Below are positions 1 to 64,000 of a stretch of DNA of 64,000 bases, piece after piece. Under the pieces are notes generated by a model. The model ran no database searches. It worked only from the letters and a program-made list of their open reading frames with translations, and was not told the origin of the DNA. The position numbers were made by a program, and so were the translations under genes. The DNA is taken from positions 62,001-126,000 of IMG/VR virus record IMGVR_UViG_3300025364_000003; one strand, written 5' to 3'. The first letter of the stretch is position 1, and every line of letters begins with the position of its first letter.

Positions 1-57
1 TAGAGATTAGTGTTTGGTAAACAAAAGAAAGAATATTAAAGAAAAAAGCATGACAAC

Positions 58-90
58 CAATTAAGGTGTCATGCAATTAAGGTGTCATGC
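58..90. repeat. Tandem duplication, 2 x 16 nt (CAATTAAGGTGTCATG)
   Basis: Two exact adjacent copies at 58-73 and 74-89, just past the stop of the 113..475 gene. Confidence 0.9.
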
Positions 91-112
91 TTTTCTTTTG
101 TGTCAAGTCACT

Positions 113-475
113 TTAGTTATTTTTCATACGAAACTTTTTTATGTATCGAAGATCTTTTTTTTCGATCCAAATTTTTGCTTCTTGATTGAAGAAAGAAAAG
201 TAAGTGTAAGGAGAGAACATTCCATCTGTTCTCTGAACAATTGTTTCGCCAATGTAAACAAAGGGAGGAGAGCCTACCCATCTCCAGGCCCAGGCCCCTG
301 TAATCTTACGGTCATCTTCAGAAGAGTAAGCAACAGGTTCCGTGTTCTTTCTTCTGGTATAGAGCTTACCTACCTGTAGTAGGATAGGCTTACCAGGATA
401 AGTGTGAAAATATGAAGGAGCCTGACCTTGTGAGAATTCCCCAGGGTTGTAGATGTAACGATCAGGCTCCCTCAT
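113..475 (-). CDS. Hypothetical protein (possible member of the SH3-like beta-barrel family)
   Basis: 120-aa ORF, GGAG upstream of ATG, same strand as the upstream VWA gene. Confidence 0.65.
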   Translation of the reverse strand: MREPDRYIYNPGEFSQGQAPSYFHTYPGKPILLQVGKLYTRRKNTEPVAYSSEDDRKITGAWAWRWVGSPPFVYIGETIVQRTDGMFSPYTYFSFFNQEAKIWIEKKDLRYIKKFRMKNN

Positions 476-543
476 TTTTCTTTTTTCTCCGTAGCGCTTG
501 ACCTGCTTTAGTTTATTAACGTCGTTTTCTAAAATAGAACAGT

Positions 544-2052
544 CTAATACCTTTTGAAAGCTTTGTCTCGCTTCATCTGAACTGCGAGGTCGCCCTTACG
601 GACGGCATCCATGGTACCATGCTCGGTGATGACCCAGATCACACGGGTTCCGATGATCTGACCCATGGTCGGAGCATAGCCATCGGTGAGCATAACGATG
701 CCGGCCCACTTGCCTCGGTTCTCGGGGAGGTTCATGAAATTCCGAACGCAGTCAAAATCGGTACCACCGCAGCGGGTACGATGGGCAGGAGGGAAGGGAC
801 GCCCCTTCTTCCAGACCGTGTGACTCCTCTCGTCCACCTGAGTATCGAAGTGATAGACATCGAGGTCGGTTTCACCAGCGAAGGACTCAAGCTCAGAGAA
901 CAACATTGCGATATCGTCATCGCTCATGGAACCCGACTGGTCGATGAAGCAAGCAAAGTTGGCCTTGTACTTGCGCTTGTAGCCTGGGAACATGTAAGGC
1001 GCCTTCTTGTTGATGCGCTTGATGGTGCTGTTACGCTCCATGGAACGACAACGACCGATGAACTGACGAAGGATGGAACGCCAGTCGATTTCCCTGGAAA
1101 GAATCTTACGAATGATTTCCGCAATTTCCAACGGAACCGAGCCCCAATCGTTGGTACGATCGGCACGCTTCACAGCCTTTTCGAGAACGTCACGGACCTT
1201 GTCACGAATCTGCTCCTTGACTTCCTCAGGGAGTTCGCCCCATTTTCCGTGGTCATCGATCGATGACATGCCCTTACCGACAGCGACGGTAACGGAATTT
1301 CCGTTCCCATTCTTCTTCTGCTCTTCTTCGATTTCTCGGAGCTTCTCGAAATAGAAGTCTGAGGACTCCATCTTTGGAGCGTTGGCGATAAACTCTGCGT
1401 AGGGACCATCAATTTCCTTGCCGGTAGCAGGATCAATGGGGTTCTTGCCGGGGATCAAGCAAGCGTCTGGGAGATTCTTTTCTCCAATGATGGAGTTGAT
1501 TGCAAGGTCGGTTGCCCAATTCCAAAGGACCTGATAATCCTTATCACCGGGAGCACGCTCGAAAATGTGCTGGAAAATCAGGTGGTACATCTCGTGCTTG
1601 ATGACGCCCTGTCGCTGACTCGGGGAGAGCGACTTGAAGAAATTCGGGTTGAAGCCCATGACCACCTCATGACGACGCCCGTTAGGACGAACGCCCACGT
1701 AAGCGGTAGGCATGTCATAGTCCGAGATCTTGGTAACTTCTGCGGACACCGTTCCGATGAACGGATCATTCATGTAGACCTTAAGGAAGTCGTGGTCGAA
1801 CTCACGGGCGCCTACGGTGCGCTCTTCCTCAGCCTTCTTAGCGATCTCACCAATTGCGGCATCGGCAGCAGCCTCGGCTTCCTGCCGAGACATGCCTTGT
1901 TCCTTCATGCGACGTTCGATGATCTGCTCACGGACCTGAGCCTTGATATCGTTCAGTTTTTCTGGAGAGACACCTGCGGTCTTCTTCTCCGACATTTCCT
2001 GTCCTGGCAGTCCCTTGTGAGCGGTGGTCTTATCTGACATATTTTCTCCCAT
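544..2052 (-). CDS. DUF2201-type metallopeptidase / VWA-domain protein (MoxR partner)
   Basis: HExxH motif (KHEMYH), WNWATDLAIN, C-terminal VWA with DQSGS MIDAS, FDT, GGTDF and TDG motifs; start may be 2040. Confidence 0.9.
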   Translation of the reverse strand: MGENMSDKTTAHKGLPGQEMSEKKTAGVSPEKLNDIKAQVREQIIERRMKEQGMSRQEAEAAADAAIGEIAKKAEEERTVGAREFDHDFLKVYMNDPFIGTVSAEVTKISDYDMPTAYVGVRPNGRRHEVVMGFNPNFFKSLSPSQRQGVIKHEMYHLIFQHIFERAPGDKDYQVLWNWATDLAINSIIGEKNLPDACLIPGKNPIDPATGKEIDGPYAEFIANAPKMESSDFYFEKLREIEEEQKKNGNGNSVTVAVGKGMSSIDDHGKWGELPEEVKEQIRDKVRDVLEKAVKRADRTNDWGSVPLEIAEIIRKILSREIDWRSILRQFIGRCRSMERNSTIKRINKKAPYMFPGYKRKYKANFACFIDQSGSMSDDDIAMLFSELESFAGETDLDVYHFDTQVDERSHTVWKKGRPFPPAHRTRCGGTDFDCVRNFMNLPENRGKWAGIVMLTDGYAPTMGQIIGTRVIWVITEHGTMDAVRKGDLAVQMKRDKAFKRY

Positions 2053-2113
2053 TAGGTTAAGTATGGGTCTCGATTATCACAACAGAGATACGGATCCCAT
2101 CCTCACAAGGGGT

Positions 2114-2144
2114 AGCATACATCGCCAAAAGCCTGAAGTAAACC
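2114..2144 (-). promoter_or_regulatory. Early-type promoter for the VWA gene (GG-TTTACT-17-TATGCT)
   Basis: Matches the recurrent motif with 17-nt spacing. Confidence 0.6.
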
Positions 2145-2194
2145 GGATTTTAATATTTTCGGGCTTTCCTTATAGGTCCCCTACCCTTTGGAAT

Positions 2195-2224
2195 ATATCG
2201 TGCGACTCCATATCGTGCGACTCC
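2195..2224. repeat. Tandem 2 x 15 nt ATATCGTGCGACTCC (TCGTRCGAC motif)
   Basis: Exact tandem copies in the intergenic region between divergent genes. Confidence 0.9.
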
Positions 2225-2285
2225 AGGTTTGGAAAAAATCCCAAAAGGGGTTCAAGAAAAGAAGAAATGGTGGTATGGTTTCATC

Positions 2286-2459
2286 ATGGACGATTTAGTC
2301 ATTCCAGTGTTTCGCCCGGCGAATCCTTGGTGTGGCAACGAACGTATTTCGTGCGACTCCAAAAAGCTGCTTCCGTTGGAGCAGGCAGTGGTAAACTACA
2401 TGGAATCCAATTTTGGAGACATCGATCTTCGAGATAAAAATGAAGTAGATGGTCATTGA
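2286..2459 (+). CDS. Small hypothetical protein (57 aa, leaderless)
   Basis: ATG 2286 lies 6 nt after TATGGT of a GG-TTCAAG-17 promoter. Confidence 0.6.
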   Translation: MDDLVIPVFRPANPWCGNERISCDSKKLLPLEQAVVNYMESNFGDIDLRDKNEVDGH

Positions 2460-2556
2460 CCATAAAACGAAGTTGTGGTTCACTCACAACTTTAGAGGTG
2501 CTACCTTCTTAGAGGTCATCCCACAGGGAAAAGGTTGAAAGGTAAGGAATAGATTT

Positions 2557-3876
2557 ATGAGTGTACTTTGTCAGATTGTCGGCATGGAAAGTCTCAAGCG
2601 GGTGCTTCGCCATGTTAGTTCCGATATCACCATCTGCGTACGTGGTCGCCACGCTGTCGGTAAGTCCGAGGCCGTCTACCAGGCAGCTTCCGAGATTCGG
2701 TCCGACTTCTACAAGGACCCAGCCAATTGTGCCAAGATGATGATGGCTCTTGGTGGAGAGGTTCGTACCGTTCTCAATGGCGAGAAGGTGTGGACGTCCG
2801 AGTGGAAGTACGAATACGGCATTCCCGTCGTCGAGCGCCGTCTTTCTCAGATGACGGAGGGTGATATCATCGGTCTCCCGGAGATGGTGCAGCTCACCGA
2901 CGGTGAGCGCCAGTGGAATTCTACGGCTTTCCGTCCGTGCGACTGGCTCATCCAGGCATGCCAGTTCCCTGTTATGCTCTTCCTCGACGAGCGCAACCGT
3001 GCTCTACAGGGCGTGAAGCAGGCTGTGTTCCAGCTAGCAGATTCCAAGGTGTTCTATGGTGCCAAGCTTCACAATGACACTCACATTGTCGTTGCTGAGA
3101 ACGTCGGCGAGAACTATCAGGTTGAACAGAGCGACCCGGCTGAGGTGTCTCGTTGGGTTACTTTTGAGCTGGAGCCGTCAGAGGACGAGTGGCTCAAGTG
3201 GGCAGAGGGCAAGTGTCATCTAGCAACCATCGAGTTCATTCGTGCAAACCCGAAGGCTCTAGAGCACAAGGGTACGTTCGAGGCGGACAAGAAGTACCCG
3301 GACCGTCGTTCTTGGTTCAAGCTCGATCAGGAGTGTCAGCGTCTTGGCATTTTTGATACCGACGATAAGGATCTTGTCGGCAAGGCAGGTCTTTTGTACC
3401 ACTTGGCCGGTGGTTTCATCGGGCCCGAGTGGGGTTCGAAGTTCACCAAGTTTGTCCAGGAGCGTGACCGTGAGATTAAGGCCACCGACATTCTGAATTC
3501 TTGGAAGAAGGCCAAGAAGAGGTTGTCGAAGGGTCAGAACGGCCAGATTTCCAACGAGCAGTACATCGAGGCGGTTCATAAGCTCGGTGACTGGTTGAAG
3601 GAAGAAAAGAACCAGCTTGATGTTCGTCAGGCCAAGAACTTCGCTGCTTTCATGCACGATTGTCCCCCGGAGCCCTGCATGAGTGCCTGGGCAATGCTTC
3701 AGAAGAACACGAAGAACCTTTTCAAGGTTCACCCCTACATCGAGAAGCTCATGGTCGCCCGTGCTTCTGGTCAGTCCATCACGGACCTCACTCCTCCGGA
3801 TCCGGACGAGGATGACAGTGTCAGCGATACTGAGGCTGCTCCAAAGCCTCGTAGCAAGCGAGGACGACGTCTGTAA
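2557..3876 (+). CDS. MoxR-family AAA+ ATPase
   Basis: Walker A GRHAVGKS, RLSQMTEGDIIGLP, Walker B LFLDERNRA, sensor region DPAEVSRW; SD AAGGA. Confidence 0.9.
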   Translation: MSVLCQIVGMESLKRVLRHVSSDITICVRGRHAVGKSEAVYQAASEIRSDFYKDPANCAKMMMALGGEVRTVLNGEKVWTSEWKYEYGIPVVERRLSQMTEGDIIGLPEMVQLTDGERQWNSTAFRPCDWLIQACQFPVMLFLDERNRALQGVKQAVFQLADSKVFYGAKLHNDTHIVVAENVGENYQVEQSDPAEVSRWVTFELEPSEDEWLKWAEGKCHLATIEFIRANPKALEHKGTFEADKKYPDRRSWFKLDQECQRLGIFDTDDKDLVGKAGLLYHLAGGFIGPEWGSKFTKFVQERDREIKATDILNSWKKAKKRLSKGQNGQISNEQYIEAVHKLGDWLKEEKNQLDVRQAKNFAAFMHDCPPEPCMSAWAMLQKNTKNLFKVHPYIEKLMVARASGQSITDLTPPDPDEDDSVSDTEAAPKPRSKRGRRL

Positions 3877-3897
3877 AATCCCAACCTCCCTTTCCCC

Positions 3898-3925
3898 GGC
3901 CGGGGGGCAATTCTGCCCCCCGGCC
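3898..3925 (+). terminator. 12-bp GC hairpin after the MoxR gene
   Basis: GGCCGGGGGGCA-ATTC-TGCCCCCCGGCC followed by CCTCTTT. Confidence 0.65.
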
Positions 3926-3951
3926 CCTCTTTGTCTGGATACCCCTTCATA

Positions 3952-3982
3952 TATTTCGTACGACTCGTATTTCGTACGACTC
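3952..3982. repeat. Tandem 2 x 16 nt TATTTCGTACGACTC(G) (TCGTACGA palindrome)
   Basis: Exact tandem copies upstream of the 3995 gene. Confidence 0.9.
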
Positions 3983-3994
3983 AGAAAAGAGGAT

Positions 3995-4297
3995 ATGAGA
4001 GATCTTGATGAAGCCATCGGAAAGTTTGTTCGTATTGGTTACAACACAGTTGAATACAACAACGTAACCAGACCACGAGCTTATCCTGCGTGGCTCCCAG
4101 GTGTGGCTTTGAAACCAAGTTCATCGGAACCATATCTTTTTATACCACATGGTTCGGTAGTTTTGTTGATTTCGGCAGGTTACGACTTTAGTAGCATTTT
4201 TTATGGCGAGCAGGTTTTATTTGTTCATTCTGGACATTTGAGCAAAATGACTTCTGAAGAAGTAGAGGAGTGGGCAAATGCCCAACCGCAAGTTTAA
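3995..4297 (+). CDS. Hypothetical protein, SH3-like beta-barrel family
   Basis: GAGGA SD before ATG 3995 (MRDLDEAIGKFVRI...IPHGSVVLL). Confidence 0.65.
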   Translation: MRDLDEAIGKFVRIGYNTVEYNNVTRPRAYPAWLPGVALKPSSSEPYLFIPHGSVVLLISAGYDFSSIFYGEQVLFVHSGHLSKMTSEEVEEWANAQPQV

Positions 4298-4622
4298 AGT
4301 TCCTGAACCGGGGACATTAGTTTTGGCTAAGGGCCGTTGGTCTTTGTTTACCAAGGCTCCAAGTGTTATAATTAAAAACTATACAAGTTGGCCTGATGGT
4401 CGTGGTGAAGTCATTGAGCTGATTCCAGGACAACCTTTGATGTTTTTGGAGACAATAACCTGCCCAGGTAGTGTTACACTTGGCTACAATAAATTTGTTT
4501 ATAAGTTTTTGGCAGATGGTAAAGTAGCTTATACAGTTCCTACCAGAGACAAGCCGAAGAAGTTTTTGGCGCAACACGTTAGAATACCAAAGAATAAAAA
4601 TGAACGCAAAACCAGAAGTTAG
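4278..4622 (+). CDS. Hypothetical protein, SH3-like beta-barrel family
   Basis: PEPGTLVLA...IPGQPLMFLE...YKFLADGKV signature; overlaps both neighbours as in an operon. Confidence 0.75.
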   Translation: MPNRKFKVPEPGTLVLAKGRWSLFTKAPSVIIKNYTSWPDGRGEVIELIPGQPLMFLETITCPGSVTLGYNKFVYKFLADGKVAYTVPTRDKPKKFLAQHVRIPKNKNERKTRS

Positions 4623-4827
4623 TTCTTCAGTTGAATCATTGCTCATAAAAGAAGTTCATTATGATCCTTTTATGAGTGTAATGACACTTACATTTTCCAA
4701 TGGTGGAATCTACGAGTACATCGAAGTCCCTGAGGAAACTTACAAGGAACTTACGGAAGCCCCTTCAGCTGGAAAGTATTTCCACATGAACATCAAGAAC
4801 AAGTTCCAGTTTCTTAGAAGAAAGTGA
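4600..4827 (+). CDS. KTSC-domain protein
   Basis: SS..I.EVHYD...L.F.NGGIYEY..VP...Y..L..APSAGKYF..NIK pattern. Confidence 0.9.
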   Translation: MNAKPEVSSSVESLLIKEVHYDPFMSVMTLTFSNGGIYEYIEVPEETYKELTEAPSAGKYFHMNIKNKFQFLRRK

Positions 4828-5045
4828 GATTTATTTTCAATGAAGTTTTTCATTCCGGTTACTTTATGCCGGAAAGACGAAATCTGGAAAACAGAAGAAG
4901 TCCTTAGGAGACTTTTGGGCGAAACTCGTGGATTTCAACCAGATTGATTCGGAAATTATCGACGATAACGTACGACTTCATAAGTAATAAATCGTACGAC
5001 ATGACCGAAGTTTACATCTAATCTCCAATATGGTATATTGGACAT

Positions 5046-5540
5046 ATGTCTAAGGGAATTAAAAATCCACGACTCACAGACCAGCCCTGGATGCTTCCTC
5101 AGCCGAGGAATGCAGTAAATACTCCAGATGAGCCGCTTACCCGAGGTCAGGAGTTAAAGGTAGATTGTATTGAGCACGGATTTGATTTTATTCCATGCTT
5201 TCCTAAACCGGGTGAAGAGCGTACGATTACAAGGATTGCTAATGGTACATGGATTATCTACCTTGGAACGGTAGAGTTTAATGGTGCGACTTGTATGGAG
5301 TTTATGACCAAAGAGGGAGAACAATTCTTCTATCTTGGTGATGGAGCCCTACGGCATCTTTTGAATATCCCGGTGAGGAAAATCAAGAAAGGCAACCCTT
5401 TTAGAAAAAAGAGCGGCTCCAAGGTTGGTCATCGGGGTGGTCAACGACATAAACCCCATGGTCGCAAGAAGCGTCCTGGGGAGGGATTGATCAATTTAGC
5501 TAGTGGCAAAGCTCGAACTAAAAAGGAACGTAGGAAATAA
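5046..5540 (+). CDS. Hypothetical protein with basic C-terminal tail (leaderless)
   Basis: TTTACA-17-TATATT-6-ATG promoter; IANGTWIIYLG beta-barrel-like core; K/R-rich tail. Confidence 0.75.
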   Translation: MSKGIKNPRLTDQPWMLPQPRNAVNTPDEPLTRGQELKVDCIEHGFDFIPCFPKPGEERTITRIANGTWIIYLGTVEFNGATCMEFMTKEGEQFFYLGDGALRHLLNIPVRKIKKGNPFRKKSGSKVGHRGGQRHKPHGRKKRPGEGLINLASGKARTKKERRK

Positions 5541-5755
5541 TGACCGACTTTAAAAAGTATCAAGTGGAAGCTGCATGTTGGGAAGACTCTATTACTAGAA
5601 TTTTTTTTGCTCCCAACAAGGAATCAGCTTTTAAAGCGGTCTTTAAAGAAATAAGCCGTACGCATCCTGGTTTTGATATCGTACGACTTTGGGGAGAAGG
5701 TAAGCTTCTCTGGACTATTGATGAAGGTTGGCTTAGGGAACACGAAGCCTTCTAA
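5540..5755 (+). CDS. Small hypothetical protein
   Basis: TAATG-coupled to the upstream gene. Confidence 0.7.
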   Translation: MTDFKKYQVEAACWEDSITRIFFAPNKESAFKAVFKEISRTHPGFDIVRLWGEGKLLWTIDEGWLREHEAF

Positions 5756-5761
5756 TCTACC

Positions 5762-6019
5762 TTAGACTCCTAGGATGTATCCCTCCACCAAGGAGGCCGA
5801 CACCCAACAGATTAAACCATTTGGTAGTGTCACTCGATACTCCAGTTCGGGTGTTCCAAGCCATTGGCTGGCTTCCATGTCGATATTCCAGCCGATGATA
5901 CGACACATCCTCTGTCGGATGTCCCCAAACAGGAATGCATCCCGAATAAAGATTCTGGTGCCCTCTGGAAGGATGTTCAGTCCATCCAGCTTCAAAATTT
6001 GCTTAGCATTACCTCTCAT
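5762..6019 (-). CDS. Hypothetical protein, SH3-like barrel
   Basis: LPEGTRIFI...CRIIGW...YRVTLPNGLICWV; start uncertain (6019 or 6028). Confidence 0.6.
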   Translation of the reverse strand: MRGNAKQILKLDGLNILPEGTRIFIRDAFLFGDIRQRMCRIIGWNIDMEASQWLGTPELEYRVTLPNGLICWVSASLVEGYILGV

Positions 6020-6320
6020 TTGAGCCATCCTCACGGTACGGAATTTGCTTTTTGGTAAAGTCCTTGATCGAGCCATCATAAACGTATTCGAGGCCGTACG
6101 ACTCAAAACAATGAAGCCAAGGGTTCGAGCGACCCTTTCTCATTCGTTTGATATAAACGAGATGTTCACCGGGCCAGATTACCCTTTGGATACTCTCAGT
6201 ATAATCCCAGCTTTCATCCGACGGAAACACTTGCTGAGCTTGTTTGAAGAAGCAAATGTCTCCATTGTGAATAAAGTTTGGGTTCTTTTTCTTCGTTGCG
6301 AATCGCTGCTTGTGATACAT
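6009..6320 (-). CDS. Hypothetical protein, SH3-like family
   Basis: IHNGDICFFK...IWPGEHLVYI signature. Confidence 0.65.
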   Translation of the reverse strand: MYHKQRFATKKKNPNFIHNGDICFFKQAQQVFPSDESWDYTESIQRVIWPGEHLVYIKRMRKGRSNPWLHCFESYGLEYVYDGSIKDFTKKQIPYREDGSNER

Positions 6321-6321
6321 T

Positions 6322-6543
6322 TTAGCTCTGGCTTAGCTCATCTGCTACAGCAATTAGCAACTCTACCCAATCCCTCGATTCGATAGCAGCTTCCATGCAA
6401 AGGGTAAGCAGATGGATCTTTTGTTCAAAATTCAGTGTGATAGGCTCGGTAACTTTATTGAGGTAAACGGTTACCTCTTTTGCTTTGTTCCATCCTGGCG
6501 TGTTCCAATCACCCAGCTGGAATGCTTCGGTTACCTTGTTCAT
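6322..6543 (-). CDS. Small hypothetical protein (leaderless)
   Basis: GG-TTCACA-18-TACGCT-7-ATG promoter with a TCGTACGAC motif in the spacer. Confidence 0.7.
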   Translation of the reverse strand: MNKVTEAFQLGDWNTPGWNKAKEVTVYLNKVTEPITLNFEQKIHLLTLCMEAAIESRDWVELLIAVADELSQS

Positions 6544-6696
6544 TCTCTTTAGCGTAACATATTCGTACGACTATTGTGAACCGAATTTCCCATAAACCAG
6601 ATGGTATCACCTTTGATACATCATCGGGCAGGGTTGCCGTTCCCCTCCTCCTGGAGTATTTTAAAGGTACCACTTCGGCTGACACTTTTAAACCGA

Positions 6697-6733
6697 ATAA
6701 AAGAAAAGGCGGCCCCAGGGGTGGGCCGCCTTT
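6697..6733 (-). terminator. Intrinsic terminator
   Basis: 11-bp stem AAAGGCGGCCC/GGGCCGCCTTT followed by a U-tract on the minus strand. Confidence 0.75.
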
Positions 6734-6753
6734 CTAAAGGGTATCACTCAGGA

Positions 6754-7005
6754 TTACCTGTTGGGAGGTGGAGTTGGAGGAGGGAGTGCCCCGTCCGGTC
6801 CGTCCTCAAAAATTCTGAGATACTTTTCTTCCTGGACATTGGCCTTGCAGTCCTTCTTGCGCTTATGCATCCAGCCGCTGCGTTCAATGCCCTCTACGAT
6901 CTGTCCTTCCTGGTAGCCCGAGGGAACACCTGGCCCCCAGATTTCCATGTGGCAATAATCACACTCGACGTCTTCTTCGACGATCTTTTCGGCCTTATTT
7001 GTCAT
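6754..7005 (-). CDS. Small putative Zn-binding protein
   Basis: CDYC...H...C motif, Pro-rich end. Confidence 0.65.
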   Translation of the reverse strand: MTNKAEKIVEEDVECDYCHMEIWGPGVPSGYQEGQIVEGIERSGWMHKRKKDCKANVQEEKYLRIFEDGPDGALPPPTPPPNR

Positions 7006-7069
7006 CGTTTCGTTTCCTTAACGTTTAGGGGAATAACGGCCTGAACAGGCCGTTATTTTTGTTTATGGC

Positions 7070-7852
7070 TCAAGCTTCGTCGAGGTCGTCCTCATCGTCG
7101 TCGTCTGCCGCTGCTGCTCGGGCCTGTTCGAAGCAGAGTCCCTTGGCAGTGAGATCGAAGTTGTAGAAGGTTCCGGCGACACCGAATCGGTTCTTGCGCA
7201 TCTCGCAGACTCGCTCCTCGTACTCGGGATCATAGGACAAATGAAGGTGACAGTCGACGATATGCTTGATCGTCTGCTTACCTGAGAATTCACCCTTCTT
7301 GTTCACGTGACCGATAAGGAACAGGGTGACCCAATTGTTCTTGGCATACTCAGTAAGCTTCTCTAGGGCCATGATCTGCTGCTTGTCCTTGCCAGGCGGA
7401 CGGCCCCGACCACCGGCCGGACGAACCGTAAGGCACTGGAGCGAATCCTGAATGAGGAAAAGCTGCTTGCCGGGGTGCTTAGCCCGGATGCGCTCGCAAT
7501 GTTCGATGATATCCTCGGCGTCTCGGTTGTACGACGGGATGAACCCATGCTTGAGGCTGAGACGCTTCGTCACACGGCGCACCTGGTAGAGGGACTCCTC
7601 ACCGGTGTTGACGATTACCTTGTGCCCCATGCGAGTCAGGTTGTCGGCCAACTGGAGCATTAGCGTGGTCTTGCCCGCACCGGGCCCACCGCTCACCAGA
7701 GAGACCGTACCGGCGATAATCCCATCGCCAGCGTAAAGCAGATCAATGTGCTGATGCCCCGTGGGGATCGCCACCTCCATCTGCGGGGGAACTTCGATAT
7801 CCAGAATGTTGCCATCGATATCGACGGTGGGCTGTCCGATTCCAAGCTTCAT
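7070..7852 (-). CDS. radA: RadA/Sms-like RecA-family ATPase (ATPase domain only)
   Basis: Walker A GGPGAGKTT, GEES, Walker B IQDSLQ, IGHVNKKG, H.VD, KNRFG signature; no N-terminal Zn finger and no Lon-like C-terminal domain. Confidence 0.85.
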   Translation of the reverse strand: MKLGIGQPTVDIDGNILDIEVPPQMEVAIPTGHQHIDLLYAGDGIIAGTVSLVSGGPGAGKTTLMLQLADNLTRMGHKVIVNTGEESLYQVRRVTKRLSLKHGFIPSYNRDAEDIIEHCERIRAKHPGKQLFLIQDSLQCLTVRPAGGRGRPPGKDKQQIMALEKLTEYAKNNWVTLFLIGHVNKKGEFSGKQTIKHIVDCHLHLSYDPEYEERVCEMRKNRFGVAGTFYNFDLTAKGLCFEQARAAAADDDDEDDLDEA

Positions 7853-8214
7853 GTTTCCCTCTTTCCTTTCGAGGCGACGCCGCCCCCTGATGTTGAATCG
7901 AATATAACTTATTCGTTCCGTGATTTAAACCGTTTGTCGGATTTTCTTTGTGACAGCCAGGTGACAGCCAAAATGGCGGCTGACCTGCTCGCTGTCCAGA
8001 AGAACGAATATGACATATTCCTTCAGGTATGTGAACCGGATGGCGGGGAAATTTGTAAGTTATTGAGATCGCTGAAGAATGCAGAAAAAATCCTAAAAGG
8101 AGTTCATACCCATGGATACCGTTGTTATTCTCTAACCATTGACGGGCCCTAGGGGGGCCGCAAGGCAAAACCAACGGAAACCAAACAAAACTTTGTGAGA
8201 AAAAGGTAGGAATC

Positions 8215-8748
8215 ATGACTCAGGATCGACTTCGTAGCACGGGCCGCAAGCCCACTCTCGACGTGACCGGCATCCAGGCGCTCCTGGAGCGCTACATGGA
8301 CGGCAGCAACGTCTCCATCTCCACCCTCGCCGAGGAGCAGAGCCTCACCACGGCCACCGTCCGCAAGTACCTCAAGGCGGCAGGACTCACCCTGCCCCGA
8401 GGCCGAGCCGCTCTCAAGCCCCGTGAGGTGATCAGCGTGCGCACCCTCATGAACCGTATGTCCGTGGAGGATCTTCTCGGTTCGGGCCGTGTGGAGCTTC
8501 TGCGCCGCCGCCTGGAGCTGGGTCAGAGCATGACCAGCCTCGCCACCGAGTTCGGCCTCAGCCGTGACCGGATCCGCAAGTTCCGGGACGAGTCGGGTCT
8601 GGCCCCGGAGGTCAGTGCGGAGGCCGAGGCGCCCGAGAGCCCCGAGGAGCCCACGGTCGAGGAGTCGGCCGAGGAGTCGGCCGAGGAGGCGGTGGCCGAG
8701 ACCACCGAGGATGCCATGGAGACGGCCGAAAGCACCGAGCGGGTCTGA
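8215..8748 (+). CDS. Tandem-HTH protein with sigma4-like C-terminal HTH and acidic tail (paralog 1)
   Basis: HTH1 ISTLAEEQSLTTATVRKYL; HTH2 MTSLATEFGLSRDRIRK; paralog of 27402..27878. Confidence 0.8.
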   Translation: MTQDRLRSTGRKPTLDVTGIQALLERYMDGSNVSISTLAEEQSLTTATVRKYLKAAGLTLPRGRAALKPREVISVRTLMNRMSVEDLLGSGRVELLRRRLELGQSMTSLATEFGLSRDRIRKFRDESGLAPEVSAEAEAPESPEEPTVEESAEESAEEAVAETTEDAMETAESTERV

Positions 8749-8915
8749 GCCAGACTTAGCTGAAAACTAAGAAAGCTTGAAGCTAGAAAACTAAGAAAAA
8801 AGGACCCTTGGTCGAAAGGCCAAGGGTTCGTTGTGTTTAACACTTGATAATAGTTCTTGATAGTTTTATTATAAAAGCTGTTCAGTAGTTGGACGTCCTG
8901 TGATAGATTTGTACT

Positions 8916-9926
8916 ATGGCAAGATCACGAAGAATTTCCAGAAAGAAGACTCCCGAGGTTGTGATTGCCGAGGGTGTTCTAACGAAAACAATTCCTGGAG
9001 ACCTTATCGATAGATTTGAGGTGCCAGAAGGCACTCGTGTTAAAATTGCACGTATTATCAATACGCCGATCGGACTACGTTTTCGTATCATTAATACGAC
9101 CAGGTGGATCCCCCAGGACAGTATCAACTGTGATTTCGATCATAATCTAATCGTCGATTATGTAAAAATCGCAAATGAAAACAGAAACAGGAAATTGACT
9201 CAGTCTGGGGACGGCTTTAACTCTAAAGGGTACAAACCTGATAAGGAGTTTGTTAGAACTGACAGTGTCTCAAGAAGGAGACATGGTAAACAAGGAAGGA
9301 CTAAAACCATGGATAAGAAAGACCTAAAAGATGCTATTGTAGCACTAACTACCGGGGACCGTGTCTCTGTGACGTTTCTTAGCACAATGCCTGGCGGTGC
9401 TTCAAACACCCGTTATGATGGCATTCGTGGCTTTGCTGGCAAGACCGTTGAGGCGACTCTTGTTGAGACGAAGAAGGGACGTGGCAAGGGCGGTTCCCAG
9501 CTGATGGTTCTCAAGACCGATGATGGTGAGAATTTTACGACTGGCACCCCACACTCTGATGTGATTCTGAACTTCACTACTCCTGCGGGTATGGTTGGTC
9601 ATGAGTCCGAGGCGGATGCTCCGAAGTCGTTCGAGACCAATGCTGGTCAGGCAGCTGAGTTGAAGGAGCAGTTCAAGAACCTCGTGGGCACTGTTGGTGC
9701 CACTGTCCGTGTTCAGTCCACCGAAAGTGAATACACGGGTGATTTCACGGTAACCGAAGTGGAGCAGCTCCGTGGCCGACACGGTCAGATTAGACTCCAT
9801 CTACAGGGTGACGATGGTCGGAACTTTACGCTCTGGAGCTACCGTCACAGTGGTGTGGTTACCAGTTTTGAAGTCCTTACTGAGGGCACCACACAGTCTG
9901 CATCTACGAGCACCGAGGCTGCTTGA
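8916..9926 (+). CDS. Hypothetical protein with duplicated beta-barrel domains (second start likely ATG 9309)
   Basis: Strong SD before 9309; internal repeat TGDRVSV..GRGKGG..TDDGENFT versus VGATVRV..LRGRHG..GDDGRNFT. Confidence 0.7.
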   Translation: MARSRRISRKKTPEVVIAEGVLTKTIPGDLIDRFEVPEGTRVKIARIINTPIGLRFRIINTTRWIPQDSINCDFDHNLIVDYVKIANENRNRKLTQSGDGFNSKGYKPDKEFVRTDSVSRRRHGKQGRTKTMDKKDLKDAIVALTTGDRVSVTFLSTMPGGASNTRYDGIRGFAGKTVEATLVETKKGRGKGGSQLMVLKTDDGENFTTGTPHSDVILNFTTPAGMVGHESEADAPKSFETNAGQAAELKEQFKNLVGTVGATVRVQSTESEYTGDFTVTEVEQLRGRHGQIRLHLQGDDGRNFTLWSYRHSGVVTSFEVLTEGTTQSASTSTEAA

Positions 9927-9980
9927 GAATTGCAGTAGCAGACTCATAGGGTTTGATAGGTTTCTGTATCTTACTCTTTA

Positions 9981-10197
9981 GGGCAAGAGCCCGTAGATTC
10001 CCCGGAGGTTGCACCCAAACAGCACGGATAAGGCCGGGTGCTGACTTGGTCCAACGGAAATAAAATTCTGGCCTTAATAGTCTTCTTGGCCTGCCCCCAC
10101 CTAGAAGATGAAGTCGCCTGGGGGAAGTCTTGGTCATGCGGGAGTGCAACCCTGATCTTGTCCAAGGCGAGCGCTCTACGGCCCTCTGAGGGCTTTT
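9981..10197 (+). ncRNA. Candidate structured non-coding RNA (~185-215 nt)
   Basis: No credible ORF; nested long-range helices GGGCAAGA/TCTTGTCC and GGTTGCAC/GTGCAACC, inner hairpins, own terminator GCCCT-CTG-AGGGC-TTTT. Confidence 0.55.
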
Positions 10198-10200
10198 AAT

Positions 10201-10232
10201 AAAGAACCGGGCTCCTGGCCCGGTTCTTTTAT
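10201..10232. terminator. Bidirectional terminator
   Basis: AAAGAACCGGGC-TCCTG-GCCCGGTTCTTTT between convergent transcription units. Confidence 0.85.
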
Positions 10233-10322
10233 TTTGGCGGTCCTGAAAGCTTCTCAGACGTTCAAGAGGACCATCTCCATCGGGTGGCTTTCCGGGATCG
10301 GTCTCATCTCTGGGAGATATTC

Positions 10323-11081
10323 TTATTCCTTTGGGAAGAGGGTTTTGACCCTCTTATTCAAGCTGGCCAGCTTCATCATCTCGCTGTAGAGTTGACCCAC
10401 TTGATTCTGGGTAGCAGTTTTATTGTTGATATCCTTGAGGTACTGTTCCAGCTCTTGGATCAGATTTGTCACCTGGTTGCAGACGGCCATCTTTCGGTTT
10501 GTCTGTTGAGCAAGTCTGCGGGCCTTTCTCTTTTCCTGAGCTTCGCCCCAATTACCGTTTTCCTTTTGTTCCTTGACCCAAGCCTTGCGGGCTTCCTTAT
10601 AAGCTGGAAGAAATCGGCGTTCCTCTAGGACTTCAAGCTTCCTACGGGTTTTCTGCCAGTCGGGATGCCGATGCGTTTCGCTCGGACCATCCACCTCATC
10701 GGTCATGTATCGAAGATGGGGAGCGCCTTTCACCCAAACGATGGTCTTGAAGAAGGACCAGCCTCCCATACGGAGGAACACCTGGCCAGAAGGTGTAATT
10801 GCAAAATTAATCCTGGCATAAGACATGTTCTTAGCCCAATGATTTACTGACTTTTCGACCTCATAAGGCTTAAAATTTGGGTCGGCCTTCTCGGTTCGTT
10901 CTATAGCTTTCAAAAATTCACGGGATGTTCCAGAGAACAATCGAATGTCGTCGTAACAGTAAAGAACCCCGTGGTGTCGAGCGTACTCATTGGCATATTT
11001 CCAAAGGTCAGGAGCCGGAGGAGCCTTGTAAGACTTATAGCAGGGTAGCAGTTCGATTTCGTAGTTCTTTTTATTGTTCAT
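10323..11081 (-). CDS. Hypothetical protein
   Basis: 252-aa ORF with plausible composition and coiled-coil C-terminus. Confidence 0.75.
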   Translation of the reverse strand: MNNKKNYEIELLPCYKSYKAPPAPDLWKYANEYARHHGVLYCYDDIRLFSGTSREFLKAIERTEKADPNFKPYEVEKSVNHWAKNMSYARINFAITPSGQVFLRMGGWSFFKTIVWVKGAPHLRYMTDEVDGPSETHRHPDWQKTRRKLEVLEERRFLPAYKEARKAWVKEQKENGNWGEAQEKRKARRLAQQTNRKMAVCNQVTNLIQELEQYLKDINNKTATQNQVGQLYSEMMKLASLNKRVKTLFPKE

Positions 11082-11374
11082 TATTGCTTCACTTCCTTGG
11101 CGTTAACCGTAGTAGAGATTGAAAAGGTACGAAGTACAGTGCCCTCATAATTCGAGACCTGAACCACTACGGTATCATCCTTGAGCGAGATGACACTGGT
11201 AGGATAATTCCGTAGCTTTGCAGCCATGTGGTAATCGCATACCACTTTACCATTTCGACTCCCTTTTCTGGGTATCTGAAATATACGATATTCAAGGGAA
11301 AGTATGAACCAGATAACGAAAAAAGGCGCCTCCCTAAACGGGGACGCCTTGGTGGCTACTGCTCAAGTGTTCAG

Positions 11375-11755
11375 TTAGCCCCAATCCTCCAGCGCCTTCT
11401 TTACGTCTGCATGGTAGTCCCCCTCATAGGTACCTCTGCCCTTGTGTCCCTCATCGGTGGCCACCACATAGAGATCCTCTGAGCCGTTATTTAGCTCCAC
11501 CCACTGGACAACTGCACCCAGGTAGGGAACCCCATCCCTGTCTTCGGTGGAATAATATTTCGCATCCTGAGGGTCCAGGGGAAAATAAATACGGTCACCT
11601 GGTCGAGGCACGATCGGATATCCAGCTTCGGCATGAACAGAGACGGGTCGGAAAGGATTTTCTCCCCTGAGCTTGGCCATCCTGATCTTTAGGTCTCGGT
11701 TGGCGAAGCCCTCATAATAAATAATATTAAGCTTATGCACCATCAACCTCGACAA
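11375..11755 (-). CDS. Hypothetical protein
   Basis: PIVPRPGDRIYF core; start uncertain. Confidence 0.65.
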   Translation of the reverse strand: MSRLMVHKLNIIYYEGFANRDLKIRMAKLRGENPFRPVSVHAEAGYPIVPRPGDRIYFPLDPQDAKYYSTEDRDGVPYLGAVVQWVELNNGSEDLYVVATDEGHKGRGTYEGDYHADVKKALEDWG

Positions 11756-11942
11756 ACTTATCCGGGGGGTAACAAACCATCAACGAATACCCATTATCCC
11801 ATTCTACGGAAATCTGCCAAAACTGTTGTGGAGCGCCGAGGTAAATTAGTTCCGCTGAGGTGACCGTTCCTTCGGTGCCAGGAGGGATACCCTCTGGGTC
11901 GTCCATTTCGATAAGACGAATTCTCTGTCCTGTTTTAACCAT
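11733..11942 (-). CDS. DUF4314-family protein
   Basis: G.RIRLIEMDDP...PPGTEGTV....ISVEWDNG.SL....D pattern; TAATG coupling. Confidence 0.8.
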   Translation of the reverse strand: MVKTGQRIRLIEMDDPEGIPPGTEGTVTSAELIYLGAPQQFWQISVEWDNGYSLMVCYPPDKFVEVDGA

Positions 11943-12493
11943 TATTTGTTCTCCGGTCCTGTGCAATCGCTTGCATCATGGATAAGGTCAGTATAGCAGT
12001 ACCAGTCCCCCTGGTCAAGCTGATTATATTCGCCCTCGGAAACCGACCACGTAGCCGTTTGGCCTCGATAGGCAATGTCGACCGTCCAATACTCGGGATA
12101 GGTCGTACAGCTTGTGTGACCGTCCGAATCCGTAGTGCAACGAGTCTCCGGGGGGTGATACTCCTTGGAAGTGACCACACCCTCCTGAATATCAGTAAAA
12201 TACTGATATACGGACAATCCAATCATTCCAACAATGAACAAGAAAATCCCGCCAATGGCTAGGTTGTGAAAGCTCGGCATTGCCGGTATAGAAGGCATTG
12301 CTGGCATAGAGAAATGCCGGCGAGACAAAGAATGCTTAAGCGAAGCCTTTTTTTCCTTGGTGCGACGAAGTTCCTCTTCGGCCTTTCGGACCTTTTCGAA
12401 CATTTCCTCATCGTCAGCCTTGGCTCTCGCCAGCTCATCACGGAGCCTGGCGATTTCCTTTTCTTTGGCTGCCAGCGTAGGGTCTCTGTACAT
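11942..12493 (-). CDS. Membrane-anchored protein (coiled coil, one TM helix, exported beta domain)
   Basis: ATG 12493 coupled to the upstream stop; TM LAIGGIFLFIVGMIGLSVY; EGVVTSKEYHP..CT..CT..YW motif. Confidence 0.75.
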   Translation of the reverse strand: MYRDPTLAAKEKEIARLRDELARAKADDEEMFEKVRKAEEELRRTKEKKASLKHSLSRRHFSMPAMPSIPAMPSFHNLAIGGIFLFIVGMIGLSVYQYFTDIQEGVVTSKEYHPPETRCTTDSDGHTSCTTYPEYWTVDIAYRGQTATWSVSEGEYNQLDQGDWYCYTDLIHDASDCTGPENK

Positions 12494-12774
12494 TAGCGCA
12501 CCTTTGCTGAAAGGGGCCAGTACCAAGGGTACCGATGGAAATAGCCAGAGACGAAACCGCCCCTGCCCAGCTTTGGAAGCTTCATTCCATTTGGGTCGTC
12601 CGCCTCGTCTGGGGGATGCTGGCACTTGTGCCCGGCGATCATCAGTGCTTTTGGCTCCTCCAGGAGCAGAGACACGAAGTGTAGGTTGAGCCATCCAGAA
12701 CGGTCAACATGGAACGTAAGATAAAAGGGACCGACTTTTACATCGGTCTCGATATCATGTCGCTTGCGGTTCAT
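12493..12774 (-). CDS. Hypothetical protein
   Basis: 93-aa ORF inside the minus-strand operon. Confidence 0.65.
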   Translation of the reverse strand: MNRKRHDIETDVKVGPFYLTFHVDRSGWLNLHFVSLLLEEPKALMIAGHKCQHPPDEADDPNGMKLPKLGRGGFVSGYFHRYPWYWPLSAKVR

Positions 12775-12785
12775 TTTATACTAGT

Positions 12786-12977
12786 CTAATAAGAGGTATT
12801 GAGGATGCACTCGTGAAAATGATAGTTCGATTCGGAGATGTAAGCCCTGGGCAATCGGACCTTCTCCTGGGCCATGTGCTTGCACATGGCTTCTTCGGCC
12901 TTTTCTTCGGAGCTGAAGACGCCCAGGAAAGTCATATCCTTGTCGGGGTGCGACTCTACGTAGGTAACTGCCCACAC
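12786..12977 (-). CDS. Small protein with LGVFSSEEKA motif (common phage beta-beta-alpha family)
   Basis: WAVTY...FLGVFSSEEKAEEA; start uncertain. Confidence 0.6.
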   Translation of the reverse strand: MWAVTYVESHPDKDMTFLGVFSSEEKAEEAMCKHMAQEKVRLPRAYISESNYHFHECILNTSY

Positions 12978-13478
12978 TTCCTGATCATCGTCCTCGTCCT
13001 GGACGTATTTGGTGGAAAAATCCTCCTGAAGGATTTTGCTCTTGAACTCGATGATACATCATCGCCCAGGACCGCCGTTGCCCGCCTCATGATGTAAAAA
13101 TAGGATACCACATGGGCATCCTGTTTTGAACTCATTAACGGATTTTGCGGACAAGAACCTCGTGGAAATCAAAACACCTCGATCACGAGGACGTAGCGGT
13201 CGCTGTGCCTGGTATAGAGCTTGCTCTTGGCGTGAGCCTCAGAACGAGCCTTGGTACGCCACCAGTGCTTGACGCCATCGATGCTATAGTGTAGTTCGAA
13301 CATTTCACACTCCCGTAAGATGTGCGAGAATCGTTGCCGTGGTACAGGGGTCGAACGACCCCAACCGCCACATGAGTTTAAACATCCAGAGTCGCATCCT
13401 TTCTTTTCCTCTCATTAGTCCTTATAAGGTAGCACAGCTAGAGGAAGATGTAAACCTATTTTAGGATATTGGTGATTC

Positions 13479-13853
13479 TCAGAACGTGGAGGTATCGATA
13501 TAGCCACGACGGAAATAGTTGGCCAAAGCCTTGGTCTCATCCGAAGTGAGCTTGTCCAGAGCCTTCGCCACCAGGTTATCAGCGTCCTTACTGTAGGGGC
13601 TCCTGATGGAGTAGGTAGCACCGACCTCGGCTCTAAGAGCATCGGTCACAGCCTTGCCGCCTCGCTCCTCCAGTTGACAGAGGCTCGGGGCGACCCGCCA
13701 CTTGGCTCCAACCTTGGTTCGACCGCCCCTTCCTCGGCCCTCCAGAGTCTGGACCAGCAAGGTCTTTCTGTTGATCTTCACGATCTGACCAAGGGTCTGT
13801 TCGCCGTTCGGACGTCCGAACGTGACCACATCATCGATTCTGAATCCACTCAT
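13479..13853 (-). CDS. Hypothetical protein, SH3-like N-terminus with RG loop
   Basis: FRIDDVVTF...GQIVKINRKTLLVQT..GRGRGG...WRVAPSL. Confidence 0.75.
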   Translation of the reverse strand: MSGFRIDDVVTFGRPNGEQTLGQIVKINRKTLLVQTLEGRGRGGRTKVGAKWRVAPSLCQLEERGGKAVTDALRAEVGATYSIRSPYSKDADNLVAKALDKLTSDETKALANYFRRGYIDTSTF

Positions 13854-13864
13854 TTTATTACCTT

Positions 13865-14092
13865 TCAGTCTAGGGGACCTTCCCCGTCATTGGGGGCAAG
13901 CCCTCGAAATTCGTTGCAGAGGTGGAAGAAATCCGTGAGACTATGCCGCTTTGCAAACAAAACTCGGTCTCCCACAAGGCCAACCTCGAAGGTACCGCCG
14001 GTATTTCGAGCGATGCGCTGCTCGAAGGTAACCCTACCAAGCTTATTCTGCTCGGCGATTTCCTTCACATCCTCATGAGTTAGACTTGCCAT
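13865..14092 (-). CDS. Small hypothetical protein
   Basis: GAGG SD before ATG 14092. Confidence 0.6.
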   Translation of the reverse strand: MASLTHEDVKEIAEQNKLGRVTFEQRIARNTGGTFEVGLVGDRVLFAKRHSLTDFFHLCNEFRGLAPNDGEGPLD

Positions 14093-14099
14093 GTTTTCC

Positions 14100-14345
14100 T
14101 CAGGAGCAGTTAGGAACCTTCGGACCATCGGGTTTGGAAAATAGCGAGATGACTTCGAAATGGTCCGGATGTTGAGATCTTACTCCTGGACCTGGTGCGT
14201 CTCCTGGGTCTCCACAGCACGCTCTGCGATGCTCAGCCCCCACCAGATAGCATATCCGATACCACCCATGGTCGCCAGGCTCAACATGATACAAAAAGCG
14301 AACCAGAGCCCAAACCGAACCCAACTCGCTTAAACGTCCTGCCAA
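14100..14345 (-). CDS. Small hypothetical protein
   Basis: 81-aa ORF filling the gap in the operon. Confidence 0.5.
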   Translation of the reverse strand: MAGRLSELGSVWALVRFLYHVEPGDHGWYRICYLVGAEHRRACCGDPGDAPGPGVRSQHPDHFEVISLFSKPDGPKVPNCS

Positions 14346-14373
14346 AATGATCTTCCCTCATTTTATTCCTTCT

Positions 14374-14988
14374 TCAGTTGGAAGCCGCATGGCTTCCATC
14401 TTCGTTCAACCAAGGGCACTTCTCGTTGTAGAGAGCCGTAGCCTTGTCGCCCAGCTTCTCCATGAGAGAGCGAATCTCATTCATCCGTCGATTGCCAGCT
14501 GCGTAGACGCTGTAGTCATCGGAGTAGTGGTAATACCAATCGTGATTGGTGACCAGGCGCTCGAACTTTTCCCAATCCGTCTCGATCATGGTCTCCCAAA
14601 CCGTGAACACGTCATGGACAGCTGCCGGGTAGGTACAACCGTCGACCGACGGCAGCTTTCCCTGAAGCTCTCCAAGCTTACGGTTACGGGCATCACGGAG
14701 GAGCTTTTCCTCGCAGCGAATGTCCTCCGCACGGCCACGGTAGCGCTTCTGGAACCTCGGAAGCTTTTCCAGCTCTTGGATCCTTCGTCGGCACTCCTCG
14801 TCCACCGGAGCTGTCAACTTCTTCCAGGCATCGGACTTGCGCTGGTTAGCCTCGCCGCAGCGCTTGACGGCTTCCTCACGGAGAGCTGTGCGCTCCGTCT
14901 TGGACAGCTGCTTGTAATCCTCGAAGTAATAGCTCTGGCCATCGACTCGGACGAAATCGAAAAACTGACCGAAGGTGTGCCTGTACAT
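14374..14988 (-). CDS. Hypothetical protein with HDWYYHYSDD motif
   Basis: Own promoter (GG-TTCAAA-17-TATATT) and GAGGAG SD; C-terminal HDW.Y.YSDD motif recurrent in phage proteins. Confidence 0.8.
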   Translation of the reverse strand: MYRHTFGQFFDFVRVDGQSYYFEDYKQLSKTERTALREEAVKRCGEANQRKSDAWKKLTAPVDEECRRRIQELEKLPRFQKRYRGRAEDIRCEEKLLRDARNRKLGELQGKLPSVDGCTYPAAVHDVFTVWETMIETDWEKFERLVTNHDWYYHYSDDYSVYAAGNRRMNEIRSLMEKLGDKATALYNEKCPWLNEDGSHAASN

Positions 14989-15075
14989 TCGCTATCTCCT
15001 CTTTCCTTGATATGCTACGAATATAGCATATTGCCAGAGGGGTTTGAACCTATTAGCAAAAGGTTTGGGTTACAG

Positions 15076-15363
15076 TTATACTGGATTCTTTAGCACGAGC
15101 TGATCTTGTGTGGCTGGAACAAAATCACCCCAACGTGCTTCTGTGCCCAGGAAACGAAGCCCCTTGACCTGATCATCCTCGAAGAGGATTCGGAACTGAT
15201 ACCTCTGGACCTTGTCCAGATGCTCCCACTGGAGTCCAGATAGCTTGGCGGCCATATAAAAGGGTCCGCCCCCTCCAACATAATCTTCGGGCCATACGGA
15301 GGCATTCTCATCCTCCACCCACATTTCCTGTTCGGGGTCGTACTCAATCGTAACGAAATTCAT
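15076..15363 (-). CDS. Hypothetical protein
   Basis: 95-aa ORF with AGGA SD. Confidence 0.65.
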   Translation of the reverse strand: MNFVTIEYDPEQEMWVEDENASVWPEDYVGGGGPFYMAAKLSGLQWEHLDKVQRYQFRILFEDDQVKGLRFLGTEARWGDFVPATQDQLVLKNPV

Positions 15364-15395
15364 GTTCGTTTCCTGTGCGAAAGGTGGAACTGGAT

Positions 15396-15545
15396 TTACC
15401 TGTAAGGTCCAAACATTATGCTTTTTTTGGGTAACCAGAATTTATTGATATACCATCGGCTGATGGCATGACCTATCATGATTCCCAGGATAAACAACCT
15501 GACATGTAGCCAAGTTTTAAACAGAAATATTGCAATTGTAAGCAT
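15396..15545 (-). CDS. Small membrane protein
   Basis: Hydrophobic 49-aa ORF downstream of tRNA-Glu. Confidence 0.45.
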   Translation of the reverse strand: MLTIAIFLFKTWLHVRLFILGIMIGHAISRWYINKFWLPKKSIMFGPYR

Positions 15546-15666
15546 TTGATTTAGGCTCCTACCCGGCATTGCAGCACGAACCAAGTCGACATTGGTTCTC
15601 GGGATCTTCTGTGAGCAATTTCCCAATGGGAACACAGATGTTCTCTGCTTGAACTATAAGAGCTAG

Positions 15667-15739
15667 TGACCCCAACGGGATTCGAACCCGTATTAACAGC
15701 GTGAAAGGCTGCTGTCCTGAACCGTTAGACGATGGGGCC
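15667..15739 (-). tRNA. trnE: tRNA-Glu(UUC)
   Basis: GGCCCCA/TGGGGTC acceptor stem, GCAGC-CTTTCAC-GCTGT anticodon arm, GGTTCGAATCC T-arm; followed by CTA, not CCA. Confidence 0.95.
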
Positions 15740-15902
15740 AAGCGTGTAGAAGTTGCGACCCACAGAGTCTACACCCTCTGTGCATGTCCAGCAGTGTCGG
15801 TGGTGGCCATTTGTAGTGCGGGCCTGTTAGGAGGCAACCGCCGGGGGACATTATTAGTTTAGCAGGAATTAGCTTGAATATGAACCCCATTGGGGAATTT
15901 AG

Positions 15903-16301
15903 TTATTCTCGGTTGTCTTTACAGCGATGACAATCATCACAAAGGGGTTGAATGTTGTCAACAGTGTTGGAACCGCCATCACTCATCGAGTGGATGTGAT
16001 CAAGTTGTAAATTGAGATCAAATGTTCTGCAATAGCTGCATTTATGCTTGTAATCAAGCAAAATCTGGGCCCAGGCCCGAGATTGCAGTCTGCCAGGCAG
16101 TTTTCTCTTTTTTGCTCGTCTGTTGTGCCGATGAGTTCTTCGTTGGCTGTCAGCAAAACAATCGTAACAAATTTTGTATTGTCGTTTGTTTGCGACGCAT
16201 TGCTGATCAATGGTATGTCCTCTGTTTTGTTTTAGGCAACAAAGCGCACAGTGCACCTTTGTCGTGTTGAGCACAACAATGGGAGGAGCTGACAGTGACA
16301 T
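15903..16301 (-). CDS. HNH endonuclease with N-terminal Cys motif, inside the tRNA cluster
   Basis: CSYC...LDHIHSMSDGGSNTVDNIQPLCDDCH. Confidence 0.9.
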   Translation of the reverse strand: MSLSAPPIVVLNTTKVHCALCCLKQNRGHTIDQQCVANKRQYKICYDCFADSQRRTHRHNRRAKKRKLPGRLQSRAWAQILLDYKHKCSYCRTFDLNLQLDHIHSMSDGGSNTVDNIQPLCDDCHRCKDNRE

Positions 16302-16335
16302 AACTTTATCAATTTACTGTAAAATGCTTCGCTTA

Positions 16336-16419
16336 TAGGGCCGGTGGGACTCGAACCCACAAGGGCTTGCGCCCGAGAGATTTTAAGTCTCCTCTGTATG
16401 CCAATTCCAGCACGGCCCC
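16336..16419 (-). tRNA. trnL: tRNA-Leu(UAA)
   Basis: Anticodon loop CTTAAAA, long variable arm GGGCGCAAGCCC, GGTTCGAGTCC T-arm; no encoded CCA. Confidence 0.95.
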
Positions 16420-16502
16420 GTGAAATGTTTAACTATAGGTCACCCAAAGTCCCTGCATCCACTTTGAAAAAATGGTGACTAAAATCTTACTCATATCATT
16501 GA

Positions 16503-16575
16503 TGGGTCCAGAGGGAATCGAACCCCCAACCGTCGGGTTAAAAGCCCGCTGCTCTGCCGATTGAGCTATGGACCC
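16503..16575 (-). tRNA. trnK: tRNA-Lys(UUU)
   Basis: GGGTCCA/TGGACCC acceptor stem, loop CTTTTAA, GGTTCGATTCC T-arm; no encoded CCA. Confidence 0.95.
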
Positions 16576-16659
16576 AATACCAGGTTCTCCCACCATTGGG
16601 ACATTGCCTGGCTAGAACATCTCTATGTTAGCATGCCCGAGCCCAAGTTTGAACCGATT

Positions 16660-16944
16660 TTAGTTCTTGCTGTTGCTCTTAGGCATGAAAGCCCAGAGGA
16701 ACAGTGTGGTCACAAAGGCGTGCCAGTACGAGATCGCATGGGGCAGCATGGGCACCATAGCCGGAACGTACCAGGCCCAGAGCAGCTGAAACAGCCAGGC
16801 GAAGCCGAACAGTAGTCCGACATTCAGAGCGAAACCCAGGAACATGAACGTGGTCGCCTGCGACTTGGTTGCACCCTTGAGCCAGAGCTTCGTGAAGCCA
16901 AGGAGGGGCACGTGTACATTGTAATTGCTGTTGTATCCGAACAT
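16660..16944 (-). CDS. Small membrane protein (2 TM)
   Basis: Two hydrophobic segments; AAGGA SD. Confidence 0.75.
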   Translation of the reverse strand: MFGYNSNYNVHVPLLGFTKLWLKGATKSQATTFMFLGFALNVGLLFGFAWLFQLLWAWYVPAMVPMLPHAISYWHAFVTTLFLWAFMPKSNSKN

Positions 16945-17055
16945 TTTCCATTCCTTCTTTTAAAGGCCCAGAGCTGCACGCTCATCAAAGGTGTGAACCG
17001 ATTATAGAATATTGGTGGCTACAGTATAGATGTAATTTGATAGGGGCGGAAAGTT

Positions 17056-17433
17056 TCAGTAGGAACTTGCGAGTTCCTTGGCATTTGCCAGGATGGTGGG
17101 CCAGGGATGGTTCTCCAGTTCCTCTTGAGCTGCTAGGAGGAGGGCTTGGTTCTTTTCGGAGTTGTTCTTCTCCACGAGAAGGCGCAGGTCGTCGACCTTG
17201 CGGAGCAAACTCTCGTATTCCTGACGAGTCGGCTTGGTGTCGCCGTGTCCGGCCTGACAGAGGAAGCAGAAGTGCTTCTTCTTGTGCATGTAAATGCTTC
17301 GGGCAATTGGTGCTCCTCGATGGTAAGGACACATACCCTGCCCCAAAGCGTTCTTCATCAAGGAATCGCCACCATTATGCCTGTAAGGCGGCTGCTGGAC
17401 CACATATGTCATATCACCGTCGTCGTTGCTCAT
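17056..17433 (-). CDS. Putative Zn-finger / coiled-coil protein
   Basis: CPYH...CFLC motif then coiled coil; GAGG SD before ATG 17433. Confidence 0.7.
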   Translation of the reverse strand: MSNDDGDMTYVVQQPPYRHNGGDSLMKNALGQGMCPYHRGAPIARSIYMHKKKHFCFLCQAGHGDTKPTRQEYESLLRKVDDLRLLVEKNNSEKNQALLLAAQEELENHPWPTILANAKELASSY

Positions 17434-17496
17434 TTGTTTACCTCTTGTTATAAACACTGGTAGGCTACCATAGATGCAGCCACAATTTTACCTAAA

Positions 17497-17679
17497 TTAG
17501 ATTGGCTTCCAATCTTCATCCAGCTCGGTTACGTGCTCCACATGGGTCTCTTCCTGATACATCTCGTCGAGTTCCCCTCGGCGAATGACTTCTTCCACCT
17601 TTTTCTGAGCTTCTCGCCAATCTTTGGCTTCGACAAAAACCTGTGTAGAAACCGAAACCTTATACTTTCTCTTAATCAC
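17497..17679 (-). CDS. Small hypothetical protein (DpnD/PcfM-like pattern)
   Basis: KYKVSV.TQVFVEAKDWREA; GTG start overlapping the upstream stop. Confidence 0.55.
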   Translation of the reverse strand: MIKRKYKVSVSTQVFVEAKDWREAQKKVEEVIRRGELDEMYQEETHVEHVTELDEDWKPI

Positions 17680-17909
17680 TAAGTTCCTCCTCTGATGTTG
17701 CTGCAAAGCCAACACCTGGCATTCCAGTCGGTCTTTTCCGCACGAAGAGCCTTGAGCCATTTCTCTTCTTCTTTGCGGCAGTCCTTGAACAGGGTCACAA
17801 GCTCTTGATCTTTATTTTTGTATGCTTGGCCCACCAGTTTTTTATAAGAGGCCACACGGGCCTCTGAGGCCGCAATGTACCTAGAAAGTGTTTTGCCCCA
17901 ATCTTCCAT
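17679..17909 (-). CDS. Small coiled-coil protein
   Basis: 76-aa ORF in the operon. Confidence 0.65.
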   Translation of the reverse strand: MEDWGKTLSRYIAASEARVASYKKLVGQAYKNKDQELVTLFKDCRKEEEKWLKALRAEKTDWNARCWLCSNIRGGT

Positions 17910-18105
17910 ATTACTTTAGATAAAAGAGAAGGTTACCCTCTCTTTTGCGAAGAGGGGAAGTTTCTTCTTTGTTCTCGAAGTGGCAATCCACGCAAACATG
18001 TGCCTGTTCCGACACTCCTGCGAACCGTTGTATCACAGTGCACGCAACGAGTCATTGTCCACCAGAAAACGAGTTTTTTCCAAAGTTTCTGAAGCCAATA
18101 CATGC

Positions 18106-18804
18106 TCACTCTCCAATGGAGAAACGCAAGCGCAAGACCCTCTCTTCTCTCGGAGAAAGAGTGCGAAGCAACTGTTTTACGATATTGGCCTGAGACTCAG
18201 ACTCCAACTGCTCCTGGGCAGATGAAACCTCGGTATCTTCGATAAAATCGCCAAGAGAAGCATCCCCCTCTTCTCCAATGCTCATATCAAGCGACAGAGG
18301 ATTTTTGATATATTCAAAAATTCGTACGACCTTATCTTTCGGCAGCTCCAAGAAAGCGGAGAGTTCTTCTGGAGAAGGTTCGGAGCCGTTGACCTCCATC
18401 ATGAGCCGAATGGCCTTACGGAGTCGGCCAATGGTTTCCTGCATATGCACAGGAATACGAATGGTGCGAGCTTTATCTTGAAGGGCTCGACCAATCGCCT
18501 GACGAATCCAGTGGGTTGCGTAAGTAGAAAAACGGAATCCCTTGGTGTGATCGAACTTCTCTACTGCTCGCATGAGCCCGATGTTACCCTCCTGAATGAG
18601 GGCCATGAAGTCCATGCCTCGACCACGGTAGCGCTTTGCAATAGAAATAACCAGACGAAGATTCGACTCGACCATTTCGTTTCGAGCACGATCACCGTCT
18701 GGTCCACCTTTGAGTACCCGCTTGGCGAGCATAACCTCGCCCTCTCGGGTGAGAAGGTTGTCCTTCATTTTGTTGATATACACGCTTGTGGTAGTTTTGG
18801 TCAT
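18106..18804 (-). CDS. RpoD-derived sigma factor A, ending before region 4.2
   Basis: Regions 1.2 (LLTREGEV), 2 ([40 protein letters not shown]), 3 ([18 protein letters not shown]) and 4.1 ([13 protein letters not shown]), then IGE-stop. Confidence 0.92.
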
Positions 18805-18839
18805 TGTTCAACCCTACCACATTTTAGTGCATCTGTCAA
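18805..18839 (-). promoter_or_regulatory. Canonical sigma70 promoter for sigma A (TTGACA-17-TAGGGT, extended -10, leaderless)
   Basis: Exact TTGACA at 18839-18834, TG before the -10, ATG 6 nt after the -10. Confidence 0.8.
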
Positions 18840-18964
18840 TCGACTATAATTTATTGGCGGTTTAGTAAACCACCTTCGGCATCACAGTGTAACCATCTGG
18901 TGACAGTCGACGAACCCTTTCCTGTGAATTCTCATAACCTGGCATGGGCCTTGCTTCGATTGCA

Positions 18965-19150
18965 TCAGCCCCACCCCAGTTCACGGTCACGACGAATCAT
19001 CCGAGCGATATATTCCTCTTCCTTGGCAGTTCCTTGAAGCAAGCTCGGAAAGACAGGCTTGAGTCGCTGACTCAAGCACCGCTCGGTCGTAGTCTTCTCC
19101 AGAGTAGTCTGCCCGACTCGAAATTCGACCCGCTCGTTACCGTCAGCCAT
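18965..19150 (-). CDS. Small hypothetical protein
   Basis: 61-aa ORF overlapping the HNH stop, GGAGG SD. Confidence 0.6.
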   Translation of the reverse strand: MADGNERVEFRVGQTTLEKTTTERCLSQRLKPVFPSLLQGTAKEEEYIARMIRRDRELGWG

Positions 19151-19559
19151 TGTTGCCTCCCATTTCCTTCAATACTAGCATGAAGTCGTCCGGGAGTGAA
19201 CCGATTAGGATCATTTTCGAGACTTCTCGCTGTAGCTGAATCAGCCTCTCAGCCTCAGGAAGATTTTCGCCCTTCTTGCACAGCTCGATTGCTTGTCCAA
19301 TCGAAATCCTGGTCTCATGGAGGATCTTCCTCCGCAAAACCATATCGAGTTGAGCAGGCGTCGGGTTACTGTCGCCCTTCGTCTTGTTGCAAGGCAAACA
19401 AGAGATAACAAGGTTCCACGCCCGGTGAGGACCACCCTTGGACTTGGGGATCACGTGGTCCACCGTCTTGGAGTCCCAAGTCAGAGACTCCCCACAGTAG
19501 AAACAACGTCCCTTGTCTCGCTTCCAGAGCGTGCGCTTGACCTTTAGTGAGGCCGACAC
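19143..19559 (-). CDS. HNH endonuclease
   Basis: CFYCG...TVDHVIPKSKGG...NLVISCLPCNKTKG. Confidence 0.92.
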   Translation of the reverse strand: MSASLKVKRTLWKRDKGRCFYCGESLTWDSKTVDHVIPKSKGGPHRAWNLVISCLPCNKTKGDSNPTPAQLDMVLRRKILHETRISIGQAIELCKKGENLPEAERLIQLQREVSKMILIGSLPDDFMLVLKEMGGNNG

Positions 19560-19573
19560 TTTCTTTCCTCGGT

Positions 19574-19915
19574 TTAGCTGTTTGGATCGAAACCAGCGTG
19601 ATAGATGTGATAGATCACATCCTCCCGCTGAGGAACGCTCAGTACAGAGTCATTATCCCAATGGATATGCCCCTGACAATCCTGTGAATTGCTCTTCACT
19701 GCCTCGTACCACTCGTCATCGTCCATCTGGACCAGGGTCCCAGGAAGAGCCTCGATATTATCATAAAACGGCACGACAGAATCGAGACTCGACCACCAGG
19801 CTACTAGCTCAGACTCCGACATCCCGGTGTCCCACCGCCAGTAACGGTAACCGTATTCCTCCTCTAGCCAGACGATAACGGTGTTGTTCATGTTTTCCTC
19901 AGCAGTCACGGGCAA
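19574..19915 (-). CDS. Hypothetical protein (acidic, aromatic-rich)
   Basis: 113-aa ORF in the operon. Confidence 0.7.
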   Translation of the reverse strand: MPVTAEENMNNTVIVWLEEEYGYRYWRWDTGMSESELVAWWSSLDSVVPFYDNIEALPGTLVQMDDDEWYEAVKSNSQDCQGHIHWDNDSVLSVPQREDVIYHIYHAGFDPNS

Positions 19916-20174
19916 TTTTCATATCGATCTCGCCGATGAGATCGTGCATCTCTTCCAGCTCTTCCAGGGTACAGAACAGGTTAAACCCCGAGCGGTAACG
20001 GAGCTCCTGAAAACGGAGCGAGTGCTCCGTTTGGATACGAACCATTCGGAGCGGCTGTCCCTTATTGATCCCGGAGGTCATCGTGCCAACATGGCACACC
20101 GTCGAGGTGTTGCCGTAGTCGTACGACTCCGGAGCATCGGTAAAGCGGATGAAAACCTTGTCTTCGTTGTTCAT
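19899..20174 (-). CDS. Hypothetical protein (leaderless)
   Basis: GG-TTCATT-17-TATATT-6-ATG promoter. Confidence 0.75.
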   Translation of the reverse strand: MNNEDKVFIRFTDAPESYDYGNTSTVCHVGTMTSGINKGQPLRMVRIQTEHSLRFQELRYRSGFNLFCTLEELEEMHDLIGEIDMKIARDC

Positions 20175-20188
20175 GTTCTGAATATACC

Positions 20189-20362
20189 TTATTCGGAGTT
20201 AGAAATGAACCGAATATGAATTTTGTCGTAGGCTTTCTTGGCCTGCTTCAGGGTGGTGACAATTCCCTCCCTGGCTTGAGTGGCAACAATCACCCTGCTG
20301 AAGAGTTCCCGACGTTTGATCGGATCCTTGAGGATCTCACGGATATTGACTCGCTGCCTCAT
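20189..20362 (-). CDS. Small hypothetical protein
   Basis: ATGA overlap with the upstream stop at 20359-20361. Confidence 0.6.
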   Translation of the reverse strand: MRQRVNIREILKDPIKRRELFSRVIVATQAREGIVTTLKQAKKAYDKIHIRFISNSE

Positions 20363-20604
20363 CGGCCACCCTGACGAGCGGTCCATTCTGCCTCGAACGC
20401 TTCCTCGGCCCGTTCGCCCACGTCCACAGCTACATCCCAAACCCAATGACCTGGATCGTCGAGCCAGTGATCGCAATCGAAGTGCCAAGCGGCATTCTCT
20501 GCAAGGCGGGTACAGTTGACCTCACCACCCTGCCAAAGGTCCGGGTGACTATGGTCGGAAAGTTGTTCCCGCATGAATTGGCGGACTTGTGTCTTGACGA
20601 ACAT
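20359..20604 (-). CDS. Small acidic protein
   Basis: GEVNCTRLAENAAWHFD..WLDDPGHWVWDVA; AAGGAG SD. Confidence 0.7.
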   Translation of the reverse strand: MFVKTQVRQFMREQLSDHSHPDLWQGGEVNCTRLAENAAWHFDCDHWLDDPGHWVWDVAVDVGERAEEAFEAEWTARQGGR

Positions 20605-20616
20605 TATTGCTCTTTC

Positions 20617-20808
20617 TCAGTAAATCTTGACCCAGCCAGCCTTTAGAGCCGGCTGTAGCTGAACGCCGTTAACCGGATGACGGTGGCCCTCGTTGAGGAG
20701 CACGAAATAATTTCCCTCGTGGTCCTTGACCAGGGACTGATTAACGTCACTGCTAACGTGCTTACCGTTTCGGTAGTAATGAACCTCGACGTAACGTACG
20801 TGCTCCAT
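20617..20808 (-). CDS. Small hypothetical protein (leaderless)
   Basis: GG-TTCACA-17-TAATAT-7-ATG places the start at 20808. Confidence 0.65.
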   Translation of the reverse strand: MEHVRYVEVHYYRNGKHVSSDVNQSLVKDHEGNYFVLLNEGHRHPVNGVQLQPALKAGWVKIY

Positions 20809-20966
20809 GGTTCCCATATTAGTAAATAAGTCATCAGGTGTGAACCGAATATGGATTTTATCCATGAATCAGACCCATATAGAAAAATACTGTTGTCCCC
20901 ATTTGGTGACCGGCCTTTTTATTTAATTCGGTGCAAACTGAGGAAAGCCCGTGATAACTTAGAATC

Positions 20967-21482
20967 ACGGACGCACTTGTAGAAAAGGCTCGTCGATTCG
21001 CCCTGGAACATCATGGGGACCAGAGATATGGTGAACATCCGTACAGTCCCCATCTGGGGGAGGTGGCTGATTTGGCTCGGCCCTGGGGTCCGGTAGCGGA
21101 AGCGGTTGCCTGGCTTCACGATGTGGTCGAGGATACGGACGTGTCGAGCTACGACGTGTTCATGTCTTTCGGGGATCCTGTGGCGTCCTGTGTCTGGATC
21201 GTTACGGATCCAGGCGGTAGGAACCGCAAGGAAAAGAAGCTCCGACTTCACGAGAGACTCAAAGAAATCGTAGCCAACGATGCTAAGGGTTATGTTCAGT
21301 ACCGTCCAGCCCTCCTTGTCAAGGTCTGTGACCGCCTGGCTAACCTACGAGCAGGCAAGGCCGGCAATCCAGGGCTCCTGAAGATGTACCGTAAGGAGCA
21401 TACTGCGTTCAAGGATGCAGCATATGTGCCAGGTCTCTGCGATCGGCTTTGGAACGAAATCGAAGAAATCCTAGCCGATTAA
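20967..21482 (+). CDS. HD-domain small alarmone hydrolase-like protein (SpoT/Mesh1 type) with ACG at the start position
   Basis: KARRFALEHH..QRYG..PY..HL..V, LHDVVEDT, LLVKVCDRLAN; frame open from 20958 with ACG exactly 6 nt after the promoter -10. Confidence 0.85.
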   Translation, partial: TDALVEKARRFALEHHGDQRYGEHPYSPHLGEVADLARPWGPVAEAVAWLHDVVEDTDVSSYDVFMSFGDPVASCVWIVTDPGGRNRKEKKLRLHERLKEIVANDAKGYVQYRPALLVKVCDRLANLRAGKAGNPGLLKMYRKEHTAFKDAAYVPGLCDRLWNEIEEILAD

Positions 21483-21528
21483 CAGAAATAGGTTCAAACC
21501 TAGTCTAGGGCATGGTATATTCATAAGC

Positions 21529-22119
21529 ATGAAGGTACACGTCAACAGCTTCGTCAAGCGTCAGACCCCGGAGTCGGAGTTTTCTCATTTCGAGGGACCT
21601 CCAGGTTGTGAGGACGTCTGGGAAAACCTCCGTGTTTCGATCGAGCTAATGATCGAGCAGGATCATGGCATCGAACCCGGTTACCGGGATGGCGTGATTC
21701 TCGTTCACGTGAACCCCCAGCATTTCTTTTCTGGCGTGGTTCAGCTCAAGGAGGGTGACCACCTTGTGGGAGAGTTCAAGGCCCGTCGACCCGGCGAGTC
21801 TCCTCGGAAGTCGATCGGCGTGGTTGGTGCAGAAAAGATGCCCGCCAAGACCGCTTTCGTGGTTCTCTACGCTTCCACCGTGCTTGCGGAGGGTGGAGAT
21901 AACGAGCTTCCGGCCGAGGAAGGGAATTGGGAGATCATTTCCTTGAATGCCAGTCCGGTCGAGGGTGAAATGCCCATCAGTCCGATGGTGCTTCTTCACA
22001 ACCACTTCGGTAGCGACGGTGGCACCAGTACCAACCTAAGCGATTCTGAGCTGGTCGCCATGCTCCGTGAGTCTTTCGAGTTCTGGAAGGACAAGGCAAT
22101 GGTAGCCCCGAAGGGTTGA
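21529..22119 (+). CDS. DUF3228-like protein (leaderless)
   Basis: F..RQ, GYRDG, VVLY, WEIISLNA, E.P..P...HN.FG..GG, FEFW..KA pattern. Confidence 0.65.
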   Translation: MKVHVNSFVKRQTPESEFSHFEGPPGCEDVWENLRVSIELMIEQDHGIEPGYRDGVILVHVNPQHFFSGVVQLKEGDHLVGEFKARRPGESPRKSIGVVGAEKMPAKTAFVVLYASTVLAEGGDNELPAEEGNWEIISLNASPVEGEMPISPMVLLHNHFGSDGGTSTNLSDSELVAMLRESFEFWKDKAMVAPKG

Positions 22120-22337
22120 ACATGTCCCAAAAAAGCCCCGAATATCGAAATGGATACGGAGACGCAAAAGCTGATCTCCTACGGCTAGTCAAGGAGGCTC
22201 TCAAGAGCCTCCATGAGGCTTGCCAAAATAATGGCTTCTGCGACCCCTCCGAAAAAGATAAGGAGCTTCTGAGGCTCCGTGAGGCCGAGCTACGCCGCAT
22301 TAGGGGCATGATCAAGGCATTAAAGCCAAAAGAGTGA
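22116..22337 (+). CDS. Small helical protein
   Basis: TTGA overlap; EYRNGY motif. Confidence 0.65.
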   Translation: MNMSQKSPEYRNGYGDAKADLLRLVKEALKSLHEACQNNGFCDPSEKDKELLRLREAELRRIRGMIKALKPKE

Positions 22338-22379
22338 ATTCTCTTTACCTGGGAAACCGGAAAAGGTAAGTTGTAGCAC

Positions 22380-23153
22380 ATGAGTATCCCGAATCGTCCG
22401 TTTGGTGTCGAACTTGAGTTCAACAGTGCACCTCCACCGGAAGTGCTGGCGTGGCTTCTCAGAGATAAGGGCATCAAGGCTCATGATGACGCCGTTGCCC
22501 GTGATCATTCGTTTTGGCTCGTGCATGATGATGCCTCTATCACTGGACCTGGGGTGCATATTGAGGTTTCTTCCCCGATCCTCCGAGGAAAGAAAGGTTT
22601 GGCCGAGGTTCGTTCAGTCTGTCGTTTTCTCACCAAGTTGGGCTGTAAGACGAATTCGTCTTGTGGGCTTCATGTCCACGTGAGTGATAGCAGAATCACC
22701 AATTCGACTCTGATAAACATTCTCAAGCGCTATGCAGAAAATGAAGAATTGATCGACTCTTGGATGACAAAGAGTCGTCGTGGAAACCGAAACCCATTTT
22801 GTCGTTCTCACAAGAGGGACTGGAAAGATATGGTTGCATGTCTTTCCGACAAGGAAGAGAATCTTAGATTGCGTTTTGGTGAACGTTTTGAGGTTTCTTC
22901 TACTGTTGGTGGTGATAAGATCAACTTCGATTCCAATTACGCCACCCTGGAATTCCGTCACCATCATGGGACACTCAACTCCACAGAAGTCTCCAATTGG
23001 GTACAATTCTGCCTAAACTTCGTGGAGGTTTCTGCCGATCTCACCCCTGGAACCCGACGAGCAACCAAGCGCACCAGGGACACTGGACCTCTGATGGGTT
23101 TGTCCACAAATATTCGGAATCATTTCACTTACCAGGCCGAGCGTCTTCGCTAA
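22380..23153 (+). CDS. Putative amidoligase (Amidoligase_2 family)
   Basis: FGVELE, D.SI, EVSSPIL, NSSCGLHVHV, TLEFRHHHGTLN motifs. Confidence 0.88.
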   Translation: MSIPNRPFGVELEFNSAPPPEVLAWLLRDKGIKAHDDAVARDHSFWLVHDDASITGPGVHIEVSSPILRGKKGLAEVRSVCRFLTKLGCKTNSSCGLHVHVSDSRITNSTLINILKRYAENEELIDSWMTKSRRGNRNPFCRSHKRDWKDMVACLSDKEENLRLRFGERFEVSSTVGGDKINFDSNYATLEFRHHHGTLNSTEVSNWVQFCLNFVEVSADLTPGTRRATKRTRDTGPLMGLSTNIRNHFTYQAERLR

Positions 23154-23206
23154 CGAATAACAGTTATTTGGTGTAAATCTTAGAACGTCTATAATAGGAT
23201 AATAAC

Positions 23207-23452
23207 ATGCTCATCAAGCTCAAAGACCGCAACGGAACCATCCCGGACTTCGATCGCCAGCTCGGGGAGGCTCGATACTGTCTGCCGGACATGGAAATGT
23301 ATCACCGAGCCTGTCTCGTCCTGTACGACACCGAGGCCAACAAGTTCACCCTGTTCACCCGTGATCTGGTCACTTCGGAGTACATGGTGACTCAGGTGGA
23401 GGGAACCCGTCGGGGCTTGCAGTACAAAAAGTTCTGGGAAAAAGCTTCGTAA
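23207..23452 (+). CDS. Small hypothetical protein (leaderless)
   Basis: GG-TGTAAA-17-TAGGAT-6-ATG. Confidence 0.7.
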   Translation: MLIKLKDRNGTIPDFDRQLGEARYCLPDMEMYHRACLVLYDTEANKFTLFTRDLVTSEYMVTQVEGTRRGLQYKKFWEKAS

Positions 23453-23491
23453 TAGGTTCACAACCAGGCTTTGGCCTGATATATTAAGACC

Positions 23492-23656
23492 ATGGCCAAG
23501 CGAAACAAGAAGAACGTCTCGGACGTGAAGCGACGCAGTGCCGCTGCCGTGGCCGCTATCCTCAAGACTGGTGCTGGTAAGCACGGGGACCGTCGCTTGA
23601 AGCGGATGAAGACCCGTGCGGCCCAGAAGCGGGCTGCCTTCCGAGACTGGAGGTGA
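23492..23656 (+). CDS. Very basic 54-aa protein (MAKRNKK...GAGKHGDRRLKR...)
   Basis: Below the ORF-track cutoff; leaderless GG-TTCACA-17-TATATT-6-ATG promoter; stop overlaps the next start. Confidence 0.75.
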   Translation: MAKRNKKNVSDVKRRSAAAVAAILKTGAGKHGDRRLKRMKTRAAQKRAAFRDWR

Positions 23657-23853
23657 GCATTACTGAACGGGAAGAAGAAGCCTTCAAGAAGGGCTACGAG
23701 CGCTGTCGGCTGGATATGGCCCGAGAGCTGGGTCAACTCATTGCGTATTACTACAACAAAGGTCAGACCAATGGTGGTGATGCGCTCCGTCATGCTAGCA
23801 CCGTGCTGCGAGCTGTGAAGCCTGGACAGAAGCCTTGGAATCCAGATATTTGA
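23653..23853 (+). CDS. Small helical protein
   Basis: GTGA overlap; FKKGYE motif. Confidence 0.65.
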   Translation: MSITEREEEAFKKGYERCRLDMARELGQLIAYYYNKGQTNGGDALRHASTVLRAVKPGQKPWNPDI

Positions 23854-23879
23854 ACCGATTAATAATCGGTTCAAATATC
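23845..23879. repeat. Perfect 16-bp inverted repeat containing back-to-back GGTTCAAA elements
   Basis: GATATTTGAACCGATT-AAT-AATCGGTTCAAATATC. Confidence 0.9.
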
Positions 23880-23907
23880 GAGAAATTCGGGATAAGCTAA
23901 ATTTAAG

Positions 23908-24243
23908 ATGACCAAGCCCACCTTGATATTCTACACCACGTTCAAGAACGTTCCTTATTCCGATGAGGAGTGGGAGCGTGCCAATAAGTGGCGTGCCAAA
24001 TTGGCCCAGGACAATCCGACCTGGGCTGAGAAGCACCCCGAAGACGTAGAGCCGCTGAAAACCCGTCCCGTTCATTCGTTCAGATATGGTCACGCATGTT
24101 TCTCTCACGAGGAAGCCCGTAAGGTCTGTGAGCAAGCCTTGGAAAGTGGTGTCCAGATGGTGACCTACTCAGCTTGGGACAGTAATAAGCAGGTAGGGGA
24201 GTGGTCTAGGCGTCAGGGTGGACATTGGTACCAGAGTAAATAA
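23908..24243 (+). CDS. Hypothetical protein
   Basis: 111-aa ORF downstream of the promoter at 23870. Confidence 0.75.
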   Translation: MTKPTLIFYTTFKNVPYSDEEWERANKWRAKLAQDNPTWAEKHPEDVEPLKTRPVHSFRYGHACFSHEEARKVCEQALESGVQMVTYSAWDSNKQVGEWSRRQGGHWYQSK

Positions 24244-24508
24244 TACTAGTATTTGGGTTCACATTCATCTTTACAAGCGCACCACCAAGCGCATTCAGAA
24301 CTTGAATTCTGAGCTTCGCAGGCTTCGTGCCAAGGCTAAGGCTATGAAGCCGGGTCTTGACGACATCCATGCCTTGGAGGAGATGTATCCCGAAGAAAAG
24401 GCTATCATTTGGGGGCGTACCGAATACATCTGAGGTATCAAATATGCAGTTAGCCGAATTTTCTTGAAATAGGTTCAGAATCCAACAAATATAGGACATA
24501 TTAAGAAC

Positions 24509-24772
24509 ATGAGTAACCGACGTAAGCGTAAGCAGGCCCGTAAGCAGGCTCGCCGTGAGGAGCGTAAGACTCGTTTGGTCGAGCTGGAGTCCCGTCGCCT
24601 CCAGGAGGAGGATGCTGGGCTGGAGATGAGCACTGAGCGTGTCTCCCCGGTTCTGGTGGACGAGTGGGATGACTTCGACCCGGAGTACGAGGAGCGCATC
24701 CGCAAGGACCGTGCCATCAAGGATCGTCGTGCCCGTAAGCAGGAGCTTCTCAACGAGGCTCTGAGCCGCTGA
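24509..24772 (+). CDS. Highly charged small protein (paralog 1)
   Basis: Leaderless promoter; C-terminus EWDD..EERIRKDR..RKQELLNEAL. Confidence 0.75.
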   Translation: MSNRRKRKQARKQARREERKTRLVELESRRLQEEDAGLEMSTERVSPVLVDEWDDFDPEYEERIRKDRAIKDRRARKQELLNEALSR

Positions 24773-24822
24773 AAAAACCTAAAAAGGTTTAAAACCCCAC
24801 CCTAATAAGGTATATTCTAATC

Positions 24823-25140
24823 ATGGCAGACAACAGGACCCGTAAGCTCGACCGCAAGGCCATCAAGCGTCTCCAGAAGGCCATTCAGCGTCTCGATCGT
24901 CAGATCGAGCGGGAGATCGAAACGCACCCTGACGGAGCCGAGTCCCCGTTCCTCTTCGACTTGAACGACGTGAGGTGGGTTCTGGAGCTACAGCTACAGC
25001 GACTCGACCAGCAGATGGACCCTCCGGGCGAGTGGGACGATCGGGACGAGTCCCGTGAGGACCGAATCCGGGAGGACCGCAGCCGTAAGGCTTGTCGTGC
25101 GGACAAGCAGTTTTTGTTCGATGAGGCCCTGGGTCTTTAA
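24823..25140 (+). CDS. Highly charged small protein (paralog 2)
   Basis: Leaderless promoter; C-terminus EWDD..EDRIREDR..DKQFLFDEAL. Confidence 0.75.
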   Translation: MADNRTRKLDRKAIKRLQKAIQRLDRQIEREIETHPDGAESPFLFDLNDVRWVLELQLQRLDQQMDPPGEWDDRDESREDRIREDRSRKACRADKQFLFDEALGL

Positions 25141-25157
25141 AAGAAAAGAAGGTAAAA

Positions 25158-25442
25158 ATGGACGCTCTAGACAAGATCAAGGCCATGAGGGGTGACGCTA
25201 AACTTTCTCCCAAGGTTGCCATGTGTTTGGCACGGGAAATGCACGATTTGCCGGATGACCGACTCAAGGAAGCCTGGCGAGAGCTTACCGTGAGCAAGGC
25301 CCTTGAAGGGAGTGAGCTTTTGCTCACTCTGCATCCTTACATCGAGGTACTGATGGTGAATTTGGCCTCGGGTCTTCCTCGCCCGACCTGGGAAGAGACA
25401 CTGTCAGGCAAGGATCCTGCGGCTGGGCAGACCGTGGAGTGA
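25158..25442 (+). CDS. Stand-alone homolog of the MoxR C-terminal domain
   Basis: MHDLP..AW..LHPYIEVLMV..ASG matches MHDCP..AW..VHPYIEKLMV..ASG in 2557..3876. Confidence 0.75.
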   Translation: MDALDKIKAMRGDAKLSPKVAMCLAREMHDLPDDRLKEAWRELTVSKALEGSELLLTLHPYIEVLMVNLASGLPRPTWEETLSGKDPAAGQTVE

Positions 25443-25535
25443 CACAAGGGCTGAATCCGTTCGGCTCCAAATCCCCAAAAAGGTTCAAACCTGGCCTGAA
25501 TATGATATATTCAAGGCTAAGGAAGGGAGACCTAC

Positions 25536-25910
25536 ATGGGTTTTGAAATGCGTGACGAGTACATGGTTCGAGGTGAGGACGTGGACCACTGGTGCCCTGC
25601 TTGTGGTCACAAGATCGTTCCAATGGATACCTCGGATCGTCGGGGATGGTGGGAACACGAGAGCGTCGAGGCTTTCGGGCTCTGTGATGTGGCCGACGAG
25701 CTGGAGTCTCCGGTGATGCACGTGGAGTTCCTGCTGGCCTGGGACGACATGACCTGGGATACCGAGATTCTGGAAGTTCCGCCCATTCTCCACCACGAGG
25801 ACTGCACCGACGAAAATCGAATCGATTGGTTCCATCGGGTTCATGGAGGTGAAGCTAGGTACAGGAAGCTCGCTATGGCTGCCGTGTACCATCTTCAGCC
25901 TTACGCATAG
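25536..25910 (+). CDS. Putative Zn-binding acidic protein
   Basis: CPACG..HE...C motif; own promoter and SD. Confidence 0.7.
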   Translation: MGFEMRDEYMVRGEDVDHWCPACGHKIVPMDTSDRRGWWEHESVEAFGLCDVADELESPVMHVEFLLAWDDMTWDTEILEVPPILHHEDCTDENRIDWFHRVHGGEARYRKLAMAAVYHLQPYA

Positions 25911-26126
25911 GTTTAGGTTGGGCCTCATCAGCCCATAGTAGGGGTGGCGAGTTCCCTATGAACAAGTGAGGTGATGCTCACAAAAAAAGCCCCTAGCCTC
26001 GGAGAGGCCGGCGGTGGGAGCCGTAGCGGGACCCGTGGGGCCTGAAAAGGTGACGAAGCGGTACCGTACCCACAATTCTATCCATATTAGGTTCAAACCC
26101 CAAGGGGGATAGGATATTCTAGGACC

Positions 26127-26423
26127 ATGAAGACGATCACGAAGGCAGACCTCACCAAGATCCGAAGCAATCTTGCCCTGCACGCCCTACCGGAGGATGC
26201 GGTCAGCTACAAGTGGGAGCAGGTTTCCAGCGCCATGGGAACGGTTCCTATGCTTGAGACCGTTCGGGGGCTCAAGATCGTTCTGTTTCTCGTCAAAAAG
26301 GCCGAGGTCATAATGACGAGCGAGGTTGCTCTCCGGGGCTCTGAGGGCACCTTTGTGGGCTTCGAGAAGATTGAGACTATCAAGAACAAGGCCAATGAAC
26401 TTTTGGCCGTTTTGGAGGGATGA
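26127..26423 (+). CDS. Hypothetical protein (leaderless)
   Basis: GG-TTCAAA-17-TATTCT-6-ATG. Confidence 0.75.
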   Translation: MKTITKADLTKIRSNLALHALPEDAVSYKWEQVSSAMGTVPMLETVRGLKIVLFLVKKAEVIMTSEVALRGSEGTFVGFEKIETIKNKANELLAVLEG

Positions 26424-26533
26424 TTTATGGGTGTGTCGAGACGCATCTCGGAAATTGTCCTCCGTAAACAAAAAAGGGTTCAAAGATTAGCCAGACTATG
26501 GCATTCTAAGAACCATAGAGAGGGAGACAACGA

Positions 26534-26815
26534 ATGACCTGGTACAGCAGCAAGCGAGCGACGACGGTTCTGGACGACGGTGAGGGGATGGAAGCGTGCG
26601 TCTACCACCGAACGAAGGTGGTCCGGTGGGGCCGAGGAACGGTGACGCTCAACTCTGGTGGACACGAGACGTACACCACCAAGAAGCGCATGAACGAGGT
26701 CTCTGAGGAGTACCGCCTGGGCTTCCGGGTCTTCCAGAAGGACCACCAGTGGTTCGTCAAGCTCCCCACGGGTTCGGTGGTGGAGTTCCGGGATGGGATG
26801 ACCTTTTCCTACTGA
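26534..26815 (+). CDS. Conserved-type phage hypothetical protein
   Basis: YH.T.VV...TLNSGG..T.TTK.RMN...FQKD..WFV motif; promoter and SD. Confidence 0.75.
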   Translation: MTWYSSKRATTVLDDGEGMEACVYHRTKVVRWGRGTVTLNSGGHETYTTKKRMNEVSEEYRLGFRVFQKDHQWFVKLPTGSVVEFRDGMTFSY

Positions 26816-26872
26816 CCCGAAAAAAAGAAAAAGGCGGTTCAGAAAATAACCGCCCCATGCTATAACAAGAAC

Positions 26873-27184
26873 ATAGGCAAGAGGCTAACCCAAGGAAGGC
26901 AGGGCCGCACCATTGGACAAGTGACACCTAGCTAGCTTCGTTGTTCTCGTCGAGCTAGTATTAGGACACCCGAGAGGGCCAGTAAAACAAGCCCCCATAA
27001 GTTACCTACCCCATTAGGGATGGCAGGGGGTGCAAGCGAGGACTCGGGGAGAGCCAAATGGCCTCGGCTCTCCCTTAAAGGAACCGGCCAAAGGTTATGG
27101 GTCTAAGTGCTAGGTAAAAGACCTGAGGCGGTGGGACGTTGAACGTCCCCGGAGAGCACTCAAGCTAGGGTCTGCCCAGTCTAC
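26873..27184 (+). ncRNA. Candidate ~310-nt structured ncRNA co-transcribed ahead of tRNA-Ala
   Basis: Promoter GG-TTCAGA-17-TATAAC but no ORF; 5'/3' end pairing and several strong internal stems. Confidence 0.6.
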
Positions 27185-27257
27185 GGGGTCGTAGCTCAAT
27201 TGGGAGAGCACCTGTTTTGCACGCAGGGGGTTGAGGGTTCAAGTCCCTCCGATTCCA
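27185..27257 (+). tRNA. trnA: tRNA-Ala(UGC)
   Basis: GGGGTCG/CGATTCC acceptor stem with G3:U70, loop TTTGCAC, GGTTCAAGTCC T-arm; no encoded CCA. Confidence 0.95.
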
Positions 27258-27401
27258 TTTAAGATGAACCTCAAAAAATTGATAATCGGTTCATAATCCT
27301 GACCAAGTCTGTGATTCTTAGAATCATGGAGGTTGAGGCTAGCTCCTAAAAAGCCTCCCAACAACCAACCAAGTTCACAGAGAAACCAAAGGAAACAAAT
27401 C

Positions 27402-27878
27402 ATGCCCAAGCTCACTTCCACCGGTCGCAAGCCCGCTCTCGATCTCACCGGCGTCGAGTCCCTTCTCGGTCGCTACTTCTCGGAGGACCAGCCCGGCGTC
27501 GAGGCCCTCGCCAGCGAGTTCGAGATCACCCCGGCCACCGTCCGCAAGTACCTCAAGCTCGCCCTCGGCAGCCTTCCCCGTGGCCGTGCGGCCCTGCTCC
27601 CCCGTGAGCCCCGCAACGTCAAGGTGCTCATGAACGGCATCTCGACCGAGGATCTTCTCGGTGCCGGCCGGGTCGAGCTTCTCCTGCGTCACCGTGAGGC
27701 CGGCGTCAGCCTGACCGCCCTCGCCAGCGAGTTCGGGATCAGTCGTGACCGGGTGACCAAGCTCGTCCGGGCCCACGAGCCGGAGAGCGAGCCGGAGGTC
27801 GCCGAGGCGTCGCCGGAGCCGGAGAGCGTCCAGGTGCCCGATTCGGAGCCGGTCTGCCTCGACGAGGCGGTGGCCTGA
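27402..27878 (+). CDS. Tandem-HTH protein with sigma4-like C-terminal HTH and acidic tail (paralog 2)
   Basis: STGRKPALDLTG, ATVRKYLK, LPRGRAAL.PRE, LLG.GRVELL, LTALASEFGISRDRV shared with 8215..8748. Confidence 0.8.
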   Translation: MPKLTSTGRKPALDLTGVESLLGRYFSEDQPGVEALASEFEITPATVRKYLKLALGSLPRGRAALLPREPRNVKVLMNGISTEDLLGAGRVELLLRHREAGVSLTALASEFGISRDRVTKLVRAHEPESEPEVAEASPEPESVQVPDSEPVCLDEAVA

Positions 27879-27907
27879 CACCAGCCAAGGTCTTAGCATT
27901 GGCCGTA

Positions 27908-27946
27908 GCCCCCTTCTCCCTGACCGGAGAAGGGGGTTTTTCTTTT
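27908..27946 (+). terminator. Intrinsic terminator
   Basis: GCCCCCTTCTCC/GGAGAAGGGGGT stem followed by TTTTCTTTT. Confidence 0.85.
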
Positions 27947-27987
27947 ATTCGGTACAAACCCAGTCTCGGATATGAGATATTAGAACC

Positions 27988-28560
27988 ATGACGAACGACA
28001 CGCAGAAGACGACGACCATTTCCCCTGACCCCGAGCCTCAGAATCTCACGACTCGGCTCATGTTTGAGGATAGTTGCAAGACTGTCCCCTGGCCTGCTCT
28101 GAGTCAGAGTCTTTCTGGGCTCCTTGAAAGGGACTTCATTCGGTTGGACGAGAAGTTGCATGCGAAGGGCTGGGATCTCCTGGGCGAGGGACGACATCGA
28201 ACCGGCTATTTTCACAAGAACGCCAATGGCGTTCTTAAGGTTTCCAGCAATGTTGCTGGCGTGAAAGCAAACCTGACCGAGCTGCACTATTCCAAGCTAG
28301 GCACCAAGATTTCTGTGACCTTGCCCTGGGCCGACTACAGGGTAGTAACCCTTCCCATTCCTCGGGTGCTGGGTCATCGACGAGTGGGACTGTTGTCGGT
28401 TCTTTGCGTCGAGCGAGTGCAACGAGTCTCGTACAGGGCTGCTAAAAATTTGGCCCAGAACCATCCTTGGATTGACGACGTGGATGAAGATGAAGATGGT
28501 CCCCAGGTTGGGTACACCAACGATGGACGGCTGGTCTGCTTTGACTGGTGTAACTTTTAG
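27988..28560 (+). CDS. Protein kinase-like fold protein (atypical)
   Basis: Gly loop LGEGRHR, VLKV, N..E, terminal GRLVCFDW; catalytic loop atypical. Confidence 0.5.
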   Translation: MTNDTQKTTTISPDPEPQNLTTRLMFEDSCKTVPWPALSQSLSGLLERDFIRLDEKLHAKGWDLLGEGRHRTGYFHKNANGVLKVSSNVAGVKANLTELHYSKLGTKISVTLPWADYRVVTLPIPRVLGHRRVGLLSVLCVERVQRVSYRAAKNLAQNHPWIDDVDEDEDGPQVGYTNDGRLVCFDWCNF

Positions 28561-28605
28561 AATATTCGGTTCACTAGGCTAGCGGATTTTGGTATATTAA
28601 AGACT

Positions 28606-29796
28606 ATGACGACGTTGGTACAGAAGTTCCTCCGTGAGCGCTCGCTGGCCGAGCTTGAGGCCGAGCACGGTGTCAAGGCTCGTGTGGCCGGGCACAAGTT
28701 CTCGCTCAACTACGATCAGATCGAGGCAAAGGACAGCGATCCGCTGGCACAGGAGTGCCGTGGCTTGATCCTGACGCCCGTTCAGGGTTCGATCGTGACG
28801 GAGGCTCCGCTTGGAGAGACCCGAATTCTGGCCCGTCCGTTCAACCGTTTCTTTAATCTGGGCCAGGAGGCTGCTGCCCCGGTCGACCTCGATCACCCGG
28901 AGACTTGTTTCTACGAGAAGATGGATGGAACGTTGACGATCCTCTACTTCGACGATGTTGTGGAGAAGTGGCATGTTGCCACCCGTGGGGTGCCGGAGGC
29001 CGATCTCCCGATCGATGGTTTCGGGCAGTACACCTTTCGGACGCTTTTCGAGCACGCCTGCCGTGATACCACTGGTCGTGACTTCAAGGATTTCGTTCGT
29101 TACTTGGATGTGCAGAGCACGTACATCTTCGAGCTGACGACGCCGATGAACCGTATCGTGGTTGATTATCAGGATTACAAGATCACCCTGTTGGGTGCTC
29201 GTGCCCGAGAGACCGGGGTGGAGTTTGATCCGGTGGACCTGGCACCGGTGCTTGAGGTGCCTCACGCTCCGGTGTACCGATTCGGCTCGTTGCAGGCAAT
29301 GGTGGATTTTGTGTCATCCCGTAACCCCCAGGACCACGAGGGCATCGTGGTTTGTGACCCCTCGTATCGTCGAATCAAGGTCAAGAACGCTGGCTATCTT
29401 GCCTTGAACAAGGTTCGGGACAGTGTGCTCAGTTCGCCCCGTGGGCTCGTGGAGTTGCTTCTTTTGGAGAAGCTCGACGATGCTCTGCCTCTGTTTCCTG
29501 ACCACGTTGTGGAGTGAGCTGAGAAGCTCCGAGATGCCTTCCGTGTACTGGTTCAGGATTTCCGCAAGGATTACCTAATCTGCCAAGAGGAGGCCGATCG
29601 GGGTTCCCCGGATGCACACCGCAAGTCTTTCGCTCTGGCGGTGCAGGCTCGGAAGCTTTGGATGGCTCCAATGATGGACGTGTACCAGGGCAAGGCTGAC
29701 GATCTTGTGAGCTGGATCAAGAGCCGGCGCCAGGTCGACGGTGGTTGGCCTAACAGCTTCTTGGATCAGGTTCTCCGGCAGCTAGAAAGCAAGTGA
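28606..29796 (+). pseudogene. T4 Rnl1-like RNA ligase interrupted by an in-frame TGA at 29515-29517
   Basis: ECRGL, FNRFFN, motif I YEKMDG, FEL, EGIVV, KVKN..Y; frame stays open 92 codons after the TGA to TGA 29794-29796. Confidence 0.8.
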
Positions 29797-29847
29797 ATAA
29801 GGTATAATGGGGTTCAAATCCGGGCCCCATTATTTTATAATAAAACC

Positions 29848-30021
29848 ATGATGAACCTGGATACGTCCAATATGGCTGACAGTCTCCAAAAGGATGTCCA
29901 GGCATTGCAGGGCCAAATTGAGGACGCCAGGCGGAACGTCGCCCGAGCCCAAGGGTGGGAAGAAGGCTACAGGGAAGGGCTGCGACAGGCTCTAGAACTG
30001 ATCAATATCACCTTGCGATAA
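29848..30021 (+). CDS. Small coiled-coil protein (57 aa, leaderless)
   Basis: GG-TTCAAA-17-TATAAT-6-ATG; WEEGYREG motif. Confidence 0.7.
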   Translation: MMNLDTSNMADSLQKDVQALQGQIEDARRNVARAQGWEEGYREGLRQALELINITLR

Positions 30022-30096
30022 ATCCAGAAAATCCCATAAAGGGTTTAAATCTCTCGTCGATTATCGTATATTCAAGAGTGTTGGGAGATCACGAGA

Positions 30097-30275
30097 TGGA
30101 AGCGAAGTCTGGCATGGTCGTTTACGCCGTCCACGTGTACATGGACTACGAGTACAACGACGTGATTTCGATCCACCTCACGGCCGAGGGTGCCGAAGCA
30201 AAGCGGGCCAAGGTTCAGAAGGACGAGCCGTGGCACCACGGGGTCTATGTCCGGGAGCGAAAGGTGGAACTGTGA
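30097..30275 (+). CDS. Small beta-beta-alpha family protein
   Basis: VYAVHV...VISIHLTAEGA; GGAGA SD. Confidence 0.6.
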
Positions 30276-30520
30276 AATACGTTCGACGAAAGTTCTTCCG
30301 GGAGTACCGTAAATACGGCCTTCCCTTCATGGCCGCCCAGCGGCTTGCCAGGCTTCGTGCCATTGGCGGTTTTGCCTGCGAGCTTCAGGCAGAACTCCAC
30401 AAGGAGGGTTTCGTGGTCGAAGTCTTGACCTTCTGTGACTGCTGCGGTCCCGAGGTCGTTCGCCTGCTCAAGGACGAAAAGACGTGGGATCTTCACTACT
30501 TCAGCCTCGCCCCCTGTTGA
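30272..30520 (+). CDS. Small protein with CDCC motif
   Basis: GTGA overlap with the upstream gene. Confidence 0.6.
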   Translation: MKYVRRKFFREYRKYGLPFMAAQRLARLRAIGGFACELQAELHKEGFVVEVLTFCDCCGPEVVRLLKDEKTWDLHYFSLAPC

Positions 30521-30578
30521 GCGAAAAAAAGTTCGCTATTAGGTTCAGAACCAAGGGCGAATAAGCTATATTCTAATC

Positions 30579-31469
30579 ATGGGCCGAGGGACGGCCCGAC
30601 CGGGAGTCAGGCCGGCGCAACCCAAGCACCTGACAGAAAGCAAAAAAATGGCCATTCGTTTTCGTCACATCAAGGTCAGCTCCACCATTTCTTACGAGCA
30701 GCGCCGTGAGATCGAGGAGCAGACGGGATCCAAGATCGGTTACCCCCGAATCCACCTGAGCAACCTCGACGACGAGGTCAAGCTCTCAATGAGCACCGGT
30801 CGGAACGAGTGCCTCGGGCTCTACTACATCGAAGAGGATGAGACGAGCCATGAGGGCCACGTGGTCGGGATCGAAGTCGATTACAACGTCCGCATCATGA
30901 GCGACGTTTGGGCCGATATCACCTATGCGGTGGTCTACGAGCCTACCCGTGAGCACACTGGCTGTCACTCCACCACGGTGGTGGATTACGCCACCATGGA
31001 AAAGGGACCGAAGGGGCCTTGTGGGATGTTCCGGCGTATCCAGATCGCCAACTCGGAATTTTCCGAGGCGATCAGCGAGATCACCCGTGCCGAGGTGGAC
31101 GCCGATCCGTGGCTTTTGGAGGTCTACGAGACGTGGAAGGCTGCCCAGAAGTACGCCAAGGCGCTTCAGAGCTACAACCGAAGCCAGGAGGACATTCAGC
31201 GCCACCGGCGGGCCGTCGAGCGTGACAAGTGGGTCCGTGTGACCCGTGGTCGCAAGGTCGCCCAGGGGACCGAGGGGATCGTGTTCTGGATCGGCGAGTC
31301 CCAGTATGGGGACAAGGTCGGAATCGCCCTCCCCAGGGAGGGTGGCACCTTCCGCAAGGAAAAGAAGACCGGACGTTACGGCAAGGTTTACGAGAGCTAC
31401 GCCGACGTGGCCTGGACCTACGCAAGGAACGTGGACGTGATCTCCGGCCCTGGTGGTCGGGTCCTCTGA
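30579..31469 (+). CDS. Hypothetical protein with C-terminal KOW/SH3-like segment (start 30579 or 30648)
   Basis: Own promoter; VRVTRGRKVAQGTEGIVFWIG...VGI. Confidence 0.8.
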   Translation: MGRGTARPGVRPAQPKHLTESKKMAIRFRHIKVSSTISYEQRREIEEQTGSKIGYPRIHLSNLDDEVKLSMSTGRNECLGLYYIEEDETSHEGHVVGIEVDYNVRIMSDVWADITYAVVYEPTREHTGCHSTTVVDYATMEKGPKGPCGMFRRIQIANSEFSEAISEITRAEVDADPWLLEVYETWKAAQKYAKALQSYNRSQEDIQRHRRAVERDKWVRVTRGRKVAQGTEGIVFWIGESQYGDKVGIALPREGGTFRKEKKTGRYGKVYESYADVAWTYARNVDVISGPGGRVL

Positions 31470-31475
31470 GAGGGG

Positions 31476-31501
31476 AAGGGGCCTCCGGGCCCCTTTTTTA
31501 T
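31476..31501 (+). terminator. Intrinsic terminator
   Basis: AAGGGGCC-TCCG-GGCCCCTT followed by TTTT. Confidence 0.85.
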
Positions 31502-31715
31502 TCCTATTCGGTTCACATTTTGTCTACCGTGGGCTATTCTAGTACCATGCTGAACAAGGAACCGAGGGCTGAGGATGTTCTAAAGCGAGTTTTGGCTCGT
31601 ATCGAGAAGAACACTCCCAAGTACCATCATCACCGAGATGTGAGTCGGACCTTGGATTCGATCTAGCAGATCCTACTTACGGAGCTTCGTTCTCTACAGA
31701 ATCGAGACTGATACC

Positions 31716-31946
31716 ATGTACAAGCCCCTGTCCTACCCTTCCCGTTTTGGGATGCACTGCACCTCTTGTGGGTCCCTCGTGGAAGCCTGCGAGCTTGCCA
31801 ATGGCTCCTTGGAGCAGTGTAAGGAGGATGCCAGCTTTCATATCGAAGAGTCGATCCGAAACGGGGACATAGACCATCCCATTCTAGGGACTGCCCATGA
31901 GATGCTCTGCGACACCATCCTGAGAGCCCGTTCACGGGCCCTGTAG
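31716..31946 (+). CDS. Small Cys/His protein
   Basis: HCTSCG...C...H. Confidence 0.6.
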   Translation: MYKPLSYPSRFGMHCTSCGSLVEACELANGSLEQCKEDASFHIEESIRNGDIDHPILGTAHEMLCDTILRARSRAL

Positions 31947-32035
31947 CCTCCTGGGAGGGCCAAAGTTTTTTCCCATAAGGGTTTAGACCTGGCCCTAAAT
32001 CTGTTATTCTAAAAACAATCGAGGGAGCACAAAAG

Positions 32036-32752
32036 ATGGATACCACGACTCAGGACCGAATCGCTCGCATGAAGGCTCGGAACGCCAAGCACAACCCGTG
32101 GGATCGCTGGTCCCCGTCGGAGCGTTCGATGTCGCTCCAGACCATGGGTGGTGCTCGTCCGATCAAGTGGACCACCGACGTCACCAAGGCGGGACAGGTC
32201 ACCGAGGACGGTTTCGTGTGGGCCTTCGCTGGTGGTCCGGTGGAGGGTACGCCGCAGGCTTCGGTCAAGAAGCGTGCCGATGGCAAGGTCGACGGTCGCT
32301 CCAAGGGTGTCCGCAAGTGCGGCAAGTGCGGGGAGTCCGGCCACAACGCTCGCACCTGTGGTCGCCAGCGCAAGTCGATCGCCAGCCTTCCGGCAAGCCT
32401 TCGCAAGCCGGTGGGCGAGTCCGAGCCGGCCAAGGGGCCAGAGTCTAAGCCGGTGCCGGACCAGATTTCGGCGGCAATGGGTCTTCCGGTGATCGAGCGT
32501 CCGACGAAGAGCACGCCCTCCGGCAAGGCTCCCAAGCCCCGCACCATGGCGGACCGTGAGTCGGCTCGTGGCGAGTCTCGGGCGAGCAGGAAGGGTTCTC
32601 GGAAGTGCGGCAAGTGTGGTCAGTCAGGTCACAACGCTCGGACCTGTAGCAAGGGTGGTGCCAAGCCCAAGGTCAAGCACTCTCGGGCTCGCCAGAACAC
32701 CTGTGGTCGCTGCGGTGGCAAGGGTCACAACGCTCGGACCTGTAATAAGTGA
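32036..32752 (+). CDS. Basic protein with three CCHC zinc knuckles
   Basis: CGKCGESGHNARTC, CGKCGQSGHNARTC and CGRCGGKGHNARTC (CX2CX4HX4C). Confidence 0.9.
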   Translation: MDTTTQDRIARMKARNAKHNPWDRWSPSERSMSLQTMGGARPIKWTTDVTKAGQVTEDGFVWAFAGGPVEGTPQASVKKRADGKVDGRSKGVRKCGKCGESGHNARTCGRQRKSIASLPASLRKPVGESEPAKGPESKPVPDQISAAMGLPVIERPTKSTPSGKAPKPRTMADRESARGESRASRKGSRKCGKCGQSGHNARTCSKGGAKPKVKHSRARQNTCGRCGGKGHNARTCNK

Positions 32753-32815
32753 AGGAATATCTGAATAACCGAAAATCGGTTCATAATCCCACCCTAGACT
32801 GGTATTCTTTAAACC

Positions 32816-33016
32816 ATGGACAAGCCGCTCACGAAGAACGACCAGATCAACATCTACCCCCTGATCGAGGACGGTGTCACCTACGGCTGGGCTGCCGAAA
32901 TCATGCTCTATCCCGGCGAAGAGTGTTCCTACCAGGACCGGGAGTGGCTCCGACTCGGCTACTTCTCCGACAAGGCCACCGCCCGCAAGCGGGCGCTTGA
33001 AGCAGTCAATGATTGA
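32816..33016 (+). CDS. Small protein (LGYFSDKATA motif, leaderless)
   Basis: GG-TTCATA-17-TATTCT-7-ATG. Confidence 0.75.
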   Translation: MDKPLTKNDQINIYPLIEDGVTYGWAAEIMLYPGEECSYQDREWLRLGYFSDKATARKRALEAVND

Positions 33017-33070
33017 CAGTGGAAGGGGAAACAAAAGGAAGAGCACAAAGAATTCAGCTCGTGTTATCAC

Positions 33071-33268
33071 GTGTGGTACGGCATCTGCCCCCATGAGGGC
33101 TGGGACATGCGCTGGTACTTCGTCCAGACCTATCAAACCGATGGGAATGCTATTGGCCGAGCCAGGAAGCTAGAAAAGGAAAGCAAGGCTGTCAGGGTCG
33201 TCCAGCACTGGTGGGATGGGAAGTCCTTCCAAGTCGAGGTAATTTACGAGAAAATGGGCAATACCTGA
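33071..33268 (+). CDS. Small hypothetical protein
   Basis: 65-aa ORF; start uncertain. Confidence 0.5.
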   Translation: MWYGICPHEGWDMRWYFVQTYQTDGNAIGRARKLEKESKAVRVVQHWWDGKSFQVEVIYEKMGNT

Positions 33269-33359
33269 ACATCCTAACAGGATAAGGAAAATAGGCGGCT
33301 AACCACATTTTTTCGATAATCGGTTCATAAAAGAGGTCTACTAGGGTATTCTCTTAACC

Positions 33360-33881
33360 ATGGACAACACGCACCACGGTGCCCCCAAGGGCACGCACAA
33401 GCTCTCCACCGCCGCCGTTCTCCCCTTCCTCCTCGCCGGTCGCTCGCTGGTGACCGTCCTGAATCGCACCACCGATGGTCACTACACCTACCGGATCCAG
33501 GCCCCCGGCAAGACCGCCAAGGAGCGCCGAAACGCCTCCATCCTCTTCGTGTCCGTTCTCACTGGACCGGACAACGGCGAGCGTGGCTCGTACACCTACA
33601 TCGGAATCCTCATCCGTCAGACCGGGGAGTTCAAGCTCACGGCGAAGAGTCGCCTTCCCAAGAGCAGCGCTTCTGTTGCCGGCTTCGACTGGCTCTGCCG
33701 TCAGGCTCGCCGGGAGAACCTCGACAGCTTCCCGCACGTGGAAGTCCGCCACCACAACGAGTGTGGCGCCTGCGCCCGAACCCTCACGGTCCCCGAGTCG
33801 ATCGACACCGGCCTCGGTCCAATCTGCGCCAAGCGCCTCGGCGCCCATTGGGCCAGGAACGACCAGCGCAAGGTCGCTTGA
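33360..33881 (+). CDS. DUF6011-domain protein (leaderless)
   Basis: C-terminal CGACARTLTVPESIDTGLGPICA; N-terminal TYRI..FVSVLTGPDN. Confidence 0.85.
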   Translation: MDNTHHGAPKGTHKLSTAAVLPFLLAGRSLVTVLNRTTDGHYTYRIQAPGKTAKERRNASILFVSVLTGPDNGERGSYTYIGILIRQTGEFKLTAKSRLPKSSASVAGFDWLCRQARRENLDSFPHVEVRHHNECGACARTLTVPESIDTGLGPICAKRLGAHWARNDQRKVA

Positions 33882-33975
33882 CCCAACATGGGGACCCCTA
33901 AGGGGTCCCCGCCCTTCAGGGCTTTTCTTTTGCTAATCGGTTCAAAAGGCAGTCCGGATCGGATATATTAGAACC

Positions 33976-34209
33976 ATGAGCACAACGACCTATCCCGCCG
34001 CCGAGTCCGCCGCCAAGGCCATGCAGCTTCCGGTCACCGTCTGCAAGGTGACCCGTAAGTTGTACAACAGGACGGTGCCTGCCCTCAACGAGGAGCTGGC
34101 CGCCTCCCTGATCGCTTCCGCCGGGTTCCCTTGCGGAACCCCGGCCCACGAGGCCGCCATGGGTGTCCTTCGGGCTCGGTTCGAGTCCTACCTTTACAAC
34201 AGTTTCTAA
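33976..34209 (+). CDS. Small hypothetical protein (leaderless)
   Basis: GG-TTCAAA-17-TATATT-6-ATG; flanked by GGGGACCCC/GGGGTCCCC hairpins. Confidence 0.75.
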   Translation: MSTTTYPAAESAAKAMQLPVTVCKVTRKLYNRTVPALNEELAASLIASAGFPCGTPAHEAAMGVLRARFESYLYNSF

Positions 34210-34303
34210 GGCCCAGGGGGTCCCCAAACGGGGACCCCAACCTTTCTCGAAAAAAATTGTCTAATAGGTTCATAAAAGGGTCCAGCTAGGGTAATATCAA
34301 AAT

Positions 34304-35023
34304 ATGCCGATGACGAAGACCGCTACCGACGCCTACCTCGCTCTCCTCACCGCTGACCTCCTCACCCGTGAGGATGAGGTCGCCCTCGCTGCCATCGCCC
34401 AGGACACCGAACACCCCGAGTCCGAGAAGGCTCGTCAGGCCATGATCGAGGCCAACCTCCGGCTGGTGGTCCACGTGGCGAAGAAGTACCGTGGCCGTGC
34501 TTCCAAGCTCGGCGTGTCTTACATCGATCTCATTCAAGAGGGTAACATCGGTCTCATGACCGCTGTCGAGAAGTTCGATGGTGACCGTGGGCACCGCTTC
34601 TCCACCTATGCCGTTCACTGGATCCGTCAGTCCATCGGTCGTGCCCTCCAGAACAAGGCGAGCACGATCCGGGTCCCGGTTCACGTCCACGAGGTCGTGG
34701 GCAAGCTCAAGTCCGCCGCTCGGCTCATCGGTGAGATGAACGGTGAGGGTCCGACCCCGGCTGAGGTCGCTTCCTTTCTGGAGCTTCCCGAGGACAAGGT
34801 TACTCGCCTGTGGCAGTACGTCCGCCCCTGCGATTCCCTCGATCGTCAGGTGGGTTCCGAGGATGGTGACTCCGTGCTCGGTGACTTCGTGGAGGACACC
34901 GGCAACAGCCTGACCGATGCGGTCGACGATGCCGCTTCCAAGTCGCTCGTGCACACCGTGCTCCGCACCCTGACTCCCCGTGAGGAAAAGGTGCTCAAGC
35001 TCCGGTTCGCCGTCGGCGCCTGA
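34304..35023 (+). CDS. RpoD-derived sigma factor B, ending before region 4.2
   Basis: [71 protein letters not shown] then AVGA-TGA-TAG; GG-TTCATA-17-TAATAT-6-ATG promoter. Confidence 0.92.
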
Positions 35024-35044
35024 TAGCAACCCGTCCAGAACTAA

Positions 35045-35072
35045 GCCGCTCTCCGGGGCGGCTTTTCTTTTT
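35045..35072 (+). terminator. Intrinsic terminator right after sigma B
   Basis: AGCCGCTC-TCCG-GGGCGGCT followed by TTTCTTTTT. Confidence 0.85.
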
Positions 35073-35113
35073 AATCGGTTCACATTATCATCAATTTGGG
35101 GCAATCTCTAACC

Positions 35114-35332
35114 ATGCGATACACCCTCTTCATCAAGTACCCCGACGTCCCCTACGACTTCTACGAGGGCAATGACCTCGACTCCCACATGAAGGAAGCC
35201 AAGCGCCTGGCCAAGCAGCACCCCAAGGCCACCATCACCGTCTGTGACAGGCAGACCGATACCATGCTCTTCTCCAGGGAGAACGGTAAGGGGGGAGAGT
35301 GCAAGTTCTCCCTGTCCGGCATGTTCAACTAA
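35114..35332 (+). CDS. Small hypothetical protein (leaderless)
   Basis: GG-TTCACA-17-CAATCT-6-ATG at 35114. Confidence 0.7.
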   Translation: MRYTLFIKYPDVPYDFYEGNDLDSHMKEAKRLAKQHPKATITVCDRQTDTMLFSRENGKGGECKFSLSGMFN

Positions 35333-35356
35333 CATTCAAACCATAAGACTACAGAA

Positions 35357-35690
35357 GTCGTACGACTCAAGAGGGGTGAGAGCCCCCCTTTTCTTATGGG
35401 GGGGGCCCCCCCCTTTTCACCCCCTATCGAACCCCCCATGCTTATAGGGGGGGGTCCCCCTCCCCCCCCCCCGGACAAGATCAGTGGGGGTCCTATACTG
35501 GCATATGAGGTGCTTGACCCTCAAAAACAATTTTTGGGAAATTTTGAAAATGAAAACCCTTTTCGCAATATTTGGCCCTAAAATGAAGATTCTAAACAAA
35601 AGAGAGTGGAAAATCTGGTAGGAGACAAGGGGGGGGTATGAAATCAAATTGGGAATTAAAATTTTTGGGAAATTTTGAATTTTGAAAAGG
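35357..35690. other. Non-coding junction of G/C homopolymer runs, A/T tracts and a 20-nt direct repeat (candidate terminal-repeat end or packaging site)
   Basis: G8C8 near 35398-35413, further G8 and C11 runs, AATTTTTGGGAAATTTTGAA at 35529 and 35660; marks the GC-to-AT switch. Confidence 0.55.
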
Positions 35691-35738
35691 GTTGTTTATA
35701 GAATATTGTGCGGATATTAGTATTGAAGTAGCATTGAG

Positions 35739-36140
35739 TTGAGAATAGTTGCTTTAATGGTGGTTCTCGTAGAGGTGAAAACTGTTCACAAGAGCAAGGA
35801 GATAATTTTGGAGGGATTGCATTATCAAAAGACGGATGATCCTGCGTTTAGGGAATTTTATAAGGAACTTAGGGTTGGAGGGCTTTTTGAGGTGAGTGTC
35901 GATTATTATGAAACCGGAGCGTTCTTGGGAGGAGAATACTATGTGCTATTACCTGCTTTACTTCCAGGGAAGTCTATGATGTTTTTGGGTTGGATTGACT
36001 CTCCAGGGGAAGAGGTTGTTCTTAGGTCTGTTAGTGGATTTGAAAAAGTTTGGAAGCTTACAGGACCCAAGTGGCTCTTAGACGGCAAGGTATGGATACA
36101 ACGTGTGCCTACAGGTATACTCCAGCCTGTTGTGGGCTAG
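35739..36140 (+). CDS. SH3-like family protein (close paralog of the next gene's C-terminal domain)
   Basis: LLPGKSMMFLGWIDSPGEEVVLRS...LTGPKWLLDGKV. Confidence 0.75.
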   Translation: MRIVALMVVLVEVKTVHKSKEIILEGLHYQKTDDPAFREFYKELRVGGLFEVSVDYYETGAFLGGEYYVLLPALLPGKSMMFLGWIDSPGEEVVLRSVSGFEKVWKLTGPKWLLDGKVWIQRVPTGILQPVVG

Positions 36141-36179
36141 AGATAGTTGTGGGCTAGAGATAGTTGTGGGCTAGAGATA
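36129..36179. repeat. Tandem 3 x 17 nt GTTGTGGGCTAGAGATA spanning a stop codon
   Basis: Three exact copies at 36129, 36146 and 36163. Confidence 0.92.
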
Positions 36180-36203
36180 AAAGAGAAAATGAGGAACGGG
36201 AAA

Positions 36204-36827
36204 ATGAGTGGAAAGAAAAAAGGCGGTACAGATAAGCTTAAAGACTCTCCAGCTATTTCTAAAGAAGACAAGGGGCCTTATGATTCTCAGGGGAATCTTA
36301 GAGAAGGATGGGTACTTGACAGGGCTGGGAAACCTTGTTGGGCTCCTTTGTGGAACAAACAGGATGCAGAAGCACTTCAGTATTCTGTAGATGACACTCA
36401 GCAACGGATTGGGGAGTTGGAGTTAGAACTTGAGGCAAGTAAGCAACTAATCACGGAGCAATTCTTTCAGGCTTTAGCACCCGGTGAGTTGGTTGAGTGC
36501 ACAGGCATCTGTGACAAGATAGGTATTTATTCAGCACCTACGATAGTCTCCGGGGGTTTTTCAGAATGCTTTGAAGTGTTCCCTGGGTTATCTCCTGGAG
36601 AAACCATGCTTTACTTGGGCTGGGCAGACCCTCCAGGGGAAGAAATAAAACTAAGGTCTAACCGTGGCACAGAAAAAGTTTGCATGCTCACAGGGCCAAA
36701 ATGGCTTATAGGAGACCGAGTTTACATAGCATCGGTACCTATAGGATTGTTGAATCCTTATGAGATAGAGGTAGAAGATGAGTTCGCCCAAAAAATTGGA
36801 ATTGATTTTAAAGTTTTAGACGGATAA
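36204..36827 (+). CDS. SH3-like family protein with N-terminal coiled coil
   Basis: LSPGETMLYLGWADPPGEEIKLRS...LTGPKWLIGDRV; start 36189 or 36204. Confidence 0.75.
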   Translation: MSGKKKGGTDKLKDSPAISKEDKGPYDSQGNLREGWVLDRAGKPCWAPLWNKQDAEALQYSVDDTQQRIGELELELEASKQLITEQFFQALAPGELVECTGICDKIGIYSAPTIVSGGFSECFEVFPGLSPGETMLYLGWADPPGEEIKLRSNRGTEKVCMLTGPKWLIGDRVYIASVPIGLLNPYEIEVEDEFAQKIGIDFKVLDG

Positions 36828-36870
36828 AGTTTAGAATGGATAAAAGCAAAAGAAACTGAGGAAAGCAAAG

Positions 36871-37704
36871 ATGAGTAATATTAAGACGCCTCAAGAAATT
36901 TCGGCAGAGATTTTCGAACGGGTCATGAAGGCATTTAATGAGGAATATGATAACCATCCAATCAACGAAAAAGCTGAACAAGTTTTTTTGAAGGCAGAAG
37001 CAAGTAGACAGAAATACCTTGAGGAAATTTTTAATCAAGTAGACTTTGATATGGAGAAGGGAACATTGATCAAGATTGATCTTGGTCCTAGTGATTCTTC
37101 TATCCGTGGTCAATGGGAGCTTGGAATAAACCGTCCTAGTGAGTTAGAGGAGGGAGAAATTTTACTTTACACGGGATGGTTTTCTCGGGAGGTAAAAGTA
37201 TCTACTCAATCAAAAAAGGCAATGGTATCCAAACCTGAAGACACAGAAGTTTTCAAGAGGAAGGATGGTTCGATTGGAGTTCAAGTTTCTGAGACCAAGA
37301 AAGCAGAAATTAAGAAAGCAGAAGCTGAGAAAGAAGATAACAATGAAGATTTGGGAACCGCCTTTTCTTCTAAAATCCAAGTCTTCCTACGAGGAGGCAG
37401 GGAGGATGTGTGGACGGGTTTAATTCCTAGTTGTTATTATGTTACGGTGGCCAAGGGCTCTGGCGGCCCCTGTAAGGAGCCGTTATTTGTTCAAGAGCAT
37501 GGACTAATATTTGACCCTGCCATTATTGGCAAGGTCAAAGAAAAAAGCAGAGATGTATCTTTGCCGAAGCTTGAAGAAGAACCGCCTGCTTTGAAGCAAA
37601 TTATGGGTGAAACAGGCATGAAAACGGTTGCTGGGGAAGTCAAAGAACGCCACACAAAAGCAGAAATAGAAAAATTAGCTAAAGCTTTAAAAGCCAACTA
37701 TTGA
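36871..37704 (+). CDS. Hypothetical protein (SH3-like core)
   Basis: EKGTLIKI...LEEGEILLYTGW. Confidence 0.8.
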   Translation: MSNIKTPQEISAEIFERVMKAFNEEYDNHPINEKAEQVFLKAEASRQKYLEEIFNQVDFDMEKGTLIKIDLGPSDSSIRGQWELGINRPSELEEGEILLYTGWFSREVKVSTQSKKAMVSKPEDTEVFKRKDGSIGVQVSETKKAEIKKAEAEKEDNNEDLGTAFSSKIQVFLRGGREDVWTGLIPSCYYVTVAKGSGGPCKEPLFVQEHGLIFDPAIIGKVKEKSRDVSLPKLEEEPPALKQIMGETGMKTVAGEVKERHTKAEIEKLAKALKANY

Positions 37705-37832
37705 TTTCGTCATTTATTTGCTTGCTTGCTGACAAAGCTGGCAGACTTTTATTGTCTGATGTGGTTTGCCTTCGTTTTGGGATTTTATATCTATGTGTAA
37801 GAAAGTGAATAAAAATCTCTGGAGTATATGTC

Positions 37833-38501
37833 ATGTCTGGTCGCAACAAAAGGAATAAAGAAATCTTTAACAAGATATTCCGCAAGCTATGCAAACAGGT
37901 TAAACCTGAACAGTTGACTGCAAGCAGGAGGCGATGGGAGGATCGACATGTTGGGCCTAGATTGAATCAACCGATGACGGTATCAAAGTTTAAGCTTTTA
38001 TCGAAGGAGACCCGTAAGTGGTATTTGAAGGAACCGAGGAAATTTGAGGCATGGGCTCAAAATTGGGATAGCACTACGAGACGTATCCATGAGTTGGATC
38101 GACCGCCTTATAAAAATAAGAATGTTATTGACCGCAACAAATTGGAAAAATCCCGTGAGGGGTTGATCACGGAATATTTTGAATCATTGAGCCGTTTTGT
38201 AAGTGGCCACGAGGGCGTTGACCCTCTTTTGAGGGAGGTGACGCCCGAGGCCCGAGTCGAAGCCGTATTGGAAAGGAGGCGAGCGAAGGTCACGAATAAA
38301 ATGGCCCGAGGTGTCCTTTGGTCACCTGGGACATTGCTTGAAGTGAAGGACTTTCACAAACACACACATTACGGATGGGCCCCAACGATAGAGTGGGCAG
38401 GATGGTTTTTCCCGACGACCGACGTCAACTGGAAGGCCATGGTCGAAGCTTTTAGCGCAGGTCAATCGTTATTATGCATCTTCCATTACACATTCATTTA
38501 G
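37833..38501 (+). CDS. Hypothetical protein
   Basis: 222-aa ORF; WSPGTLLEVK segment. Confidence 0.75.
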   Translation: MSGRNKRNKEIFNKIFRKLCKQVKPEQLTASRRRWEDRHVGPRLNQPMTVSKFKLLSKETRKWYLKEPRKFEAWAQNWDSTTRRIHELDRPPYKNKNVIDRNKLEKSREGLITEYFESLSRFVSGHEGVDPLLREVTPEARVEAVLERRRAKVTNKMARGVLWSPGTLLEVKDFHKHTHYGWAPTIEWAGWFFPTTDVNWKAMVEAFSAGQSLLCIFHYTFI

Positions 38502-38502
38502 G

Positions 38503-39267
38503 ATGACAAAGAGTCGAATGACACTATCAAGAGAGCAAAGAAGAAACCATGATCCGCTAGAAATTGGCATTAACGATCTTCTAGCAATGTTGTTCAACCG
38601 CTTAGAAGGAGATTGCGATTTTGCTGCAAAAATGCAGTTTTCAAAAGTCAACATACCCGATCCAGCTATTCGCTGGGAAATGACGATGGGTAGAAATGGC
38701 AGTCCGGATTTCTGTGGTAGTCATAGCCATAAATTTGCCAATCGACGAGAACGTCGAGAATTTCTTGCAGAAAAGCGTCGATGGCTTCAGATGGCGATTG
38801 ATTGGAAGATAAAAGAACATGGCCAATTCTTCTCAGTTGGAGAGATGATAAAATTCAAGGATGTGGCACAATTTTATCCCATAACTGATGACATGCGTCC
38901 TTTTGTTCAAGAAACTATTGTCAAAGAAGGTAAAATTACAGATTTGGCCAATTTCCATGGGACGAGGCACAGACTGTTTTATCCTCAGTATCTTCATGCA
39001 GAAGACACTGCTTTAGTTGTCAAAGATCAGATCTTATACAAAGAAATGATTTCCAATCCGGATGATTGGGCAGGAGTTGTTCGATTCCAACGTGAAGTAG
39101 AATTGTTGCTTACGAGTTTTCGGAGCACTAATCATGTTGTGCCGAACGATCCTATGGACAAGAATGCCGATGAATGGAAGACCCGTAGGGCAATTCTATT
39201 GCTTTCGCCACACAACGTTTCAGGTCCTGGTCAGCAAAAGCGGCTTTTTGAACGAATGAGTGCGTAA
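38503..39267 (+). CDS. Hypothetical protein
   Basis: 254-aa ORF; FSVGEMIKFK segment. Confidence 0.8.
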   Translation: MTKSRMTLSREQRRNHDPLEIGINDLLAMLFNRLEGDCDFAAKMQFSKVNIPDPAIRWEMTMGRNGSPDFCGSHSHKFANRRERREFLAEKRRWLQMAIDWKIKEHGQFFSVGEMIKFKDVAQFYPITDDMRPFVQETIVKEGKITDLANFHGTRHRLFYPQYLHAEDTALVVKDQILYKEMISNPDDWAGVVRFQREVELLLTSFRSTNHVVPNDPMDKNADEWKTRRAILLLSPHNVSGPGQQKRLFERMSA

Positions 39268-39271
39268 ATAA

Positions 39272-39754
39272 ATGGCTTTTAATAAAAATTTCAAAAATTC
39301 TGTTATTGTCACATATACATCAGCAGATTTTCAAAGAGAGAGTCGCTTTAAAAGCTCTGAAGAAATGTTTATCAGGCTTTCGTACACGATTGGCATGGGT
39401 AAACCCAAGTCTGTTGATGATTTGTTTGGTGATTGTTTTACAGAAAAGGATTGGTGGTCAAGGTGGTATCCATTACTTGAATTGAAGGATTGGGCAGATT
39501 CGAATAATGGGTACAATCAATTAGTTCCAGGGCATCTGTCATCAGAAGTAAAAGCAAAGGCTCACACAATGGTTGAAGATTGGTCTGATATGCTTCTTCA
39601 GCTCTTAAACTTGGCTCGTCAAAAATGGCAATCACCCGCAATTTCAGTGGGGCAATTTATTAGAGCAGCCGAAGACGTGAGTAGAGAAAGCCATTCGCTA
39701 AGCTATAGACAATATATGCACCCATCTTCTGCTTTTGTTTCTAACAGATATTGA
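39272..39754 (+). CDS. Hypothetical protein
   Basis: 160-aa ORF in the operon. Confidence 0.75.
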   Translation: MAFNKNFKNSVIVTYTSADFQRESRFKSSEEMFIRLSYTIGMGKPKSVDDLFGDCFTEKDWWSRWYPLLELKDWADSNNGYNQLVPGHLSSEVKAKAHTMVEDWSDMLLQLLNLARQKWQSPAISVGQFIRAAEDVSRESHSLSYRQYMHPSSAFVSNRY

Positions 39755-39950
39755 ATGTGAAAAACGTTGGCAGCAAAAATCAACAAGTCTACCTGATGGG
39801 CTTATTCCTGATTTGTGGTTTTATCGAATTGTCAAGTGTTTAATGGTTTTGGAAGAAACGCCCAAAACCATTTGTTTGTTCATTAATCCAGAGTGGTCTG
39901 TTGATGATTTGATTCACTATGGTTTTGCATCAGCTGTAAAATAGTGTAGA

Positions 39951-40379
39951 ATGACGAGATTAAGCAGAGAAAGAATTCGCTCGTTGGATCCAAGGATTGT
40001 TCCTCCAACGCCTGAAGGATATAAAAAAGTTGTGCTTGACAGTTACGAATATTTGTCAACACTAACACCGGGAGATGTGGTATTTTCTTATTTTGCGCAA
40101 TATTGGTTGCGGTTTGATGAAACAAATGATGGCTATCCTATAACGGGTGGTATGCATTTTGTTAGTCCCGGTGTCCCTTTGATGTATTTGAAACCAACTG
40201 AATGGTATGCGGCCGATTCAATGGAAATCATTTCCTCAGCTCTTTGGCTTGTAGAAGATAAAATTAGAATTATTAATCCACTACCCGAAATAGTTGCCTT
40301 TTGGACAGATGAAAGAGTTTATGACTTCCTAAGAAAGTATGAACTTGGTTTAGATGATATTTGGATTCTGGTAGACTAA
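39951..40379 (+). CDS. SH3-like family protein
   Basis: LTPGDVVF...VSPGVPLMYL...LWLVEDKI. Confidence 0.75.
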   Translation: MTRLSRERIRSLDPRIVPPTPEGYKKVVLDSYEYLSTLTPGDVVFSYFAQYWLRFDETNDGYPITGGMHFVSPGVPLMYLKPTEWYAADSMEIISSALWLVEDKIRIINPLPEIVAFWTDERVYDFLRKYELGLDDIWILVD

Positions 40380-40903
40380 TTTCGGAGCTATGCGAGGTCT
40401 TTGTCTTGTTAAACACTATTGAAAAAACTATTGACAAGTTTTGCTGGCTATTGGTAAAAGCATTTCCAAGTAGAGTGAGAACAATTGAAGTTGAAGGTGA
40501 TAAATACCTACTTCGTTTTTATCTAAAGCATAGCAGCAAAAGATTTCCAGGTCTTTATCTACATTACTTTTATCGAGGTGACCAAGACAGAGATTTACAC
40601 AACCATCCTTGGACAAAGTCGGTATCATTGATATTGACTGGTGGTTATGTTGAGGAAAGACTCTCTAAGAAAGAGAAGATTGGACCAAACTACAAAGTTA
40701 TTAAGAGAGTTGTTGGTCCTGGCTCTTTAAACGTGATTAGGTCTGATGATTTTCATAGAATTGATTTAATCGGTGGTTCTACTTGGACTCTTTTCACAAG
40801 CGGCAAAAAAGTAAAAGATTGGGGATTTATAATCCGTGAAACTGGAAAGTACATGGACCACGTTACTTACGAAAAAACAAAATTAAATCAAAAAACTCAA
40901 TAG
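40361..40903 (+). CDS. Cupin-fold protein
   Basis: LHYF...D.DRDLHNHPW...SLILTGGYVEE...FHRIDL...WTLF. Confidence 0.8.
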   Translation: MDSGRLISELCEVFVLLNTIEKTIDKFCWLLVKAFPSRVRTIEVEGDKYLLRFYLKHSSKRFPGLYLHYFYRGDQDRDLHNHPWTKSVSLILTGGYVEERLSKKEKIGPNYKVIKRVVGPGSLNVIRSDDFHRIDLIGGSTWTLFTSGKKVKDWGFIIRETGKYMDHVTYEKTKLNQKTQ

Positions 40904-40939
40904 TAAATTCTTTCGACAAAACAAATCTACAATTTTTTC

Positions 40940-41584
40940 ATGAGGCAAAAAAAGCAAACATACAGTGTCCAAATGCCTGATAAATCAGGTGAAAACAAAA
41001 TATATTCAAAGATTGAAAACTTCATCAATATGATGTTTGATGATGAAGCTCAACATGACTTGATGGTCAAACATAAAAATCGTGCTTCCTGGGCAATGGA
41101 CAATATACGTGTTGGTTCGTTATTAACCACAAACTGTTCATATTTGTTAAACCTTTTTAACAATAAAGCTGATGGTAAACCTTTTGTTTCTAGTTGGATG
41201 GAAACGTTGCCTAAAAGCAGTCAGATTATGTCGTTGGGTTATCAACTAATTCAAATACATCGCTCTAACGTAGGGGAACCCCTCTCAGAACCAACTTACG
41301 AAATCCGTCACAAGTGGTTAATAAACGACAAAACCTTGCTTTGCAATATTCATCCAATGAATTTTGAGGTATCACAAATGGGGGCAGGGGATGTTTGGCA
41401 CGAATCTCTTCAAAAAGAACACAATAGAGCTACTCAGCTTTTGAATAAAAAATATAAAATCGACGATGAAGAAAAAATAACTTGTAAATTACTTCTTCCG
41501 CAATTAGAAACATTGGTCAATTTTTGGTCTGGTGCAATGGCAGGTAATCCAGTTCGGGTTGATGCTTTTGTAGATGATGAATAA
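40940..41584 (+). CDS. SH3-like family protein
   Basis: IRVGSLL...LPKSSQIMSLG...KWLINDK. Confidence 0.75.
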   Translation: MRQKKQTYSVQMPDKSGENKIYSKIENFINMMFDDEAQHDLMVKHKNRASWAMDNIRVGSLLTTNCSYLLNLFNNKADGKPFVSSWMETLPKSSQIMSLGYQLIQIHRSNVGEPLSEPTYEIRHKWLINDKTLLCNIHPMNFEVSQMGAGDVWHESLQKEHNRATQLLNKKYKIDDEEKITCKLLLPQLETLVNFWSGAMAGNPVRVDAFVDDE

Positions 41585-41634
41585 ACTTACGAAAGCAAGT
41601 GTTTTGTAAATGATCAACGACAAAAAACGTATTT

Positions 41635-42003
41635 ATGCCAATAGATCAACTCAACAAACTCGTGTCGCAACTTGAAGATTTTGAGCGGCAACTAAAAGAA
41701 GTAGAAGAAAAACAAAAATTGTTATTTGAGTTTGTTTTAAAAAATGGTGATATAAAACCAGGTGCTGTATTTGAAGTGTTGACAACGCAACATACATTAT
41801 GCCAAACCCAAAATGATAAAAATAAGAAAAAACACATCTTGATAAAAAAAGGCCAAACAATTATGTTTGTAGGTGTTGAAACAAGAAATGACAATTTGAT
41901 GTATGATTGGTTAATAGAAGAGAAAGTTACTTCAATTCATCCTGGTAACATAGTAACCAATATTGGTTTGGTGAAAACCGGCGGGTCGAATGAATCTACA
42001 TAA
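41635..42003 (+). CDS. SH3-like family protein with N-terminal coiled coil
   Basis: IKPGAVFEV...IKKGQTIMFVG...DWLIEEKV. Confidence 0.8.
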   Translation: MPIDQLNKLVSQLEDFERQLKEVEEKQKLLFEFVLKNGDIKPGAVFEVLTTQHTLCQTQNDKNKKKHILIKKGQTIMFVGVETRNDNLMYDWLIEEKVTSIHPGNIVTNIGLVKTGGSNEST

Positions 42004-42433
42004 TCCAGATAACTTTGATGAAAAAGTTAGAAACAAAAAAAGGCAAATCGTTTCTAAGGATGAGCTTGATTATAAGATAGAGTTGCCTGTGGTAGGTAAA
42101 CTTTATCAGGTCATTGCCGACAATGAATTTAACGATAAAATTCAAGCATGTTTTGTTCAAGAATTTGAGGAAGCAGCATATGCTAATACTGTGGCAAATT
42201 TTCCTACACTATATCGAGTTCGAAAAACTGTAGACGTACCAAAAGGCGAAGTGCTGCTCCTTCTTGATTACATTATTGAAAAATTACTTTACTTGCAATC
42301 TGCTGAAAAGAACGCAGCATACTCAATATTGTCAAAGTTTCTTTGGCAAGAACGTGTGGTATACTTTACGCATTGGGTAACCCCTAAATATAATGAATTC
42401 TACAACAAACTTTCTCTTTCTCCTGGAGAATAA
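41990..42433 (+). CDS. SH3-like family protein
   Basis: PVVGKLYQV...VPKGEVLLLL...KFLWQERV. Confidence 0.8.
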   Translation: MNLHNPDNFDEKVRNKKRQIVSKDELDYKIELPVVGKLYQVIADNEFNDKIQACFVQEFEEAAYANTVANFPTLYRVRKTVDVPKGEVLLLLDYIIEKLLYLQSAEKNAAYSILSKFLWQERVVYFTHWVTPKYNEFYNKLSLSPGE

Positions 42434-42771
42434 TGATGTCTTCCAACTGGACTAAAGAACTGTCAGCATGGTGTCAAAAGAAGAGATGGTCAAAACCAAT
42501 TTTTGATAAAAGAAAACAAAAACCAGCAGTTGTGCCCAAAAAGGGAATGTTGGTTCGAAAAAAAGAGTATTATATTTATTCTGATTTGTTACGTTTGCTT
42601 GACAGTGAAGACACTGGCAGTGGGCCGTTCTTTTGCATTATTGATTCTATTGTTGATGAAAGAGGAAGGTGCATATTCAAATATATTTCATCTGAAGAAA
42701 TCCAATGGACTGAATGGATGACGGTTAAAGAATTCAATGAAGAATGGTACATACAAAATCCTTGGATTTAA
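42433..42771 (+). CDS. SH3-like family protein
   Basis: PKKGMLVR...FCIIDSIV; TAATG coupling. Confidence 0.75.
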   Translation: MMSSNWTKELSAWCQKKRWSKPIFDKRKQKPAVVPKKGMLVRKKEYYIYSDLLRLLDSEDTGSGPFFCIIDSIVDERGRCIFKYISSEEIQWTEWMTVKEFNEEWYIQNPWI

Positions 42772-42792
42772 ACACGAAAAACTTTGAACGCA

Positions 42793-42901
42793 GATTGTAA
42801 TACAAAGATTTTTAATCCAACTTCTGAAAACATAAGGTTATGTTTTCGGGCGAACGACAATAATGGATTATAAACTTGTTTTTTATCTTTTTATTACAAT
42901 C
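42793..42901. other. Nested intergenic hairpin (three tiers)
   Basis: GATTGTAATA/TATTACAATC, TAATCCA/TGGATTA and CTGAAAACATA/TATGTTTTCGG. Confidence 0.6.
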
Positions 42902-42993
42902 AACAAACCAATAACAAAAGACCTAATTCGCAGGGTTTCTTGTTATCTTGCTAGTCAGGTAGTGGTACAATCTGCTTAGGAGTAAATTTAAAC

Positions 42994-43374
42994 ATGGCTA
43001 AGGAAACTGAAAGTATGGACAAGCTCAAAATTGATAATTCGGTTCAGGATGACGATGACCCCAAAAATTTTAAAACCGTTTCAAACGGAGCGGGTAGCCT
43101 TTTGCGGATCAAGCAAAATATTGAACATGTAATGAAGATTAAAGATCGTTCTTTTATTGAACTTGAAACAGGCGAAGGAGTTCTTGTACTTTATGATTTT
43201 CTAAATATAAAGACGGAGGAACGAACATTAATCTTCTTAATTGAAGAATCTCAGTATATGTATATGACCAAGGACTTTGACAAAGAATTTGAAGTTCTTC
43301 GTACTGGCACATACGAACATTCAAACATTGAAAAAGACTCAAATATAACTCAAGCCATTGAGGATTTGGAATGA
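42994..43374 (+). CDS. SH3-like family protein
   Basis: AGGAG SD; LETGEGVLVL..LIFLIEE. Confidence 0.75.
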   Translation: MAKETESMDKLKIDNSVQDDDDPKNFKTVSNGAGSLLRIKQNIEHVMKIKDRSFIELETGEGVLVLYDFLNIKTEERTLIFLIEESQYMYMTKDFDKEFEVLRTGTYEHSNIEKDSNITQAIEDLE

Positions 43375-43970
43375 TTCCTAATGTCAATGAAGAAAAATTT
43401 GATTTTGCAAATGTAAAGGCTGGTACATTAGTTTTTGTCAAGGACACAGTCCCATGCTTCAAACCTCAAAACCTTGAAGACAAAAGCAAAAAAATTCTCA
43501 TGAGTCCCCGCCATTACTCTGGCACGGTCAATTTATCAGGAAATGTTGTTCTTCTCACAAAAATTTCAATTGAAGAAAAAGAAAAGGACGAGCCTTTCTT
43601 TTCTGGGGCAGAAGCCCGACGTTATACTCTTGAAGTTCTTCACGAGGGAAAACTTTATTGTTGTGAAGTTGACACATATTCTCTCGTAAAAAGTTTGGAT
43701 TTTCTTCACATCCCAGAACGACCGATAACTGACAAAACAGATTTGTGGCTAACCACATATTTCGGTGTTGATTGCAACCCCTTTAGGGTCAGGAAAGATT
43801 TCCGGGCTCGCCGAGGAAATAGTTTGGAAGATTTGAAAAAATATCGTCGTCGACTGCCAAGAAGAGACGATGCAGTCAAAACCTTTTATGTTAAAGAGGG
43901 AGAGTTGTGCATTTGCATTGGTGCTCGAAGATCAGCTGCTCGCAGGCTCATCATAATTGATTTTTTGTAA
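43371..43970 (+). CDS. Double SH3-like protein, second domain cut by a stop right after T-TTT-TTG
   Basis: VKAGTLVFVKD...VKEGELCICIG; the -1 frame continues FFVNGVLCWIEL to 44137. Confidence 0.75.
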   Translation: MIPNVNEEKFDFANVKAGTLVFVKDTVPCFKPQNLEDKSKKILMSPRHYSGTVNLSGNVVLLTKISIEEKEKDEPFFSGAEARRYTLEVLHEGKLYCCEVDTYSLVKSLDFLHIPERPITDKTDLWLTTYFGVDCNPFRVRKDFRARRGNSLEDLKKYRRRLPRRDDAVKTFYVKEGELCICIGARRSAARRLIIIDFL

Positions 43971-44066
43971 ATGGCGTTCTGTGCTGGATTGAATTGGAAG
44001 AGACCAGGAAATCCAAAGCAAAGAGATTTGAGCAATTTTTTTATTCTCTGAAGGGAGCAACACCTT

Positions 44067-44492
44067 ATGAAAAGGATCTCAGCACTGAAAGCCGCATTAG
44101 AAGCGAAGAAGGCTGTTCCACAGATTTCCACATCTAGTTTTAATAAAATTAGCTTAAATGGTGAAGGCTTATTGTTGCATTGCATCCTTCCGTTTGAAGG
44201 AAAATTTAAAAGAATAACAGACAAGAGTGGTCGAAATATGTATATCATGCCTGTAATTTCAAAGGATAGCGTTGTTCTTTTCTTAGGTTGTTGGCATTAT
44301 AAGATGAAATTGAAGCCACCAGTGCTAGATGTCGTAGCTAAAAAGGAATTAACTTCACCAATTTGGACCACATGTTTGCGATTCCTGAGTGGACAAGATA
44401 TAGTTAAAGTTGATTGGCACGGAAATGACAAACTTGATCAGTTATATCAAGCTGCAAGTTTTATTTATAAGCATTTCCGACTATGCGAATAG
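44067..44492 (+). CDS. SH3-like family protein
   Basis: ISKDSVVLFLG...RFLSGQDIV. Confidence 0.7.
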   Translation: MKRISALKAALEAKKAVPQISTSSFNKISLNGEGLLLHCILPFEGKFKRITDKSGRNMYIMPVISKDSVVLFLGCWHYKMKLKPPVLDVVAKKELTSPIWTTCLRFLSGQDIVKVDWHGNDKLDQLYQAASFIYKHFRLCE

Positions 44493-44505
44493 GTGAAGGA
44501 ATGCA

Positions 44506-45045
44506 ATGATTTTTATACTTTTTCTCGTGTTGCAAGTTGTACTTGGGTTGTTTTATGGCAACTTTATGGAATGGTTGCTGCACAAATACCTACTGCATAA
44601 CTTAGGCAAAAGGAAAAAATCATCTTTTTCATTTCACTGGTTTGATCATCATAGAAAATCTAGGTTGCATAATTTCTATGATGATGATTATGAAAAAAGC
44701 ATTTGGAATTGGAATGCAAGAGGAAAGGAAGCCGCAGGACTAGGGTTATTATGGTTAGCACATTCCTGGCTTTTCTTTATAGTTCCCGTGTTTGCTTTCA
44801 CAATAACCTATTGCGTATTCAATTATTATATAACGCACAAAATAGCTCATGAGAATCCTGGTTGGGCAAAAATTCATCTTAGATGGCACTGGGAACATCA
44901 CATGGGTAAAAACCAAGAAGCCAACTATTGTGTTACAAAACCTTGGTGTGATTACTTGTTTGGGACCCGTATTCATTATCGGGAAAAAGTTTTAAGAACT
45001 GGAAAAACAAAAATGATACCAATAAAGGAAAACTTTTTTAAATGA
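44506..45045 (+). CDS. Fatty acid hydroxylase / sterol desaturase superfamily membrane protein
   Basis: His boxes EWLLHKYLLH, HWFDHH, HKIAH, HWEHH; C-terminal NY.VT.PW.DYLFGT; TM segments. Confidence 0.88.
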   Translation: MIFILFLVLQVVLGLFYGNFMEWLLHKYLLHNLGKRKKSSFSFHWFDHHRKSRLHNFYDDDYEKSIWNWNARGKEAAGLGLLWLAHSWLFFIVPVFAFTITYCVFNYYITHKIAHENPGWAKIHLRWHWEHHMGKNQEANYCVTKPWCDYLFGTRIHYREKVLRTGKTKMIPIKENFFK

Positions 45046-45476
45046 CAACAGACGAAAGCAATTTCTCAAAAAAAGTTGGAATGACGCTTTCATTTGGTAG
45101 TGAGCAAACACCGTCTAAAGGATGGATACATTTAATTAAAGAAAGAAAAGTGCCCTCTGAAGCCCCGTGGAGAAAAGGCTCCCTAATAAAGGTAAATAAC
45201 TCTCCAGCTCCCTCTAAAATTCTAAACAACTCAGTTGTTATGTTTCTCGAACACAGTCTCATCAAATATAAGGTTTCTGAAACCGAGTACGTTACTGTGG
45301 TAGAAAGCAAAGATACAGAAGATGAGTTAATGGTAACAGCACATGAAAGAAAAGAAACAGACCATCTTCAACACCGAATTACTGTCCTTTTTGACGAAAA
45401 GATTGTTAATCTATACTCACAAGAACTTAGAGGCAACTTTGGAGAGGTGGATAAACAAGAAGCAGGAACAAGATGA
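45042..45476 (+). CDS. SH3-like family protein
   Basis: WRKGSLIKV...LNNSVVMFLE...TVLFDEKI. Confidence 0.75.
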   Translation: MTTDESNFSKKVGMTLSFGSEQTPSKGWIHLIKERKVPSEAPWRKGSLIKVNNSPAPSKILNNSVVMFLEHSLIKYKVSETEYVTVVESKDTEDELMVTAHERKETDHLQHRITVLFDEKIVNLYSQELRGNFGEVDKQEAGTR

Positions 45477-45834
45477 TTGGCGGCAGGTTGAAAAAATTGT
45501 TAATGAATTTAATATACGAGGCTCGGATAGATTTTACGTTGTTCCTGGCAACTTATTGCAACTAAAAGACCAGAATTTTATTAAACCATCAACACTTTCT
45601 CCTGTCGTGTTTTTACCAAAACCTGGGTCCAAGCTTATTAAAACGCCCGAACCAGGTGACACTTTCATGGTTGTATCTCATTCTTTCTCTCAAAAAGAAA
45701 AGGGAAAATTGAACATAGAAATGCTTTGGGGGGACAGAATAGTATTGGCAATAATAGACATGAAAAAATACTCTGTAAGAGATGTATTTTTTATTATTTC
45801 GTCATCATCAGACTGTCGTAAAACCAAACTCTGA
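45343..45834 (+). CDS. SH3-like family protein (true start probably later)
   Basis: VVPGNLLQL...PEPGDTFMVV...EMLWGDRI. Confidence 0.7.
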   Translation: MKEKKQTIFNTELLSFLTKRLLIYTHKNLEATLERWINKKQEQDDWRQVEKIVNEFNIRGSDRFYVVPGNLLQLKDQNFIKPSTLSPVVFLPKPGSKLIKTPEPGDTFMVVSHSFSQKEKGKLNIEMLWGDRIVLAIIDMKKYSVRDVFFIISSSSDCRKTKL

Positions 45835-45958
45835 GCTTGGTCTAATTTATAAAATAAATTTAACAAAATCAAAAAACGTCGTTTACAACTCTGTTTTTCT
45901 TTGTGATACTCATTGAATCGAAATAAAACTTAGATAAAGTATTGTTTGAAAGACTTTT

Positions 45959-46267
45959 TTGAAGAAGACCGAGATGAAAAAAGGTAATAACGATATGCTC
46001 TTATTGAGAACAATAGCCAAGTTTGGTTTTAGCGATAGACCTTGGATATCAACTGAAATTCCTGTTGGTGTCATTGTAAAATTTGTACGTACAATTAAAC
46101 CAAAAATATCAGCACATTCGCAATGTTATTATCACGGACACGGTTCCAATAAATGTCGACACATTGTGATTGAATGGGATGGAATCGAAGTGCCGACTTC
46201 CATTTGTATGGAGGACGCAGCGCTTCATTATTTTGTCGAGGTCAAGACGCAAAATGAGCAATCCTAA
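45959..46267 (+). CDS. Hypothetical beta-barrel protein
   Basis: IPVGVIVKFV...HIVIEWDG; TTTACA-17-GATACT promoter upstream. Confidence 0.65.
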   Translation: MKKTEMKKGNNDMLLLRTIAKFGFSDRPWISTEIPVGVIVKFVRTIKPKISAHSQCYYHGHGSNKCRHIVIEWDGIEVPTSICMEDAALHYFVEVKTQNEQS

Positions 46268-46568
46268 TGGACTTGAAGGACATGAAGGAAAGCTTCTTCA
46301 AGTAAAATCCTTGATCGCCGGATACCCAAAGTGCGAAAATAAAGAGAAGTGGGAAAAATGGGAAACCGCTACACCTGCTAGATGGAGCGGCAGTCAGGAC
46401 TTAGAAGCAGGTACAGTAGGCATGATTGTTTCTTTCGGGGTAGACCGATACGAACAAGCATGGCTTGATTTACTGACAGATGAGAAGGTTTTTAGAATCT
46501 TCTTTAGATACAACCGATGGATGGACCACTTTATCCCATGGCCACATGGTGCGTTTTTAAGAGAATAA
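46254..46568 (+). CDS. SH3-like family protein
   Basis: HEGKLLQVK...LEAGTVGMIV...DLLTDEKV. Confidence 0.75.
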   Translation: MSNPNGLEGHEGKLLQVKSLIAGYPKCENKEKWEKWETATPARWSGSQDLEAGTVGMIVSFGVDRYEQAWLDLLTDEKVFRIFFRYNRWMDHFIPWPHGAFLRE

Positions 46569-46619
46569 ACTCACTCTCTTAAAATTTCGAATATTTTGTT
46601 CGCTATTTAAATTGGCAAT

Positions 46620-47012
46620 ATGGCGTTTCCGTTTATAACAACTGATAAACGTTTTTTTCTTTTACAAGATGGTGTTGAGTATCTTGTACCCGATTCAAGC
46701 TTATTTGATGTCAACCAACAGCCTTTAGATTTTGATTTTTATAAGGTAGAACCCGGTGCTCAATCCGAAGAGTTGATTACAACGCTGTTGCCAGGTGACA
46801 GAGTTTTGAAAACTCTCAACTCAAATGGTGATGTAATCATCACACTCATTAAGCTAGATCCCGACACTGGTGATCGAAATCCTACATTCCAAAATAGAAG
46901 TGCCTTGGGTGACCCAGAAGGTACAGATTATTATCTATATGTTGGCGAAGGTGTAGATTTTAGTGGAGGCCAAAGCGGTCCCCCTGGACCCTCGGGACCT
47001 GGTGGTTTATAA
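46620..47012 (+). CDS. Hypothetical protein with Gly-Pro tail (possibly virion)
   Basis: 130-aa ORF ending GGQSGPPGPSGPGGL. Confidence 0.7.
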   Translation: MAFPFITTDKRFFLLQDGVEYLVPDSSLFDVNQQPLDFDFYKVEPGAQSEELITTLLPGDRVLKTLNSNGDVIITLIKLDPDTGDRNPTFQNRSALGDPEGTDYYLYVGEGVDFSGGQSGPPGPSGPGGL

Positions 47013-47104
47013 TTAAGCGAGTTCGGGTTCTATTTGACAGCTAATCAAACTTTACACTTTTACTATTCTATATTATCCTACTCAACAGCAACAATGGTAA
47101 ATTC

Positions 47105-47941
47105 ATGACTACGGATAATAAACAAAAGAATATTTCAACTAAGTTGAAAATTGGAAATCTTGTTTTCATAAAGACACACAACGCTTTCAGTGGCCACGGA
47201 AATAATTGGGCGACACAAACAACGGGTAAAATTACTCTTCCAAGTTATCAGCGTTCTATATCGCATAGAACAGTAACGGTTCCATATGTTGAACCGCAGA
47301 CAAACACGGGAGGTTGGTACGTAGAATCTCTTGACATTGATAATCATTCATATGATTATAGTGAAGTAATCGATACTACTGGCAAGTTTTCTAGTGAAGA
47401 AATCAATTCTCTAAAACAACTTTATGATGCTTATCTAAACCAAAGTTCTGGCAAAGGTAGGGGTAATAGTGGCAACCTTGGGATGTCCACATGGAACAGA
47501 CCTCCTGCATTTAGCTCGTCAAACAACTGGAAAATCACGACCGGTACTGCCAATGCCACCATTAGCCCAACAACTTTTGGAGGCACGGCAATAATATCCA
47601 CAAGCCTTCCAACGCAGCTTGACGTTTCTTTTTATGCCCATGGATTTGAAAAAATTGAAGACTATTTCAAGGGTCGTGTAAAGCCTGTAGAACAAAAAGA
47701 AGGCTTTACTGAAAAGGAAATTGAGAGTTTGAATAAAACTAAAAACCTGTCGCTTACCTGGGGGAAACCGTTTAAGGGTATAATCGTCGATGTGTTTTCG
47801 CCCAAGTTAAAAACTGTAACTGGCGAAGAGGTAAATCTTGATGTAACCAAAATGCCAACGCTGTACAAAGTATTAATTGATGAAAACAATTGTCTTTGGT
47901 TTAACGCAGACGATGTTTACGAAATGACCGATGAGGAATGA
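47105..47941 (+). CDS. SH3-like family protein with large Ser/Thr/Gly insertion
   Basis: LKIGNLVFIK...FKGIIVDV...YKVLIDENNCLWF. Confidence 0.8.
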   Translation: MTTDNKQKNISTKLKIGNLVFIKTHNAFSGHGNNWATQTTGKITLPSYQRSISHRTVTVPYVEPQTNTGGWYVESLDIDNHSYDYSEVIDTTGKFSSEEINSLKQLYDAYLNQSSGKGRGNSGNLGMSTWNRPPAFSSSNNWKITTGTANATISPTTFGGTAIISTSLPTQLDVSFYAHGFEKIEDYFKGRVKPVEQKEGFTEKEIESLNKTKNLSLTWGKPFKGIIVDVFSPKLKTVTGEEVNLDVTKMPTLYKVLIDENNCLWFNADDVYEMTDEE

Positions 47942-48233
47942 TATGAATCCGCCACTTAGAATGACCACTGGAGTTGAAAGAGTTTTTAGAGCAACCTTTG
48001 ACGGGTTATTCCGTGAGGTTTATCTTCACTGGATTCACTTCTTAGATGAAAACAGCAACATAGTAAGAACAAAGCTTGATAAATCGGTCAAGGGTAGACT
48101 GTATAAAGTTGCTGGACCTAACGAGCACTCACAATATGGAGAAGTAGAATACAAGTTCCCAGACAGTGAAGAGCCGGTCCGCTTAATAGCACTTGGAATT
48201 GACCGTGAAGATCAAAGATATGGAAGGTTTTAG
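47931..48233 (+). CDS. Hypothetical protein
   Basis: 100-aa ORF overlapping the upstream stop. Confidence 0.65.
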   Translation: MRNDMNPPLRMTTGVERVFRATFDGLFREVYLHWIHFLDENSNIVRTKLDKSVKGRLYKVAGPNEHSQYGEVEYKFPDSEEPVRLIALGIDREDQRYGRF

Positions 48234-49408
48234 TCAAACATTTTCATCAAACGAACCTTAATCTCGTTTGGGTGAACTTTGCCTTGGCTGTTTCTTATTT
48301 CTACATTGTAATAAGCGGTCGTGGTGTAAATCTTAACGGTAACTTGTTTAGAACTACTTTTTGGATTCCAATAAGGGTAGTTCACAATTACACTTGTAAT
48401 GTCGCCAACCTTTTCCATTGCATCTTCCGCAGAGGCAAGGTTGATTAGTTGGTATCCCGGTCCTTGTGAAGCCATCTTTGGTCTGAGATACCAATATCCA
48501 TATCCATATGCACTTGCAAGATATGATTTTATAATTTCTTCATCGTAGTTGACTGGGACATTTCTATAAGGCGGGTTTGTAATTTTGTGCTGAACATAAT
48601 CATTCAGACCTTCGACGACTTTTGTTTTGTCTACTCCGCACCCATCAACTATAAATTCATCCAGTACATGAGTCCCGTTTTCAAAACCAATTATGTTTTT
48701 TCTAATAAGTTTTGGTATGAACGCAGAAAAATATCCTGAGTTTGCTAAAGTTTTACCTTCCCTATTCTTAAGGCTGATGTGAATTTTTCTTCCATTTTTA
48801 AGAAGAAAATCAAGGTCTGAGATCATTTCACCAACATCAGTTGGACCTCTTAGAATTGGTCTCTTCACTCTCTTGGAACCGACGTGAATAATTTCTGCAA
48901 CATCTGATGTCTTGATATTGAAAGCATTTAATAAAATCTTGTGAAGCTCTCCACGAGCTTTGTTGTTTTTCTTAACTGCTGCTTTTTGGCTTGCCTTAAG
49001 TTTTTCGATTGTTTGAGTTTCAAAATCGTGACCTCGGTTTGTGCCCTGACCAAATACAATGAAAAACTCAAACTCTCCATGACGCATTACGTAGGTGTTG
49101 AATTTGCTTGAGTCTGACCCTGGCGCACCAGGCGGAATGATCTTGATGACAGAAGCCCCAGCTTCTTTAATAATGTCGGCAAGTTCATCGGACGGCACTT
49201 CCACTTTTGAATTTTGCCTTTGGATTCTATAGGATTTACGTTTTTTACCACTCAGTCTAAGTCTTCCATTAGACAGGTCCACAATCCTACGAGCAATTTC
49301 AACTGGCGACCTAGCTTTGGTTATTTCCAGTTCGGAATTGGGCGTAATAGACACGTCTTCTTTGAGGGTTGGTAAAAATGTTTTGGTTAAAGTTTTCATA
49401 AAAATCAA
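48230..49408 (-). CDS. Putative PD-(D/E)xK-fold nuclease-like protein
   Basis: G..FE early helix and ISDL....ISLK motif. Confidence 0.55.
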   Translation of the reverse strand: MIFMKTLTKTFLPTLKEDVSITPNSELEITKARSPVEIARRIVDLSNGRLRLSGKKRKSYRIQRQNSKVEVPSDELADIIKEAGASVIKIIPPGAPGSDSSKFNTYVMRHGEFEFFIVFGQGTNRGHDFETQTIEKLKASQKAAVKKNNKARGELHKILLNAFNIKTSDVAEIIHVGSKRVKRPILRGPTDVGEMISDLDFLLKNGRKIHISLKNREGKTLANSGYFSAFIPKLIRKNIIGFENGTHVLDEFIVDGCGVDKTKVVEGLNDYVQHKITNPPYRNVPVNYDEEIIKSYLASAYGYGYWYLRPKMASQGPGYQLINLASAEDAMEKVGDITSVIVNYPYWNPKSSSKQVTVKIYTTTAYYNVEIRNSQGKVHPNEIKVRLMKMFD

Positions 49409-50121
49409 TCCTCAAGTGCTTCGTCAAATTCACCATAACGAGCATTGTCTTGTGTTAGAGCCGAGACAACATCAGTTTTAGAAACTTCTTCACGATCGTC
49501 AGCATCGTCGCCATGTGGTGTTTCTGGAATATTGTTCGACGAGGCAATGTTCAATTTAGATTGGTAATCAACTTCGGCACTGTCAGTAGTTTGTACACCA
49601 TATCGTGTCTCTTGCTCGTTTTCAACTATCCCGCCAGCCGAACTTTCAATGTCATCACTTTCTAAAAATAAAGCTTTGAGACTATATTTTGATTGTTTCA
49701 TGTGTTCTTTCCTGGTACGCCAAGCAATTGGTCTGCCACCTCTCATAATAGGATATCGTTTTCCCTTACTATTCTGCGAAGGTTGCCCAGACAAATTTTT
49801 CATAAAGCTCATGAGATCCATGCTGCGCTCATCGTCGTCCCCATCAGTTAATTCACGCTCAATAGCTGGAATCGCTTTATCAAGGTCCGTATCAAACATT
49901 TTTTTCACACCAAGCTTATTTAACTTTTTCAAGATACCAAGCGTTTTTTTGCTAAGCTCATATTTCCCCTTCTTATGAAATTTTTTGAGCTGGTTATCAA
50001 TTATTTGTTTAATAATTGAAGAAAATTCTTCATCCAATATACCCTCTTCAAGAATAAGTTGGTCATTGATGCTTACAGATGCGAAAGTTTCTTTTAAGGA
50101 AGTTTTGGACATTATATACAC
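49405..50121 (-). CDS. Acidic hypothetical protein (possible internal head protein)
   Basis: 238-aa ORF with several LxE motifs; divergent from the portal unit. Confidence 0.7.
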   Translation of the reverse strand: MYIMSKTSLKETFASVSINDQLILEEGILDEEFSSIIKQIIDNQLKKFHKKGKYELSKKTLGILKKLNKLGVKKMFDTDLDKAIPAIERELTDGDDDERSMDLMSFMKNLSGQPSQNSKGKRYPIMRGGRPIAWRTRKEHMKQSKYSLKALFLESDDIESSAGGIVENEQETRYGVQTTDSAEVDYQSKLNIASSNNIPETPHGDDADDREEVSKTDVVSALTQDNARYGEFDEALED

Positions 50122-50163
50122 TCTGGATGTATTTCAAGCATAATTAGACGTTGATAGGTTAAT

Positions 50164-50985
50164 ATGGCACGCAACGAATCATTCTTTCAAAGACTAATCG
50201 AAAGTCATGCTCTTATTCCCCTGGTGCGCAAAGCTCACATGGGCAAGTCTGGGATTTATTTAATTCACAATGTAAGAACTGACCGGTTTTATGTTGGAAG
50301 TGCTACCAACCTCTATACTAGAAAAAATGTTCACCTGACTCAACTAAGAAAAAATAAGCATCACAATATCTTCCTTCAAAGAGATTTTAATAAGACTAAC
50401 GGTGAAATCAAATTTTTTGTATTACATTCAACAGAGAAATCATTACTGATTTCCAAGGAACAAGAAATTTTAGACAAGGTTTTTGGAAAGTCAGATTGTT
50501 ATAACCTAAATCCAATTGCCAATAGCTGGTTGGGTCGAAATCACAATGAAAAAACCAAAAATTTGTTGTCAGTTATAGCACTCAAAAGAAAAATTTCAAA
50601 TAAAACTCGTAAAAAAATGAGCGAATCTAAAAAGGGAATTCCGCTTCCTGAAAACCACTCAATCAGAAACGGCCACAGCGAAAAAACGAAAGAAAAAATC
50701 AGAAATTCGATGATTGGTCAGAAAAATCACTTTTTTGGCAAGACGCATTCAAAAAAAACAAAGAAAAAAATCAGTGAAAGTCTAAAGGGAAAATATTTTG
50801 GTCCCAAAAGCAAAATAAAGGCAACAAACATTATTTCTAGTGAAGTGTTATATTATGAAAGCATGGCCGAAGCTGCCAGAGATTTGAAATTAAACCAAGG
50901 GCATATTAGCAGTGTCTGCTCAGATAAATTTCAACAAACGGGGGGCTGGAAATTTGTAAAGGTGGAAAACAATGGCTCGGAATGA
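50164..50985 (+). CDS. Free-standing GIY-YIG homing endonuclease with NUMOD3-like repeats; begins with the portal's first 11 residues
   Basis: SGIYLI...FYVGSA..R, HHN..LQ.DF, HSEKTKEKI and HSKKTKKKIS repeats, C-terminal YESMAEAARDL HTH. Confidence 0.92.
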   Translation: MARNESFFQRLIESHALIPLVRKAHMGKSGIYLIHNVRTDRFYVGSATNLYTRKNVHLTQLRKNKHHNIFLQRDFNKTNGEIKFFVLHSTEKSLLISKEQEILDKVFGKSDCYNLNPIANSWLGRNHNEKTKNLLSVIALKRKISNKTRKKMSESKKGIPLPENHSIRNGHSEKTKEKIRNSMIGQKNHFFGKTHSKKTKKKISESLKGKYFGPKSKIKATNIISSEVLYYESMAEAARDLKLNQGHISSVCSDKFQQTGGWKFVKVENNGSE

Positions 50986-53900
50986 AAGTTTTTTCCAGCG
51001 TCTGACGAGGCTCTTTAGATCTGGCCCTGCAATTCAGCGTAGGATCAAAGGCCAGAATGTAGCTTCGTACTATGATACAAAGCTCATTCAGGGCAATTAT
51101 GGATATCGTGCCCCTGCACCATTCGGCTTTGGCCGAGAAAATTCTCCATTTTCCGTGCTTGGTTCATACGGAATGCTCGATCGTATGGCTCGTTATGCTG
51201 AGTTTGCTGAGATGGAGTATTGCCTTCATGGGGATACAAAAATTGCAGTTCCTGGTGGATACAAAACCATCAAAGAGTTAGCTGAGCAGCATGGCCTTGA
51301 TGGTGAGTTTATTGTTTACTCTTGGGACCACTCAAAAGAAAAAATCGTTCCAGCAGTTGGACGACAGGCACGGCAGACACGAACAGATCATGCGTTTAAA
51401 GTCACATTCGACTCAGGCAAAGAAATTATTGGAACAAGTAATCATCGCCTAATGAAGCGAGATGGTACCTATTGTGAAATTGGTGATCTGAAGCCTGGCG
51501 ATGCTATGATGCCATTCTACAGACGTTCTGTTGCCTCAGATAGAACTGAAGGTCAGGAAAACCTATACCAAACAATCTATACGGTCAACAGAGAAGAAAA
51601 TCCATATGGATGGACAGCTGAACATAAGTTGCTGGCCGAGTTTATTCTTGGTCGGTCATTGACTGAGGATGAGGTTGTTCATCATAAGAATTTCAAGGTA
51701 CACGATAATAGGATTGAGAATCTTGAAGTCATGAGCGCAGAGGATCATCGTCGTTTGCATGCTGAAATTCTCAATGGTAAAAAATGGGATTACAAAACCA
51801 ATTCTGAATGGATTGAAAACTTCAAGAGACAACATAGTACATGGATGAAAGCTAACAATCCTGCGGAGCGTAAAGACATCACGTTCGAACGTATCCTTTA
51901 CTGGTGTGACACAAACAGTTTCAACCTATACAAGGTTGCACGTGCATTTGACACAGACACCAATACCATCAAGCGAAAGTTGGCCTCAAAGGGTTTCACA
52001 TCCTGGATTGATTTTGCAACGGCATATTCTCCTGGCTGGAGAAGTGAAAGCTGGATCAACGCAGGAAAGCAGAACCCGAGATACCGATCCGATGTGTCTT
52101 TTGGTAAGATTTGTGACGTGTACAAGCAAGGTATGACCAAAAAGGCGATTGCAGAAGCGCTTGGAGTTTCCGTAGTGCCAATTCAAAATCGCTTGAAGGA
52201 GGCAGGTTACCAAACTTGGACTGAATTTGTGTCAAGTTATGAAAACCACAAGGTGGTTTCGGTTGAATACTACGGAGAAATTCCCTTATATGACCTTACG
52301 GTTGATGGGTATAAGAATTTCGCAACTGACAGTGTCATCTCACACAACACTCCTGAGATTGCAACAGCATTGGACATTTATGCTGACGAATCTGTGGGAG
52401 GCGATGAACACGGACATTCTTTCCATGTGTTTTCAGACAACGTTCAGATCAAACGAGCTTTAGAAGAGCTTTTCTATGATGTTCTGAACGTAGAATTCAA
52501 CATCCGAGTTTGGGCAAGGAATCTTGTCAAATATGGAGATTTTTTCCTTTATAATGAAGTTCTGCCAGACATTGGCGTGATCAATGCACAGCCGATTCCA
52601 GTAAACGATATTGAACGTGAAGAAGGTTTCGACGAAGAGGACCCATATGCAATTCGCTTCAAGTGGCTTACTAGAGGAAACGTTTATTTGGAAAACTGGC
52701 AGGTTACACACTTCAGAATCTTGGGCAATGACTTGTTCTTGCCTTATGGTACCGCCGTTTTAGAACCAGCACGAAGAATATGGCGTCAGCTCATCATGAT
52801 GGAAGATGCCATGTTGGTCTATCGAGTTGTCCGTTCACCTGAGCGTCGAGTTTTCTACATTGATGTTGGGAATGTAGCGCCAAACGATGTTCCTTCTTAC
52901 ATGGAAGCAGCAAAACAAACGCTACGTTCTCATTCTGTCATTGATAGAACATCAGGTCGTCAGGACTTGCGTTATAACCCACTTGCAATCGACGAGGATT
53001 ATTATATCCCCGTTCGAGGCAACCAGTCAGGTACTAAAATTGAAACATTGGCAGGTGGCCAGCATGTTACTGCTACGGAAGACGTTCAATATATTCAAAG
53101 CAAACTATTCGCAGCACTCAAAGTTCCCAAACCTTACTTGAACTATGATGAAAACCTTTCCTCTAAGGCGACACTTGCACAGACTGATGTACGATTTAGC
53201 CGTACCATTTCTGCAATTCAGAAGATTATTATTGCAGAAATGTCAAAACTTGCAATGATTCACCTTTATGCCAAGGGGTTTGATGGAGAAGATTTAATCA
53301 ACTTTGAATTGAAGCTCAGTAATCCTTCTACAGTGGCACTCCAGCAGAAACTGGAACTTTGGGCAACTAAGATGGACGTTGCAGGAACAGCTAAAGAAAC
53401 TAAACTGGTTGATGAGCGTTGGATTCAGAAGGTATTGCTTGAACTAACGGACGACGACATTAATAAAATCAATAAAGGACTTTACGAGGATAAGATTCGT
53501 GAAGTGCAACTTGACCAAGTTGCATTTGAAGAAGAGGTCTTTAAACCAACCACAACGGATGAATTCTCACCAGCTGGTTATGGCATTCCAGGAGAGAATA
53601 TTCCGAAGGGAGAAGTGCCATCCCCGCCACCTAGAGGCGGAAGTGAAATTGTCGGTCCGCCACCAAAGAAGAATCCATATAAGCTTGATTACAAACAAGG
53701 AACAACTCCGATTAAAGCTACGCCATTCTTGACGAGAAATCGAAAAAATAGAAAGAGAAGGGTTGGTGCTGGTGGGAGATCCAATACTGCAAACCCGGAC
53801 TTTGGCGCAATGCTTCATCCAGGTAAGAACAGATCCCTAAGTGACATTTATGGTCGTCAATCTCGCATGGAGGGAATTGAAATTGATGGTGAGGAATTCG

Positions 53901-54199
53901 TATTTGGTGAAAGCAACGACTTTAAGCCAGAACCAGTTTTACCTGGCGAACTTAAGAGTATCTTTAGAAGGATGACAGAACATTTTCAAAAAAACCAACA
54001 AAAGAGGACAAAAATTATTACTGAAGAACTTGAAACTGATATCATCGAAGAAACCGACGAAGACCAAAAACTTATTGAAGAAGTGTTATCAAATGGTGAG
54101 GATATGGAAATTAAGTCATCCTCATTAAAGGAAACATTTAGCCTAGAATCAGATGAAGAAGTTGACATAGAAGATATTATTGAAATCGACTTAGAATAA
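50972..54199 (+). CDS. Portal protein (T4 gp20-like) containing an intein
   Basis: PEIATALDIYADES, R.LVKYGD.F, FLPYGT.VLEPAR..WRQL..MEDAM.VYR..R.PERRVFYIDVGN, DEDYYIP, I.TL.GG, KLF.ALKVP motifs. Confidence 0.93.
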   Translation: MARNESFFQRLTRLFRSGPAIQRRIKGQNVASYYDTKLIQGNYGYRAPAPFGFGRENSPFSVLGSYGMLDRMARYAEFAEMEYCLHGDTKIAVPGGYKTIKELAEQHGLDGEFIVYSWDHSKEKIVPAVGRQARQTRTDHAFKVTFDSGKEIIGTSNHRLMKRDGTYCEIGDLKPGDAMMPFYRRSVASDRTEGQENLYQTIYTVNREENPYGWTAEHKLLAEFILGRSLTEDEVVHHKNFKVHDNRIENLEVMSAEDHRRLHAEILNGKKWDYKTNSEWIENFKRQHSTWMKANNPAERKDITFERILYWCDTNSFNLYKVARAFDTDTNTIKRKLASKGFTSWIDFATAYSPGWRSESWINAGKQNPRYRSDVSFGKICDVYKQGMTKKAIAEALGVSVVPIQNRLKEAGYQTWTEFVSSYENHKVVSVEYYGEIPLYDLTVDGYKNFATDSVISHNTPEIATALDIYADESVGGDEHGHSFHVFSDNVQIKRALEELFYDVLNVEFNIRVWARNLVKYGDFFLYNEVLPDIGVINAQPIPVNDIEREEGFDEEDPYAIRFKWLTRGNVYLENWQVTHFRILGNDLFLPYGTAVLEPARRIWRQLIMMEDAMLVYRVVRSPERRVFYIDVGNVAPNDVPSYMEAAKQTLRSHSVIDRTSGRQDLRYNPLAIDEDYYIPVRGNQSGTKIETLAGGQHVTATEDVQYIQSKLFAALKVPKPYLNYDENLSSKATLAQTDVRFSRTISAIQKIIIAEMSKLAMIHLYAKGFDGEDLINFELKLSNPSTVALQQKLELWATKMDVAGTAKETKLVDERWIQKVLLELTDDDINKINKGLYEDKIREVQLDQVAFEEEVFKPTTTDEFSPAGYGIPGENIPKGEVPSPPPRGGSEIVGPPPKKNPYKLDYKQGTTPIKATPFLTRNRKNRKRRVGAGGRSNTANPDFGAMLHPGKNRSLSDIYGRQSRMEGIEIDGEEFVFGESNDFKPEPVLPGELKSIFRRMTEHFQKNQQKRTKIITEELETDIIEETDEDQKLIEEVLSNGEDMEIKSSSLKETFSLESDEEVDIEDIIEIDLE
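51221..52348 (+). mobile_element. Intein (376 aa) with HNH endonuclease and two HTH repeats
   Basis: Starts CLHGDT, block B T..H, EHKL...VVHHKN..HDNRIENL HNH, ends YDLTV..YKNFA...SHN followed by Thr+1. Confidence 0.93.
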
Positions 54200-54275
54200 T
54201 GCTTGGATATTAGGGTCAAATGTCATCTATTTAATCATGCGTAAGGAACATAATACTGAAGCAAATGGATAGAAA

Positions 54276-55151
54276 ATGCTGAAACATAATAAAAAAAGAA
54301 ACGTTGGATTGTTAAACGAATTTTTTGCTCAATACATGGCAAATGCAGCAGTTGAATTTAGATTTGATGATTATGCCAAGGCAGATCGGCTTTGGAAGAA
54401 GCACTTTAGTGAAGGAACTGAATTGGCGAAAGAACTTCAAATGTTTGAGACGGTCTCAAGTGCAAATTTAAAGGACCGTACCATTGCTCATAAAATGCTT
54501 GAACAGGTAAAGAGGCATGTTAAAACACAAAATCAAGAGAGGCTCGATAGAGAAAAGACCAACTTGATTCATGAGATTAGGAATGAACTTTCAGACGACA
54601 ACTTTTTTGACCGTCAAATTGGCGATTACAAAACAAATGCAACGATTCAATTGGTTTTAAATCACTGGAGAAACGGTGATGATGAACACACAAGAAATTT
54701 TTCTACCATTTCTCATCTAGAAGAAAAGGTTGTTGATCACATGGTTTCAGGGAAAGCTGAACTGCCACCATTTAACAACACCCTTCTCGAAACCTCGAAA
54801 GAAGATATTGACAAGTTGGTAATCAATGTCTTTAGAGAAAAGGTAGATGCCAAATATAGTGAAGTATTAAACGAAGATCAAAAAGAAATCATCGGTCTTT
54901 ATACGTTTTCAAACGACAGTGAGGAGTCAAAAAAGGCTCTTACAAACAAACTTTCCTCAATTAAGGAAACCGTACTCAAGAAGATTAACGGCGAACTTTC
55001 TAAAACCAATGGAAAGTCTCCAAACGACAAACTAAATGAAGTTAAAAATTGTATTCAAGAAGAGAGTTACAATATTAATAACCCAGGTGAAGAAACAATA
55101 ACCTTTTACCTTTCGGTTTGTTCGTTGAAACATGAACTTGAATCGGATTAA
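54276..55151 (+). CDS. Helical hypothetical protein between portal and prohead protease
   Basis: 291-aa ORF starting LKHNKKRN; position suggests a head-assembly role. Confidence 0.75.
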   Translation: MLKHNKKRNVGLLNEFFAQYMANAAVEFRFDDYAKADRLWKKHFSEGTELAKELQMFETVSSANLKDRTIAHKMLEQVKRHVKTQNQERLDREKTNLIHEIRNELSDDNFFDRQIGDYKTNATIQLVLNHWRNGDDEHTRNFSTISHLEEKVVDHMVSGKAELPPFNNTLLETSKEDIDKLVINVFREKVDAKYSEVLNEDQKEIIGLYTFSNDSEESKKALTNKLSSIKETVLKKINGELSKTNGKSPNDKLNEVKNCIQEESYNINNPGEETITFYLSVCSLKHELESD

Positions 55152-55182
55152 AAGATAATTATATTTTAACCAAGGGTGCAGC

Positions 55183-55803
55183 ATGAAATTACTACAAGAG
55201 TTAACAGTTTTTGATTATGACCAAAGTCAGGTCAAAGAATCTATTGAGAAAAACAATGGTAAAATTATTGTGCGTGGAGTAATACAACGTGCAGACACAT
55301 TGAATGCAAACGGCAGAGTTTATCCAAGGCATGTTCTTGAGCGTGAAATCAGAAACTATTTGAAGCTCGTAGATGAACGCAGGGCCACTGGAGAACTTGA
55401 TCATGCTGATGACCCGGTTGTAAATCTTAAGAACGTCAGTCACGTTATAACAAAACTTTGGATGGAACATGACGGTACTGTCATGGGTGAAGTTGAAGTT
55501 TTGGATCAATTGCCAATGGGCAAGATTCTTCGAGGTTTGATTGAAGCTGGAATCAAGGTTGGCATCTCAAGTAGAGCACTTGGTTCTGTAGAACACAATG
55601 GCGAAGGCGACGTTGTTCAAGATGATCTTCATTTTATTTGTTGGGATTTCGTTTCCGAACCTTCTACGCCTGGAGCCTGGATGATGAGAGAGGGAAAGGA
55701 ATATGGACCTGACATTCTCGAAAAAGTATTTTCTCGTGAAGATCGTATCTGGAGAGCTGCGAACGACATCCTTTCAGTTCACAAAAGTCTTAAAAGTTTT
55801 TAA
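55183..55803 (+). CDS. Prohead protease (T4 gp21-like)
   Basis: IQRAD..NANGRVYP, GELDH, VSH, GISSR..GS, WDFVSEPSTPGA. Confidence 0.93.
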   Translation: MKLLQELTVFDYDQSQVKESIEKNNGKIIVRGVIQRADTLNANGRVYPRHVLEREIRNYLKLVDERRATGELDHADDPVVNLKNVSHVITKLWMEHDGTVMGEVEVLDQLPMGKILRGLIEAGIKVGISSRALGSVEHNGEGDVVQDDLHFICWDFVSEPSTPGAWMMREGKEYGPDILEKVFSREDRIWRAANDILSVHKSLKSF

Positions 55804-55848
55804 TCAAAAGAGTTATACTCAAAAACATAAGTGTGTTAAGATTCAATT

Positions 55849-56166
55849 ATGACCAATACCATAAATGATAACACATTTGCTTCCGAGGTACTTGCCAGCG
55901 ATCTTCCGGTTCTTGTTGATTTTAGTGCTTCTTGGTGCGGACCATGTCGCTTTGTGACCCCAATTATTGACAAGCTTGCTGAGGACTATAAAGATAAAGT
56001 AAAGATAGTAAAGCTTGATATTGACGATGCTCCTGATACAACTCAAGAGTTCGGTATTCGTGGTGTTCCAACTTTTGTTTTCTTCAAGGAAGGCAAAGAA
56101 GTAGAACGTTGGGTTGGCGCTAATAAATCTGACAAGGATTTCAGAGAAAAGCTGGACACTCTTTGA
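55849..56166 (+). CDS. trxA: Thioredoxin
   Basis: VLVDF.A.WCGPC, FGIRGVPT. Confidence 0.95.
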   Translation: MTNTINDNTFASEVLASDLPVLVDFSASWCGPCRFVTPIIDKLAEDYKDKVKIVKLDIDDAPDTTQEFGIRGVPTFVFFKEGKEVERWVGANKSDKDFREKLDTL

Positions 56167-56180
56167 GTTTTAGATTTCTT

Positions 56181-56783
56181 CTACTTCTTTGAAGCCTTTT
56201 TCTTTGGCTTTGACTGCTTTATCATAGGTATGGATTTAGCTAAGATGTCAAAAATTTCTTGACCATATCGTTGAATTGGTTGCGGCAAACCTGCCGTAAA
56301 ACCTGCTACGTCGCCAGCGATAATATAGTTTCGCATTTTGGTTCCAGAAATGTCAATGTTTTCCGCTCTGGCAAAACCTCGTCTTTCAATTTGATCATTT
56401 TCCATTAGCCTTGGAAAATATTTAATCAGGGTTTTGTCAGGGTAATACTTTTCTACGTCTTCGGCATCCCCGTAAAGAATATAGGTGTTGTCATTTGTTT
56501 CGTCATTTTCAGCATCACCCAATATTTGATAAGTTGTAGCTGTTGGATTTTTGACAAACATGATCTCAACATTGCCTGGCATTGCTTTGGTGAGATATTT
56601 GTCCCAAATTGTTTCCATTTGTTCATCCCAGAAAATTGGGAGTTCGCCTTTCCTCACACGGTTGCTAGTAGACACCAATAGCAAAATCTTATCTGCATCT
56701 CTTGCAGCTTGTTCAACTAGAAAATAATGACCCTTGGTAAAGGGTTTGAACCCACCGCCAACAATTCCAATATGTTGTCTCAT
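56181..56783 (-). CDS. HIGH-superfamily nucleotidyltransferase (cytidyltransferase-like)
   Basis: GGFKPFTKGH, YGD..D and ISGTKMR motifs. Confidence 0.85.
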   Translation of the reverse strand: MRQHIGIVGGGFKPFTKGHYFLVEQAARDADKILLLVSTSNRVRKGELPIFWDEQMETIWDKYLTKAMPGNVEIMFVKNPTATTYQILGDAENDETNDNTYILYGDAEDVEKYYPDKTLIKYFPRLMENDQIERRGFARAENIDISGTKMRNYIIAGDVAGFTAGLPQPIQRYGQEIFDILAKSIPMIKQSKPKKKASKK

Positions 56784-56820
56784 TTAATCTACCTTAGAGT
56801 TTACGTCAATAATTACCAAC

Positions 56821-57156
56821 GTGATTCCAAACGAGCTAAAAGAAATCATTGATTATGTTATCGATTATGCGAGCAAAAGCTCAAATGATTGGTTTCGAAT
56901 CAAAAAAGAACTTATTAAGTTGTTTCCTCCAAAGGAAAGAAGTCGGTTTTCAAGAAGGCATTATTCAACAAAAAAACAAATAATTAACGATTTCGATCGT
57001 GAGGTGATAAAATATTGGGAAAAGCAAACTGGACAGAAACTATTCATAGATGAAACAAAGCTTCATTCAAGCTCATGGAAAAGACGACCAAAAGGTTGGG
57101 GATTAGCGGTATATAATGAAAAAAGACGCAGAGAAAAAGCTAAAAGTTCTAATTGA
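56821..57156 (+). CDS. Basic hypothetical protein
   Basis: 111-aa ORF. Confidence 0.7.
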   Translation: MIPNELKEIIDYVIDYASKSSNDWFRIKKELIKLFPPKERSRFSRRHYSTKKQIINDFDREVIKYWEKQTGQKLFIDETKLHSSSWKRRPKGWGLAVYNEKRRREKAKSSN

Positions 57157-58267
57157 GTCATTGGTTGAACAATATATCAATGAATTTGAGGACGACATTG
57201 TCGCCCAAGACCCGTTGATTAAAATTTTTATCACTCCATTTACTGACGTTATCAAAACTGCAAAAGGAGAACTGGAAAAAACGGTTGCAGTTACAGCAAC
57301 CACCATTACAAGTCTTGCCAAACAAGCTGCTGTTTTAGCTATACCATTTTTTGCTTCAAGTATGATCGATGATATTCAAGAAGAATCACAAAAAAAGTTA
57401 GAAGAAAGACTTTCAACAATTAATGAAAGGTATGCTGACGTCCTTAAGAGAAACTGGGACACAGTTCGTGGAAGAGATGTTTGGGGCATTACTTTCATGC
57501 TTGACCCAAGTTTTGGTATTGCAGAAAAATTTGCACTTAGGGCACCGTATGCTGCGCTTGGCGTCCTTGAAGTTTTGACCGGTGGGCATCCAAAAGTAAC
57601 TGAGTTAAAGCAAAAGGCAAAGAAATTAGTCCACCATGTTACTCCCGATTACCTTTCCAGTGTGGGTGCTGCGACCTACGGCGGCGGCGGCGGTTTTGGC
57701 GGCGGCTTTGGCGGCTACGGCGAATATGGTGACTTTGGAGGATTCGGAGAATCTGTTAAAAGGTTGCGAGAACAACAAGCTCAACAAGCTCAGCCACGAC
57801 AACAAGTTCAACAACAACAACAAGCTCAGCCGCAACAACAACCTACTGCACAACAACAAGCTCAACTTGAAAATGTAAAAAAGAGAATTGGAGCAGCCAT
57901 TTCAGCACTTAAGCAAGACCCTGCAATACAGCAAGCCATTCAGCAAGGTCCGGTAGCGAAACAAATGCAAGCAGCAGCCTTGGAATCGATTCAGTCAGTG
58001 GTGCAGCCAGTTTTATCTGCAAGCACATACGAACAGCTTAAGAAGGCTATTGGTTCAGAATTTAACAAGTATGAGCAAGAATATATGAAAGAAATTCCTG
58101 AAGAAGTTAAAAATGATTCACAGGCATTAGAACAATTTCAAGAACAGTTAGTTCCGCAATTAAAGCAATCATATATAGCTGTTTTAGTGAAGCAACTACA
58201 ACGTCTTGCCAAGACTCATCCAAGCATCGCCAAGCCGATGCAATCACTAATTCAAAAAATTAGCTAA
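57116..58267 (+). CDS. Helical protein with central Gly/Tyr/Phe-rich and Gln-rich low-complexity tracts
   Basis: YGGGGGFGGGFGGYGEYGDFGGFG then QQAQQAQPRQQVQQQQQ. Confidence 0.8.
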   Translation: MKKDAEKKLKVLIESLVEQYINEFEDDIVAQDPLIKIFITPFTDVIKTAKGELEKTVAVTATTITSLAKQAAVLAIPFFASSMIDDIQEESQKKLEERLSTINERYADVLKRNWDTVRGRDVWGITFMLDPSFGIAEKFALRAPYAALGVLEVLTGGHPKVTELKQKAKKLVHHVTPDYLSSVGAATYGGGGGFGGGFGGYGEYGDFGGFGESVKRLREQQAQQAQPRQQVQQQQQAQPQQQPTAQQQAQLENVKKRIGAAISALKQDPAIQQAIQQGPVAKQMQAAALESIQSVVQPVLSASTYEQLKKAIGSEFNKYEQEYMKEIPEEVKNDSQALEQFQEQLVPQLKQSYIAVLVKQLQRLAKTHPSIAKPMQSLIQKIS

Positions 58268-58324
58268 ACATATTCTATACACGACACTTTGCTTTATTTA
58301 TCCTTTCTCATATTGGAGGATCAT

Positions 58325-58591
58325 ATGCAAGGACCGGAAAAACAACCTTCTGAACTTGGGGAACTCAAGAAAACAGTTGGAGAATTTGTCAGACGTTTAA
58401 AGAATGTGGAAAACGAGATGGAGTTGTTGAAAGAGCAACGAAAAGATCTTATTGAAGAATACAAAGAACAGCTAGACATGAAAACCTTGAATGCGGCAAT
58501 TCGTGCTGTAAAAATTAAAAAAAAGGTAGCACATAAAGATACTTTTGATGTATTTGTCGACATTCTTGAAGAATATGAGACTGTTGACTAA
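58325..58591 (+). CDS. T4 DsbA / GapR (DUF2312)-like DNA-binding protein
   Basis: F..RL..VE.E...L.E..KD...E.K..LD.K.L..AI pattern; GGAGG SD. Confidence 0.7.
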   Translation: MQGPEKQPSELGELKKTVGEFVRRLKNVENEMELLKEQRKDLIEEYKEQLDMKTLNAAIRAVKIKKKVAHKDTFDVFVDILEEYETVD

Positions 58592-58856
58592 AAGAAAATA
58601 TTTGGCAACTTGGTATGTCAATGTTGATGATGTTGATCCAAGCCAAGTTTACAAGTATCTTGATGCATTTAAGAGTGCTATCGCAAGAGGAGCGGGAAGT
58701 CCCTGGTATGAACTAGAAGTATTTTTAGAAGCACCAGTTTTAGGTTACTTTATTCCCGTTAGAGGATCCGATACAAGAATAGAAGTTCAAGAAATAACGT
58801 TTAGGACAGAAGATTACAATGAAGAAGCAAGTAAAAATTCCAGTAATACTCTATGA
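58545..58856 (+). CDS. Hypothetical protein
   Basis: YVNV....Q...Y, YFIPVRG..TRIE; start probably TTG 58584. Confidence 0.65.
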   Translation: MMYLSTFLKNMRLLTKRKYLATWYVNVDDVDPSQVYKYLDAFKSAIARGAGSPWYELEVFLEAPVLGYFIPVRGSDTRIEVQEITFRTEDYNEEASKNSSNTL

Positions 58857-59265
58857 ATCAGAAGAGCAGGCATTGCCGTATATTGAAGTTGAACAAGAAG
58901 AAGAAATGCCTCACGCTTTATTCATCCAAGAGTACAAACATACTGGCGAGTTTGAACCTGACCAAGATGGGGAAGAAGCCCCCATTGTTGATATCATGAT
59001 GCACATGTTTGTAAACATGACAACCTTGCAGGAAAAATTAACTCCAGAACTTAATGACAAAGTTCGTGTTGCCATCGGACTTCAACCTTTAGCCAAGGCA
59101 AAGGAAGAAGGGCGAAAAATCATGGACAAGGTCTATGAAAATGTTAACAAACGCATGGAAGATTCACATGCTAATAAAGAACAAGTTAAAGAAGAGCTTG
59201 GCCGTCATCTGAATGAAAAACTGACTGAGAAATTCTTTAAGACTGAGGAAATAAAAGAGGATTAA
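58819..59265 (+). CDS. Acidic hypothetical protein
   Basis: 148-aa ORF in the operon. Confidence 0.75.
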   Translation: MKKQVKIPVILYESEEQALPYIEVEQEEEMPHALFIQEYKHTGEFEPDQDGEEAPIVDIMMHMFVNMTTLQEKLTPELNDKVRVAIGLQPLAKAKEEGRKIMDKVYENVNKRMEDSHANKEQVKEELGRHLNEKLTEKFFKTEEIKED

Positions 59266-59266
59266 T

Positions 59267-59464
59267 ATGAAATTGCATCCAAGTGTAGTTGAAAAACTTC
59301 TGTATCTTTACAAGACCTACGGTGGTTTTGCAGACGAAAGAAAGCTTAAAGACCACGTTCAAGCTTTGGATCTAACCGTTTACGAACGTAAGACCACTGC
59401 CAATCAAGAAATGGTCCTTGTATTGACTGAAGATTACATTAAACAACTTAACCAGAACAAGTAA
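59267..59464 (+). CDS. Small hypothetical protein
   Basis: GAGGA SD, TAATG coupling downstream. Confidence 0.7.
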   Translation: MKLHPSVVEKLLYLYKTYGGFADERKLKDHVQALDLTVYERKTTANQEMVLVLTEDYIKQLNQNK

Positions 59465-60117
59465 TGTCAGATAAAAAACAACAATCTTTTGAAATTGGAC
59501 AGGTGGTTTACGTACTATCTGATAAAGCTGAGGCTATTGTTCCTGCTGTTATCGTTGAGGAAATGGTGGTCAAAAAGCTTGATGGTAGTTCTACATCTTG
59601 GAAGGTGGCCATAGGACCGCCTGGCAAGAAGAAGGTTGTTGAAACTCATGATTTAAGTGGCGATGTATATACATCGCTAGATGAAATCAAAGAGGTGATG
59701 TCAAAACGTCTAGAAGAATTTGTTGACAATCTTCTCACTCAAGCCAAACAAAGAACGGAAGCTTGGTACGGAAAACAGATTGAAAACTCAGAGCGGGCTC
59801 AAACCCCCGAGGGAAAAATTGATCCTGCAAGTCTAATAGACAGTATTGAGGGTAGAAGTAACGCCAAAGAATTCATACAGTCGCCTGGACAAGAAGTTCC
59901 AACTGGCAAATCTCTTGCAATTAGAGCGCCGGTCAATCAAGGTCCGCTTCAACCGCAAGAAAATGTAGATCCATCAGATCCCAAGTCAGTTCTTAGGGCC
60001 AGGTTGAGAAGTATGGCCGTGCCAGACGAAGAAGAAGTTGATGAAAATTATGAAGGCGAATTCATCATGACTGAAGATGGTAGAAGAATTCCAGTAAAAT
60101 ACAATCAAAATCAGTAA
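59464..60117 (+). CDS. Hypothetical protein (N-terminal beta-barrel)
   Basis: FEIGQVVYVL...PAVIVEE. Confidence 0.8.
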   Translation: MSDKKQQSFEIGQVVYVLSDKAEAIVPAVIVEEMVVKKLDGSSTSWKVAIGPPGKKKVVETHDLSGDVYTSLDEIKEVMSKRLEEFVDNLLTQAKQRTEAWYGKQIENSERAQTPEGKIDPASLIDSIEGRSNAKEFIQSPGQEVPTGKSLAIRAPVNQGPLQPQENVDPSDPKSVLRARLRSMAVPDEEEVDENYEGEFIMTEDGRRIPVKYNQNQ

Positions 60118-60120
60118 TAT

Positions 60121-61788
60121 ATGAGTCATCCAAACCAACCAATTGCTCCACAAGAACCAAACACTCAAAGAGTGGTGTTTAGGGAAACAGCACATTCAGA
60201 ATTGTTGAAAGGTGCTGATATCCTTGCGCAGGCCGTAGCAAGCACAATGGGTCCAAGTGGTCATAGTGTCATTATCGACAATGACCTTGGCGCACCTTCT
60301 ATCACCAAAGATGGTGTTACTGTAGCAAGATCAATTAATTTAAAAGACAGACTTCAATCTATGGGAGCAGAGCTTCTCAAAGAAGTCGCTTCTAAAACAA
60401 ATGACCAAGCCGGTGATGGCACCACAACTGCGACGGTTATTGGACACGCTTTACTAAAAGAGGGAATCAAACAAATTTCAACTGGTAGAAGCCCAATTCA
60501 TGTTAAGAAAGGCATGGAAATGGCTACCGAATATATCATTGATTTTCTCAAGGAAAATCGTATTCCTGTAGGTTCTAGAAGTGACATTGTAAACGTTGGA
60601 ACCATATCTGCCAATGGTGATCGAGAGATCGGTGAACTTCTTGCTTCGGCGATTGAAAAGGTTGGTAAAGATGGAATTATAACAATTGAGCCAGCTAAAT
60701 CGGTTCAGACTACTTTAGATGTTGTCGAAGGTATGCAACTTGAAAAGGGTTACATATCTCCATTTTTTGTTACCAATTCTGAGAAATCTACTTGCGAATT
60801 AGAAGATCCATATGTTCTTACAACGAGCAACAAAATTTCGTCTATCGGCGATATTATGAATGTTCTTGAAAAGGTTGCAAGAGCCGAAAAACCTTTGCTC
60901 ATTGTTGCTGATGAAGTGGAGGGTGATGCGCTTCACACCCTTATTGTTAACAAAATGAAGGGTGTTATCAAAGTTTGTGCCGTGAAGGCTCCGAGTTATG
61001 GAGAACACAGGGCAGATATTCTTAGCGACCTATCAACCGTTGTGGGTGGTGAAGTTTTTGGAGCTACAAGTAGCGTAGCACTTAAAAGTGCAGACCTGAG
61101 CCACCTTGGCAGAGCCAAGAAAGTTGTAGTATCCAGAAACTCATGTGTTATTGTTGGCGATGCCGGCAACACTGAACGTAGGACAGCTATTCAAGAAAGA
61201 ATTGAGTCTCTAAGAACCGCATTAGAAACTGATTCCACATTAGACGATTTAAGAATTAATCGTTATCGTGAGAGACTTGCCAAACTGTCTGGTGGTATTG
61301 CTATCATCAAAGTTGGCGGTTCCACTGAAGTTGAAATTCAAGAGAAGAAAGATAGAGTAGAAGATGCTGTAAATGCAACTATGGCTGCCACGCAGGAAGG
61401 AATTGTTCCGGGTGGCGGGGTTGCACTTTTTTATGCGTCACAAGCTCTTAGAGCCCAACTTAGAGCTGGAAAATGGAATGAATATCACGATGATACAATT
61501 AACGGTGTAAAGATCATTGCAGATGTTTGCGAATCACCTCTAAGAACAATTGTTAGGAACACGGGAGTCTCTGAAGACGTTGTTGCAAACCAACTTCTCG
61601 AAAAAATGAGATTAAATCCAGACTTCCGAATCGGGTATAATGCTGCCTCCAAAAATTACACAGATTTGATTCAAGAAGGTATTATTGATCCTGTGAAGGT
61701 TACTCGTTACGCATTAGAACATGCGACGTCGGTTGTTGGGCTCATGCTCACTTGTAATTGTGTAATTGTAAACGAAGAAAGTGATTAA
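60121..61788 (+). CDS. groEL: Group I chaperonin GroEL-like
   Basis: [61 protein letters not shown]; no GGM tail. Confidence 0.96.
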
Positions 61789-61834
61789 TATGACGAAGAA
61801 AGTGATTAATATGACGAAGAAAGTGATTAATATG
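61772..61834. repeat. Tandem 3 x 21 nt ACGAAGAAAGTGATTAATATG spanning the groEL stop and next start
   Basis: Three exact copies at 61772, 61793 and 61814. Confidence 0.92.
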
Positions 61835-62203
61835 ACCAATCAAACTTATAATGCTACCAACACAGTTAATGTTGACGATGAGTCAGCTCAATTGCTCAAA
61901 GAGGCCGAAGAGTGGATGGCCGAAGCCGCAAAAAAACAAGAAGAAGTCAACAAGACAAGAACCGAACAAGGTTTGTTTGAATTAGGTGCAATCGACTTCT
62001 TATCAGGCAAGGGTCCCAATGCATTATTGTTTGAAAATTCAGTTGCATATTTTCAAGGGTACGATTTTGGTCAACGATTAAGAACAGAAATTTTAGAAGA
62101 GGCGAAAAAAAGATTTCCTTCTCCTGTCGATGGCCCGAAAGCAAAAGTAGGCTTATATGCAAATGCGTTAATTAAAAAAAATACGGAGATAAAAGAACTA
62201 TGA
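61781..62203 (+). CDS. Hypothetical protein
   Basis: N-terminus MTKKVIN x2 arises from the tandem repeat; start ambiguous. Confidence 0.7.
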   Translation: MINMTKKVINMTKKVINMTNQTYNATNTVNVDDESAQLLKEAEEWMAEAAKKQEEVNKTRTEQGLFELGAIDFLSGKGPNALLFENSVAYFQGYDFGQRLRTEILEEAKKRFPSPVDGPKAKVGLYANALIKKNTEIKEL

Positions 62204-62553
62204 AAGGTGATAGAGTAAGAATTGTAAATTCGAGTCACGTCCACGAGGATGAGAGTGGAGCATTGGCTTACGTTTATGGAGTGGTTCTTGATGATCAAGG
62301 TCGTCCAGTTCACAACCATGATGGAACTGTTCAGGTTTTTAGTCAAGGAGGCGTAAAGAATGGCTCAACTGGCGTGGTAGTTGGTCATCCAGAAAAATGT
62401 CACAGAACCCAACTCAAAGAACAGGGACAAGCTGTAGGGCTTGGTGCAAATGATTTCGTCAACATCATTCCAGTTATGCTTGACACCTACCAAAAGCTTG
62501 GTTGGTTTCCAGCAGATAAAGTTCGTGTTGTTGCAGGTGGAGTTGCACAATAA
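62200..62553 (+). CDS. Hypothetical SH3-like protein
   Basis: KGDRVRI...GSTGVVVG...GWFPADKVRV. Confidence 0.75.
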   Translation: MKGDRVRIVNSSHVHEDESGALAYVYGVVLDDQGRPVHNHDGTVQVFSQGGVKNGSTGVVVGHPEKCHRTQLKEQGQAVGLGANDFVNIIPVMLDTYQKLGWFPADKVRVVAGGVAQ

Positions 62554-62580
62554 TACCTACTTAAAGCGTAGGAGTAAAGA

Positions 62581-63036
62581 ATGACAGTACCACCAAACCC
62601 ATTACAGGCTCACGAGACTTTCCAATACAGAAAAGCAGGCCAAGCAAGTGTTCTTGAATATATGGCTAGCGGATTGCCTTATGTGACGCAATCTAGCGTG
62701 GGAACAACTCCTGAAAAAATTGAGTTTCCTTTTGTTACAAAGTTTTTTACTGTGAAGAATACTAGTGCAAATGACCTTCATGTTGGCTTCACAGAAAATG
62801 GAGTTCAGGGCACGAATAGATTCACCCTTTCTACCAGTGAGTCTTTTACTGGCGATATTCGAATCAGAGATCTGTATCTGCAATCAGCTGGTGGCACAGC
62901 CGATTTCGAGATCATTGCCGGACTAACCGGTATTCTACGCAGAGATTTCTTTATTTTAACCGGTTCTTTCGTTGGTTTTAGTGGAAGTCAGCAAGATTTT
63001 GGTTATCGTGCATTTGGTTATGACGGAATAGGATAA
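62581..63036 (+). CDS. Beta-rich hypothetical protein (probably virion)
   Basis: SG.PYV, IEFPFVTK..TVKN, VGF..NG; GGAG SD. Confidence 0.7.
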   Translation: MTVPPNPLQAHETFQYRKAGQASVLEYMASGLPYVTQSSVGTTPEKIEFPFVTKFFTVKNTSANDLHVGFTENGVQGTNRFTLSTSESFTGDIRIRDLYLQSAGGTADFEIIAGLTGILRRDFFILTGSFVGFSGSQQDFGYRAFGYDGIG

Positions 63037-63085
63037 TTTAAACATATGACCTCTGATTGTCTAAACTTATCTAAGGAGTTTAGAC

Positions 63086-63931
63086 ATGAAGAAGACATAT
63101 GGTGGAAATGCTAATAAAAGTGGGATCTATAAAATCATCAACCATTCTAATGGACGATTTTACATTGGTTCCTGTAAGCGCTTTAAGCAAAGAGCATCCG
63201 AACATCACGGAGATTTAAGAACCAATCGACACTCGAATAAATTTTTGCAAAATGATTGGAATAAATGCGGGCCCGATTGTTTTGAATTTTTAGTGTTTGA
63301 GACTATAGAGAAACCAGAAGAAGAACGTCGTTTGCGAGAACAAGCGCTGTTGGACGAATTTTACGATGATCAAGTTCTTTGTTATAATATTGCAAAAACA
63401 ACTGTGGCAATTCCTCGACGAGTTTTTTCAAACGACCCTGATATCACCAAAAAGGTTCTTTCCCAAAAATCTAAGGCAATGTGGGCCGATTCTGAGTTTA
63501 GGGCTAAGATGAAAAAAATATATTCTGACCCTGGATTCCGCAAGAAGCAGTCTGAAAATCAGAAAAAAGTTTCACAAGACCCAAGCAATGGAAATTCGGC
63601 CGAAACTCTTCGAAAAAACATGTCGAATCCAGAAACGAAAGCGAAGTTATCTAAGAAGTTGAAAGAAGCTTGGGCTAGTGATGATGGAAGTCGTCGCAAA
63701 AAGGCTTCTAAAATTGCCAAGAAAGTGTATGAAGCAAACAAAGAAAAAATTACTAAAGCTAGGGTGAAAGCTAGAGCAAAATATTACGGCAAGGTTGTTT
63801 CTCCAGAAGGTGAAGTGTTTGAAATATACAACGCCAAGTCTTTTATAAGAGAGCAGGGTTTTTCGCAGACGTTTTATGACTTTTTAAATGGAAGGTACGA
63901 AGCCTATAAGGGTTGGAAGCGAGTGGAATAG
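63086..63931 (+). CDS. GIY-YIG homing endonuclease
   Basis: SGIYKI.N..NGRFYIGS..R, H.N.FLQNDW, basic helical repeats, YKGWK end. Confidence 0.92.
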   Translation: MKKTYGGNANKSGIYKIINHSNGRFYIGSCKRFKQRASEHHGDLRTNRHSNKFLQNDWNKCGPDCFEFLVFETIEKPEEERRLREQALLDEFYDDQVLCYNIAKTTVAIPRRVFSNDPDITKKVLSQKSKAMWADSEFRAKMKKIYSDPGFRKKQSENQKKVSQDPSNGNSAETLRKNMSNPETKAKLSKKLKEAWASDDGSRRKKASKIAKKVYEANKEKITKARVKARAKYYGKVVSPEGEVFEIYNAKSFIREQGFSQTFYDFLNGRYEAYKGWKRVE

Positions 63932-64000
63932 AATTAACGAATTCCGCTTCCCTCTTCAGCTTCAAGCTCGTTAGGTTTTCTAACGAGCTTTTTCTTTTCT

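What the first reader, a model, noticed from the sequence alone, without database searches (positions are those of the whole stretch)
2137..35114. About 35 copies of one non-canonical promoter, mostly producing leaderless mRNAs
Seen: the motif GG-TT(C/T)ANA-N17-(T/C/G)ANNNT recurs about once per kb across the left arm. In ~24 cases the start codon sits 6-7 nt after the -10, usually as ACC|ATG or ATC|ATG, with no Shine-Dalgarno. Where a leader exists, the same AAC(C)|AT signature still appears at the predicted TSS (8138, 26515, 26873), so it marks the TSS rather than a translation context. I saw no such array beyond 35.2 kb. Known: leaderless mRNAs initiate on 70S ribosomes and are less dependent on SD and S1. 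Inference: a monocistronic, leaderless early regulon could stay translatable while host SD-led translation is impaired.
Basis: partly seen in the sequence, partly recalled or inferred. Interest (0 to 1): 0.8.

Follow-up and report, generated by a model that had tools for sequence, protein, structure and literature searches.

The report
Phage promoter array with leaderless genes
A 35-kb, GC-rich block of small genes in an uncultured T4-like giant phage from a salt lake carries about 40 copies of one bacterial-type promoter with an unusual -35 box. About half of them sit so close to the start codon that the mRNA should have no leader, a new variation on the known T4-type arrays of early promoters.

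Summary
A weight matrix finds 41 sites at 0.5-35.4 kb, 1 weak site to the right, 0 in the 9.4 kb to the left, and 0.1 in shuffles. All sites point toward the downstream gene or tRNA.

Twenty sites have ATG 6-7 nt after the -10 hexamer (1.2 expected), and 19 of these open an ORF of at least 35 aa. Three more genes do the same behind other -35 variants.

The geometry is that of a sigma-70 promoter: an AT-rich upstream stretch, GGTTCAnA, a 17-bp spacer, TGn, then TATATT or TATTCT.

Related uncultured phages carry the same motif. Four orthologous gene pairs keep the leaderless layout. Two pairs switch between leaderless and an SD-containing leader while the protein N-terminus stays the same.

The best reading is an array of T4-type early promoters, partly in PeSL-like terminator-promoter cassettes, read by host RNA polymerase. 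No RNA data exist, so the transcription starts are inferred.

The claims "monocistronic" and "escape from impaired SD translation" are not supported. About half the units have SD-like leaders, and terminators are few.

The block also encodes two RpoD-like sigma factors that lack region 4.2. This keeps open a rival in which a phage factor reads the GGTTCA box.

The parts
2114..2144 (-). promoter copy, leader 61 nt to ATG 2052 (DUF2201/VWA protein, 502 aa)
   Evidence: 14.3 bits; orthologous site in L032
2249..2279 (+). promoter copy, ATG 2286 at +6 (57 aa)
   Evidence: 15.4 bits; -35 GGTTCAAG
5011..5039 (+). variant promoter (-35 TTTACA), ATG 5046 at +6 (164 aa)
   Evidence: L036 orthologue has TTGACA and is also leaderless
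6551..6582 (-). promoter copy (18-bp spacer), ATG 6543 at +7 (73 aa)
   Evidence: 23.4 bits
6664..6694 (-). promoter copy in tandem, 120 nt upstream of ATG 6543, behind a bidirectional hairpin
   Evidence: hairpin z -5.1
7901..7931 (-). promoter copy, 48-nt SD-like leader to the KaiC-like ATPase (ATG 7852)
   Evidence: 32.4 bits; conserved in L036
8007..8037 (-). promoter copy in tandem upstream of 7931, no ORF of its own
   Evidence: 25.2 bits
8101..8131 (+). promoter copy (AGTTCATA), predicted start A 8138, 76-nt A/C-rich leader to the two-HTH protein (ATG 8215)
   Evidence: start context conserved in L036 at 9870
8881..8909 (+). variant promoter (-35 TTCAGT), ATG 8916 at +6 (336 aa)
   Evidence: same -35 and layout in L036
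11280..11310 (-). promoter copy behind a hairpin; downstream gene uncertain (ATG 11081 is 198 nt away)
   Evidence: (29.0 bits)
13102..13132 (-). promoter copy, ATG 13090 at +11 (44 aa)
   Evidence: 30.7 bits
13426..13456 (-). promoter copy, ATG 13415 at +10 (36 aa)
   Evidence: 29.9 bits
15020..15050 (-). promoter copy, 31-nt leader to ATG 14988 (204 aa)
   Evidence: 37.1 bits (second-highest score)
15856..15886 (-). promoter copy upstream of tRNA-Glu (15739-15666)
   Evidence: 28.6 bits
16625..16655 (-). promoter copy upstream of tRNA-Lys and tRNA-Leu
   Evidence: 27.6 bits
16970..16999 (-). weaker copy (16-bp spacer, poor -10), 18-nt leader to ATG 16951
   Evidence: 20.5 bits
18811..18839 (-). 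variant promoter with consensus -35 TTGACA, ATG 18804 at +6 (sigma factor, 232 aa)
   Evidence: L036 orthologue has GGTTGAAA at the same place
19172..19202 (-). promoter copy, 21-nt SD-like leader to ATG 19150 (61 aa)
   Evidence: (19.8 bits)
20181..20211 (-). promoter copy, ATG 20174 at +6 (91 aa), followed by SD-led genes
   Evidence: (29.3 bits)
20816..20846 (-). promoter copy, ATG 20808 at +7 (63 aa); leftward member of the divergent pair
   Evidence: 28.0 bits
20930..20960 (+). promoter copy (GGTGCAAA), 102-nt leader; rightward member of the divergent pair
   Evidence: 21.0 bits
21491..21521 (+). promoter copy, ATG 21529 at +7 (DUF3228 protein, 196 aa)
   Evidence: L006 orthologue also leaderless
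23455..23485 (+). promoter copy, ATG 23492 at +6 (54 aa)
   Evidence: L036 orthologue has a 31-nt SD leader
23868..23898 (+). promoter copy, ATG 23908 at +9 (111 aa); its -35 is half of a 33-bp palindrome
24472..24502 (+). promoter copy, ATG 24509 at +6 (87 aa)
   Evidence: 31.5 bits
24786..24816 (+). promoter copy, ATG 24823 at +6 (105 aa)
   Evidence: 32.3 bits
25482..25511 (+). promoter copy (16-bp spacer), 24-nt SD leader to ATG 25536
26090..26120 (+). promoter copy, ATG 26127 at +6 (98 aa)
   Evidence: 36.1 bits
26477..26507 (+). promoter copy, predicted start A 26515, SD leader to ATG 26534 (Kyano_Gp96 family)
26836..26866 (+). promoter copy with -10 TATAAC, predicted start A 26873, about 310 nt non-coding then tRNA-Ala
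27288..27318 (+). promoter copy; the ATG at +7 opens only 7 codons, the real start of the two-HTH paralogue is ATG 27402
27951..27981 (+). promoter copy (GGTACAAA) behind a strong hairpin, ATG 27988 at +6 (190 aa)
28568..28598 (+). promoter copy (GGTTCACT), ATG 28606 at +7 (RNA ligase)
   Evidence: L006 orthologue has the same -35 but a 20-nt SD leader
29811..29841 (+). promoter copy, ATG 29848 at +6 (57 aa)
   Evidence: 19.5 bits; -10 TATAAT
30042..30072 (+). promoter copy, GTG 30078 at +5 (start uncertain)
   Evidence: 32.5 bits
30542..30572 (+). promoter copy, ATG 30579 at +6 (296 aa)
   Evidence: 35.5 bits
31510..31540 (+). promoter copy behind a hairpin, ATG 31547 at +6 (39 aa)
31980..32010 (+). 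promoter copy, 25-nt SD leader to ATG 32036 (238 aa)
32778..32808 (+). promoter copy, ATG 32816 at +7 (66 aa)
   Evidence: 34.2 bits
33322..33352 (+). promoter copy, ATG 33360 at +7 (DUF6011 protein, 173 aa)
   Evidence: (37.3 bits, highest score)
33939..33969 (+). promoter copy behind a hairpin, ATG 33976 at +6 (77 aa)
   Evidence: the ~94% identical relative in run X6 shows changes only in spacer and flanks
34267..34297 (+). promoter copy behind a hairpin, ATG 34304 at +6 (sigma factor, 239 aa, no region 4.2)
35077..35107 (+). last promoter copy, behind terminator 35043-35064, ATG 35114 at +6 (72 aa)

Best explanation
The window comes from an uncultured T4-like giant phage (contigs of 206-461 kb) found in hypersaline-lake metagenomes.

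Positions ~0.5-35.4 kb form a GC-rich island of small, mostly unknown genes. This is the counterpart of a T4 'hyperplastic region'. The genes are transcribed outward from a divergent promoter pair at ~20.9 kb, plus two rightward blocks.

The repeated motif is the island's promoter. It has an AT-rich, UP-like stretch (often AAAATCC..TAAT), a -35 box GGTTCAnA, a 17-bp spacer, TGn, a -10 TATATT or TATTCT, and a 6-7 nt discriminator ending in C. The next base is A.

I infer that the host RNA polymerase with its primary sigma factor reads these sites right after infection, as an early class like the ~40 T4 early promoters. That requires region 4.2 on the -35 box, region 2 and 3.0 on the TGn -10, and the alpha C-terminal domains on the AT tract.

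In about half the copies the promoter cassette abuts the ORF. The predicted +1 A is then the A of ATG, and the transcript is a leaderless mRNA translated from its 5'-terminal AUG. The other copies carry 18-120 nt leaders with SD-like purine tracts, or drive tRNAs.

A quarter of the copies sit directly behind a terminator hairpin. These form promoter-terminator cassettes like the PeSLs of T4-type phages.

Shown: the motif, its statistics, its orientation, its confinement to the island, and its conservation in relatives, including leaderless orthologues.

For: - Motif statistics and restriction to the island.
- ATG at +6/+7 in 20 of 41 sites against 1.2 expected, with pyrimidine at position 6 in 32 of 37 sites and A at position 7 in 24 of 37.
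- The same motif drives tRNAs and leadered genes.
- T4-like identity (gp20 portal, GroEL, closest portals in Microcystis and Flavobacterium myoviruses).
- Relatives L006/L028, L032, L036 and L034/35 carry the motif, with 20 sites in 20 kb of L036.
- Orthologous promoters carry GGTTGAAA or TTGACA in the same register as GGTTCAAA, which links the box to a normal -35.
- Leaderless layout is conserved in four orthologue pairs. Two pairs switch to an SD leader with the same N-terminus.
- Both phage sigma genes stop before the -35-reading region 4.2. Both lie behind these promoters, so a factor present before infection must fire them first.
- Hairpin-promoter cassettes.
- PeSL description, including -35 variants that differ between phage groups: PMC4122927.
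- Group-2 jumbo phages use host RNA polymerase plus their own sigma factors: PMC7824862.
Against: - No RNA data: no RNA run was listed, so no transcription start is mapped.
- The host is unknown, so its -35 preference cannot be compared.
- GG upstream is present in >90% of copies and C at hexamer position 3 in ~80%. A sigma that prefers TTGACA does not obviously explain this.
- One island gene (sigma-232) has a true TTGACA. This could mean two promoter classes exist.
- Several 'leaderless' ORFs are very short (36-66 aa) and have no homologues checked.
- Only ~1/4 of copies have the upstream stem-loop that defines a PeSL.
Confidence: 0.6

Rival explanations
1. The GGTTCA box is a private signal read by a phage factor, not by the host sigma. 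The reader could be one of the two paralogous two-HTH proteins (8215-8748, 27333-27878). It could act as an activator at -35, or supply in trans the DNA-reading part missing from the two region-4.2-less RpoD-like sigma factors (18106-18804, 34304-35023). The array would then be a delayed-early or middle class, analogous in logic to T4 MotA/AsiA sigma appropriation.
For: - Two truncated sigma paralogues and two two-HTH paralogues all lie inside the island and are syntenic in relatives.
- Some HTH homologues carry faint Sigma70_r4 hits.
- GG and C in the box are strongly conserved, which a TTGACA-preferring sigma does not explain.
- The sigma-232 gene has a consensus TTGACA promoter that host polymerase could fire first.
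- About a quarter of the boxes extend to a near-palindrome GGTT-N2-3-AACC, as expected for a dimeric binder.
Against: - All four candidate genes sit behind GGTTCA-type promoters themselves, so the class could not start itself.
- A profile search of the HTH family against PDB sequences gives only generic HTH hits (KorA E 0.013, RpoH E 0.5).
- The AF2 model (pLDDT 80.7) has no significant Foldseek match (best E 0.09).
- In L036 the box alternates with GGTTGAAA, and at an orthologous site with TTGACA, which fits an ordinary -35.
Confidence: 0.2
2. Leaderlessness is an adaptive device: the phage impairs SD-dependent or 30S-dependent initiation, and its own early mRNAs, which bind 70S ribosomes directly, keep being translated.
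For: - The concentration of 5'-AUG genes is far above chance and conserved in relatives.
- Established knowledge: leaderless mRNAs can initiate on 70S ribosomes without SD or S1 (review PMC9031893, listed).
- From my own knowledge, not checked here: Thermus phage phiYS40 was reported to combine leaderless phage mRNAs with changed initiation-factor levels (Sevostyanova 2007, cited in PMC12340547).
Against: - About half the island units, including the ATPases, both HTH regulators and many second genes, use SD-like leaders.
- Two orthologue pairs swap between leaderless and SD-led, as if the two were near-equivalent.
- Right-arm structural genes also rely on leaders, only about a third with a clear SD.
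- No nuclease, ADP-ribosyltransferase or initiation-factor homologue was seen among the 43 proteins scanned.
Confidence: 0.12
3. The repeats are not promoters. They could be a translation context (an AT-rich enhancer plus a Kozak-like ACC before ATG, as described for SD-poor hosts), a recombination or packaging repeat, or an archaeal BRE/TATA promoter given the hypersaline source.
For: - ACC precedes ATG in 10 of 20 leaderless sites.
- Right-arm genes often lack an SD.
- The sample is hypersaline, and haloarchaea use leaderless mRNAs.
Against: - Conservation is limited to two blocks 17 bp apart with a variable spacer. That is the signature of sigma-70 recognition, not of a copied repeat.
- The motif also precedes tRNAs and sits 18-120 nt from many start codons.
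- The blocks centre at -33 and -10, not at the archaeal -27.
- The genome has a T4 portal, bacterial-type sigma-70 genes and SD-like leaders.
Confidence: 0.03

Closest known systems
T4-type early promoters and PeSL (promoter-early stem-loop) cassettes of hyperplastic regions (Arbiol 2010, PMC2839356; Comeau 2014, PMC4122927)
   Same: - Dozens of near-identical sigma-70-type promoters with an AT-rich upstream part and a 17-bp spacer, concentrated in a block of small, variable, mostly unknown genes of a T4-like myovirus.
- The -35 hexamer is phage-group specific: TTTACW in T4/PST and TTGYVH in KVP40/nt-1.
- Some copies sit directly behind a terminator hairpin.
   Different: - The -35 is GGTTCAnA, with C at hexamer position 3.
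- Described PeSLs end in an SD plus start codon. Here half have no leader at all.
- Only ~1/4 have the stem-loop.
- The island is 10-15 GC points richer than the rest of the genome.
- A role in recombination was not tested.
Bacterial leaderless genes with the -10 element adjacent to the ORF (Deinococcus-Thermus, PMC12340547; mycobacteria, PMC4633059)
   Same: TANNNT lies 6-7 nt upstream of an ATG, there is no SD, and SD-led genes coexist in the same genome.
   Different: - In those bacteria it is a genome-wide host habit, and often no conserved -35 is reported.
- Here it is a phage island with a strongly conserved -35 and UP-like part.
- The host is unknown.
Leaderless phage mRNAs: lambda cI from PRM (Shean and Gottesman 1992) and Thermus phage phiYS40 middle/late genes (Sevostyanova 2007); both known to me only as references cited in PMC12340547, papers not read here
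   Same: Phage genes whose transcript starts at the A of AUG, made by host RNA polymerase.
   Different: - Lambda has a single such gene.
- phiYS40 (as I recall it) uses -35-less middle/late promoters in a non-T4-like phage.
- Here the class looks early, has a -35, and comprises about 20 genes.
T4 middle promoters (MotA box plus AsiA sigma appropriation)
   Same: A phage-specific box replaces the consensus -35 in front of a good TGn -10. The phage carries its own transcription factors in the same region.
   Different: - The MotA box (TGCTT) lies 12 +/- 1 bp from the -10. Here the spacing and register are those of a normal -35.
- No MotA or AsiA homologue was seen among the proteins scanned.

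Membership tests
sigma-70-type bacterial promoter | -10 hexamer TAnnnT, often preceded by TGn | tested here: met
   T, A and the final T are nearly invariant, and G at -14 is conserved.
sigma-70-type bacterial promoter | -35 hexamer resembling TTGACA, 17 +/- 1 bp upstream of the -10 | tested here: inconclusive
   - The spacing is met: 17 bp in 37 of 41 sites.
- The sequence TTCAnA matches 4 of 6, with a conserved C at position 3 and GG upstream.
- Relatives and orthologous sites carry TTGAAA or TTGACA in the same register.
sigma-70-type bacterial promoter | transcription starts at a purine 6-8 nt after the -10 and depends on the primary sigma holoenzyme | not testable with these tools
   Only the sequence context is seen (C then A at positions 6 and 7). 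No RNA run was listed and the host is unknown.
PeSL cassette of T4-type phages | many copies of a strong early-type promoter clustered in a hyperplastic region of a T4-like genome | tested here: met
   41 copies in 35 kb of small ORFs and none in the flanks. gp20 portal.
PeSL cassette of T4-type phages | stem-loop terminator immediately upstream of the promoter | tested here: not met
   Only 9-10 of 41 have a strong hairpin. The mean folding energy of the upstream 58 nt equals that of random island positions.
PeSL cassette of T4-type phages | Shine-Dalgarno and start codon at the 3' end of the cassette | tested here: not met
   In 19-22 units the ATG follows the -10 by 6-7 nt with no room for an SD. 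The rest do have SD-like leaders.
PeSL cassette of T4-type phages | copies lie at indel or gene-swap borders between close relatives | not tested
   The relatives fetched are too distant (41-84% protein identity) for breakpoint mapping.
bacterial leaderless gene | -10 element 6-7 nt upstream of an AUG that opens the ORF | tested here: met
   20 of 41 sites against 1.2 expected, 19 with an ORF of at least 35 aa. For most it is the first start codon of the ORF.
bacterial leaderless gene | protein really starts at that AUG | tested here: inconclusive
   Orthologue alignments begin at residue 1-5 for the RNA ligase, the DUF3228 protein, sigma-232 and the genes at 5046 and 8916. There are no proteomic or ribosome data.
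bacterial leaderless gene | mapped 5' end at the A of AUG | not testable with these tools
   No RNA run was listed.
T4 MotA-dependent middle promoter | MotA box TGCTT centred at -30, 12 +/- 1 bp from the -10, with MotA and AsiA encoded | tested here: not met
   The box sequence and spacing differ. No such family appeared among the 43 proteins scanned.
archaeal (haloarchaeal) BRE/TATA promoter with leaderless mRNA | TATA box centred near -27 with BRE upstream, in an archaeal virus | tested here: not met
   The conserved blocks centre at -33 and -10 with a fixed 17-bp spacer. The genome encodes a T4 gp20 portal and bacterial sigma-70 proteins.

The most novel reading that the evidence does not exclude
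The phage owns its promoter code. Its RpoD-like sigma factors, which end just before region 4.2, would work with a separately encoded two-HTH protein that reads GGTTCA as a private -35. This would be a split sigma. The resulting regulon would be translated largely without leaders, insulating both transcription and translation of about 40 units from host control.
Probability: 0.1. Interest if true: 0.85.

Novelty: new variant of a known kind. Interest (0 to 1): 0.5.

Why it matters
Arrays of early promoters are how T4-like phages take over a cell in the first minutes. This array shows that the same design exists in a distant, uncultured giant phage lineage, but with a different -35 code and with leaderless mRNAs for about half the units.

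If confirmed, it would be the largest set of leaderless early genes described for a T4-like phage. It would offer a natural series of about 40 promoters with one consensus for studying -35 recognition. It would also offer gene pairs that switch between leaderless and SD-led initiation.

The motif gives a practical handle for annotating start codons and early regions in this phage clade, where standard gene callers expecting an SD will misplace starts.

Tried and rejected
- Megablast of 3-8 kb pieces against 50,697 phage records found no match.
One run's contig spans 33000-36124, depths are equal on both sides, and a ~94% identical relative from a microbial mat has both sides. The join is therefore not a chimera. 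The assembly breaks are a G/C homopolymer tract and a 17-bp tandem repeat.
- Host identification through the phage GroEL in 185,579 species genomes returned only 41-44% identical hits in unrelated MAGs. This was uninformative, and the host remains unknown.
- Split-sigma idea: a profile of the HTH family against PDB sequences and the AF2 model against PDB folds gave nothing significant.
- A k-mer search for a shared promoter upstream of right-arm genes found none.
- Rfam found only the four tRNAs. The 312-nt stretch before tRNA-Ala folds no better than shuffles (z -1.0).
- Resemblance of GGTTCAAATCC to a tRNA T-arm: ARAGORN finds tRNAs only at the four known places, so the boxes are not tRNA remnants.
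- Stop-codon recoding as an explanation for the TGA inside the RNA ligase is rejected. TGA ends 12 of 20 island genes, and the orthologue has Arg at that position.
- The phiYS40 paper could not be opened.

Full report
**What the window is**

The right part (35.5-64 kb, 35-43% GC) is a tightly packed plus-strand block. It holds a T4 gp20-type portal interrupted by an intein with an HNH domain, and a GroEL.

The portal's nearest relatives among 50,697 phage records are Microcystis phage Mel-JY01 (42%), Flavobacterium 'immuto' phages (39%) and huge uncultured phages. No nucleotide match exists.

The same DNA is held at 98-99% of sampled words by five hypersaline-lake metagenome runs, and a ~94% identical relative occurs in microbial-mat runs. 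IMG/VR holds it on contigs of 206,528 and 460,987 bp. It is an uncultured T4-like giant phage, 'group 2' in the sense of PMC7824862. The host is unknown.

**The island**

Positions ~0.5-35.4 kb have 49-60% GC. The 9.4 kb to the left of the window and everything to the right have 35-46%.

The join at 35.4-36.2 kb is not an assembly chimera:
- One run's contig spans 33000-36124.
- Depths are equal on both sides in three runs.
- The mat relative has both sides.

It holds about 60 small ORFs with normal coding GC periodicity, four tRNA genes, and a few recognisable proteins:
- a DUF2201/VWA protein with a MoxR-like ATPase
- a KaiC/DnaB-like ATPase
- an amidoligase
- an RNA ligase
- HNH endonucleases
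- a Kyano_Gp96 family protein
- two two-HTH proteins
- two sigma factors

**Check of the observation**

27 of the matches lie in the island.

- an AT-rich upstream part, often AAAATCC followed by TAAT just before the box
- GGTTCAnA
- a non-conserved spacer
- T and G at -15/-14
- TATATT or TATTCT
- an A-rich discriminator ending in C, followed by A

A matrix scan allowing 16-18 bp spacers finds 41 island sites, one weak right-arm site, none in the left flank, and 0.1 per shuffled island. A 42nd copy at 26836 has TATAAC as its -10.

Every site points toward the following gene. Minus-strand copies run from 20.8 down to 6.5 kb, plus-strand copies from 20.9 to 35.1 kb, and there are plus-strand blocks at 2.2-5.8 and 8.1-10.2 kb. 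Transcription therefore diverges from a back-to-back pair at 20816-20960.

**Leaderless layout**

In 20 of 41 sites ATG begins 6 or 7 nt after the -10 (1.2 expected), and 19 of these open ORFs of 39-303 aa. For most it is the first possible start of the ORF.

At sites scoring at least 18 bits, the sixth base after the -10 is a pyrimidine in 32 of 37 and the seventh is A in 24 of 37. That is the usual -1/+1 context.

Three more genes have the same layout behind other -35 hexamers:

| Start codon | -35 hexamer |
|---|---|
| ATG 5046 | TTTACA |
| ATG 8916 | TTCAGT |
| ATG 18804 (minus strand) | TTGACA |

The remaining copies have leaders of 18-120 nt, several with purine tracts such as GGAAGGGAG or AAGGTAGG, or they precede tRNAs.

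It also occurs at 15050 and 31980, but not in most leadered copies.

**Comparative evidence**

Five related contigs were fetched through the RNA ligase, the DUF2201 protein and the HTH protein.

| Locus | Marker protein and identity | Motif result |
|---|---|---|
| L006/L028 | RNA ligase, 63% | same box |
| L032 | DUF2201 protein, 84% | same box |
| L036 | HTH protein, 59%, syntenic | 20 sites in 20 kb |
| L034/35 | HTH protein, 43% (soil-type sample) | weaker |

In L036 the box is GGTTCAAA in most copies but GGTTGAAA in four.

At orthologous genes:
- The DUF3228 gene is leaderless in both the window and L006.
- The sigma-232 gene is leaderless in both. Its -35 is TTGACA here and GGTTGAAA in L036.
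- The gene at 5046 is leaderless in both (TTTACA here, TTGACA in L036).
- The gene at 8916 is leaderless in both, with the same TGTTCAGT.
- The RNA ligase is leaderless here. In L006 it has the same GGTTCACT box followed by a 20-nt leader with AGGAG, and the same N-terminus.
- The gene at 23492 is leaderless here. In L036 it has a 31-nt AAGGAGG leader and a GTG start.

This shows three things:
- The ATGs are the real starts.
- The layout is maintained by selection in some genes.
- Leaderless and SD-led forms interconvert.

A more distant phage with a homologous sigma (L003) has leaderless genes behind TTGACA and TTGACT promoters.

**What it is**

The fixed 17-bp spacing, the TGn, the TAnnnT and the AT-rich upstream part are the anatomy of a promoter for a sigma-70-family holoenzyme. 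Its use in front of tRNAs and leadered genes rules out a pure translation signal.

The closest described system is the array of early promoters in the hyperplastic regions of T4-type phages. There the -35 hexamer also departs from TTGACA in a phage-group-specific way. A stem-loop terminator directly upstream forms the 'PeSL' cassette (PMC4122927).

Here 9-10 of 41 copies have such a hairpin (for example 27907-27938, 31472-31499, 33890-33930 and 35043-35064). The rest do not, and on average the upstream 58 nt fold no better than random island positions.

The described PeSLs end in an SD and a start codon, whereas half of these copies have no leader. I therefore file the array as a new variant of that kind, not as a member of the PeSL family in the strict sense.

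**Who reads it**

The island encodes two paralogous sigma factors, 232 and 239 aa long and 53% identical to each other. They align to E. coli RpoD residues ~371-565 and end a few residues after region 4.1. The helix-turn-helix of region 4.2, which reads the -35, is missing.

Region-4-less sigma factors of this length form viral clusters of 95 and 199 members in the ESM Atlas.

A conserved box at the -35 position needs a reader. The host primary sigma has one, and these phage sigmas alone do not. Both sigma genes, and both two-HTH genes, lie behind promoters of the family, so something present before infection must fire them.

This makes host sigma the most economical reader (confidence 0.6). 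The phage sigmas then most likely serve a later, -35-independent class.

The rival is a phage factor reading GGTTCA, possibly the two-HTH proteins completing the truncated sigmas. Two observations keep it alive: the unexplained invariance of GG and C, and the presence of one true TTGACA promoter in front of sigma-232.

The tests I could run were not significant. The sequence profile against PDB gave KorA at E 0.013 and RpoH at E 0.5. The AF2 model (pLDDT 80.7) against PDB folds gave a best E of 0.09.

**Why leaderless**

What can be said from sequence:
- The cassette simply abuts the ORF.
- The two initiation modes coexist in one island, and even in one gene family.
- The phage's late genes mostly have weak or no SD (about a third have a clear one).

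This points to a host in which SD-independent initiation is common, so that a 5'-AUG is a cheap and compact solution for one-gene cassettes.

It is weakened by the SD-led regulators in the same regulon.

'Monocistronic' is also too strong. About 21 promoters serve about 32 ORFs between 20.9 and 35.4 kb, and convincing terminators are few.

**Limits**

- No transcription start is mapped, because no RNA run was listed.
- Timing (early) is by analogy with T4.
- The host is unknown. The GroEL search in species genomes was uninformative.
- Several leaderless ORFs are very short and unverified.
- Only 73 kb of a 206-461 kb genome was seen.

**Verdict**

The leaderless architecture is supported by statistics and by orthologues. 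The functional story is not supported. The finding is a clear, tidy new variant of a known phage strategy, with a more novel but unproven possibility attached: a phage-owned -35 code read with truncated sigma factors.

Noticed in passing
window 500-35450 versus the flanks (left flank seen in L031): The promoter island has 49-60% GC. The DNA on both sides has 35-46%. The four phage tRNAs (Glu-UUC, Leu-UAA, Lys-UUU, Ala-UGC) read A/U-ending codons. This would fit a GC-rich host, early genes tuned to host codon usage, and AT-rich late genes helped by phage tRNAs.
   Followed up: partly
window 18106-18804 (-) and 34304-35023 (+): Two paralogous RpoD-like sigma factors (53% identical to each other) have regions 1.2-4.1 but end just before the -35-reading region 4.2. 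A terminator follows the second one. Viral clusters of the same truncated length exist in the ESM Atlas. L036 has a 253-aa orthologue without region 4.
   Followed up: partly
window 8215-8748 (+) and 27402-27878 (+): Two paralogous proteins (53% identical to each other) each have two helix-turn-helix units and an acidic tail. They are syntenic with the KaiC-like ATPase in relatives. Both have long A/C-rich leaders (repeats of AACCAA). Their structure has no significant match in the PDB.
   Followed up: partly
window 2198-2221, 2349, 3956-3980, 4969-5000, 5679, 6095, 6563, 18322, 20117-20128, 35356-35367: A second repeated motif, TCGTRCGAC(TC), occurs 13 times against 0.41 expected. It often forms tandem pairs just upstream of promoters. 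It occurs twice as the perfect 12-bp palindrome AGTCGTACGACT, and one of these marks the right edge of the island. A copy is conserved upstream of the orthologous promoter in L036. It looks like an operator for a dimeric regulator. Its partial likeness to the T7 promoter core is probably chance.
   Followed up: partly
window 28606-29796 (+), stop at 29515-29517: The RNA ligase gene carries one in-frame TGA, after which the frame stays open for 93 more codons that still align to relatives. The L006 orthologue has Arg at that position. TGA is a normal stop elsewhere in the window, so this is a nonsense change or a read-through site, not recoding.
   Followed up: partly
window 35370-35480 and 36129-36179: At the island's right border there are runs of 8-13 G or C arranged as imperfect hairpins, and then three tandem copies of a 17-bp unit. 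Short-read assemblies of two runs break at the first of these places, and all three hypersaline-lake runs laid break at the second.
   Followed up: partly
window 23846-23878: A perfect 33-bp palindrome is made of two back-to-back -35 boxes with their TAAT parts. Only the plus-strand half has a usable -10.
   Followed up: no
window 26873-27184 (+): About 310 nt with no ORF of 60 aa or more lie between a promoter copy and tRNA-Ala. There is no Rfam match, and the stretch folds no better than shuffles.
   Followed up: yes
window 50972-54199 (+): The portal gene (gp20 family) is interrupted by an intein with an HNH endonuclease domain.
   Followed up: no
window 9229-9309 (+): A weak promoter copy lies inside the 336-aa gene, 49 nt before an internal ATG. 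The L034 homologue begins exactly at that ATG, so a shorter isoform from an internal start is possible.
   Followed up: no

What the first reader, a model, noticed from the sequence alone, without database searches (positions are those of the whole stretch)
8215..27878. Two stand-alone HTH proteins whose C-domain resembles the missing sigma4: possible split-sigma system
Seen: paralogs 8215..8748 and 27402..27878 have VELLRRRLELGQSMTSLATEFGLSRDRIRK and VELLLRHREAGVSLTALASEFGISRDRVTK. These line up with sigma4 (KVLRMRF…TLEEVG.DF.VTRERIRQ), including F-x-(L/I)-(S/T)-R-(D/E)-R. Known: sigma70 R584 and E585 read positions -31 and -33. Both phage proteins have Asp at the E585-equivalent site, and the phage promoters depart from TTGACA at exactly -33 (G to C/T) and -31 (C to N). 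Each protein also has a second N-terminal HTH and an acidic tail. Inference: two truncated sigmas, two sigma4-like proteins and an altered -35 motif could form a two-component sigma. Caution: many generic HTHs resemble sigma4.
Basis: partly seen in the sequence, partly recalled or inferred. Interest (0 to 1): 0.85.

Follow-up and report, generated by a model that had tools for sequence, protein, structure and literature searches.

The report
Truncated phage sigmas with linked double-HTH proteins
A huge (about 461 kb) phage encodes two sigma factors that lack the part that reads the -35 promoter box, together with two small double helix-turn-helix proteins that are genetically linked to them in related phages; these may supply the missing function, but the claimed sigma4 ancestry of those proteins is not supported.

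Summary
ORFs 8215-8748 and 27402-27878 are paralogs (53% identity, E 4e-48). Two primary-like sigma genes (18106-18804 minus strand, 34304-35023 plus strand) stop right after region 4.1. A promoter tAATnGGTTCAnA-N17-TAnnnT, usually with an extended -10 TGn, occurs 27 times against 1.3 expected.

New evidence:
- The truncation point is identical in about 20 sigma clusters, so this is a conserved sigma-delta-4.2 family.
- The HTH family is small (about 36 clusters) and found only in this clade of metagenomic phages.
- An HTH gene lies next to the truncated sigma in three lineages and 4-15 kb away in three more; a fourth (48.6-kb) contig carries both genes more than 10 kb apart.
- The promoter is conserved in all lineages examined.

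The sigma4 resemblance of the C-domain is not specific. Pfam ranks HTH_28, HTH_7 and HTH_23 above Sigma70_r4, and all C-domain scores are below cut-off. Foldseek places recombinase, transposase and homeodomain HTHs first, with sigma4 at ranks 43-50. The "Asp reads -33" idea fails, because that residue varies while the promoter does not. The invariant helix is in the N-domain.

Best reading, at moderate confidence: an activator-assisted or two-component sigma, analogous to T4 MotA/AsiA or to split sigmas. The strong rival is that host sigma reads these T4-early-like promoters. Nothing is shown biochemically.

The parts
8215..8748 (+). HTH-a paralog (177 aa). It has an N-terminal STGRKP arm plus HTH, an LPRGRAA arm, a second HTH and an acidic disordered tail.
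   Evidence: (HTH_7 30.7 bits, above the 23.8 cut-off).
27402..27878 (+). HTH-b-like paralog (158 aa) with the same two-HTH architecture and a shorter acidic tail.
   Evidence: Closest to the short HTH-b group (59% to P0028).
18106..18804 (-). Sigma factor 1 (232 aa): regions 1.2, 2, 3 and the 4.1 helix. Region 4.2 is absent.
34304..35023 (+). Sigma factor 2 (239 aa), truncated at the same point.
8101..8131 (+). Promoter of HTH-a: AGTTCATA-N17-TATTCT preceded by TGT. It is followed by an A/C-rich leader of about 80 nt.
27288..27318 (+). Promoter of HTH-b: GGTTCATA-N17-GATTCT preceded by TGT, followed by a long A/C-rich leader.
18811..18840 (-). Promoter of sigma 1, a variant with canonical TTGACA at -35 and a weak -10 TAGGGT. 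The transcript is leaderless.
   Evidence: Orthologous sigma promoters in L034, L009 and L010 also have G at -33.
34267..34297 (+). Promoter of sigma 2: GGTTCATA-N17-TAATAT, leaderless.
6551..34297 (.). Array of about 25 promoters tAATnGGTTCAnA-N17-TAtatT. They lie on the minus strand from 6.5 to 20.8 kb and on the plus strand from 21.5 to 34.3 kb.

Best explanation
The two ORFs belong to a phage-clade-specific family of sequence-specific DNA-binding proteins. Each has two arm-plus-HTH modules (STGRxP and LPRGRA arms). I propose they work with a conserved family of primary-like sigma factors that have lost region 4.2.

Proposed mechanism:
1. The truncated sigma binds host core RNA polymerase and reads the TGn/-10 elements. 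Its regions 2.4 and 3.0 are primary-like.
2. It cannot read a -35 box.
3. The double-HTH protein binds the conserved upstream element tAATnGGTTCAnA, which lies exactly where a -35 box would be. It anchors or activates the polymerase, possibly through the retained 4.1 helix or the beta-flap.

Functionally this is a two-component sigma, or a 'sigma appropriation by replacement'. It is not a case of sigma4 homology.

Shown here: the two protein families, the conserved truncation, the gene linkage and the promoter. Inferred: DNA binding to this element, contact with sigma or polymerase, and which HTH reads the DNA.
For: - All about 20 truncated sigmas end at the same alignment column, and the 4.1 helix stays nearly invariant.
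- There is no hidden 4.2 exon or downstream 4.2 ORF.
- The residues that read the extended -10 (the PVH..E motif) are retained, and TGn is present in 70-85% of promoters in three groups of related contigs.
- The -35-like element is conserved in five lineage groups, with C rather than G at -33 in 57-76% of sites, plus GG at -37/-36 and tAAT upstream. This is an unusual optimum for primary sigma region 4.2, which is invariant in bacteria.
- HTH-b lies directly upstream of the truncated sigma in L012 and L024, and one ORF away in L025. The genes are 4-15 kb apart in the window, L010 and L034. The 48.6-kb contig carries both (P0008 and P0045), more than 10 kb apart.
- The HTH family is absent from GTDB genomes and INPHARED.
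- 15 of the 21 invariant residues lie in the N-terminal arm-HTH-arm segment, which fits an invariant DNA target.
- Precedents for split or assisted sigmas exist: SPO1 gp33/34, T4 gp55/33, SigO-RsoA and Tn916 Sig7/8, and T4 MotA/AsiA.
Against: - There is no biochemical or co-folding evidence.
- The HTH genes and sigma 2 themselves sit behind GGTTCAnA promoters. Host holoenzyme probably reads them at least initially.
- T4 early promoters are likewise UP/-35/TGn/-10 promoters with extra phage-specific consensus, and host sigma70 reads them.
- One lineage shows two HTH genes but no sigma in about 46 kb.
- Other truncated-sigma lineages in IMG/VR have no HTH-family gene within 10 kb.
- Linkage may partly reflect conserved synteny within one phage clade.
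- Sigma lacking region 4.2 is known to work alone at extended -10 promoters (my knowledge: Kumar et al. 1993).
Confidence: 0.35

Rival explanations
1. The GGTTCAnA/TGn/-10 promoters are very strong early promoters read by the host primary-sigma holoenzyme, as T4 early promoters are. The truncated sigmas act later and alone, on extended -10 or -35-less promoters elsewhere in the 461-kb genome. The double-HTH proteins are separate regulators, for example repressors that shut off early promoters, or regulators of the neighbouring KaiC-like ATPase module.
For: - All four regulator genes sit behind promoters with a primary-sigma-type -10: three of the GGTTCAnA class, and sigma 1 with a canonical TTGACA.
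- The promoters carry A/T tracts upstream, a -35-like box, TGn and a -10, like the T4 early 'uber' promoters.
- These promoters are nearly absent from the structural-gene half of the window.
- Truncated sigmas exist in other phages without this HTH family.
- HTH-a is always paired with a divergent KaiC-like ATPase gene.
Against: - C is preferred over G at -33, and GG at -37/-36 is conserved. Neither is expected for a promoter optimised for the invariant primary sigma region 4.2.
- HTH-b/sigma adjacency recurs in three lineages.
- No separate late promoter class could be defined in the window.
Confidence: 0.3
2. The truncated sigmas are mainly competitors for host core polymerase. They displace host sigma, abolish -35-dependent host transcription, and leave only TGn-containing phage promoters active. 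The HTH proteins are not needed for this.
For: - The sigmas are about 55% identical to bacterial RpoD in the core-binding and -10-reading regions.
- TGn is common in the phage promoters.
- Sigma lacking region 4.2 is active at extended -10 promoters (my knowledge).
Against: - It leaves the strict conservation and fixed 17-bp spacing of GGTTCAnA unexplained.
- It does not explain the linkage with the HTH family.
Confidence: 0.12
3. The HTH proteins are DNA-binding modules of a recombination, transposition or packaging function (Hin, Sin, Tc3 or IS21 type) and have nothing to do with transcription.
For: - The best Pfam and Foldseek neighbours are resolvase, transposase and homeodomain HTHs.
- The Gly-Arg arm before the HTH resembles that of Hin (my knowledge).
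Against: - No recombinase, transposase or terminase domain is fused to them or conserved beside them.
- There are two conserved paralogs per genome, both in the early regulatory region and next to sigma genes.
Confidence: 0.06
4. The truncated sigmas are pseudogenes, assembly errors, or genes interrupted by an intron or intein.
For: None beyond the truncation itself.
Against: - The same end point occurs in about 20 clusters at 50-76% identity, from many samples.
- The sequence is identical in two independent assemblies.
- No 4.2-coding sequence exists anywhere in the window.
Confidence: 0.01

Closest known systems
T4 MotA/AsiA sigma appropriation (middle promoters)
   Same: The promoter keeps a primary-sigma -10, often with TGn. 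The -35 box is replaced by a phage-specific element read by a phage DNA-binding activator, while sigma region 4 is taken out of action.
   Different: Here region 4.2 is deleted from a phage-encoded sigma rather than remodelled on the host sigma. There is no sequence similarity to MotA or AsiA (no such Pfam hit). The element lies at -37 to -30, whereas the MotA box is centred at -30.
Split sigma factors: SPO1 gp33/gp34, T4 gp55/gp33, B. subtilis SigO-RsoA, Tn916 Sig7/Sig8
   Same: Two separately encoded proteins jointly provide sigma function. The genes are often adjacent, and positive feedback from their own promoter is known for Sig7/8.
   Different: Those pairs divide region 2 and region 4 of small sigmas. 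Here one partner is a nearly complete primary-like sigma (1.2 to 4.1). The other is a double HTH that is not demonstrably sigma4. Joint action is not shown.
PafBC 'sigma adaptation' in mycobacteria
   Same: An activator binds upstream of a -10-only promoter and substitutes for -35 recognition (abstract of PMC8635444, listed).
   Different: PafBC works with an intact host sigma region 4 and is a WYL-domain protein. There is no homology.
E. coli sigma70 lacking region 4.2 at extended -10 promoters
   Same: A primary sigma without region 4.2 can still initiate at TGn promoters (my knowledge: Kumar et al. 1993).
   Different: That is a laboratory truncation. Here the truncation is natural, conserved and phage-encoded.
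Hin/Sin resolvase and Tc3/paired bipartite DNA-binding domains
   Same: A Gly-Arg minor-groove arm is followed by a three-helix HTH, in tandem as in Tc3 or DUX4 double homeodomains.
   Different: There is no catalytic domain. Similarity is marginal (Foldseek E >= 0.14).

Membership tests
Sigma-70 region 4 (PF04545), for the HTH C-domain | Score above the Pfam gathering cut-off (24.1 bits) | tested here: not met
   HTH2 scores 13.4 bits (E 0.058) and HTH1 has no hit. Of 16 C-domains, 8 hit Sigma70_r4 at the E <= 1 limit (best E 0.0017), behind HTH_28, HTH_7 and HTH_23; no C-domain reaches a Pfam cut-off.
Sigma-70 region 4, for the HTH C-domain | Profile-profile or fold similarity that singles out sigma4 among HTH folds | tested here: not met
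   hhalign against RpoD gives 20 columns at probability 30%. Foldseek puts sigma4 chains only at ranks 43-50, behind Sin, Tc3, IstA, homeodomains and KorA/ArdK. A narrow RpoD sigma4 HMM gives E about 1.
Sigma-70 family, for genes 18106-18804 and 34304-35023 | Regions 2 and 3 present | tested here: met
   Sigma70_r2 E 5e-22 and 1e-17; Sigma70_r3 E 4e-20 and 7e-12. About 55% identity to bacterial RpoD.
Sigma-70 family, for the same two genes | Region 4.2 HTH present | tested here: not met
   The ORFs stop after region 4.1. No 4.2 sequence is found elsewhere in the window.
Split (two-subunit) sigma factor | [quoted passage not shown] | not testable with these tools
   This needs pull-down and in vitro transcription experiments. 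No multimer prediction was available.
Split (two-subunit) sigma factor | The genes of the two parts are linked | tested here: met
   Adjacent in L012, L024 and L025. Within 4-15 kb in the window, L010 and L034; both genes also on the 48.6-kb contig, more than 10 kb apart. Not seen in about 46 kb of one lineage.
Split (two-subunit) sigma factor | The second part carries the missing sigma region | tested here: inconclusive
   There is a collinear but weak match of the whole HTH protein to sigma3 plus sigma4 (probability 21%; N-domain against sigma3.1 probability 48%). Generic HTH families match at least as well.
HTH_7 (resolvase/Hin-type HTH, PF02796) | Score above the gathering cut-off (23.8 bits) | tested here: met
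   HTH1 scores 30.7 bits over residues 10-55. HTH2 scores 23.1 bits, just below. The Gly-Arg-x-Pro arm is invariant.
T4 MotA/AsiA | Sequence homology to MotA or AsiA | tested here: not met
   No such family appears in Pfam or PHROGs scans, run at E up to 10 (Pfam) and 0.01 (PHROGs).
T4 MotA/AsiA | Promoter with a primary-sigma -10 and a phage-specific element in place of the -35 box | tested here: met
   tAATnGGTTCAnA-N17-(TGn)TAtaaT in five lineage groups.

The most novel reading that the evidence does not exclude
A clade of huge phages has rebuilt promoter recognition in modules. A primary-like sigma has shed its -35-reading HTH. A non-homologous double-HTH protein of Hin/homeodomain type docks on the remaining 4.1 helix or the beta-flap and reads a new element, GGTTCA, at the -35 position. 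The two sigma/HTH pairs would form a temporal cascade that starts from a host-type TTGACA promoter on sigma 1.
Probability: 0.25. Interest if true: 0.8.

Novelty: new variant of a known kind. Interest (0 to 1): 0.6.

Why it matters
Sigma region 4.2 is among the most conserved DNA-reading modules in bacteria. A natural, conserved family of primary-like sigmas without it has not, as far as I could find, been described.

If the linked double-HTH proteins supply -35 recognition in trans, this would be a new route to promoter-specificity switching, alongside T4 sigma appropriation and the known split sigmas. It would also give orthogonal promoter/sigma parts for synthetic biology.

The whole hypothesis can be tested with four small proteins, one promoter and a laboratory core RNA polymerase.

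If the rival holds, the truncated sigmas are still a clean natural test of how far extended -10 promoters can replace -35 recognition.

Tried and rejected
- **Hidden region 4.2 exon, frameshift or intron.** tblastn with E. coli region 4 and a RpoD sigma4 HMM against all six frames found only the two 4.1 stubs.
- **A conserved small HTH ORF just downstream of the sigma in this clade.** None found; the downstream genes differ between lineages.
- **Known phage relatives.** No DNA or protein match in INPHARED.
- **Host or prophage origin of the HTH family.** No relative in GTDB genomes.
- **Sigma4 homology.** Tested with Pfam, hhalign, a PDB sequence search and Foldseek on the full-length and the C-domain model. 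All results were marginal and non-specific.
- **Exhaustive profile search for sigma-derived remote relatives.** It returned only multi-HTH repeat proteins; none of the ten scanned has a sigma region 2.
- **Covariation between the 'E585-equivalent' residue and the -33 base.** The residue varies (D, E, R, K, S, Q) while -33 stays mostly C.
- **tRNA T-loops as the source of GGTTCAAA.** There are only 4 tRNAs, and none overlaps a listed promoter match.
- **A distinct late promoter in the 36-64 kb half.** No shared motif was found by eye.
- **Sigma in the rhizosphere lineage.** I walked about 46 kb and found none. One look-up was wasted on wrong coordinates.
- **The small ORF coupled to truncated sigmas in L095/L100/L104 as a sigma 4.2 relative.** hhalign gives no support.


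Full report
**What the window is**

The window is part of a huge phage. Its proteins occur on contigs of up to 461,086 bp, and the same DNA is in IMG/VR as a 460,987-bp genome. It carries a portal gene with an inserted HNH module, a GroEL-like gene and four tRNAs. It has no DNA or protein match among deposited phage genomes.

The left half (about 6-35 kb, GC 50-57%) is packed with small genes. The right half (GC 35-42%) holds structural genes. The junction at about 36 kb is present in two independent assemblies.

**Checking the observation**

ORFs 8215-8748 (177 aa) and 27402-27878 (158 aa) are paralogs: 53% identity, E 4e-48.

An AlphaFold model built on a 37-sequence alignment has mean pLDDT 83, about 95 in the folded parts. 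It shows two three-helix HTH units and a disordered acidic tail.

Two sigma genes, 18106-18804 (-) and 34304-35023 (+), are 53% identical to each other. Pfam finds regions 2 and 3 in both and region 1.2 in the first, at its cut-off. Both end right after the region 4.1 helix. No region 4.2 coding sequence exists downstream, or anywhere in the window in any frame.

The promoter motif is real. GGTTYANA-N15-19-TANNNT occurs 27 times against 1.27 expected, nearly all between 6.5 and 34.3 kb. The matches lie on the minus strand up to 20.8 kb and on the plus strand from 21.5 kb.

**The sigma family**

A database search returns about 25 clusters of 221-237 aa proteins at 50-76% identity that lack Pfam region 4. 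Three slightly longer members (253-299 aa) owe their length to N-terminal extensions. Next in the ranking come full-length bacterial RpoD/SigA at about 55% identity.

In an alignment, all 20 truncated members end at the same column, just after LR(L/M)RF(G/S)(L/I)GE. The 4.1 helix remains almost invariant, and so do the extended -10-reading residues of region 3.0. This is a conserved, selected truncation and not decay.

IMG/VR holds further, more distant truncated sigmas (41-45% identity) in other phage groups: L072/L078, L093, and L095/L100/L104.

**The HTH family**

Only 36 clusters exist among 5.8 billion proteins, all metagenomic. An exhaustive profile search of 1.84 billion representatives finds about 11 family representatives. 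There is no relative in GTDB genomes.

Two orthologous groups recur:
- **HTH-a** usually has an acidic tail. It always lies divergent from a KaiC-like ATPase gene, and a homolog of the 336-aa protein follows it.
- **HTH-b** is short, 127-131 aa.

Invariant residues cluster in the N-terminal half: S-T-G-R-x-P, then A..RKYL in the recognition helix, then L-P-R-G. The C-domain has only six invariant positions.

**Is the C-domain sigma4?**

The evidence does not single out sigma4:
- Pfam on the whole proteins gives HTH_7, HTH_11 and HTH_28 above cut-off. Sigma70_r4 reaches only E 0.058.
- Across 16 C-domains, HTH_28 hits 16, HTH_7 hits 12, HTH_23 hits 10 and Sigma70_r4 hits 8, at the scan's E limit of 1; no C-domain reaches a Pfam cut-off.
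- A PDB sequence search puts KorA/ArdK first (E 0.015) and SigA at E 0.24.
- hhalign against RpoD gives a collinear but weak match of the whole protein to sigma3 plus sigma4 (probability 21%). The C-domain alone matches 20 columns of the 4.2 recognition helix at 30%. The strongest piece is the N-domain against sigma 3.1, at 48%.
- Foldseek with the full model finds nothing significant. The best hit is a SigA chain at E 0.14, and several other sigma chains, DUX4, Tc3 and IstA follow.
- Foldseek with the C-domain model (pLDDT 84) puts Rv2018, the Sin recombinase DNA-binding domain, homeodomains, Tc3, IstA and ArdK first. Sigma4 appears only at ranks 43-50.
- Ten of the remote relatives were scanned against Pfam. 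All are arrays of small HTH modules, and none has sigma region 2.

The recognition helix S-R-D-R-(I/V)-R-(K/R) does resemble T-R-E-R-I-R-Q. Even so, the domain is a generic three-helix HTH, and sigma4 membership is not met.

**Linkage**

| Contig or lineage | Arrangement |
|---|---|
| L012 | HTH-b (9333-9725) directly upstream of the truncated sigma (10001-10705) |
| L024 | HTH-a 9995-10579 (+), sigma 12037-12744 (-), HTH-b 13006-13401 (-) |
| L025 | Same order, with one ORF between HTH-b and sigma |
| L010 | 4 kb apart |
| Window | 7 and 10 kb apart |
| 507-kb contig (L034) | 14 kb apart |
| 48.6-kb contig | Carries both genes, more than 10 kb apart |
| Rhizosphere lineage | Two HTH genes, no sigma in about 46 kb |
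| Distant truncated-sigma lineages in IMG/VR | No HTH-family gene within 10 kb and essentially no GGTTCA promoters (0-2 matches per locus) |

The HTH family and the GGTTCA promoter therefore travel together. Truncated sigmas can exist without either.

**The promoter**

With only G-TT-n-A and TAnnnT forced, five lineage groups give the same consensus: tAAT-n-GGTTCAnA, then 13 variable bases, then t-n-TG-n-TAtaaT.
- The -33 base is C in 57-76% of sites, T in 14-27% and G in 5-17%.
- TGn is present in 70-85% of promoters in three groups of related contigs, but in only 39% (window) and 31% (rhizosphere group).
- Many genes start 6-8 nt after the -10, often as ACCATG. These transcripts would be leaderless.

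The HTH genes and sigma 2 sit behind this same promoter class. The HTH genes, unlike most others, have A/C-rich leaders of 80-100 nt.

The sigma 1 promoter and its three orthologs are a variant, with G at -33 (TTGACA in the window) and a weaker TAnGGT -10. Being orthologous, they count as one event rather than four.

**The residue-to-base argument**

The Asp aligned with sigma70 E585 is replaced by E, R, K, S or Q in other family members. The promoters of those lineages keep the same -35-like element. If the family reads this element, the invariant N-domain helix and its arm are the better candidates.

**Interpretation**

Something must read GGTTCAnA at a fixed 17-bp distance from the -10. The truncated sigma cannot do this.

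One possibility is that host primary sigma reads it. T4 early promoters are a precedent: UP/-35/TGn/-10 promoters carrying extra phage-specific consensus, yet read by host sigma70. The other possibility is a phage factor.

The linked, clade-restricted double-HTH family is the obvious candidate for that factor. T4 middle promoters (a MotA box plus a sigma70 -10, about half with TGn) and the split sigmas are functional precedents.

I rate the assisted-sigma model at about 0.35, the host-sigma model at about 0.30, and a pure competitor role for the truncated sigma at about 0.12. None of this is shown experimentally.

**Side lead**

In L095, L100 and L104 the truncated sigma is followed by a conserved ORF of about 90 aa. 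Its ATG overlaps the sigma stop codon, and in L095 it has its own Shine-Dalgarno sequence. It looks HTH-like by eye, but Pfam and hhalign give no support. If it proves real, companion proteins for truncated sigmas may be a wider theme.

Noticed in passing
window 21491-21531, 23455-23495, 33939-33979 and about 15 other promoters: The start codon lies 6-8 nt after the -10 element, often as ACCATG, so many early-region mRNAs would be leaderless. The same holds in related contigs.
   Followed up: partly
window 8132-8214 and 27319-27401; also upstream of the HTH genes in L005, L010, L007, L011, L024 and L025: Unlike their leaderless neighbours, both HTH paralogs in most lineages have A/C-rich leaders of 80-100 nt with repeated ACCAA/AACCAA units. 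HTH-a leaders in the window, L005 and L010 begin with a conserved CAT(C/T)GACGGG(G/C)C stretch. This may be a post-transcriptional control element.
   Followed up: no
window 18811-18840 (-); L034 about 4251; L009 and L010 upstream of the sigma gene: The sigma 1 promoter and its orthologs carry G at -33 (TTGACA or TTGAAA type) and a weak TAnGGT -10, unlike the bulk promoters with C at -33. This could mark a host-sigma-dependent entry point to a cascade, or simply shared ancestry.
   Followed up: partly
L095:10719-10988, L104:10677-10946, L100:10732-11016: In a different phage lineage, the truncated sigma (with a 17-27 aa non-HTH tail) is followed by a conserved ORF of about 90 aa. Its ATG overlaps the sigma stop codon, and L095 shows a Shine-Dalgarno sequence. 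A GroEL-like gene lies just upstream of the sigma in L095 and L100. The ORF may be a companion of the truncated sigma, but homology to region 4.2 is not detectable.
   Followed up: partly
window 50164-50985 and 50972-54199: The portal gene (1075 aa) has an HNH-endonuclease-like insertion in its N-terminal part. A GIY-YIG ORF just upstream begins with the same 11 codons as the portal gene (MARNESFFQRL), as if a homing endonuclease had inserted and duplicated the gene start.
   Followed up: no
window about 35500-36200: GC content shifts sharply from 50-57% on the left to 35-42% on the right. The junction is identical in two independent assemblies, so it is not a chimera created by the window.
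   Followed up: partly
window 7070-7852 (-) and 8916-9926 (+): A KaiC/RadA-like ATPase gene lies divergent from HTH-a. A 336-aa protein without any Pfam family lies downstream. Both are syntenic with HTH-a in every lineage examined.
   Followed up: no
L011, L033 and L035 (rhizosphere lineage): There is a cluster of five or more Amidoligase_2 genes plus GATase- and GGACT-like genes downstream of HTH-b. There is also a 227-aa protein with three CCHC zinc-knuckle-like repeats (L035:12664-13347).
   Followed up: no
window 15666-16576 (-) and 27185-27257 (+): Four tRNA genes (Glu, Leu, Lys, Ala). The Ala tRNA lies immediately upstream of the HTH-b promoter.
   Followed up: no

What the first reader, a model, noticed from the sequence alone, without database searches (positions are those of the whole stretch)
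9981..10197. Second candidate ncRNA: 183-nt closed fold with possible pseudoknots, 6S-RNA sized
Seen: GGGCAAGA (9981) pairs with TCTTGTCC (10156) and GGTTGCAC (10007) with GTGCAACC (10144). Inner stems are CAGCAC/GTGCTG and CCCCCA/TGGGGG. Crossing pairings are TAAGGCC (10029)/GGCCTTA (10070) and CCGTAG (9991)/CTACGG (10176). A terminator follows. It shares short words with the 26873 RNA (5' GGCAAGAG, TCCCCGGAG, GCCCCCA), which may be chance. Inference: the size matches 6S RNA, and a promoter-mimic decoy for host sigma70-RNAP would fit a phage that brings its own sigmas, but the fold looks more branched than the 6S rod.
Basis: partly seen in the sequence, partly recalled or inferred. Interest (0 to 1): 0.65.

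Follow-up and report, generated by a model that had tools for sequence, protein, structure and literature searches.

The report
Triple-pseudoknot RNA of a huge phage
The stretch encodes a real, conserved, about 185-nt non-coding RNA of a 461-kb hypersaline-lake phage that folds into three hairpins locked by three pseudoknots, matches no known RNA family, is not a 6S RNA, and has an unknown function.

Summary
The candidate is real. Homologous sequence lies at the same place in eight other metagenomic contigs of related phages. It sits downstream of a conserved 336-aa gene. Six helices, three of them pseudoknots, are kept by compensatory changes: 89.9% of cells are paired against 37-43% when partners are slid, and 29 of 47 pairs change on both sides. 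The three helices that were not used to fit the alignment do as well.

The outer stem GGGCAAGA/TCTTGTCC is window-specific and competes with a conserved hairpin. CCGTAG/CTACGG is only a possible end-closing stem.

G·U outnumbers A·C 47 to 4, so the + strand is the RNA. No reading frame is conserved. In three relatives scanned, intrinsic terminators lie on both sides or at least upstream. The RNA is single-copy and unrelated to the 26873 RNA.

Rfam 15 gives no match. The fold is a compact knot, not a 6S rod, so the 6S reading is not supported.

The function is inferred, not shown. The most likely reading is a trans-acting RNA that works through its shape, as a protein-binding decoy or scaffold. 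A ribozyme or an aptamer is not excluded. No RNA-seq data were available.

The parts
9981..9992 (+). Window-specific 5' mini-hairpin GGGC-AAGA-GCCC. It may be the 5' end of the transcript in this phage. It is not conserved in relatives.
   Evidence: Sequence. No homologous bases in the alignments.
9991..9997 (+). 5' strand of a possible end-closing stem P0. CCGUAGA pairs with UCUACGG at 10175-10181.
   Evidence: 7/7 pairs in the window. By eye, analogous pairings occur at the same position in L020, L007 and L004, weakly in L008, and not in L009, L015 or L017. The position is not column-conserved, so the stem is unproven.
9998..10006 (+). Conserved leader UUYCCCGGRG. No proven partner.
   Evidence: Nearly invariant in nine sequences. 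It could pair with the linker CCCAYYGG or with GGGRAA. Neither option can be tested, because there are no informative changes.
10007..10014 (+). PK3 5' strand (GGUUGCAC).
   Evidence: Pairs with 10144-10151. 92.9% of cells are paired, and three pairs change on both sides (L004, L015). This helix was not used to fit the alignment.
10020..10043 (+). Hairpin H1. The stem is 10020-25 / 10038-43, and the 12-nt loop carries the 5' strand of PK1.
   Evidence: 96.1% paired. Four of six pairs change on both sides.
10028..10037 (+). PK1 5' strand, inside the H1 loop.
   Evidence: Pairs with 10068-10077. 92-96% paired, and six of ten pairs change on both sides. RNAalifold also predicted it on a MAFFT alignment. 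The mat variant's 10036 G>A turns a G·U into an A-U.
10044..10067 (+). Linker J. It holds the conserved GRYCCAYYGGAA followed by an A-rich run, and forms loop 3 of pseudoknot 1. L007 has a 33-nt extra hairpin at its 5' edge.
   Evidence: Alignments. The insertion is visible.
10068..10077 (+). PK1 3' strand.
10080..10109 (+). Hairpin H2. The stem is 10080-86 / 10103-09, and the loop carries the 5' strand of PK2 (10094-99).
   Evidence: 78-86% paired despite imperfect alignment. Three pairs change on both sides, for example GCUUC/GAAGC against GCUUG/CAAGC.
10119..10124 (+). PK2 3' strand (UGGGGG), pairing with 10094-10099.
   Evidence: 89.6% paired. Five of six pairs change on both sides.
10127..10168 (+). 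Hairpin H3. The stem is 10127-39 / 10156-68, and the loop carries the 3' strand of PK3 (10144-10151).
   Evidence: 86.5% paired. Eight of twelve pairs change on both sides. RNAalifold also predicted it.
10169..10175 (+). Conserved 3' tail GAGCGCU. The AGCGCU part is identical in all eight complete sequences. No partner was found.
10181..10197 (+). Small variable hairpin with a U run. It may act as a weak first terminator.
   Evidence: Sequence. Relatives have non-homologous hairpins here.
10201..10235 (.). Strong bidirectional intrinsic terminator, shared with the convergent 252-aa gene.
   Evidence: The mat variant has a compensatory 10204 G>T with 10226 C>A.
8916..9926 (+). Upstream neighbour, a 336-aa protein of tandem SH3/Tudor/KOW-like beta-barrels. 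It was the anchor used to find the RNA's relatives.
   Evidence: No Pfam or PHROG family. Homologs, fold.

Best explanation
Window 9996-10176 (+ strand) is the core of a stand-alone gene for a compact non-coding RNA. No family in Rfam 15 matches it.

The core is about 181 nt. With the variable 3' hairpin and the terminator the transcript would be about 240 nt.

Shown:
- The RNA forms three hairpins (H1, H2, H3).
- Each hairpin loop pairs with a distant single strand. The H1 loop pairs downstream (PK1). The H2 loop pairs downstream (PK2). The H3 loop pairs back to the 5' region (PK3), so the molecule is closed on itself.
- Linkers of only 1-2 nt separate PK1 from H2 and PK2 from H3. A-rich third loops are present.

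Inferred:
- Coaxial stacking of those adjacent helices.
- Transcription on its own, from a start a few bases upstream of UUCCCC, ending at the intrinsic terminator(s).
- Action in trans through its three-dimensional shape rather than through a long antisense seed. The most likely role is a high-affinity ligand (decoy or scaffold) for a protein.

Candidate partners are the co-located tandem beta-barrel protein, which has invariant Arg/Gly-rich loops, or a host factor.

The patchy presence among close relatives suggests an accessory function, such as host takeover or counter-defence, rather than an essential one.
For: 1. Homologs lie at the same place in L009/L010, L008, L004, L007, L015, L020 and L017. 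L018 and L019 carry 5' parts. These come from independent Logan and ENA assemblies.
2. All six helices: 89.9% of cells paired against 37-43% slid; 29/47 pairs change on both sides against 3-10; 0/500 shuffles reach this.
3. The three helices not used to fit the alignment: 90.2% against 25-40%; 12/23 against 1-4; 0/500.
4. G·U 47 against A·C 4 fixes the strand.
5. No frame stays open in all homologs.
6. The core is as conserved as the neighbouring coding gene (74-81% against 73-79% nucleotide identity), while its flanks cannot be aligned.
7. In the microbial-mat variants the covered part of the core (9996-10176) has two changes, about 1%. One is in a loop and the other improves a pair. The adjacent coding sequence has about 7%.
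8. An intrinsic terminator lies between the upstream gene and the RNA in L009, L015 and L008. Terminators also lie downstream in the window, L009 and L008.
9. A promoter-like site in L008 ends about 7 nt before the RNA.
10. The RNA is single-copy in the 206-kb record.
11. For the protein-ligand inference there is only context. The neighbour is a beta-barrel protein with invariant GRGKGGS and R-G-R-x-G motifs, and the RNA follows it in most lineages.
Against: - No transcript evidence. No RNA run holds the sequence.
- A promoter passes the scan in only one relative and not in the window. Read-through of the upstream terminator followed by processing is therefore not excluded.
- There are only nine sequences, from one phage clade, so per-pair statistics are limited.
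- The partners of three highly conserved segments (leader, linker J, tail) are unknown.
- L017 lacks PK3.
- The RNA is absent from L005, L006 and L011, although the 336-aa gene is present there. This argues against an obligate RNA-protein pair.
- Nothing tested here tells protein binding apart from catalysis or small-molecule binding.
Confidence: 0.5

Rival explanations
1. It is a ribozyme, self-cleaving or otherwise. The interlocked pseudoknots build an active site, as in the HDV, glmS or twister ribozymes.
For: The fold is of a complexity mostly seen in ribozymes and riboswitches (my own knowledge). There are six covarying helices, three pseudoknots, and invariant junction and tail nucleotides.
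Against: No match to any ribozyme model in Rfam, even at E <= 10. The helix order does not fit the HDV nested double pseudoknot. No candidate cleavage site could be identified.
Confidence: 0.15
2. It is a cis element of the upstream 336-aa mRNA. It would be reached by read-through of the weak upstream terminator and would act as a 3' stabiliser, exonuclease block or processing signal.
For: It has the same strand as that gene and follows it in all lineages that carry the RNA. Promoter evidence is weak.
Against: A strong 12-13-bp terminator with a U run separates the gene from the RNA in L009, L008 and L015. The gene does without the RNA in L005, L006 and L011. A stabiliser would not need this much conserved tertiary structure.
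Confidence: 0.1
3. It is a base-pairing small RNA. The conserved single-stranded leader or linker J acts as the seed against a phage or host mRNA.
For: It ends in an intrinsic terminator with a U tail, like many small RNAs. It has conserved unpaired stretches of 9-12 nt.
Against: About two thirds of the core nucleotides are in conserved helices, which is unusual for seed-type small RNAs. No target was sought or found. The leader and J are partly complementary to each other, so they may simply be another internal helix.
Confidence: 0.1
4. It is a ligand-binding aptamer of riboswitch type. It would sense a metabolite and control termination at the weak hairpin 10181-10197, or would act in trans.
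For: Pseudoknotted compact fold. A weak hairpin with a U run lies directly behind the core in the window. A local hairpin CCGGAA/UUCYGG could compete with PK1 as an alternative conformer.
Against: There is no gene downstream on this strand, only a strong terminator and a convergent gene. The small hairpin is not conserved. There is no Rfam riboswitch match.
Confidence: 0.07
5. It is a 6S-like decoy that mimics an open promoter and sequesters host sigma70 RNA polymerase.
For: The size is about 185 nt. Relatives carry sigma-70-family genes nearby.
Against: No 6S match. Covariation supports three pseudoknots and no long rod or central bubble.
Confidence: 0.03
6. It is not an RNA. A short ORF or a DNA-level site is the conserved unit.
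For: Short ORFs overlap the region in the window. The conserved words CCCGGG, GCTAGC and AGCGCT are DNA palindromes.
Against: Every frame has stops in L008, L007 and L015. Compensatory changes and the 47:4 excess of G·U over A·C are strand-specific RNA signatures. GCUAGC is explained by the ends of PK1 and H2.
Confidence: 0.02

Closest known systems
6S RNA (Rfam 6S families)
   Same: Length of about 185 nt. A stand-alone gene ended by a terminator.
   Different: No covariance-model match. The fold is knotted and globular, not a rod with a central bubble. No evidence of RNA polymerase binding.
tmRNA pseudoknot string (PK2-PK4)
   Same: Several H-type pseudoknots in series. Huge phages are known to carry tmRNA genes (my own knowledge, after PMC7162821).
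   Different: No tRNA-like domain, no tag reading frame, and no ARAGORN or Rfam hit. Here the last pseudoknot folds back onto the 5' region.
Orphan complex-folded bacterial and phage RNAs (raiA, ROOL, GOLLD, HEARO)
   Same: Conserved, intricate, pseudoknot-containing RNAs of unknown function, some carried by phages, recognised by covariation only (10.1101/2024.12.08.627333; PMC5737381).
   Different: No sequence or model similarity. This RNA is much smaller than ROOL or GOLLD. It is restricted so far to one clade of huge phages from saline and mat habitats.
Dicistrovirus intergenic IRES
   Same: About 190 nt built from three pseudoknots (my own knowledge; PMC13273307 describes two- and three-pseudoknot forms). 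It is an example of an RNA that works purely by shape, as a tRNA/mRNA mimic on the ribosome.
   Different: It belongs to eukaryotic RNA viruses and must be followed by an ORF. Here a terminator follows. No homology was tested or expected. This is an analogy only.
Double-pseudoknot ribozymes (HDV-like, glmS, twister)
   Same: Compact cores held together by crossing helices, with invariant junction nucleotides.
   Different: No model match. The order of helices differs. No cleavage site is known.

Membership tests
6S RNA | Length of roughly 180-200 nt | tested here: met
   The core is 181 nt, 9996-10176.
6S RNA | Long, largely double-stranded rod with a large central bubble that mimics an open promoter | tested here: not met
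   Covariation supports three hairpins and three pseudoknots. No end-to-end rod is conserved.
6S RNA | Match to a 6S covariance model | tested here: not met
   No hit at the gathering score or at E <= 10.
6S RNA | Binds sigma70 holoenzyme and templates pRNA | not testable with these tools
   Needs biochemistry.
tmRNA | tRNA-like domain and tag reading frame | tested here: not met
   ARAGORN finds four tRNAs and no tmRNA. There is no Rfam tmRNA hit.
Any Rfam 15 family (ribozymes, riboswitches, RNase P, SRP, introns and others) | Covariance-model match | tested here: not met
   The only sub-threshold hits (E 0.06-10) cover the terminator at 10195-10310.
Conserved structured non-coding RNA (generic standard) | Helices maintained by compensatory changes well above controls | tested here: met
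   0/500 shuffles, and slid controls at 25-43% paired.
Conserved structured non-coding RNA (generic standard) | Not explained by a conserved reading frame | tested here: met
Stand-alone small-RNA gene | Own terminator | tested here: met
   A compensatory change occurs in the terminator stem.
Stand-alone small-RNA gene | Own promoter | tested here: inconclusive
   The scan passes only in L008. By eye, TTGAAC/TTAAAC-N18-TATGCT-like words overlap the upstream terminator in L009, L018 and L015. Nothing convincing is seen in the window.
Stand-alone small-RNA gene | Detected transcript with defined ends | not testable with these tools
   No RNA run holds the sequence. All holders are DNA contigs.

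The most novel reading that the evidence does not exclude
This is a new class of catalytic or self-assembling RNA carried by huge phages. The self-closing triple-pseudoknot core would be either an active site (a new ribozyme) or a protomer that associates through its invariant self-complementary words (CCCGGG in the leader, AGCGCU in the tail), like the RNA-only assemblies recently seen for ROOL and GOLLD.
Probability: 0.12. Interest if true: 0.85.

Novelty: categorically new. Interest (0 to 1): 0.62.

Why it matters
Complex-folded RNAs with several conserved pseudoknots are rare. Historically they have turned out to be ribozymes, riboswitches or key ribonucleoprotein parts.

This RNA is small enough (about 185 nt) for direct structure determination. 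It comes from a nearly uncharacterised group of 460-kb phages of saline habitats and has no relative in Rfam.

It would add to the few known phage-borne structured RNAs. It also gives a concrete handle (an RNA, its neighbouring beta-barrel protein and a clear secondary-structure model) for asking what huge phages do with non-coding RNA.

The novelty claim applies to the family and the fold. Whether the function is new is not known.

Tried and rejected
- **Rfam.** I scanned the whole window at gathering score and the region at E <= 10. Only terminator look-alikes came up.
- **Single-sequence folding.** Both strands gave z = -1.7 and -2.4, which is not informative for a pseudoknotted RNA.
- **Phage GenBank collection.** blastn found no match.
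- **IMG/VR.** Protein-anchored searches and a DNA pattern found only the same phage, the 461-kb contig. Searches with two distant homologs of the neighbour found nothing.
- **JGI metagenome pattern scan.** It gave 47 hits. Two are the same phage and the other 45 look like chance on inspection.
- **Species-genome pattern scan.** It gave 23 hits. The covariance model rejects all of them. The one with the right spacing, from a Rhodothermales MAG, appears on inspection to lie in a coding region.
- **Paralogy with the 26873 RNA.** Rejected. That region also has no Rfam match.
- **The whole 461-kb contig.** A model search was not possible because the record is not held.
Rejected, because it is not conserved and it overlaps H3.
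- **A universal end-closing stem.** It is not consistently present.
- **The local hairpin CCGGAA/UUCYGG.** It is possible in all sequences but shows no covariation and competes with the covarying PK1.
- **Pairing of the leader with the linker or with GGGRAA.** It cannot be tested, because both sides are invariant.
- **The palindrome GCUAGC as a dimerisation site.** Rejected. Its bases belong to the ends of PK1 and H2.
- **Fold of the neighbouring protein.** It is tandem SH3/Tudor/KOW-like barrels, with low TM-scores and no functional assignment.
- **Expression.** No RNA runs were available.
- **Literature.** Two full-text searches found no description of such an RNA. The supplements of the IMG/VR RNA-motif survey PMC10690425 are not held, so prior listing there cannot be excluded.

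Full report
**Setting**

- The window is bases 62001-126000 of a 206.5-kb IMG/VR virus record estimated to be 45% complete.
- The same locus is 100% identical in a 461-kb contig.
- Five hypersaline-lake DNA runs hold the sequence completely. Two microbial-mat runs hold a variant.
- The candidate lies between two convergent ORFs: 8916-9926 (+, 336 aa) and 10323-11081 (-, 252 aa). Neither has a Pfam or PHROG family.
- A 13-bp bidirectional intrinsic terminator sits at 10201-10229.

**Known families**

- Rfam 15 finds only four tRNAs in the window at gathering score.
- At E <= 10 the region gives only weak small-RNA hits, and all of them sit on the terminator.
- ARAGORN finds no tmRNA.
- Nested minimum-free-energy folding is not significant (z = -1.7 on the + strand).

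**Relatives**

- The 336-aa protein has 28 metagenomic homologs. I fetched the contigs of twelve of them.
- Sequence homologous to the candidate lies directly downstream of the gene in L009/L010, L008, L004, L007, L015, L020 and L017. It also lies at the contig ends of L018 and L019.
- It is missing where the intergenic space is only 53-99 nt (L006, L005) and in L011-L013.
- The conserved block runs from about 9996 (AGAUUCCCC) to about 10176 (GAGCGCU). The sequence on either side cannot be aligned.
- Nucleotide identity of the core to the window is 74-81%. The neighbouring coding gene is at 73-79%.

**Structure**

Reading the alignments and RNAalifold gave six helices. In window coordinates, verified, they are:

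| Helix | 5' strand | 3' strand | Note |
|---|---|---|---|
| PK3 | 10007-14 | 10144-51 | 3' strand lies in the H3 loop |
| H1 | 10020-25 | 10038-43 | hairpin |
| PK1 | 10028-37 | 10068-77 | 5' strand lies in the H1 loop |
| H2 | 10080-86 | 10103-09 | hairpin |
| PK2 | 10094-99 | 10119-24 | 5' strand lies in the H2 loop |
| H3 | 10127-39 | 10156-68 | hairpin |

- No nucleotide is used twice, so all six helices can coexist.
- I built a covariance model from seven sequences using only H1, PK2 and H3. I then aligned nine sequences to it.
- On that alignment the full six-helix structure has 89.9% of cells paired, against 37-43% when the 3' partners are slid by 1-3 columns.
- In the same test, 29 of 47 pairs have changes on both sides, against 3-10 in the slid controls. 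No shuffle out of 500 reaches the observed values.
- PK1, PK3 and H2 were not part of the model, so the fitting cannot have favoured them. They score 90.2% paired against 25-40%. They have 12 of 23 pairs changed on both sides against 1-4, and again 0/500.
- G·U cells outnumber A·C cells 47 to 4, so the + strand is the folded one.
- L007 carries a 33-nt extra hairpin at the H1/linker boundary.
- L017 has lost both strands of PK3 together.

**Population variation**

- The microbial-mat contigs cover 9996-10390 and 10044-10325. They differ from the window at two positions within the covered part of the core.
- 10036 G>A converts a G·U of PK1 into A-U.
- 10115 C>A lies in a loop.
- The adjacent coding sequence differs at about 7% of positions.
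- The terminator stem shows the compensatory pair 10204 G>T with 10226 C>A.

**Not an ORF, not a repeat**

- Every one of the six frames contains stops in L008, L007 and L015.
- The model finds one copy in the window and in the 206-kb record. It does not find the 26873 region, so the shared short words are chance.

**Transcription unit**

- In L009, L015 and L008 a 12-13-bp intrinsic terminator stands between the 336-aa gene and the RNA. Another terminator follows the RNA in L009 and L008.
- Promoter evidence is weak. One site passes the scan, in L008: GTTACA-16-TATTAT, ending about 7 nt before the RNA.
- By eye, L009, L018 and L015 carry TTGAAC- or TTAAAC-N18-TATGCT or TAAGCT words that overlap the terminator loop.
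- The window has nothing convincing.
- The window's bases 9991-97 pair perfectly with 10175-81. By eye, L020, L007 and L004 have different but analogous end-to-end pairings. L009, L015 and L017 do not. I treat this stem as possible only.

- Four of the six pairings, the presence of pseudoknots and the terminator are right.
- The outer stem 9981/10156 is wrong as a conserved feature.
- The 6S idea fails two of the three defining features that could be tested.

**Function**

Nothing here measures function. Several points argue for an accessory, trans-acting RNA that works by shape:
- the stand-alone arrangement;
- the absence of any downstream gene on the strand;
- the patchy distribution among close relatives;
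- the location in a variable region with homing endonucleases in relatives;
- the very high share of nucleotides tied up in conserved tertiary-type structure.

My preferred reading is a protein-binding decoy or scaffold. The neighbouring protein is a chain of SH3/Tudor/KOW-like barrels with invariant GRGKGGS and R-G-R-x-G motifs. That makes it a candidate partner, but the gene occurs without the RNA, so the link is weak. Ribozyme, aptamer, seed-type small RNA and 3' cis element remain open and are listed with their tests.

**Searches that found nothing more**

Pattern scans of IMG/VR, the JGI metagenomes and the species genomes returned only the same phage plus chance hits. As far as these collections show, the family is confined to a small clade seen in saline-lake, microbial-mat and beach-sand assemblies, plus several Logan assemblies whose habitat I did not check.

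Noticed in passing
It has no Rfam match at E <= 1, and the covariance model of the present family does not hit it.
   Followed up: partly
window 10236-10262 (also L009 3816-3838, L004 3784-3800, L007 3845-3866): A conserved word GGCGGYTCYTGAAAGCTTCT lies just beyond the bidirectional terminator, in the 3' untranslated part of the convergent 252-aa gene. It is kept in several relatives although the surrounding bases differ. On the minus strand it can form a small hairpin.
   Followed up: no
L009 3490-3535, L008 3571-3616, L018 1340-1385, L017 2400-2455: A conserved word GTTTCCAAGGTTGGCCCC leads into the terminator hairpin upstream of the RNA in four relatives. It is absent from the window. It could be part of a regulatory or processing signal.
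   Followed up: no
L007 3620-3652: A 33-nt insertion that can form its own hairpin (palindromic core GGAAGCUUCC) sits between H1 and the linker. It marks a peripheral, insertion-tolerant site of the fold.
   Followed up: partly
L017 2469-2649: This is a divergent family member. Both strands of PK3 are gone: the 5' strand is replaced by a local GGGC-UUGA-GCCC hairpin and the H3 loop is shortened. The H1 loop carries a 5-nt insertion.
   Followed up: partly
window 8916-9926: The 336-aa neighbour is predicted to be a string of small SH3/Tudor/KOW-like beta-barrels with a disordered stretch at residues 92-129 and an invariant GRGKGGS loop. The family is known only from metagenomic phage contigs.
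   Followed up: partly
window 15666-16576: Three tRNA genes (Glu, Leu, Lys) lie on the minus strand, with an HNH endonuclease ORF (15903-16301) between them.
   Followed up: no
window 7070-7852 and 8215-8748: A KaiC/RecA-like ATPase (minus strand) and a small resolvase-type HTH protein (plus strand) precede the 336-aa gene. This trio is syntenic in nearly all relatives. Sigma-70-family genes lie a few kb downstream in L005 and L006.
   Followed up: partly
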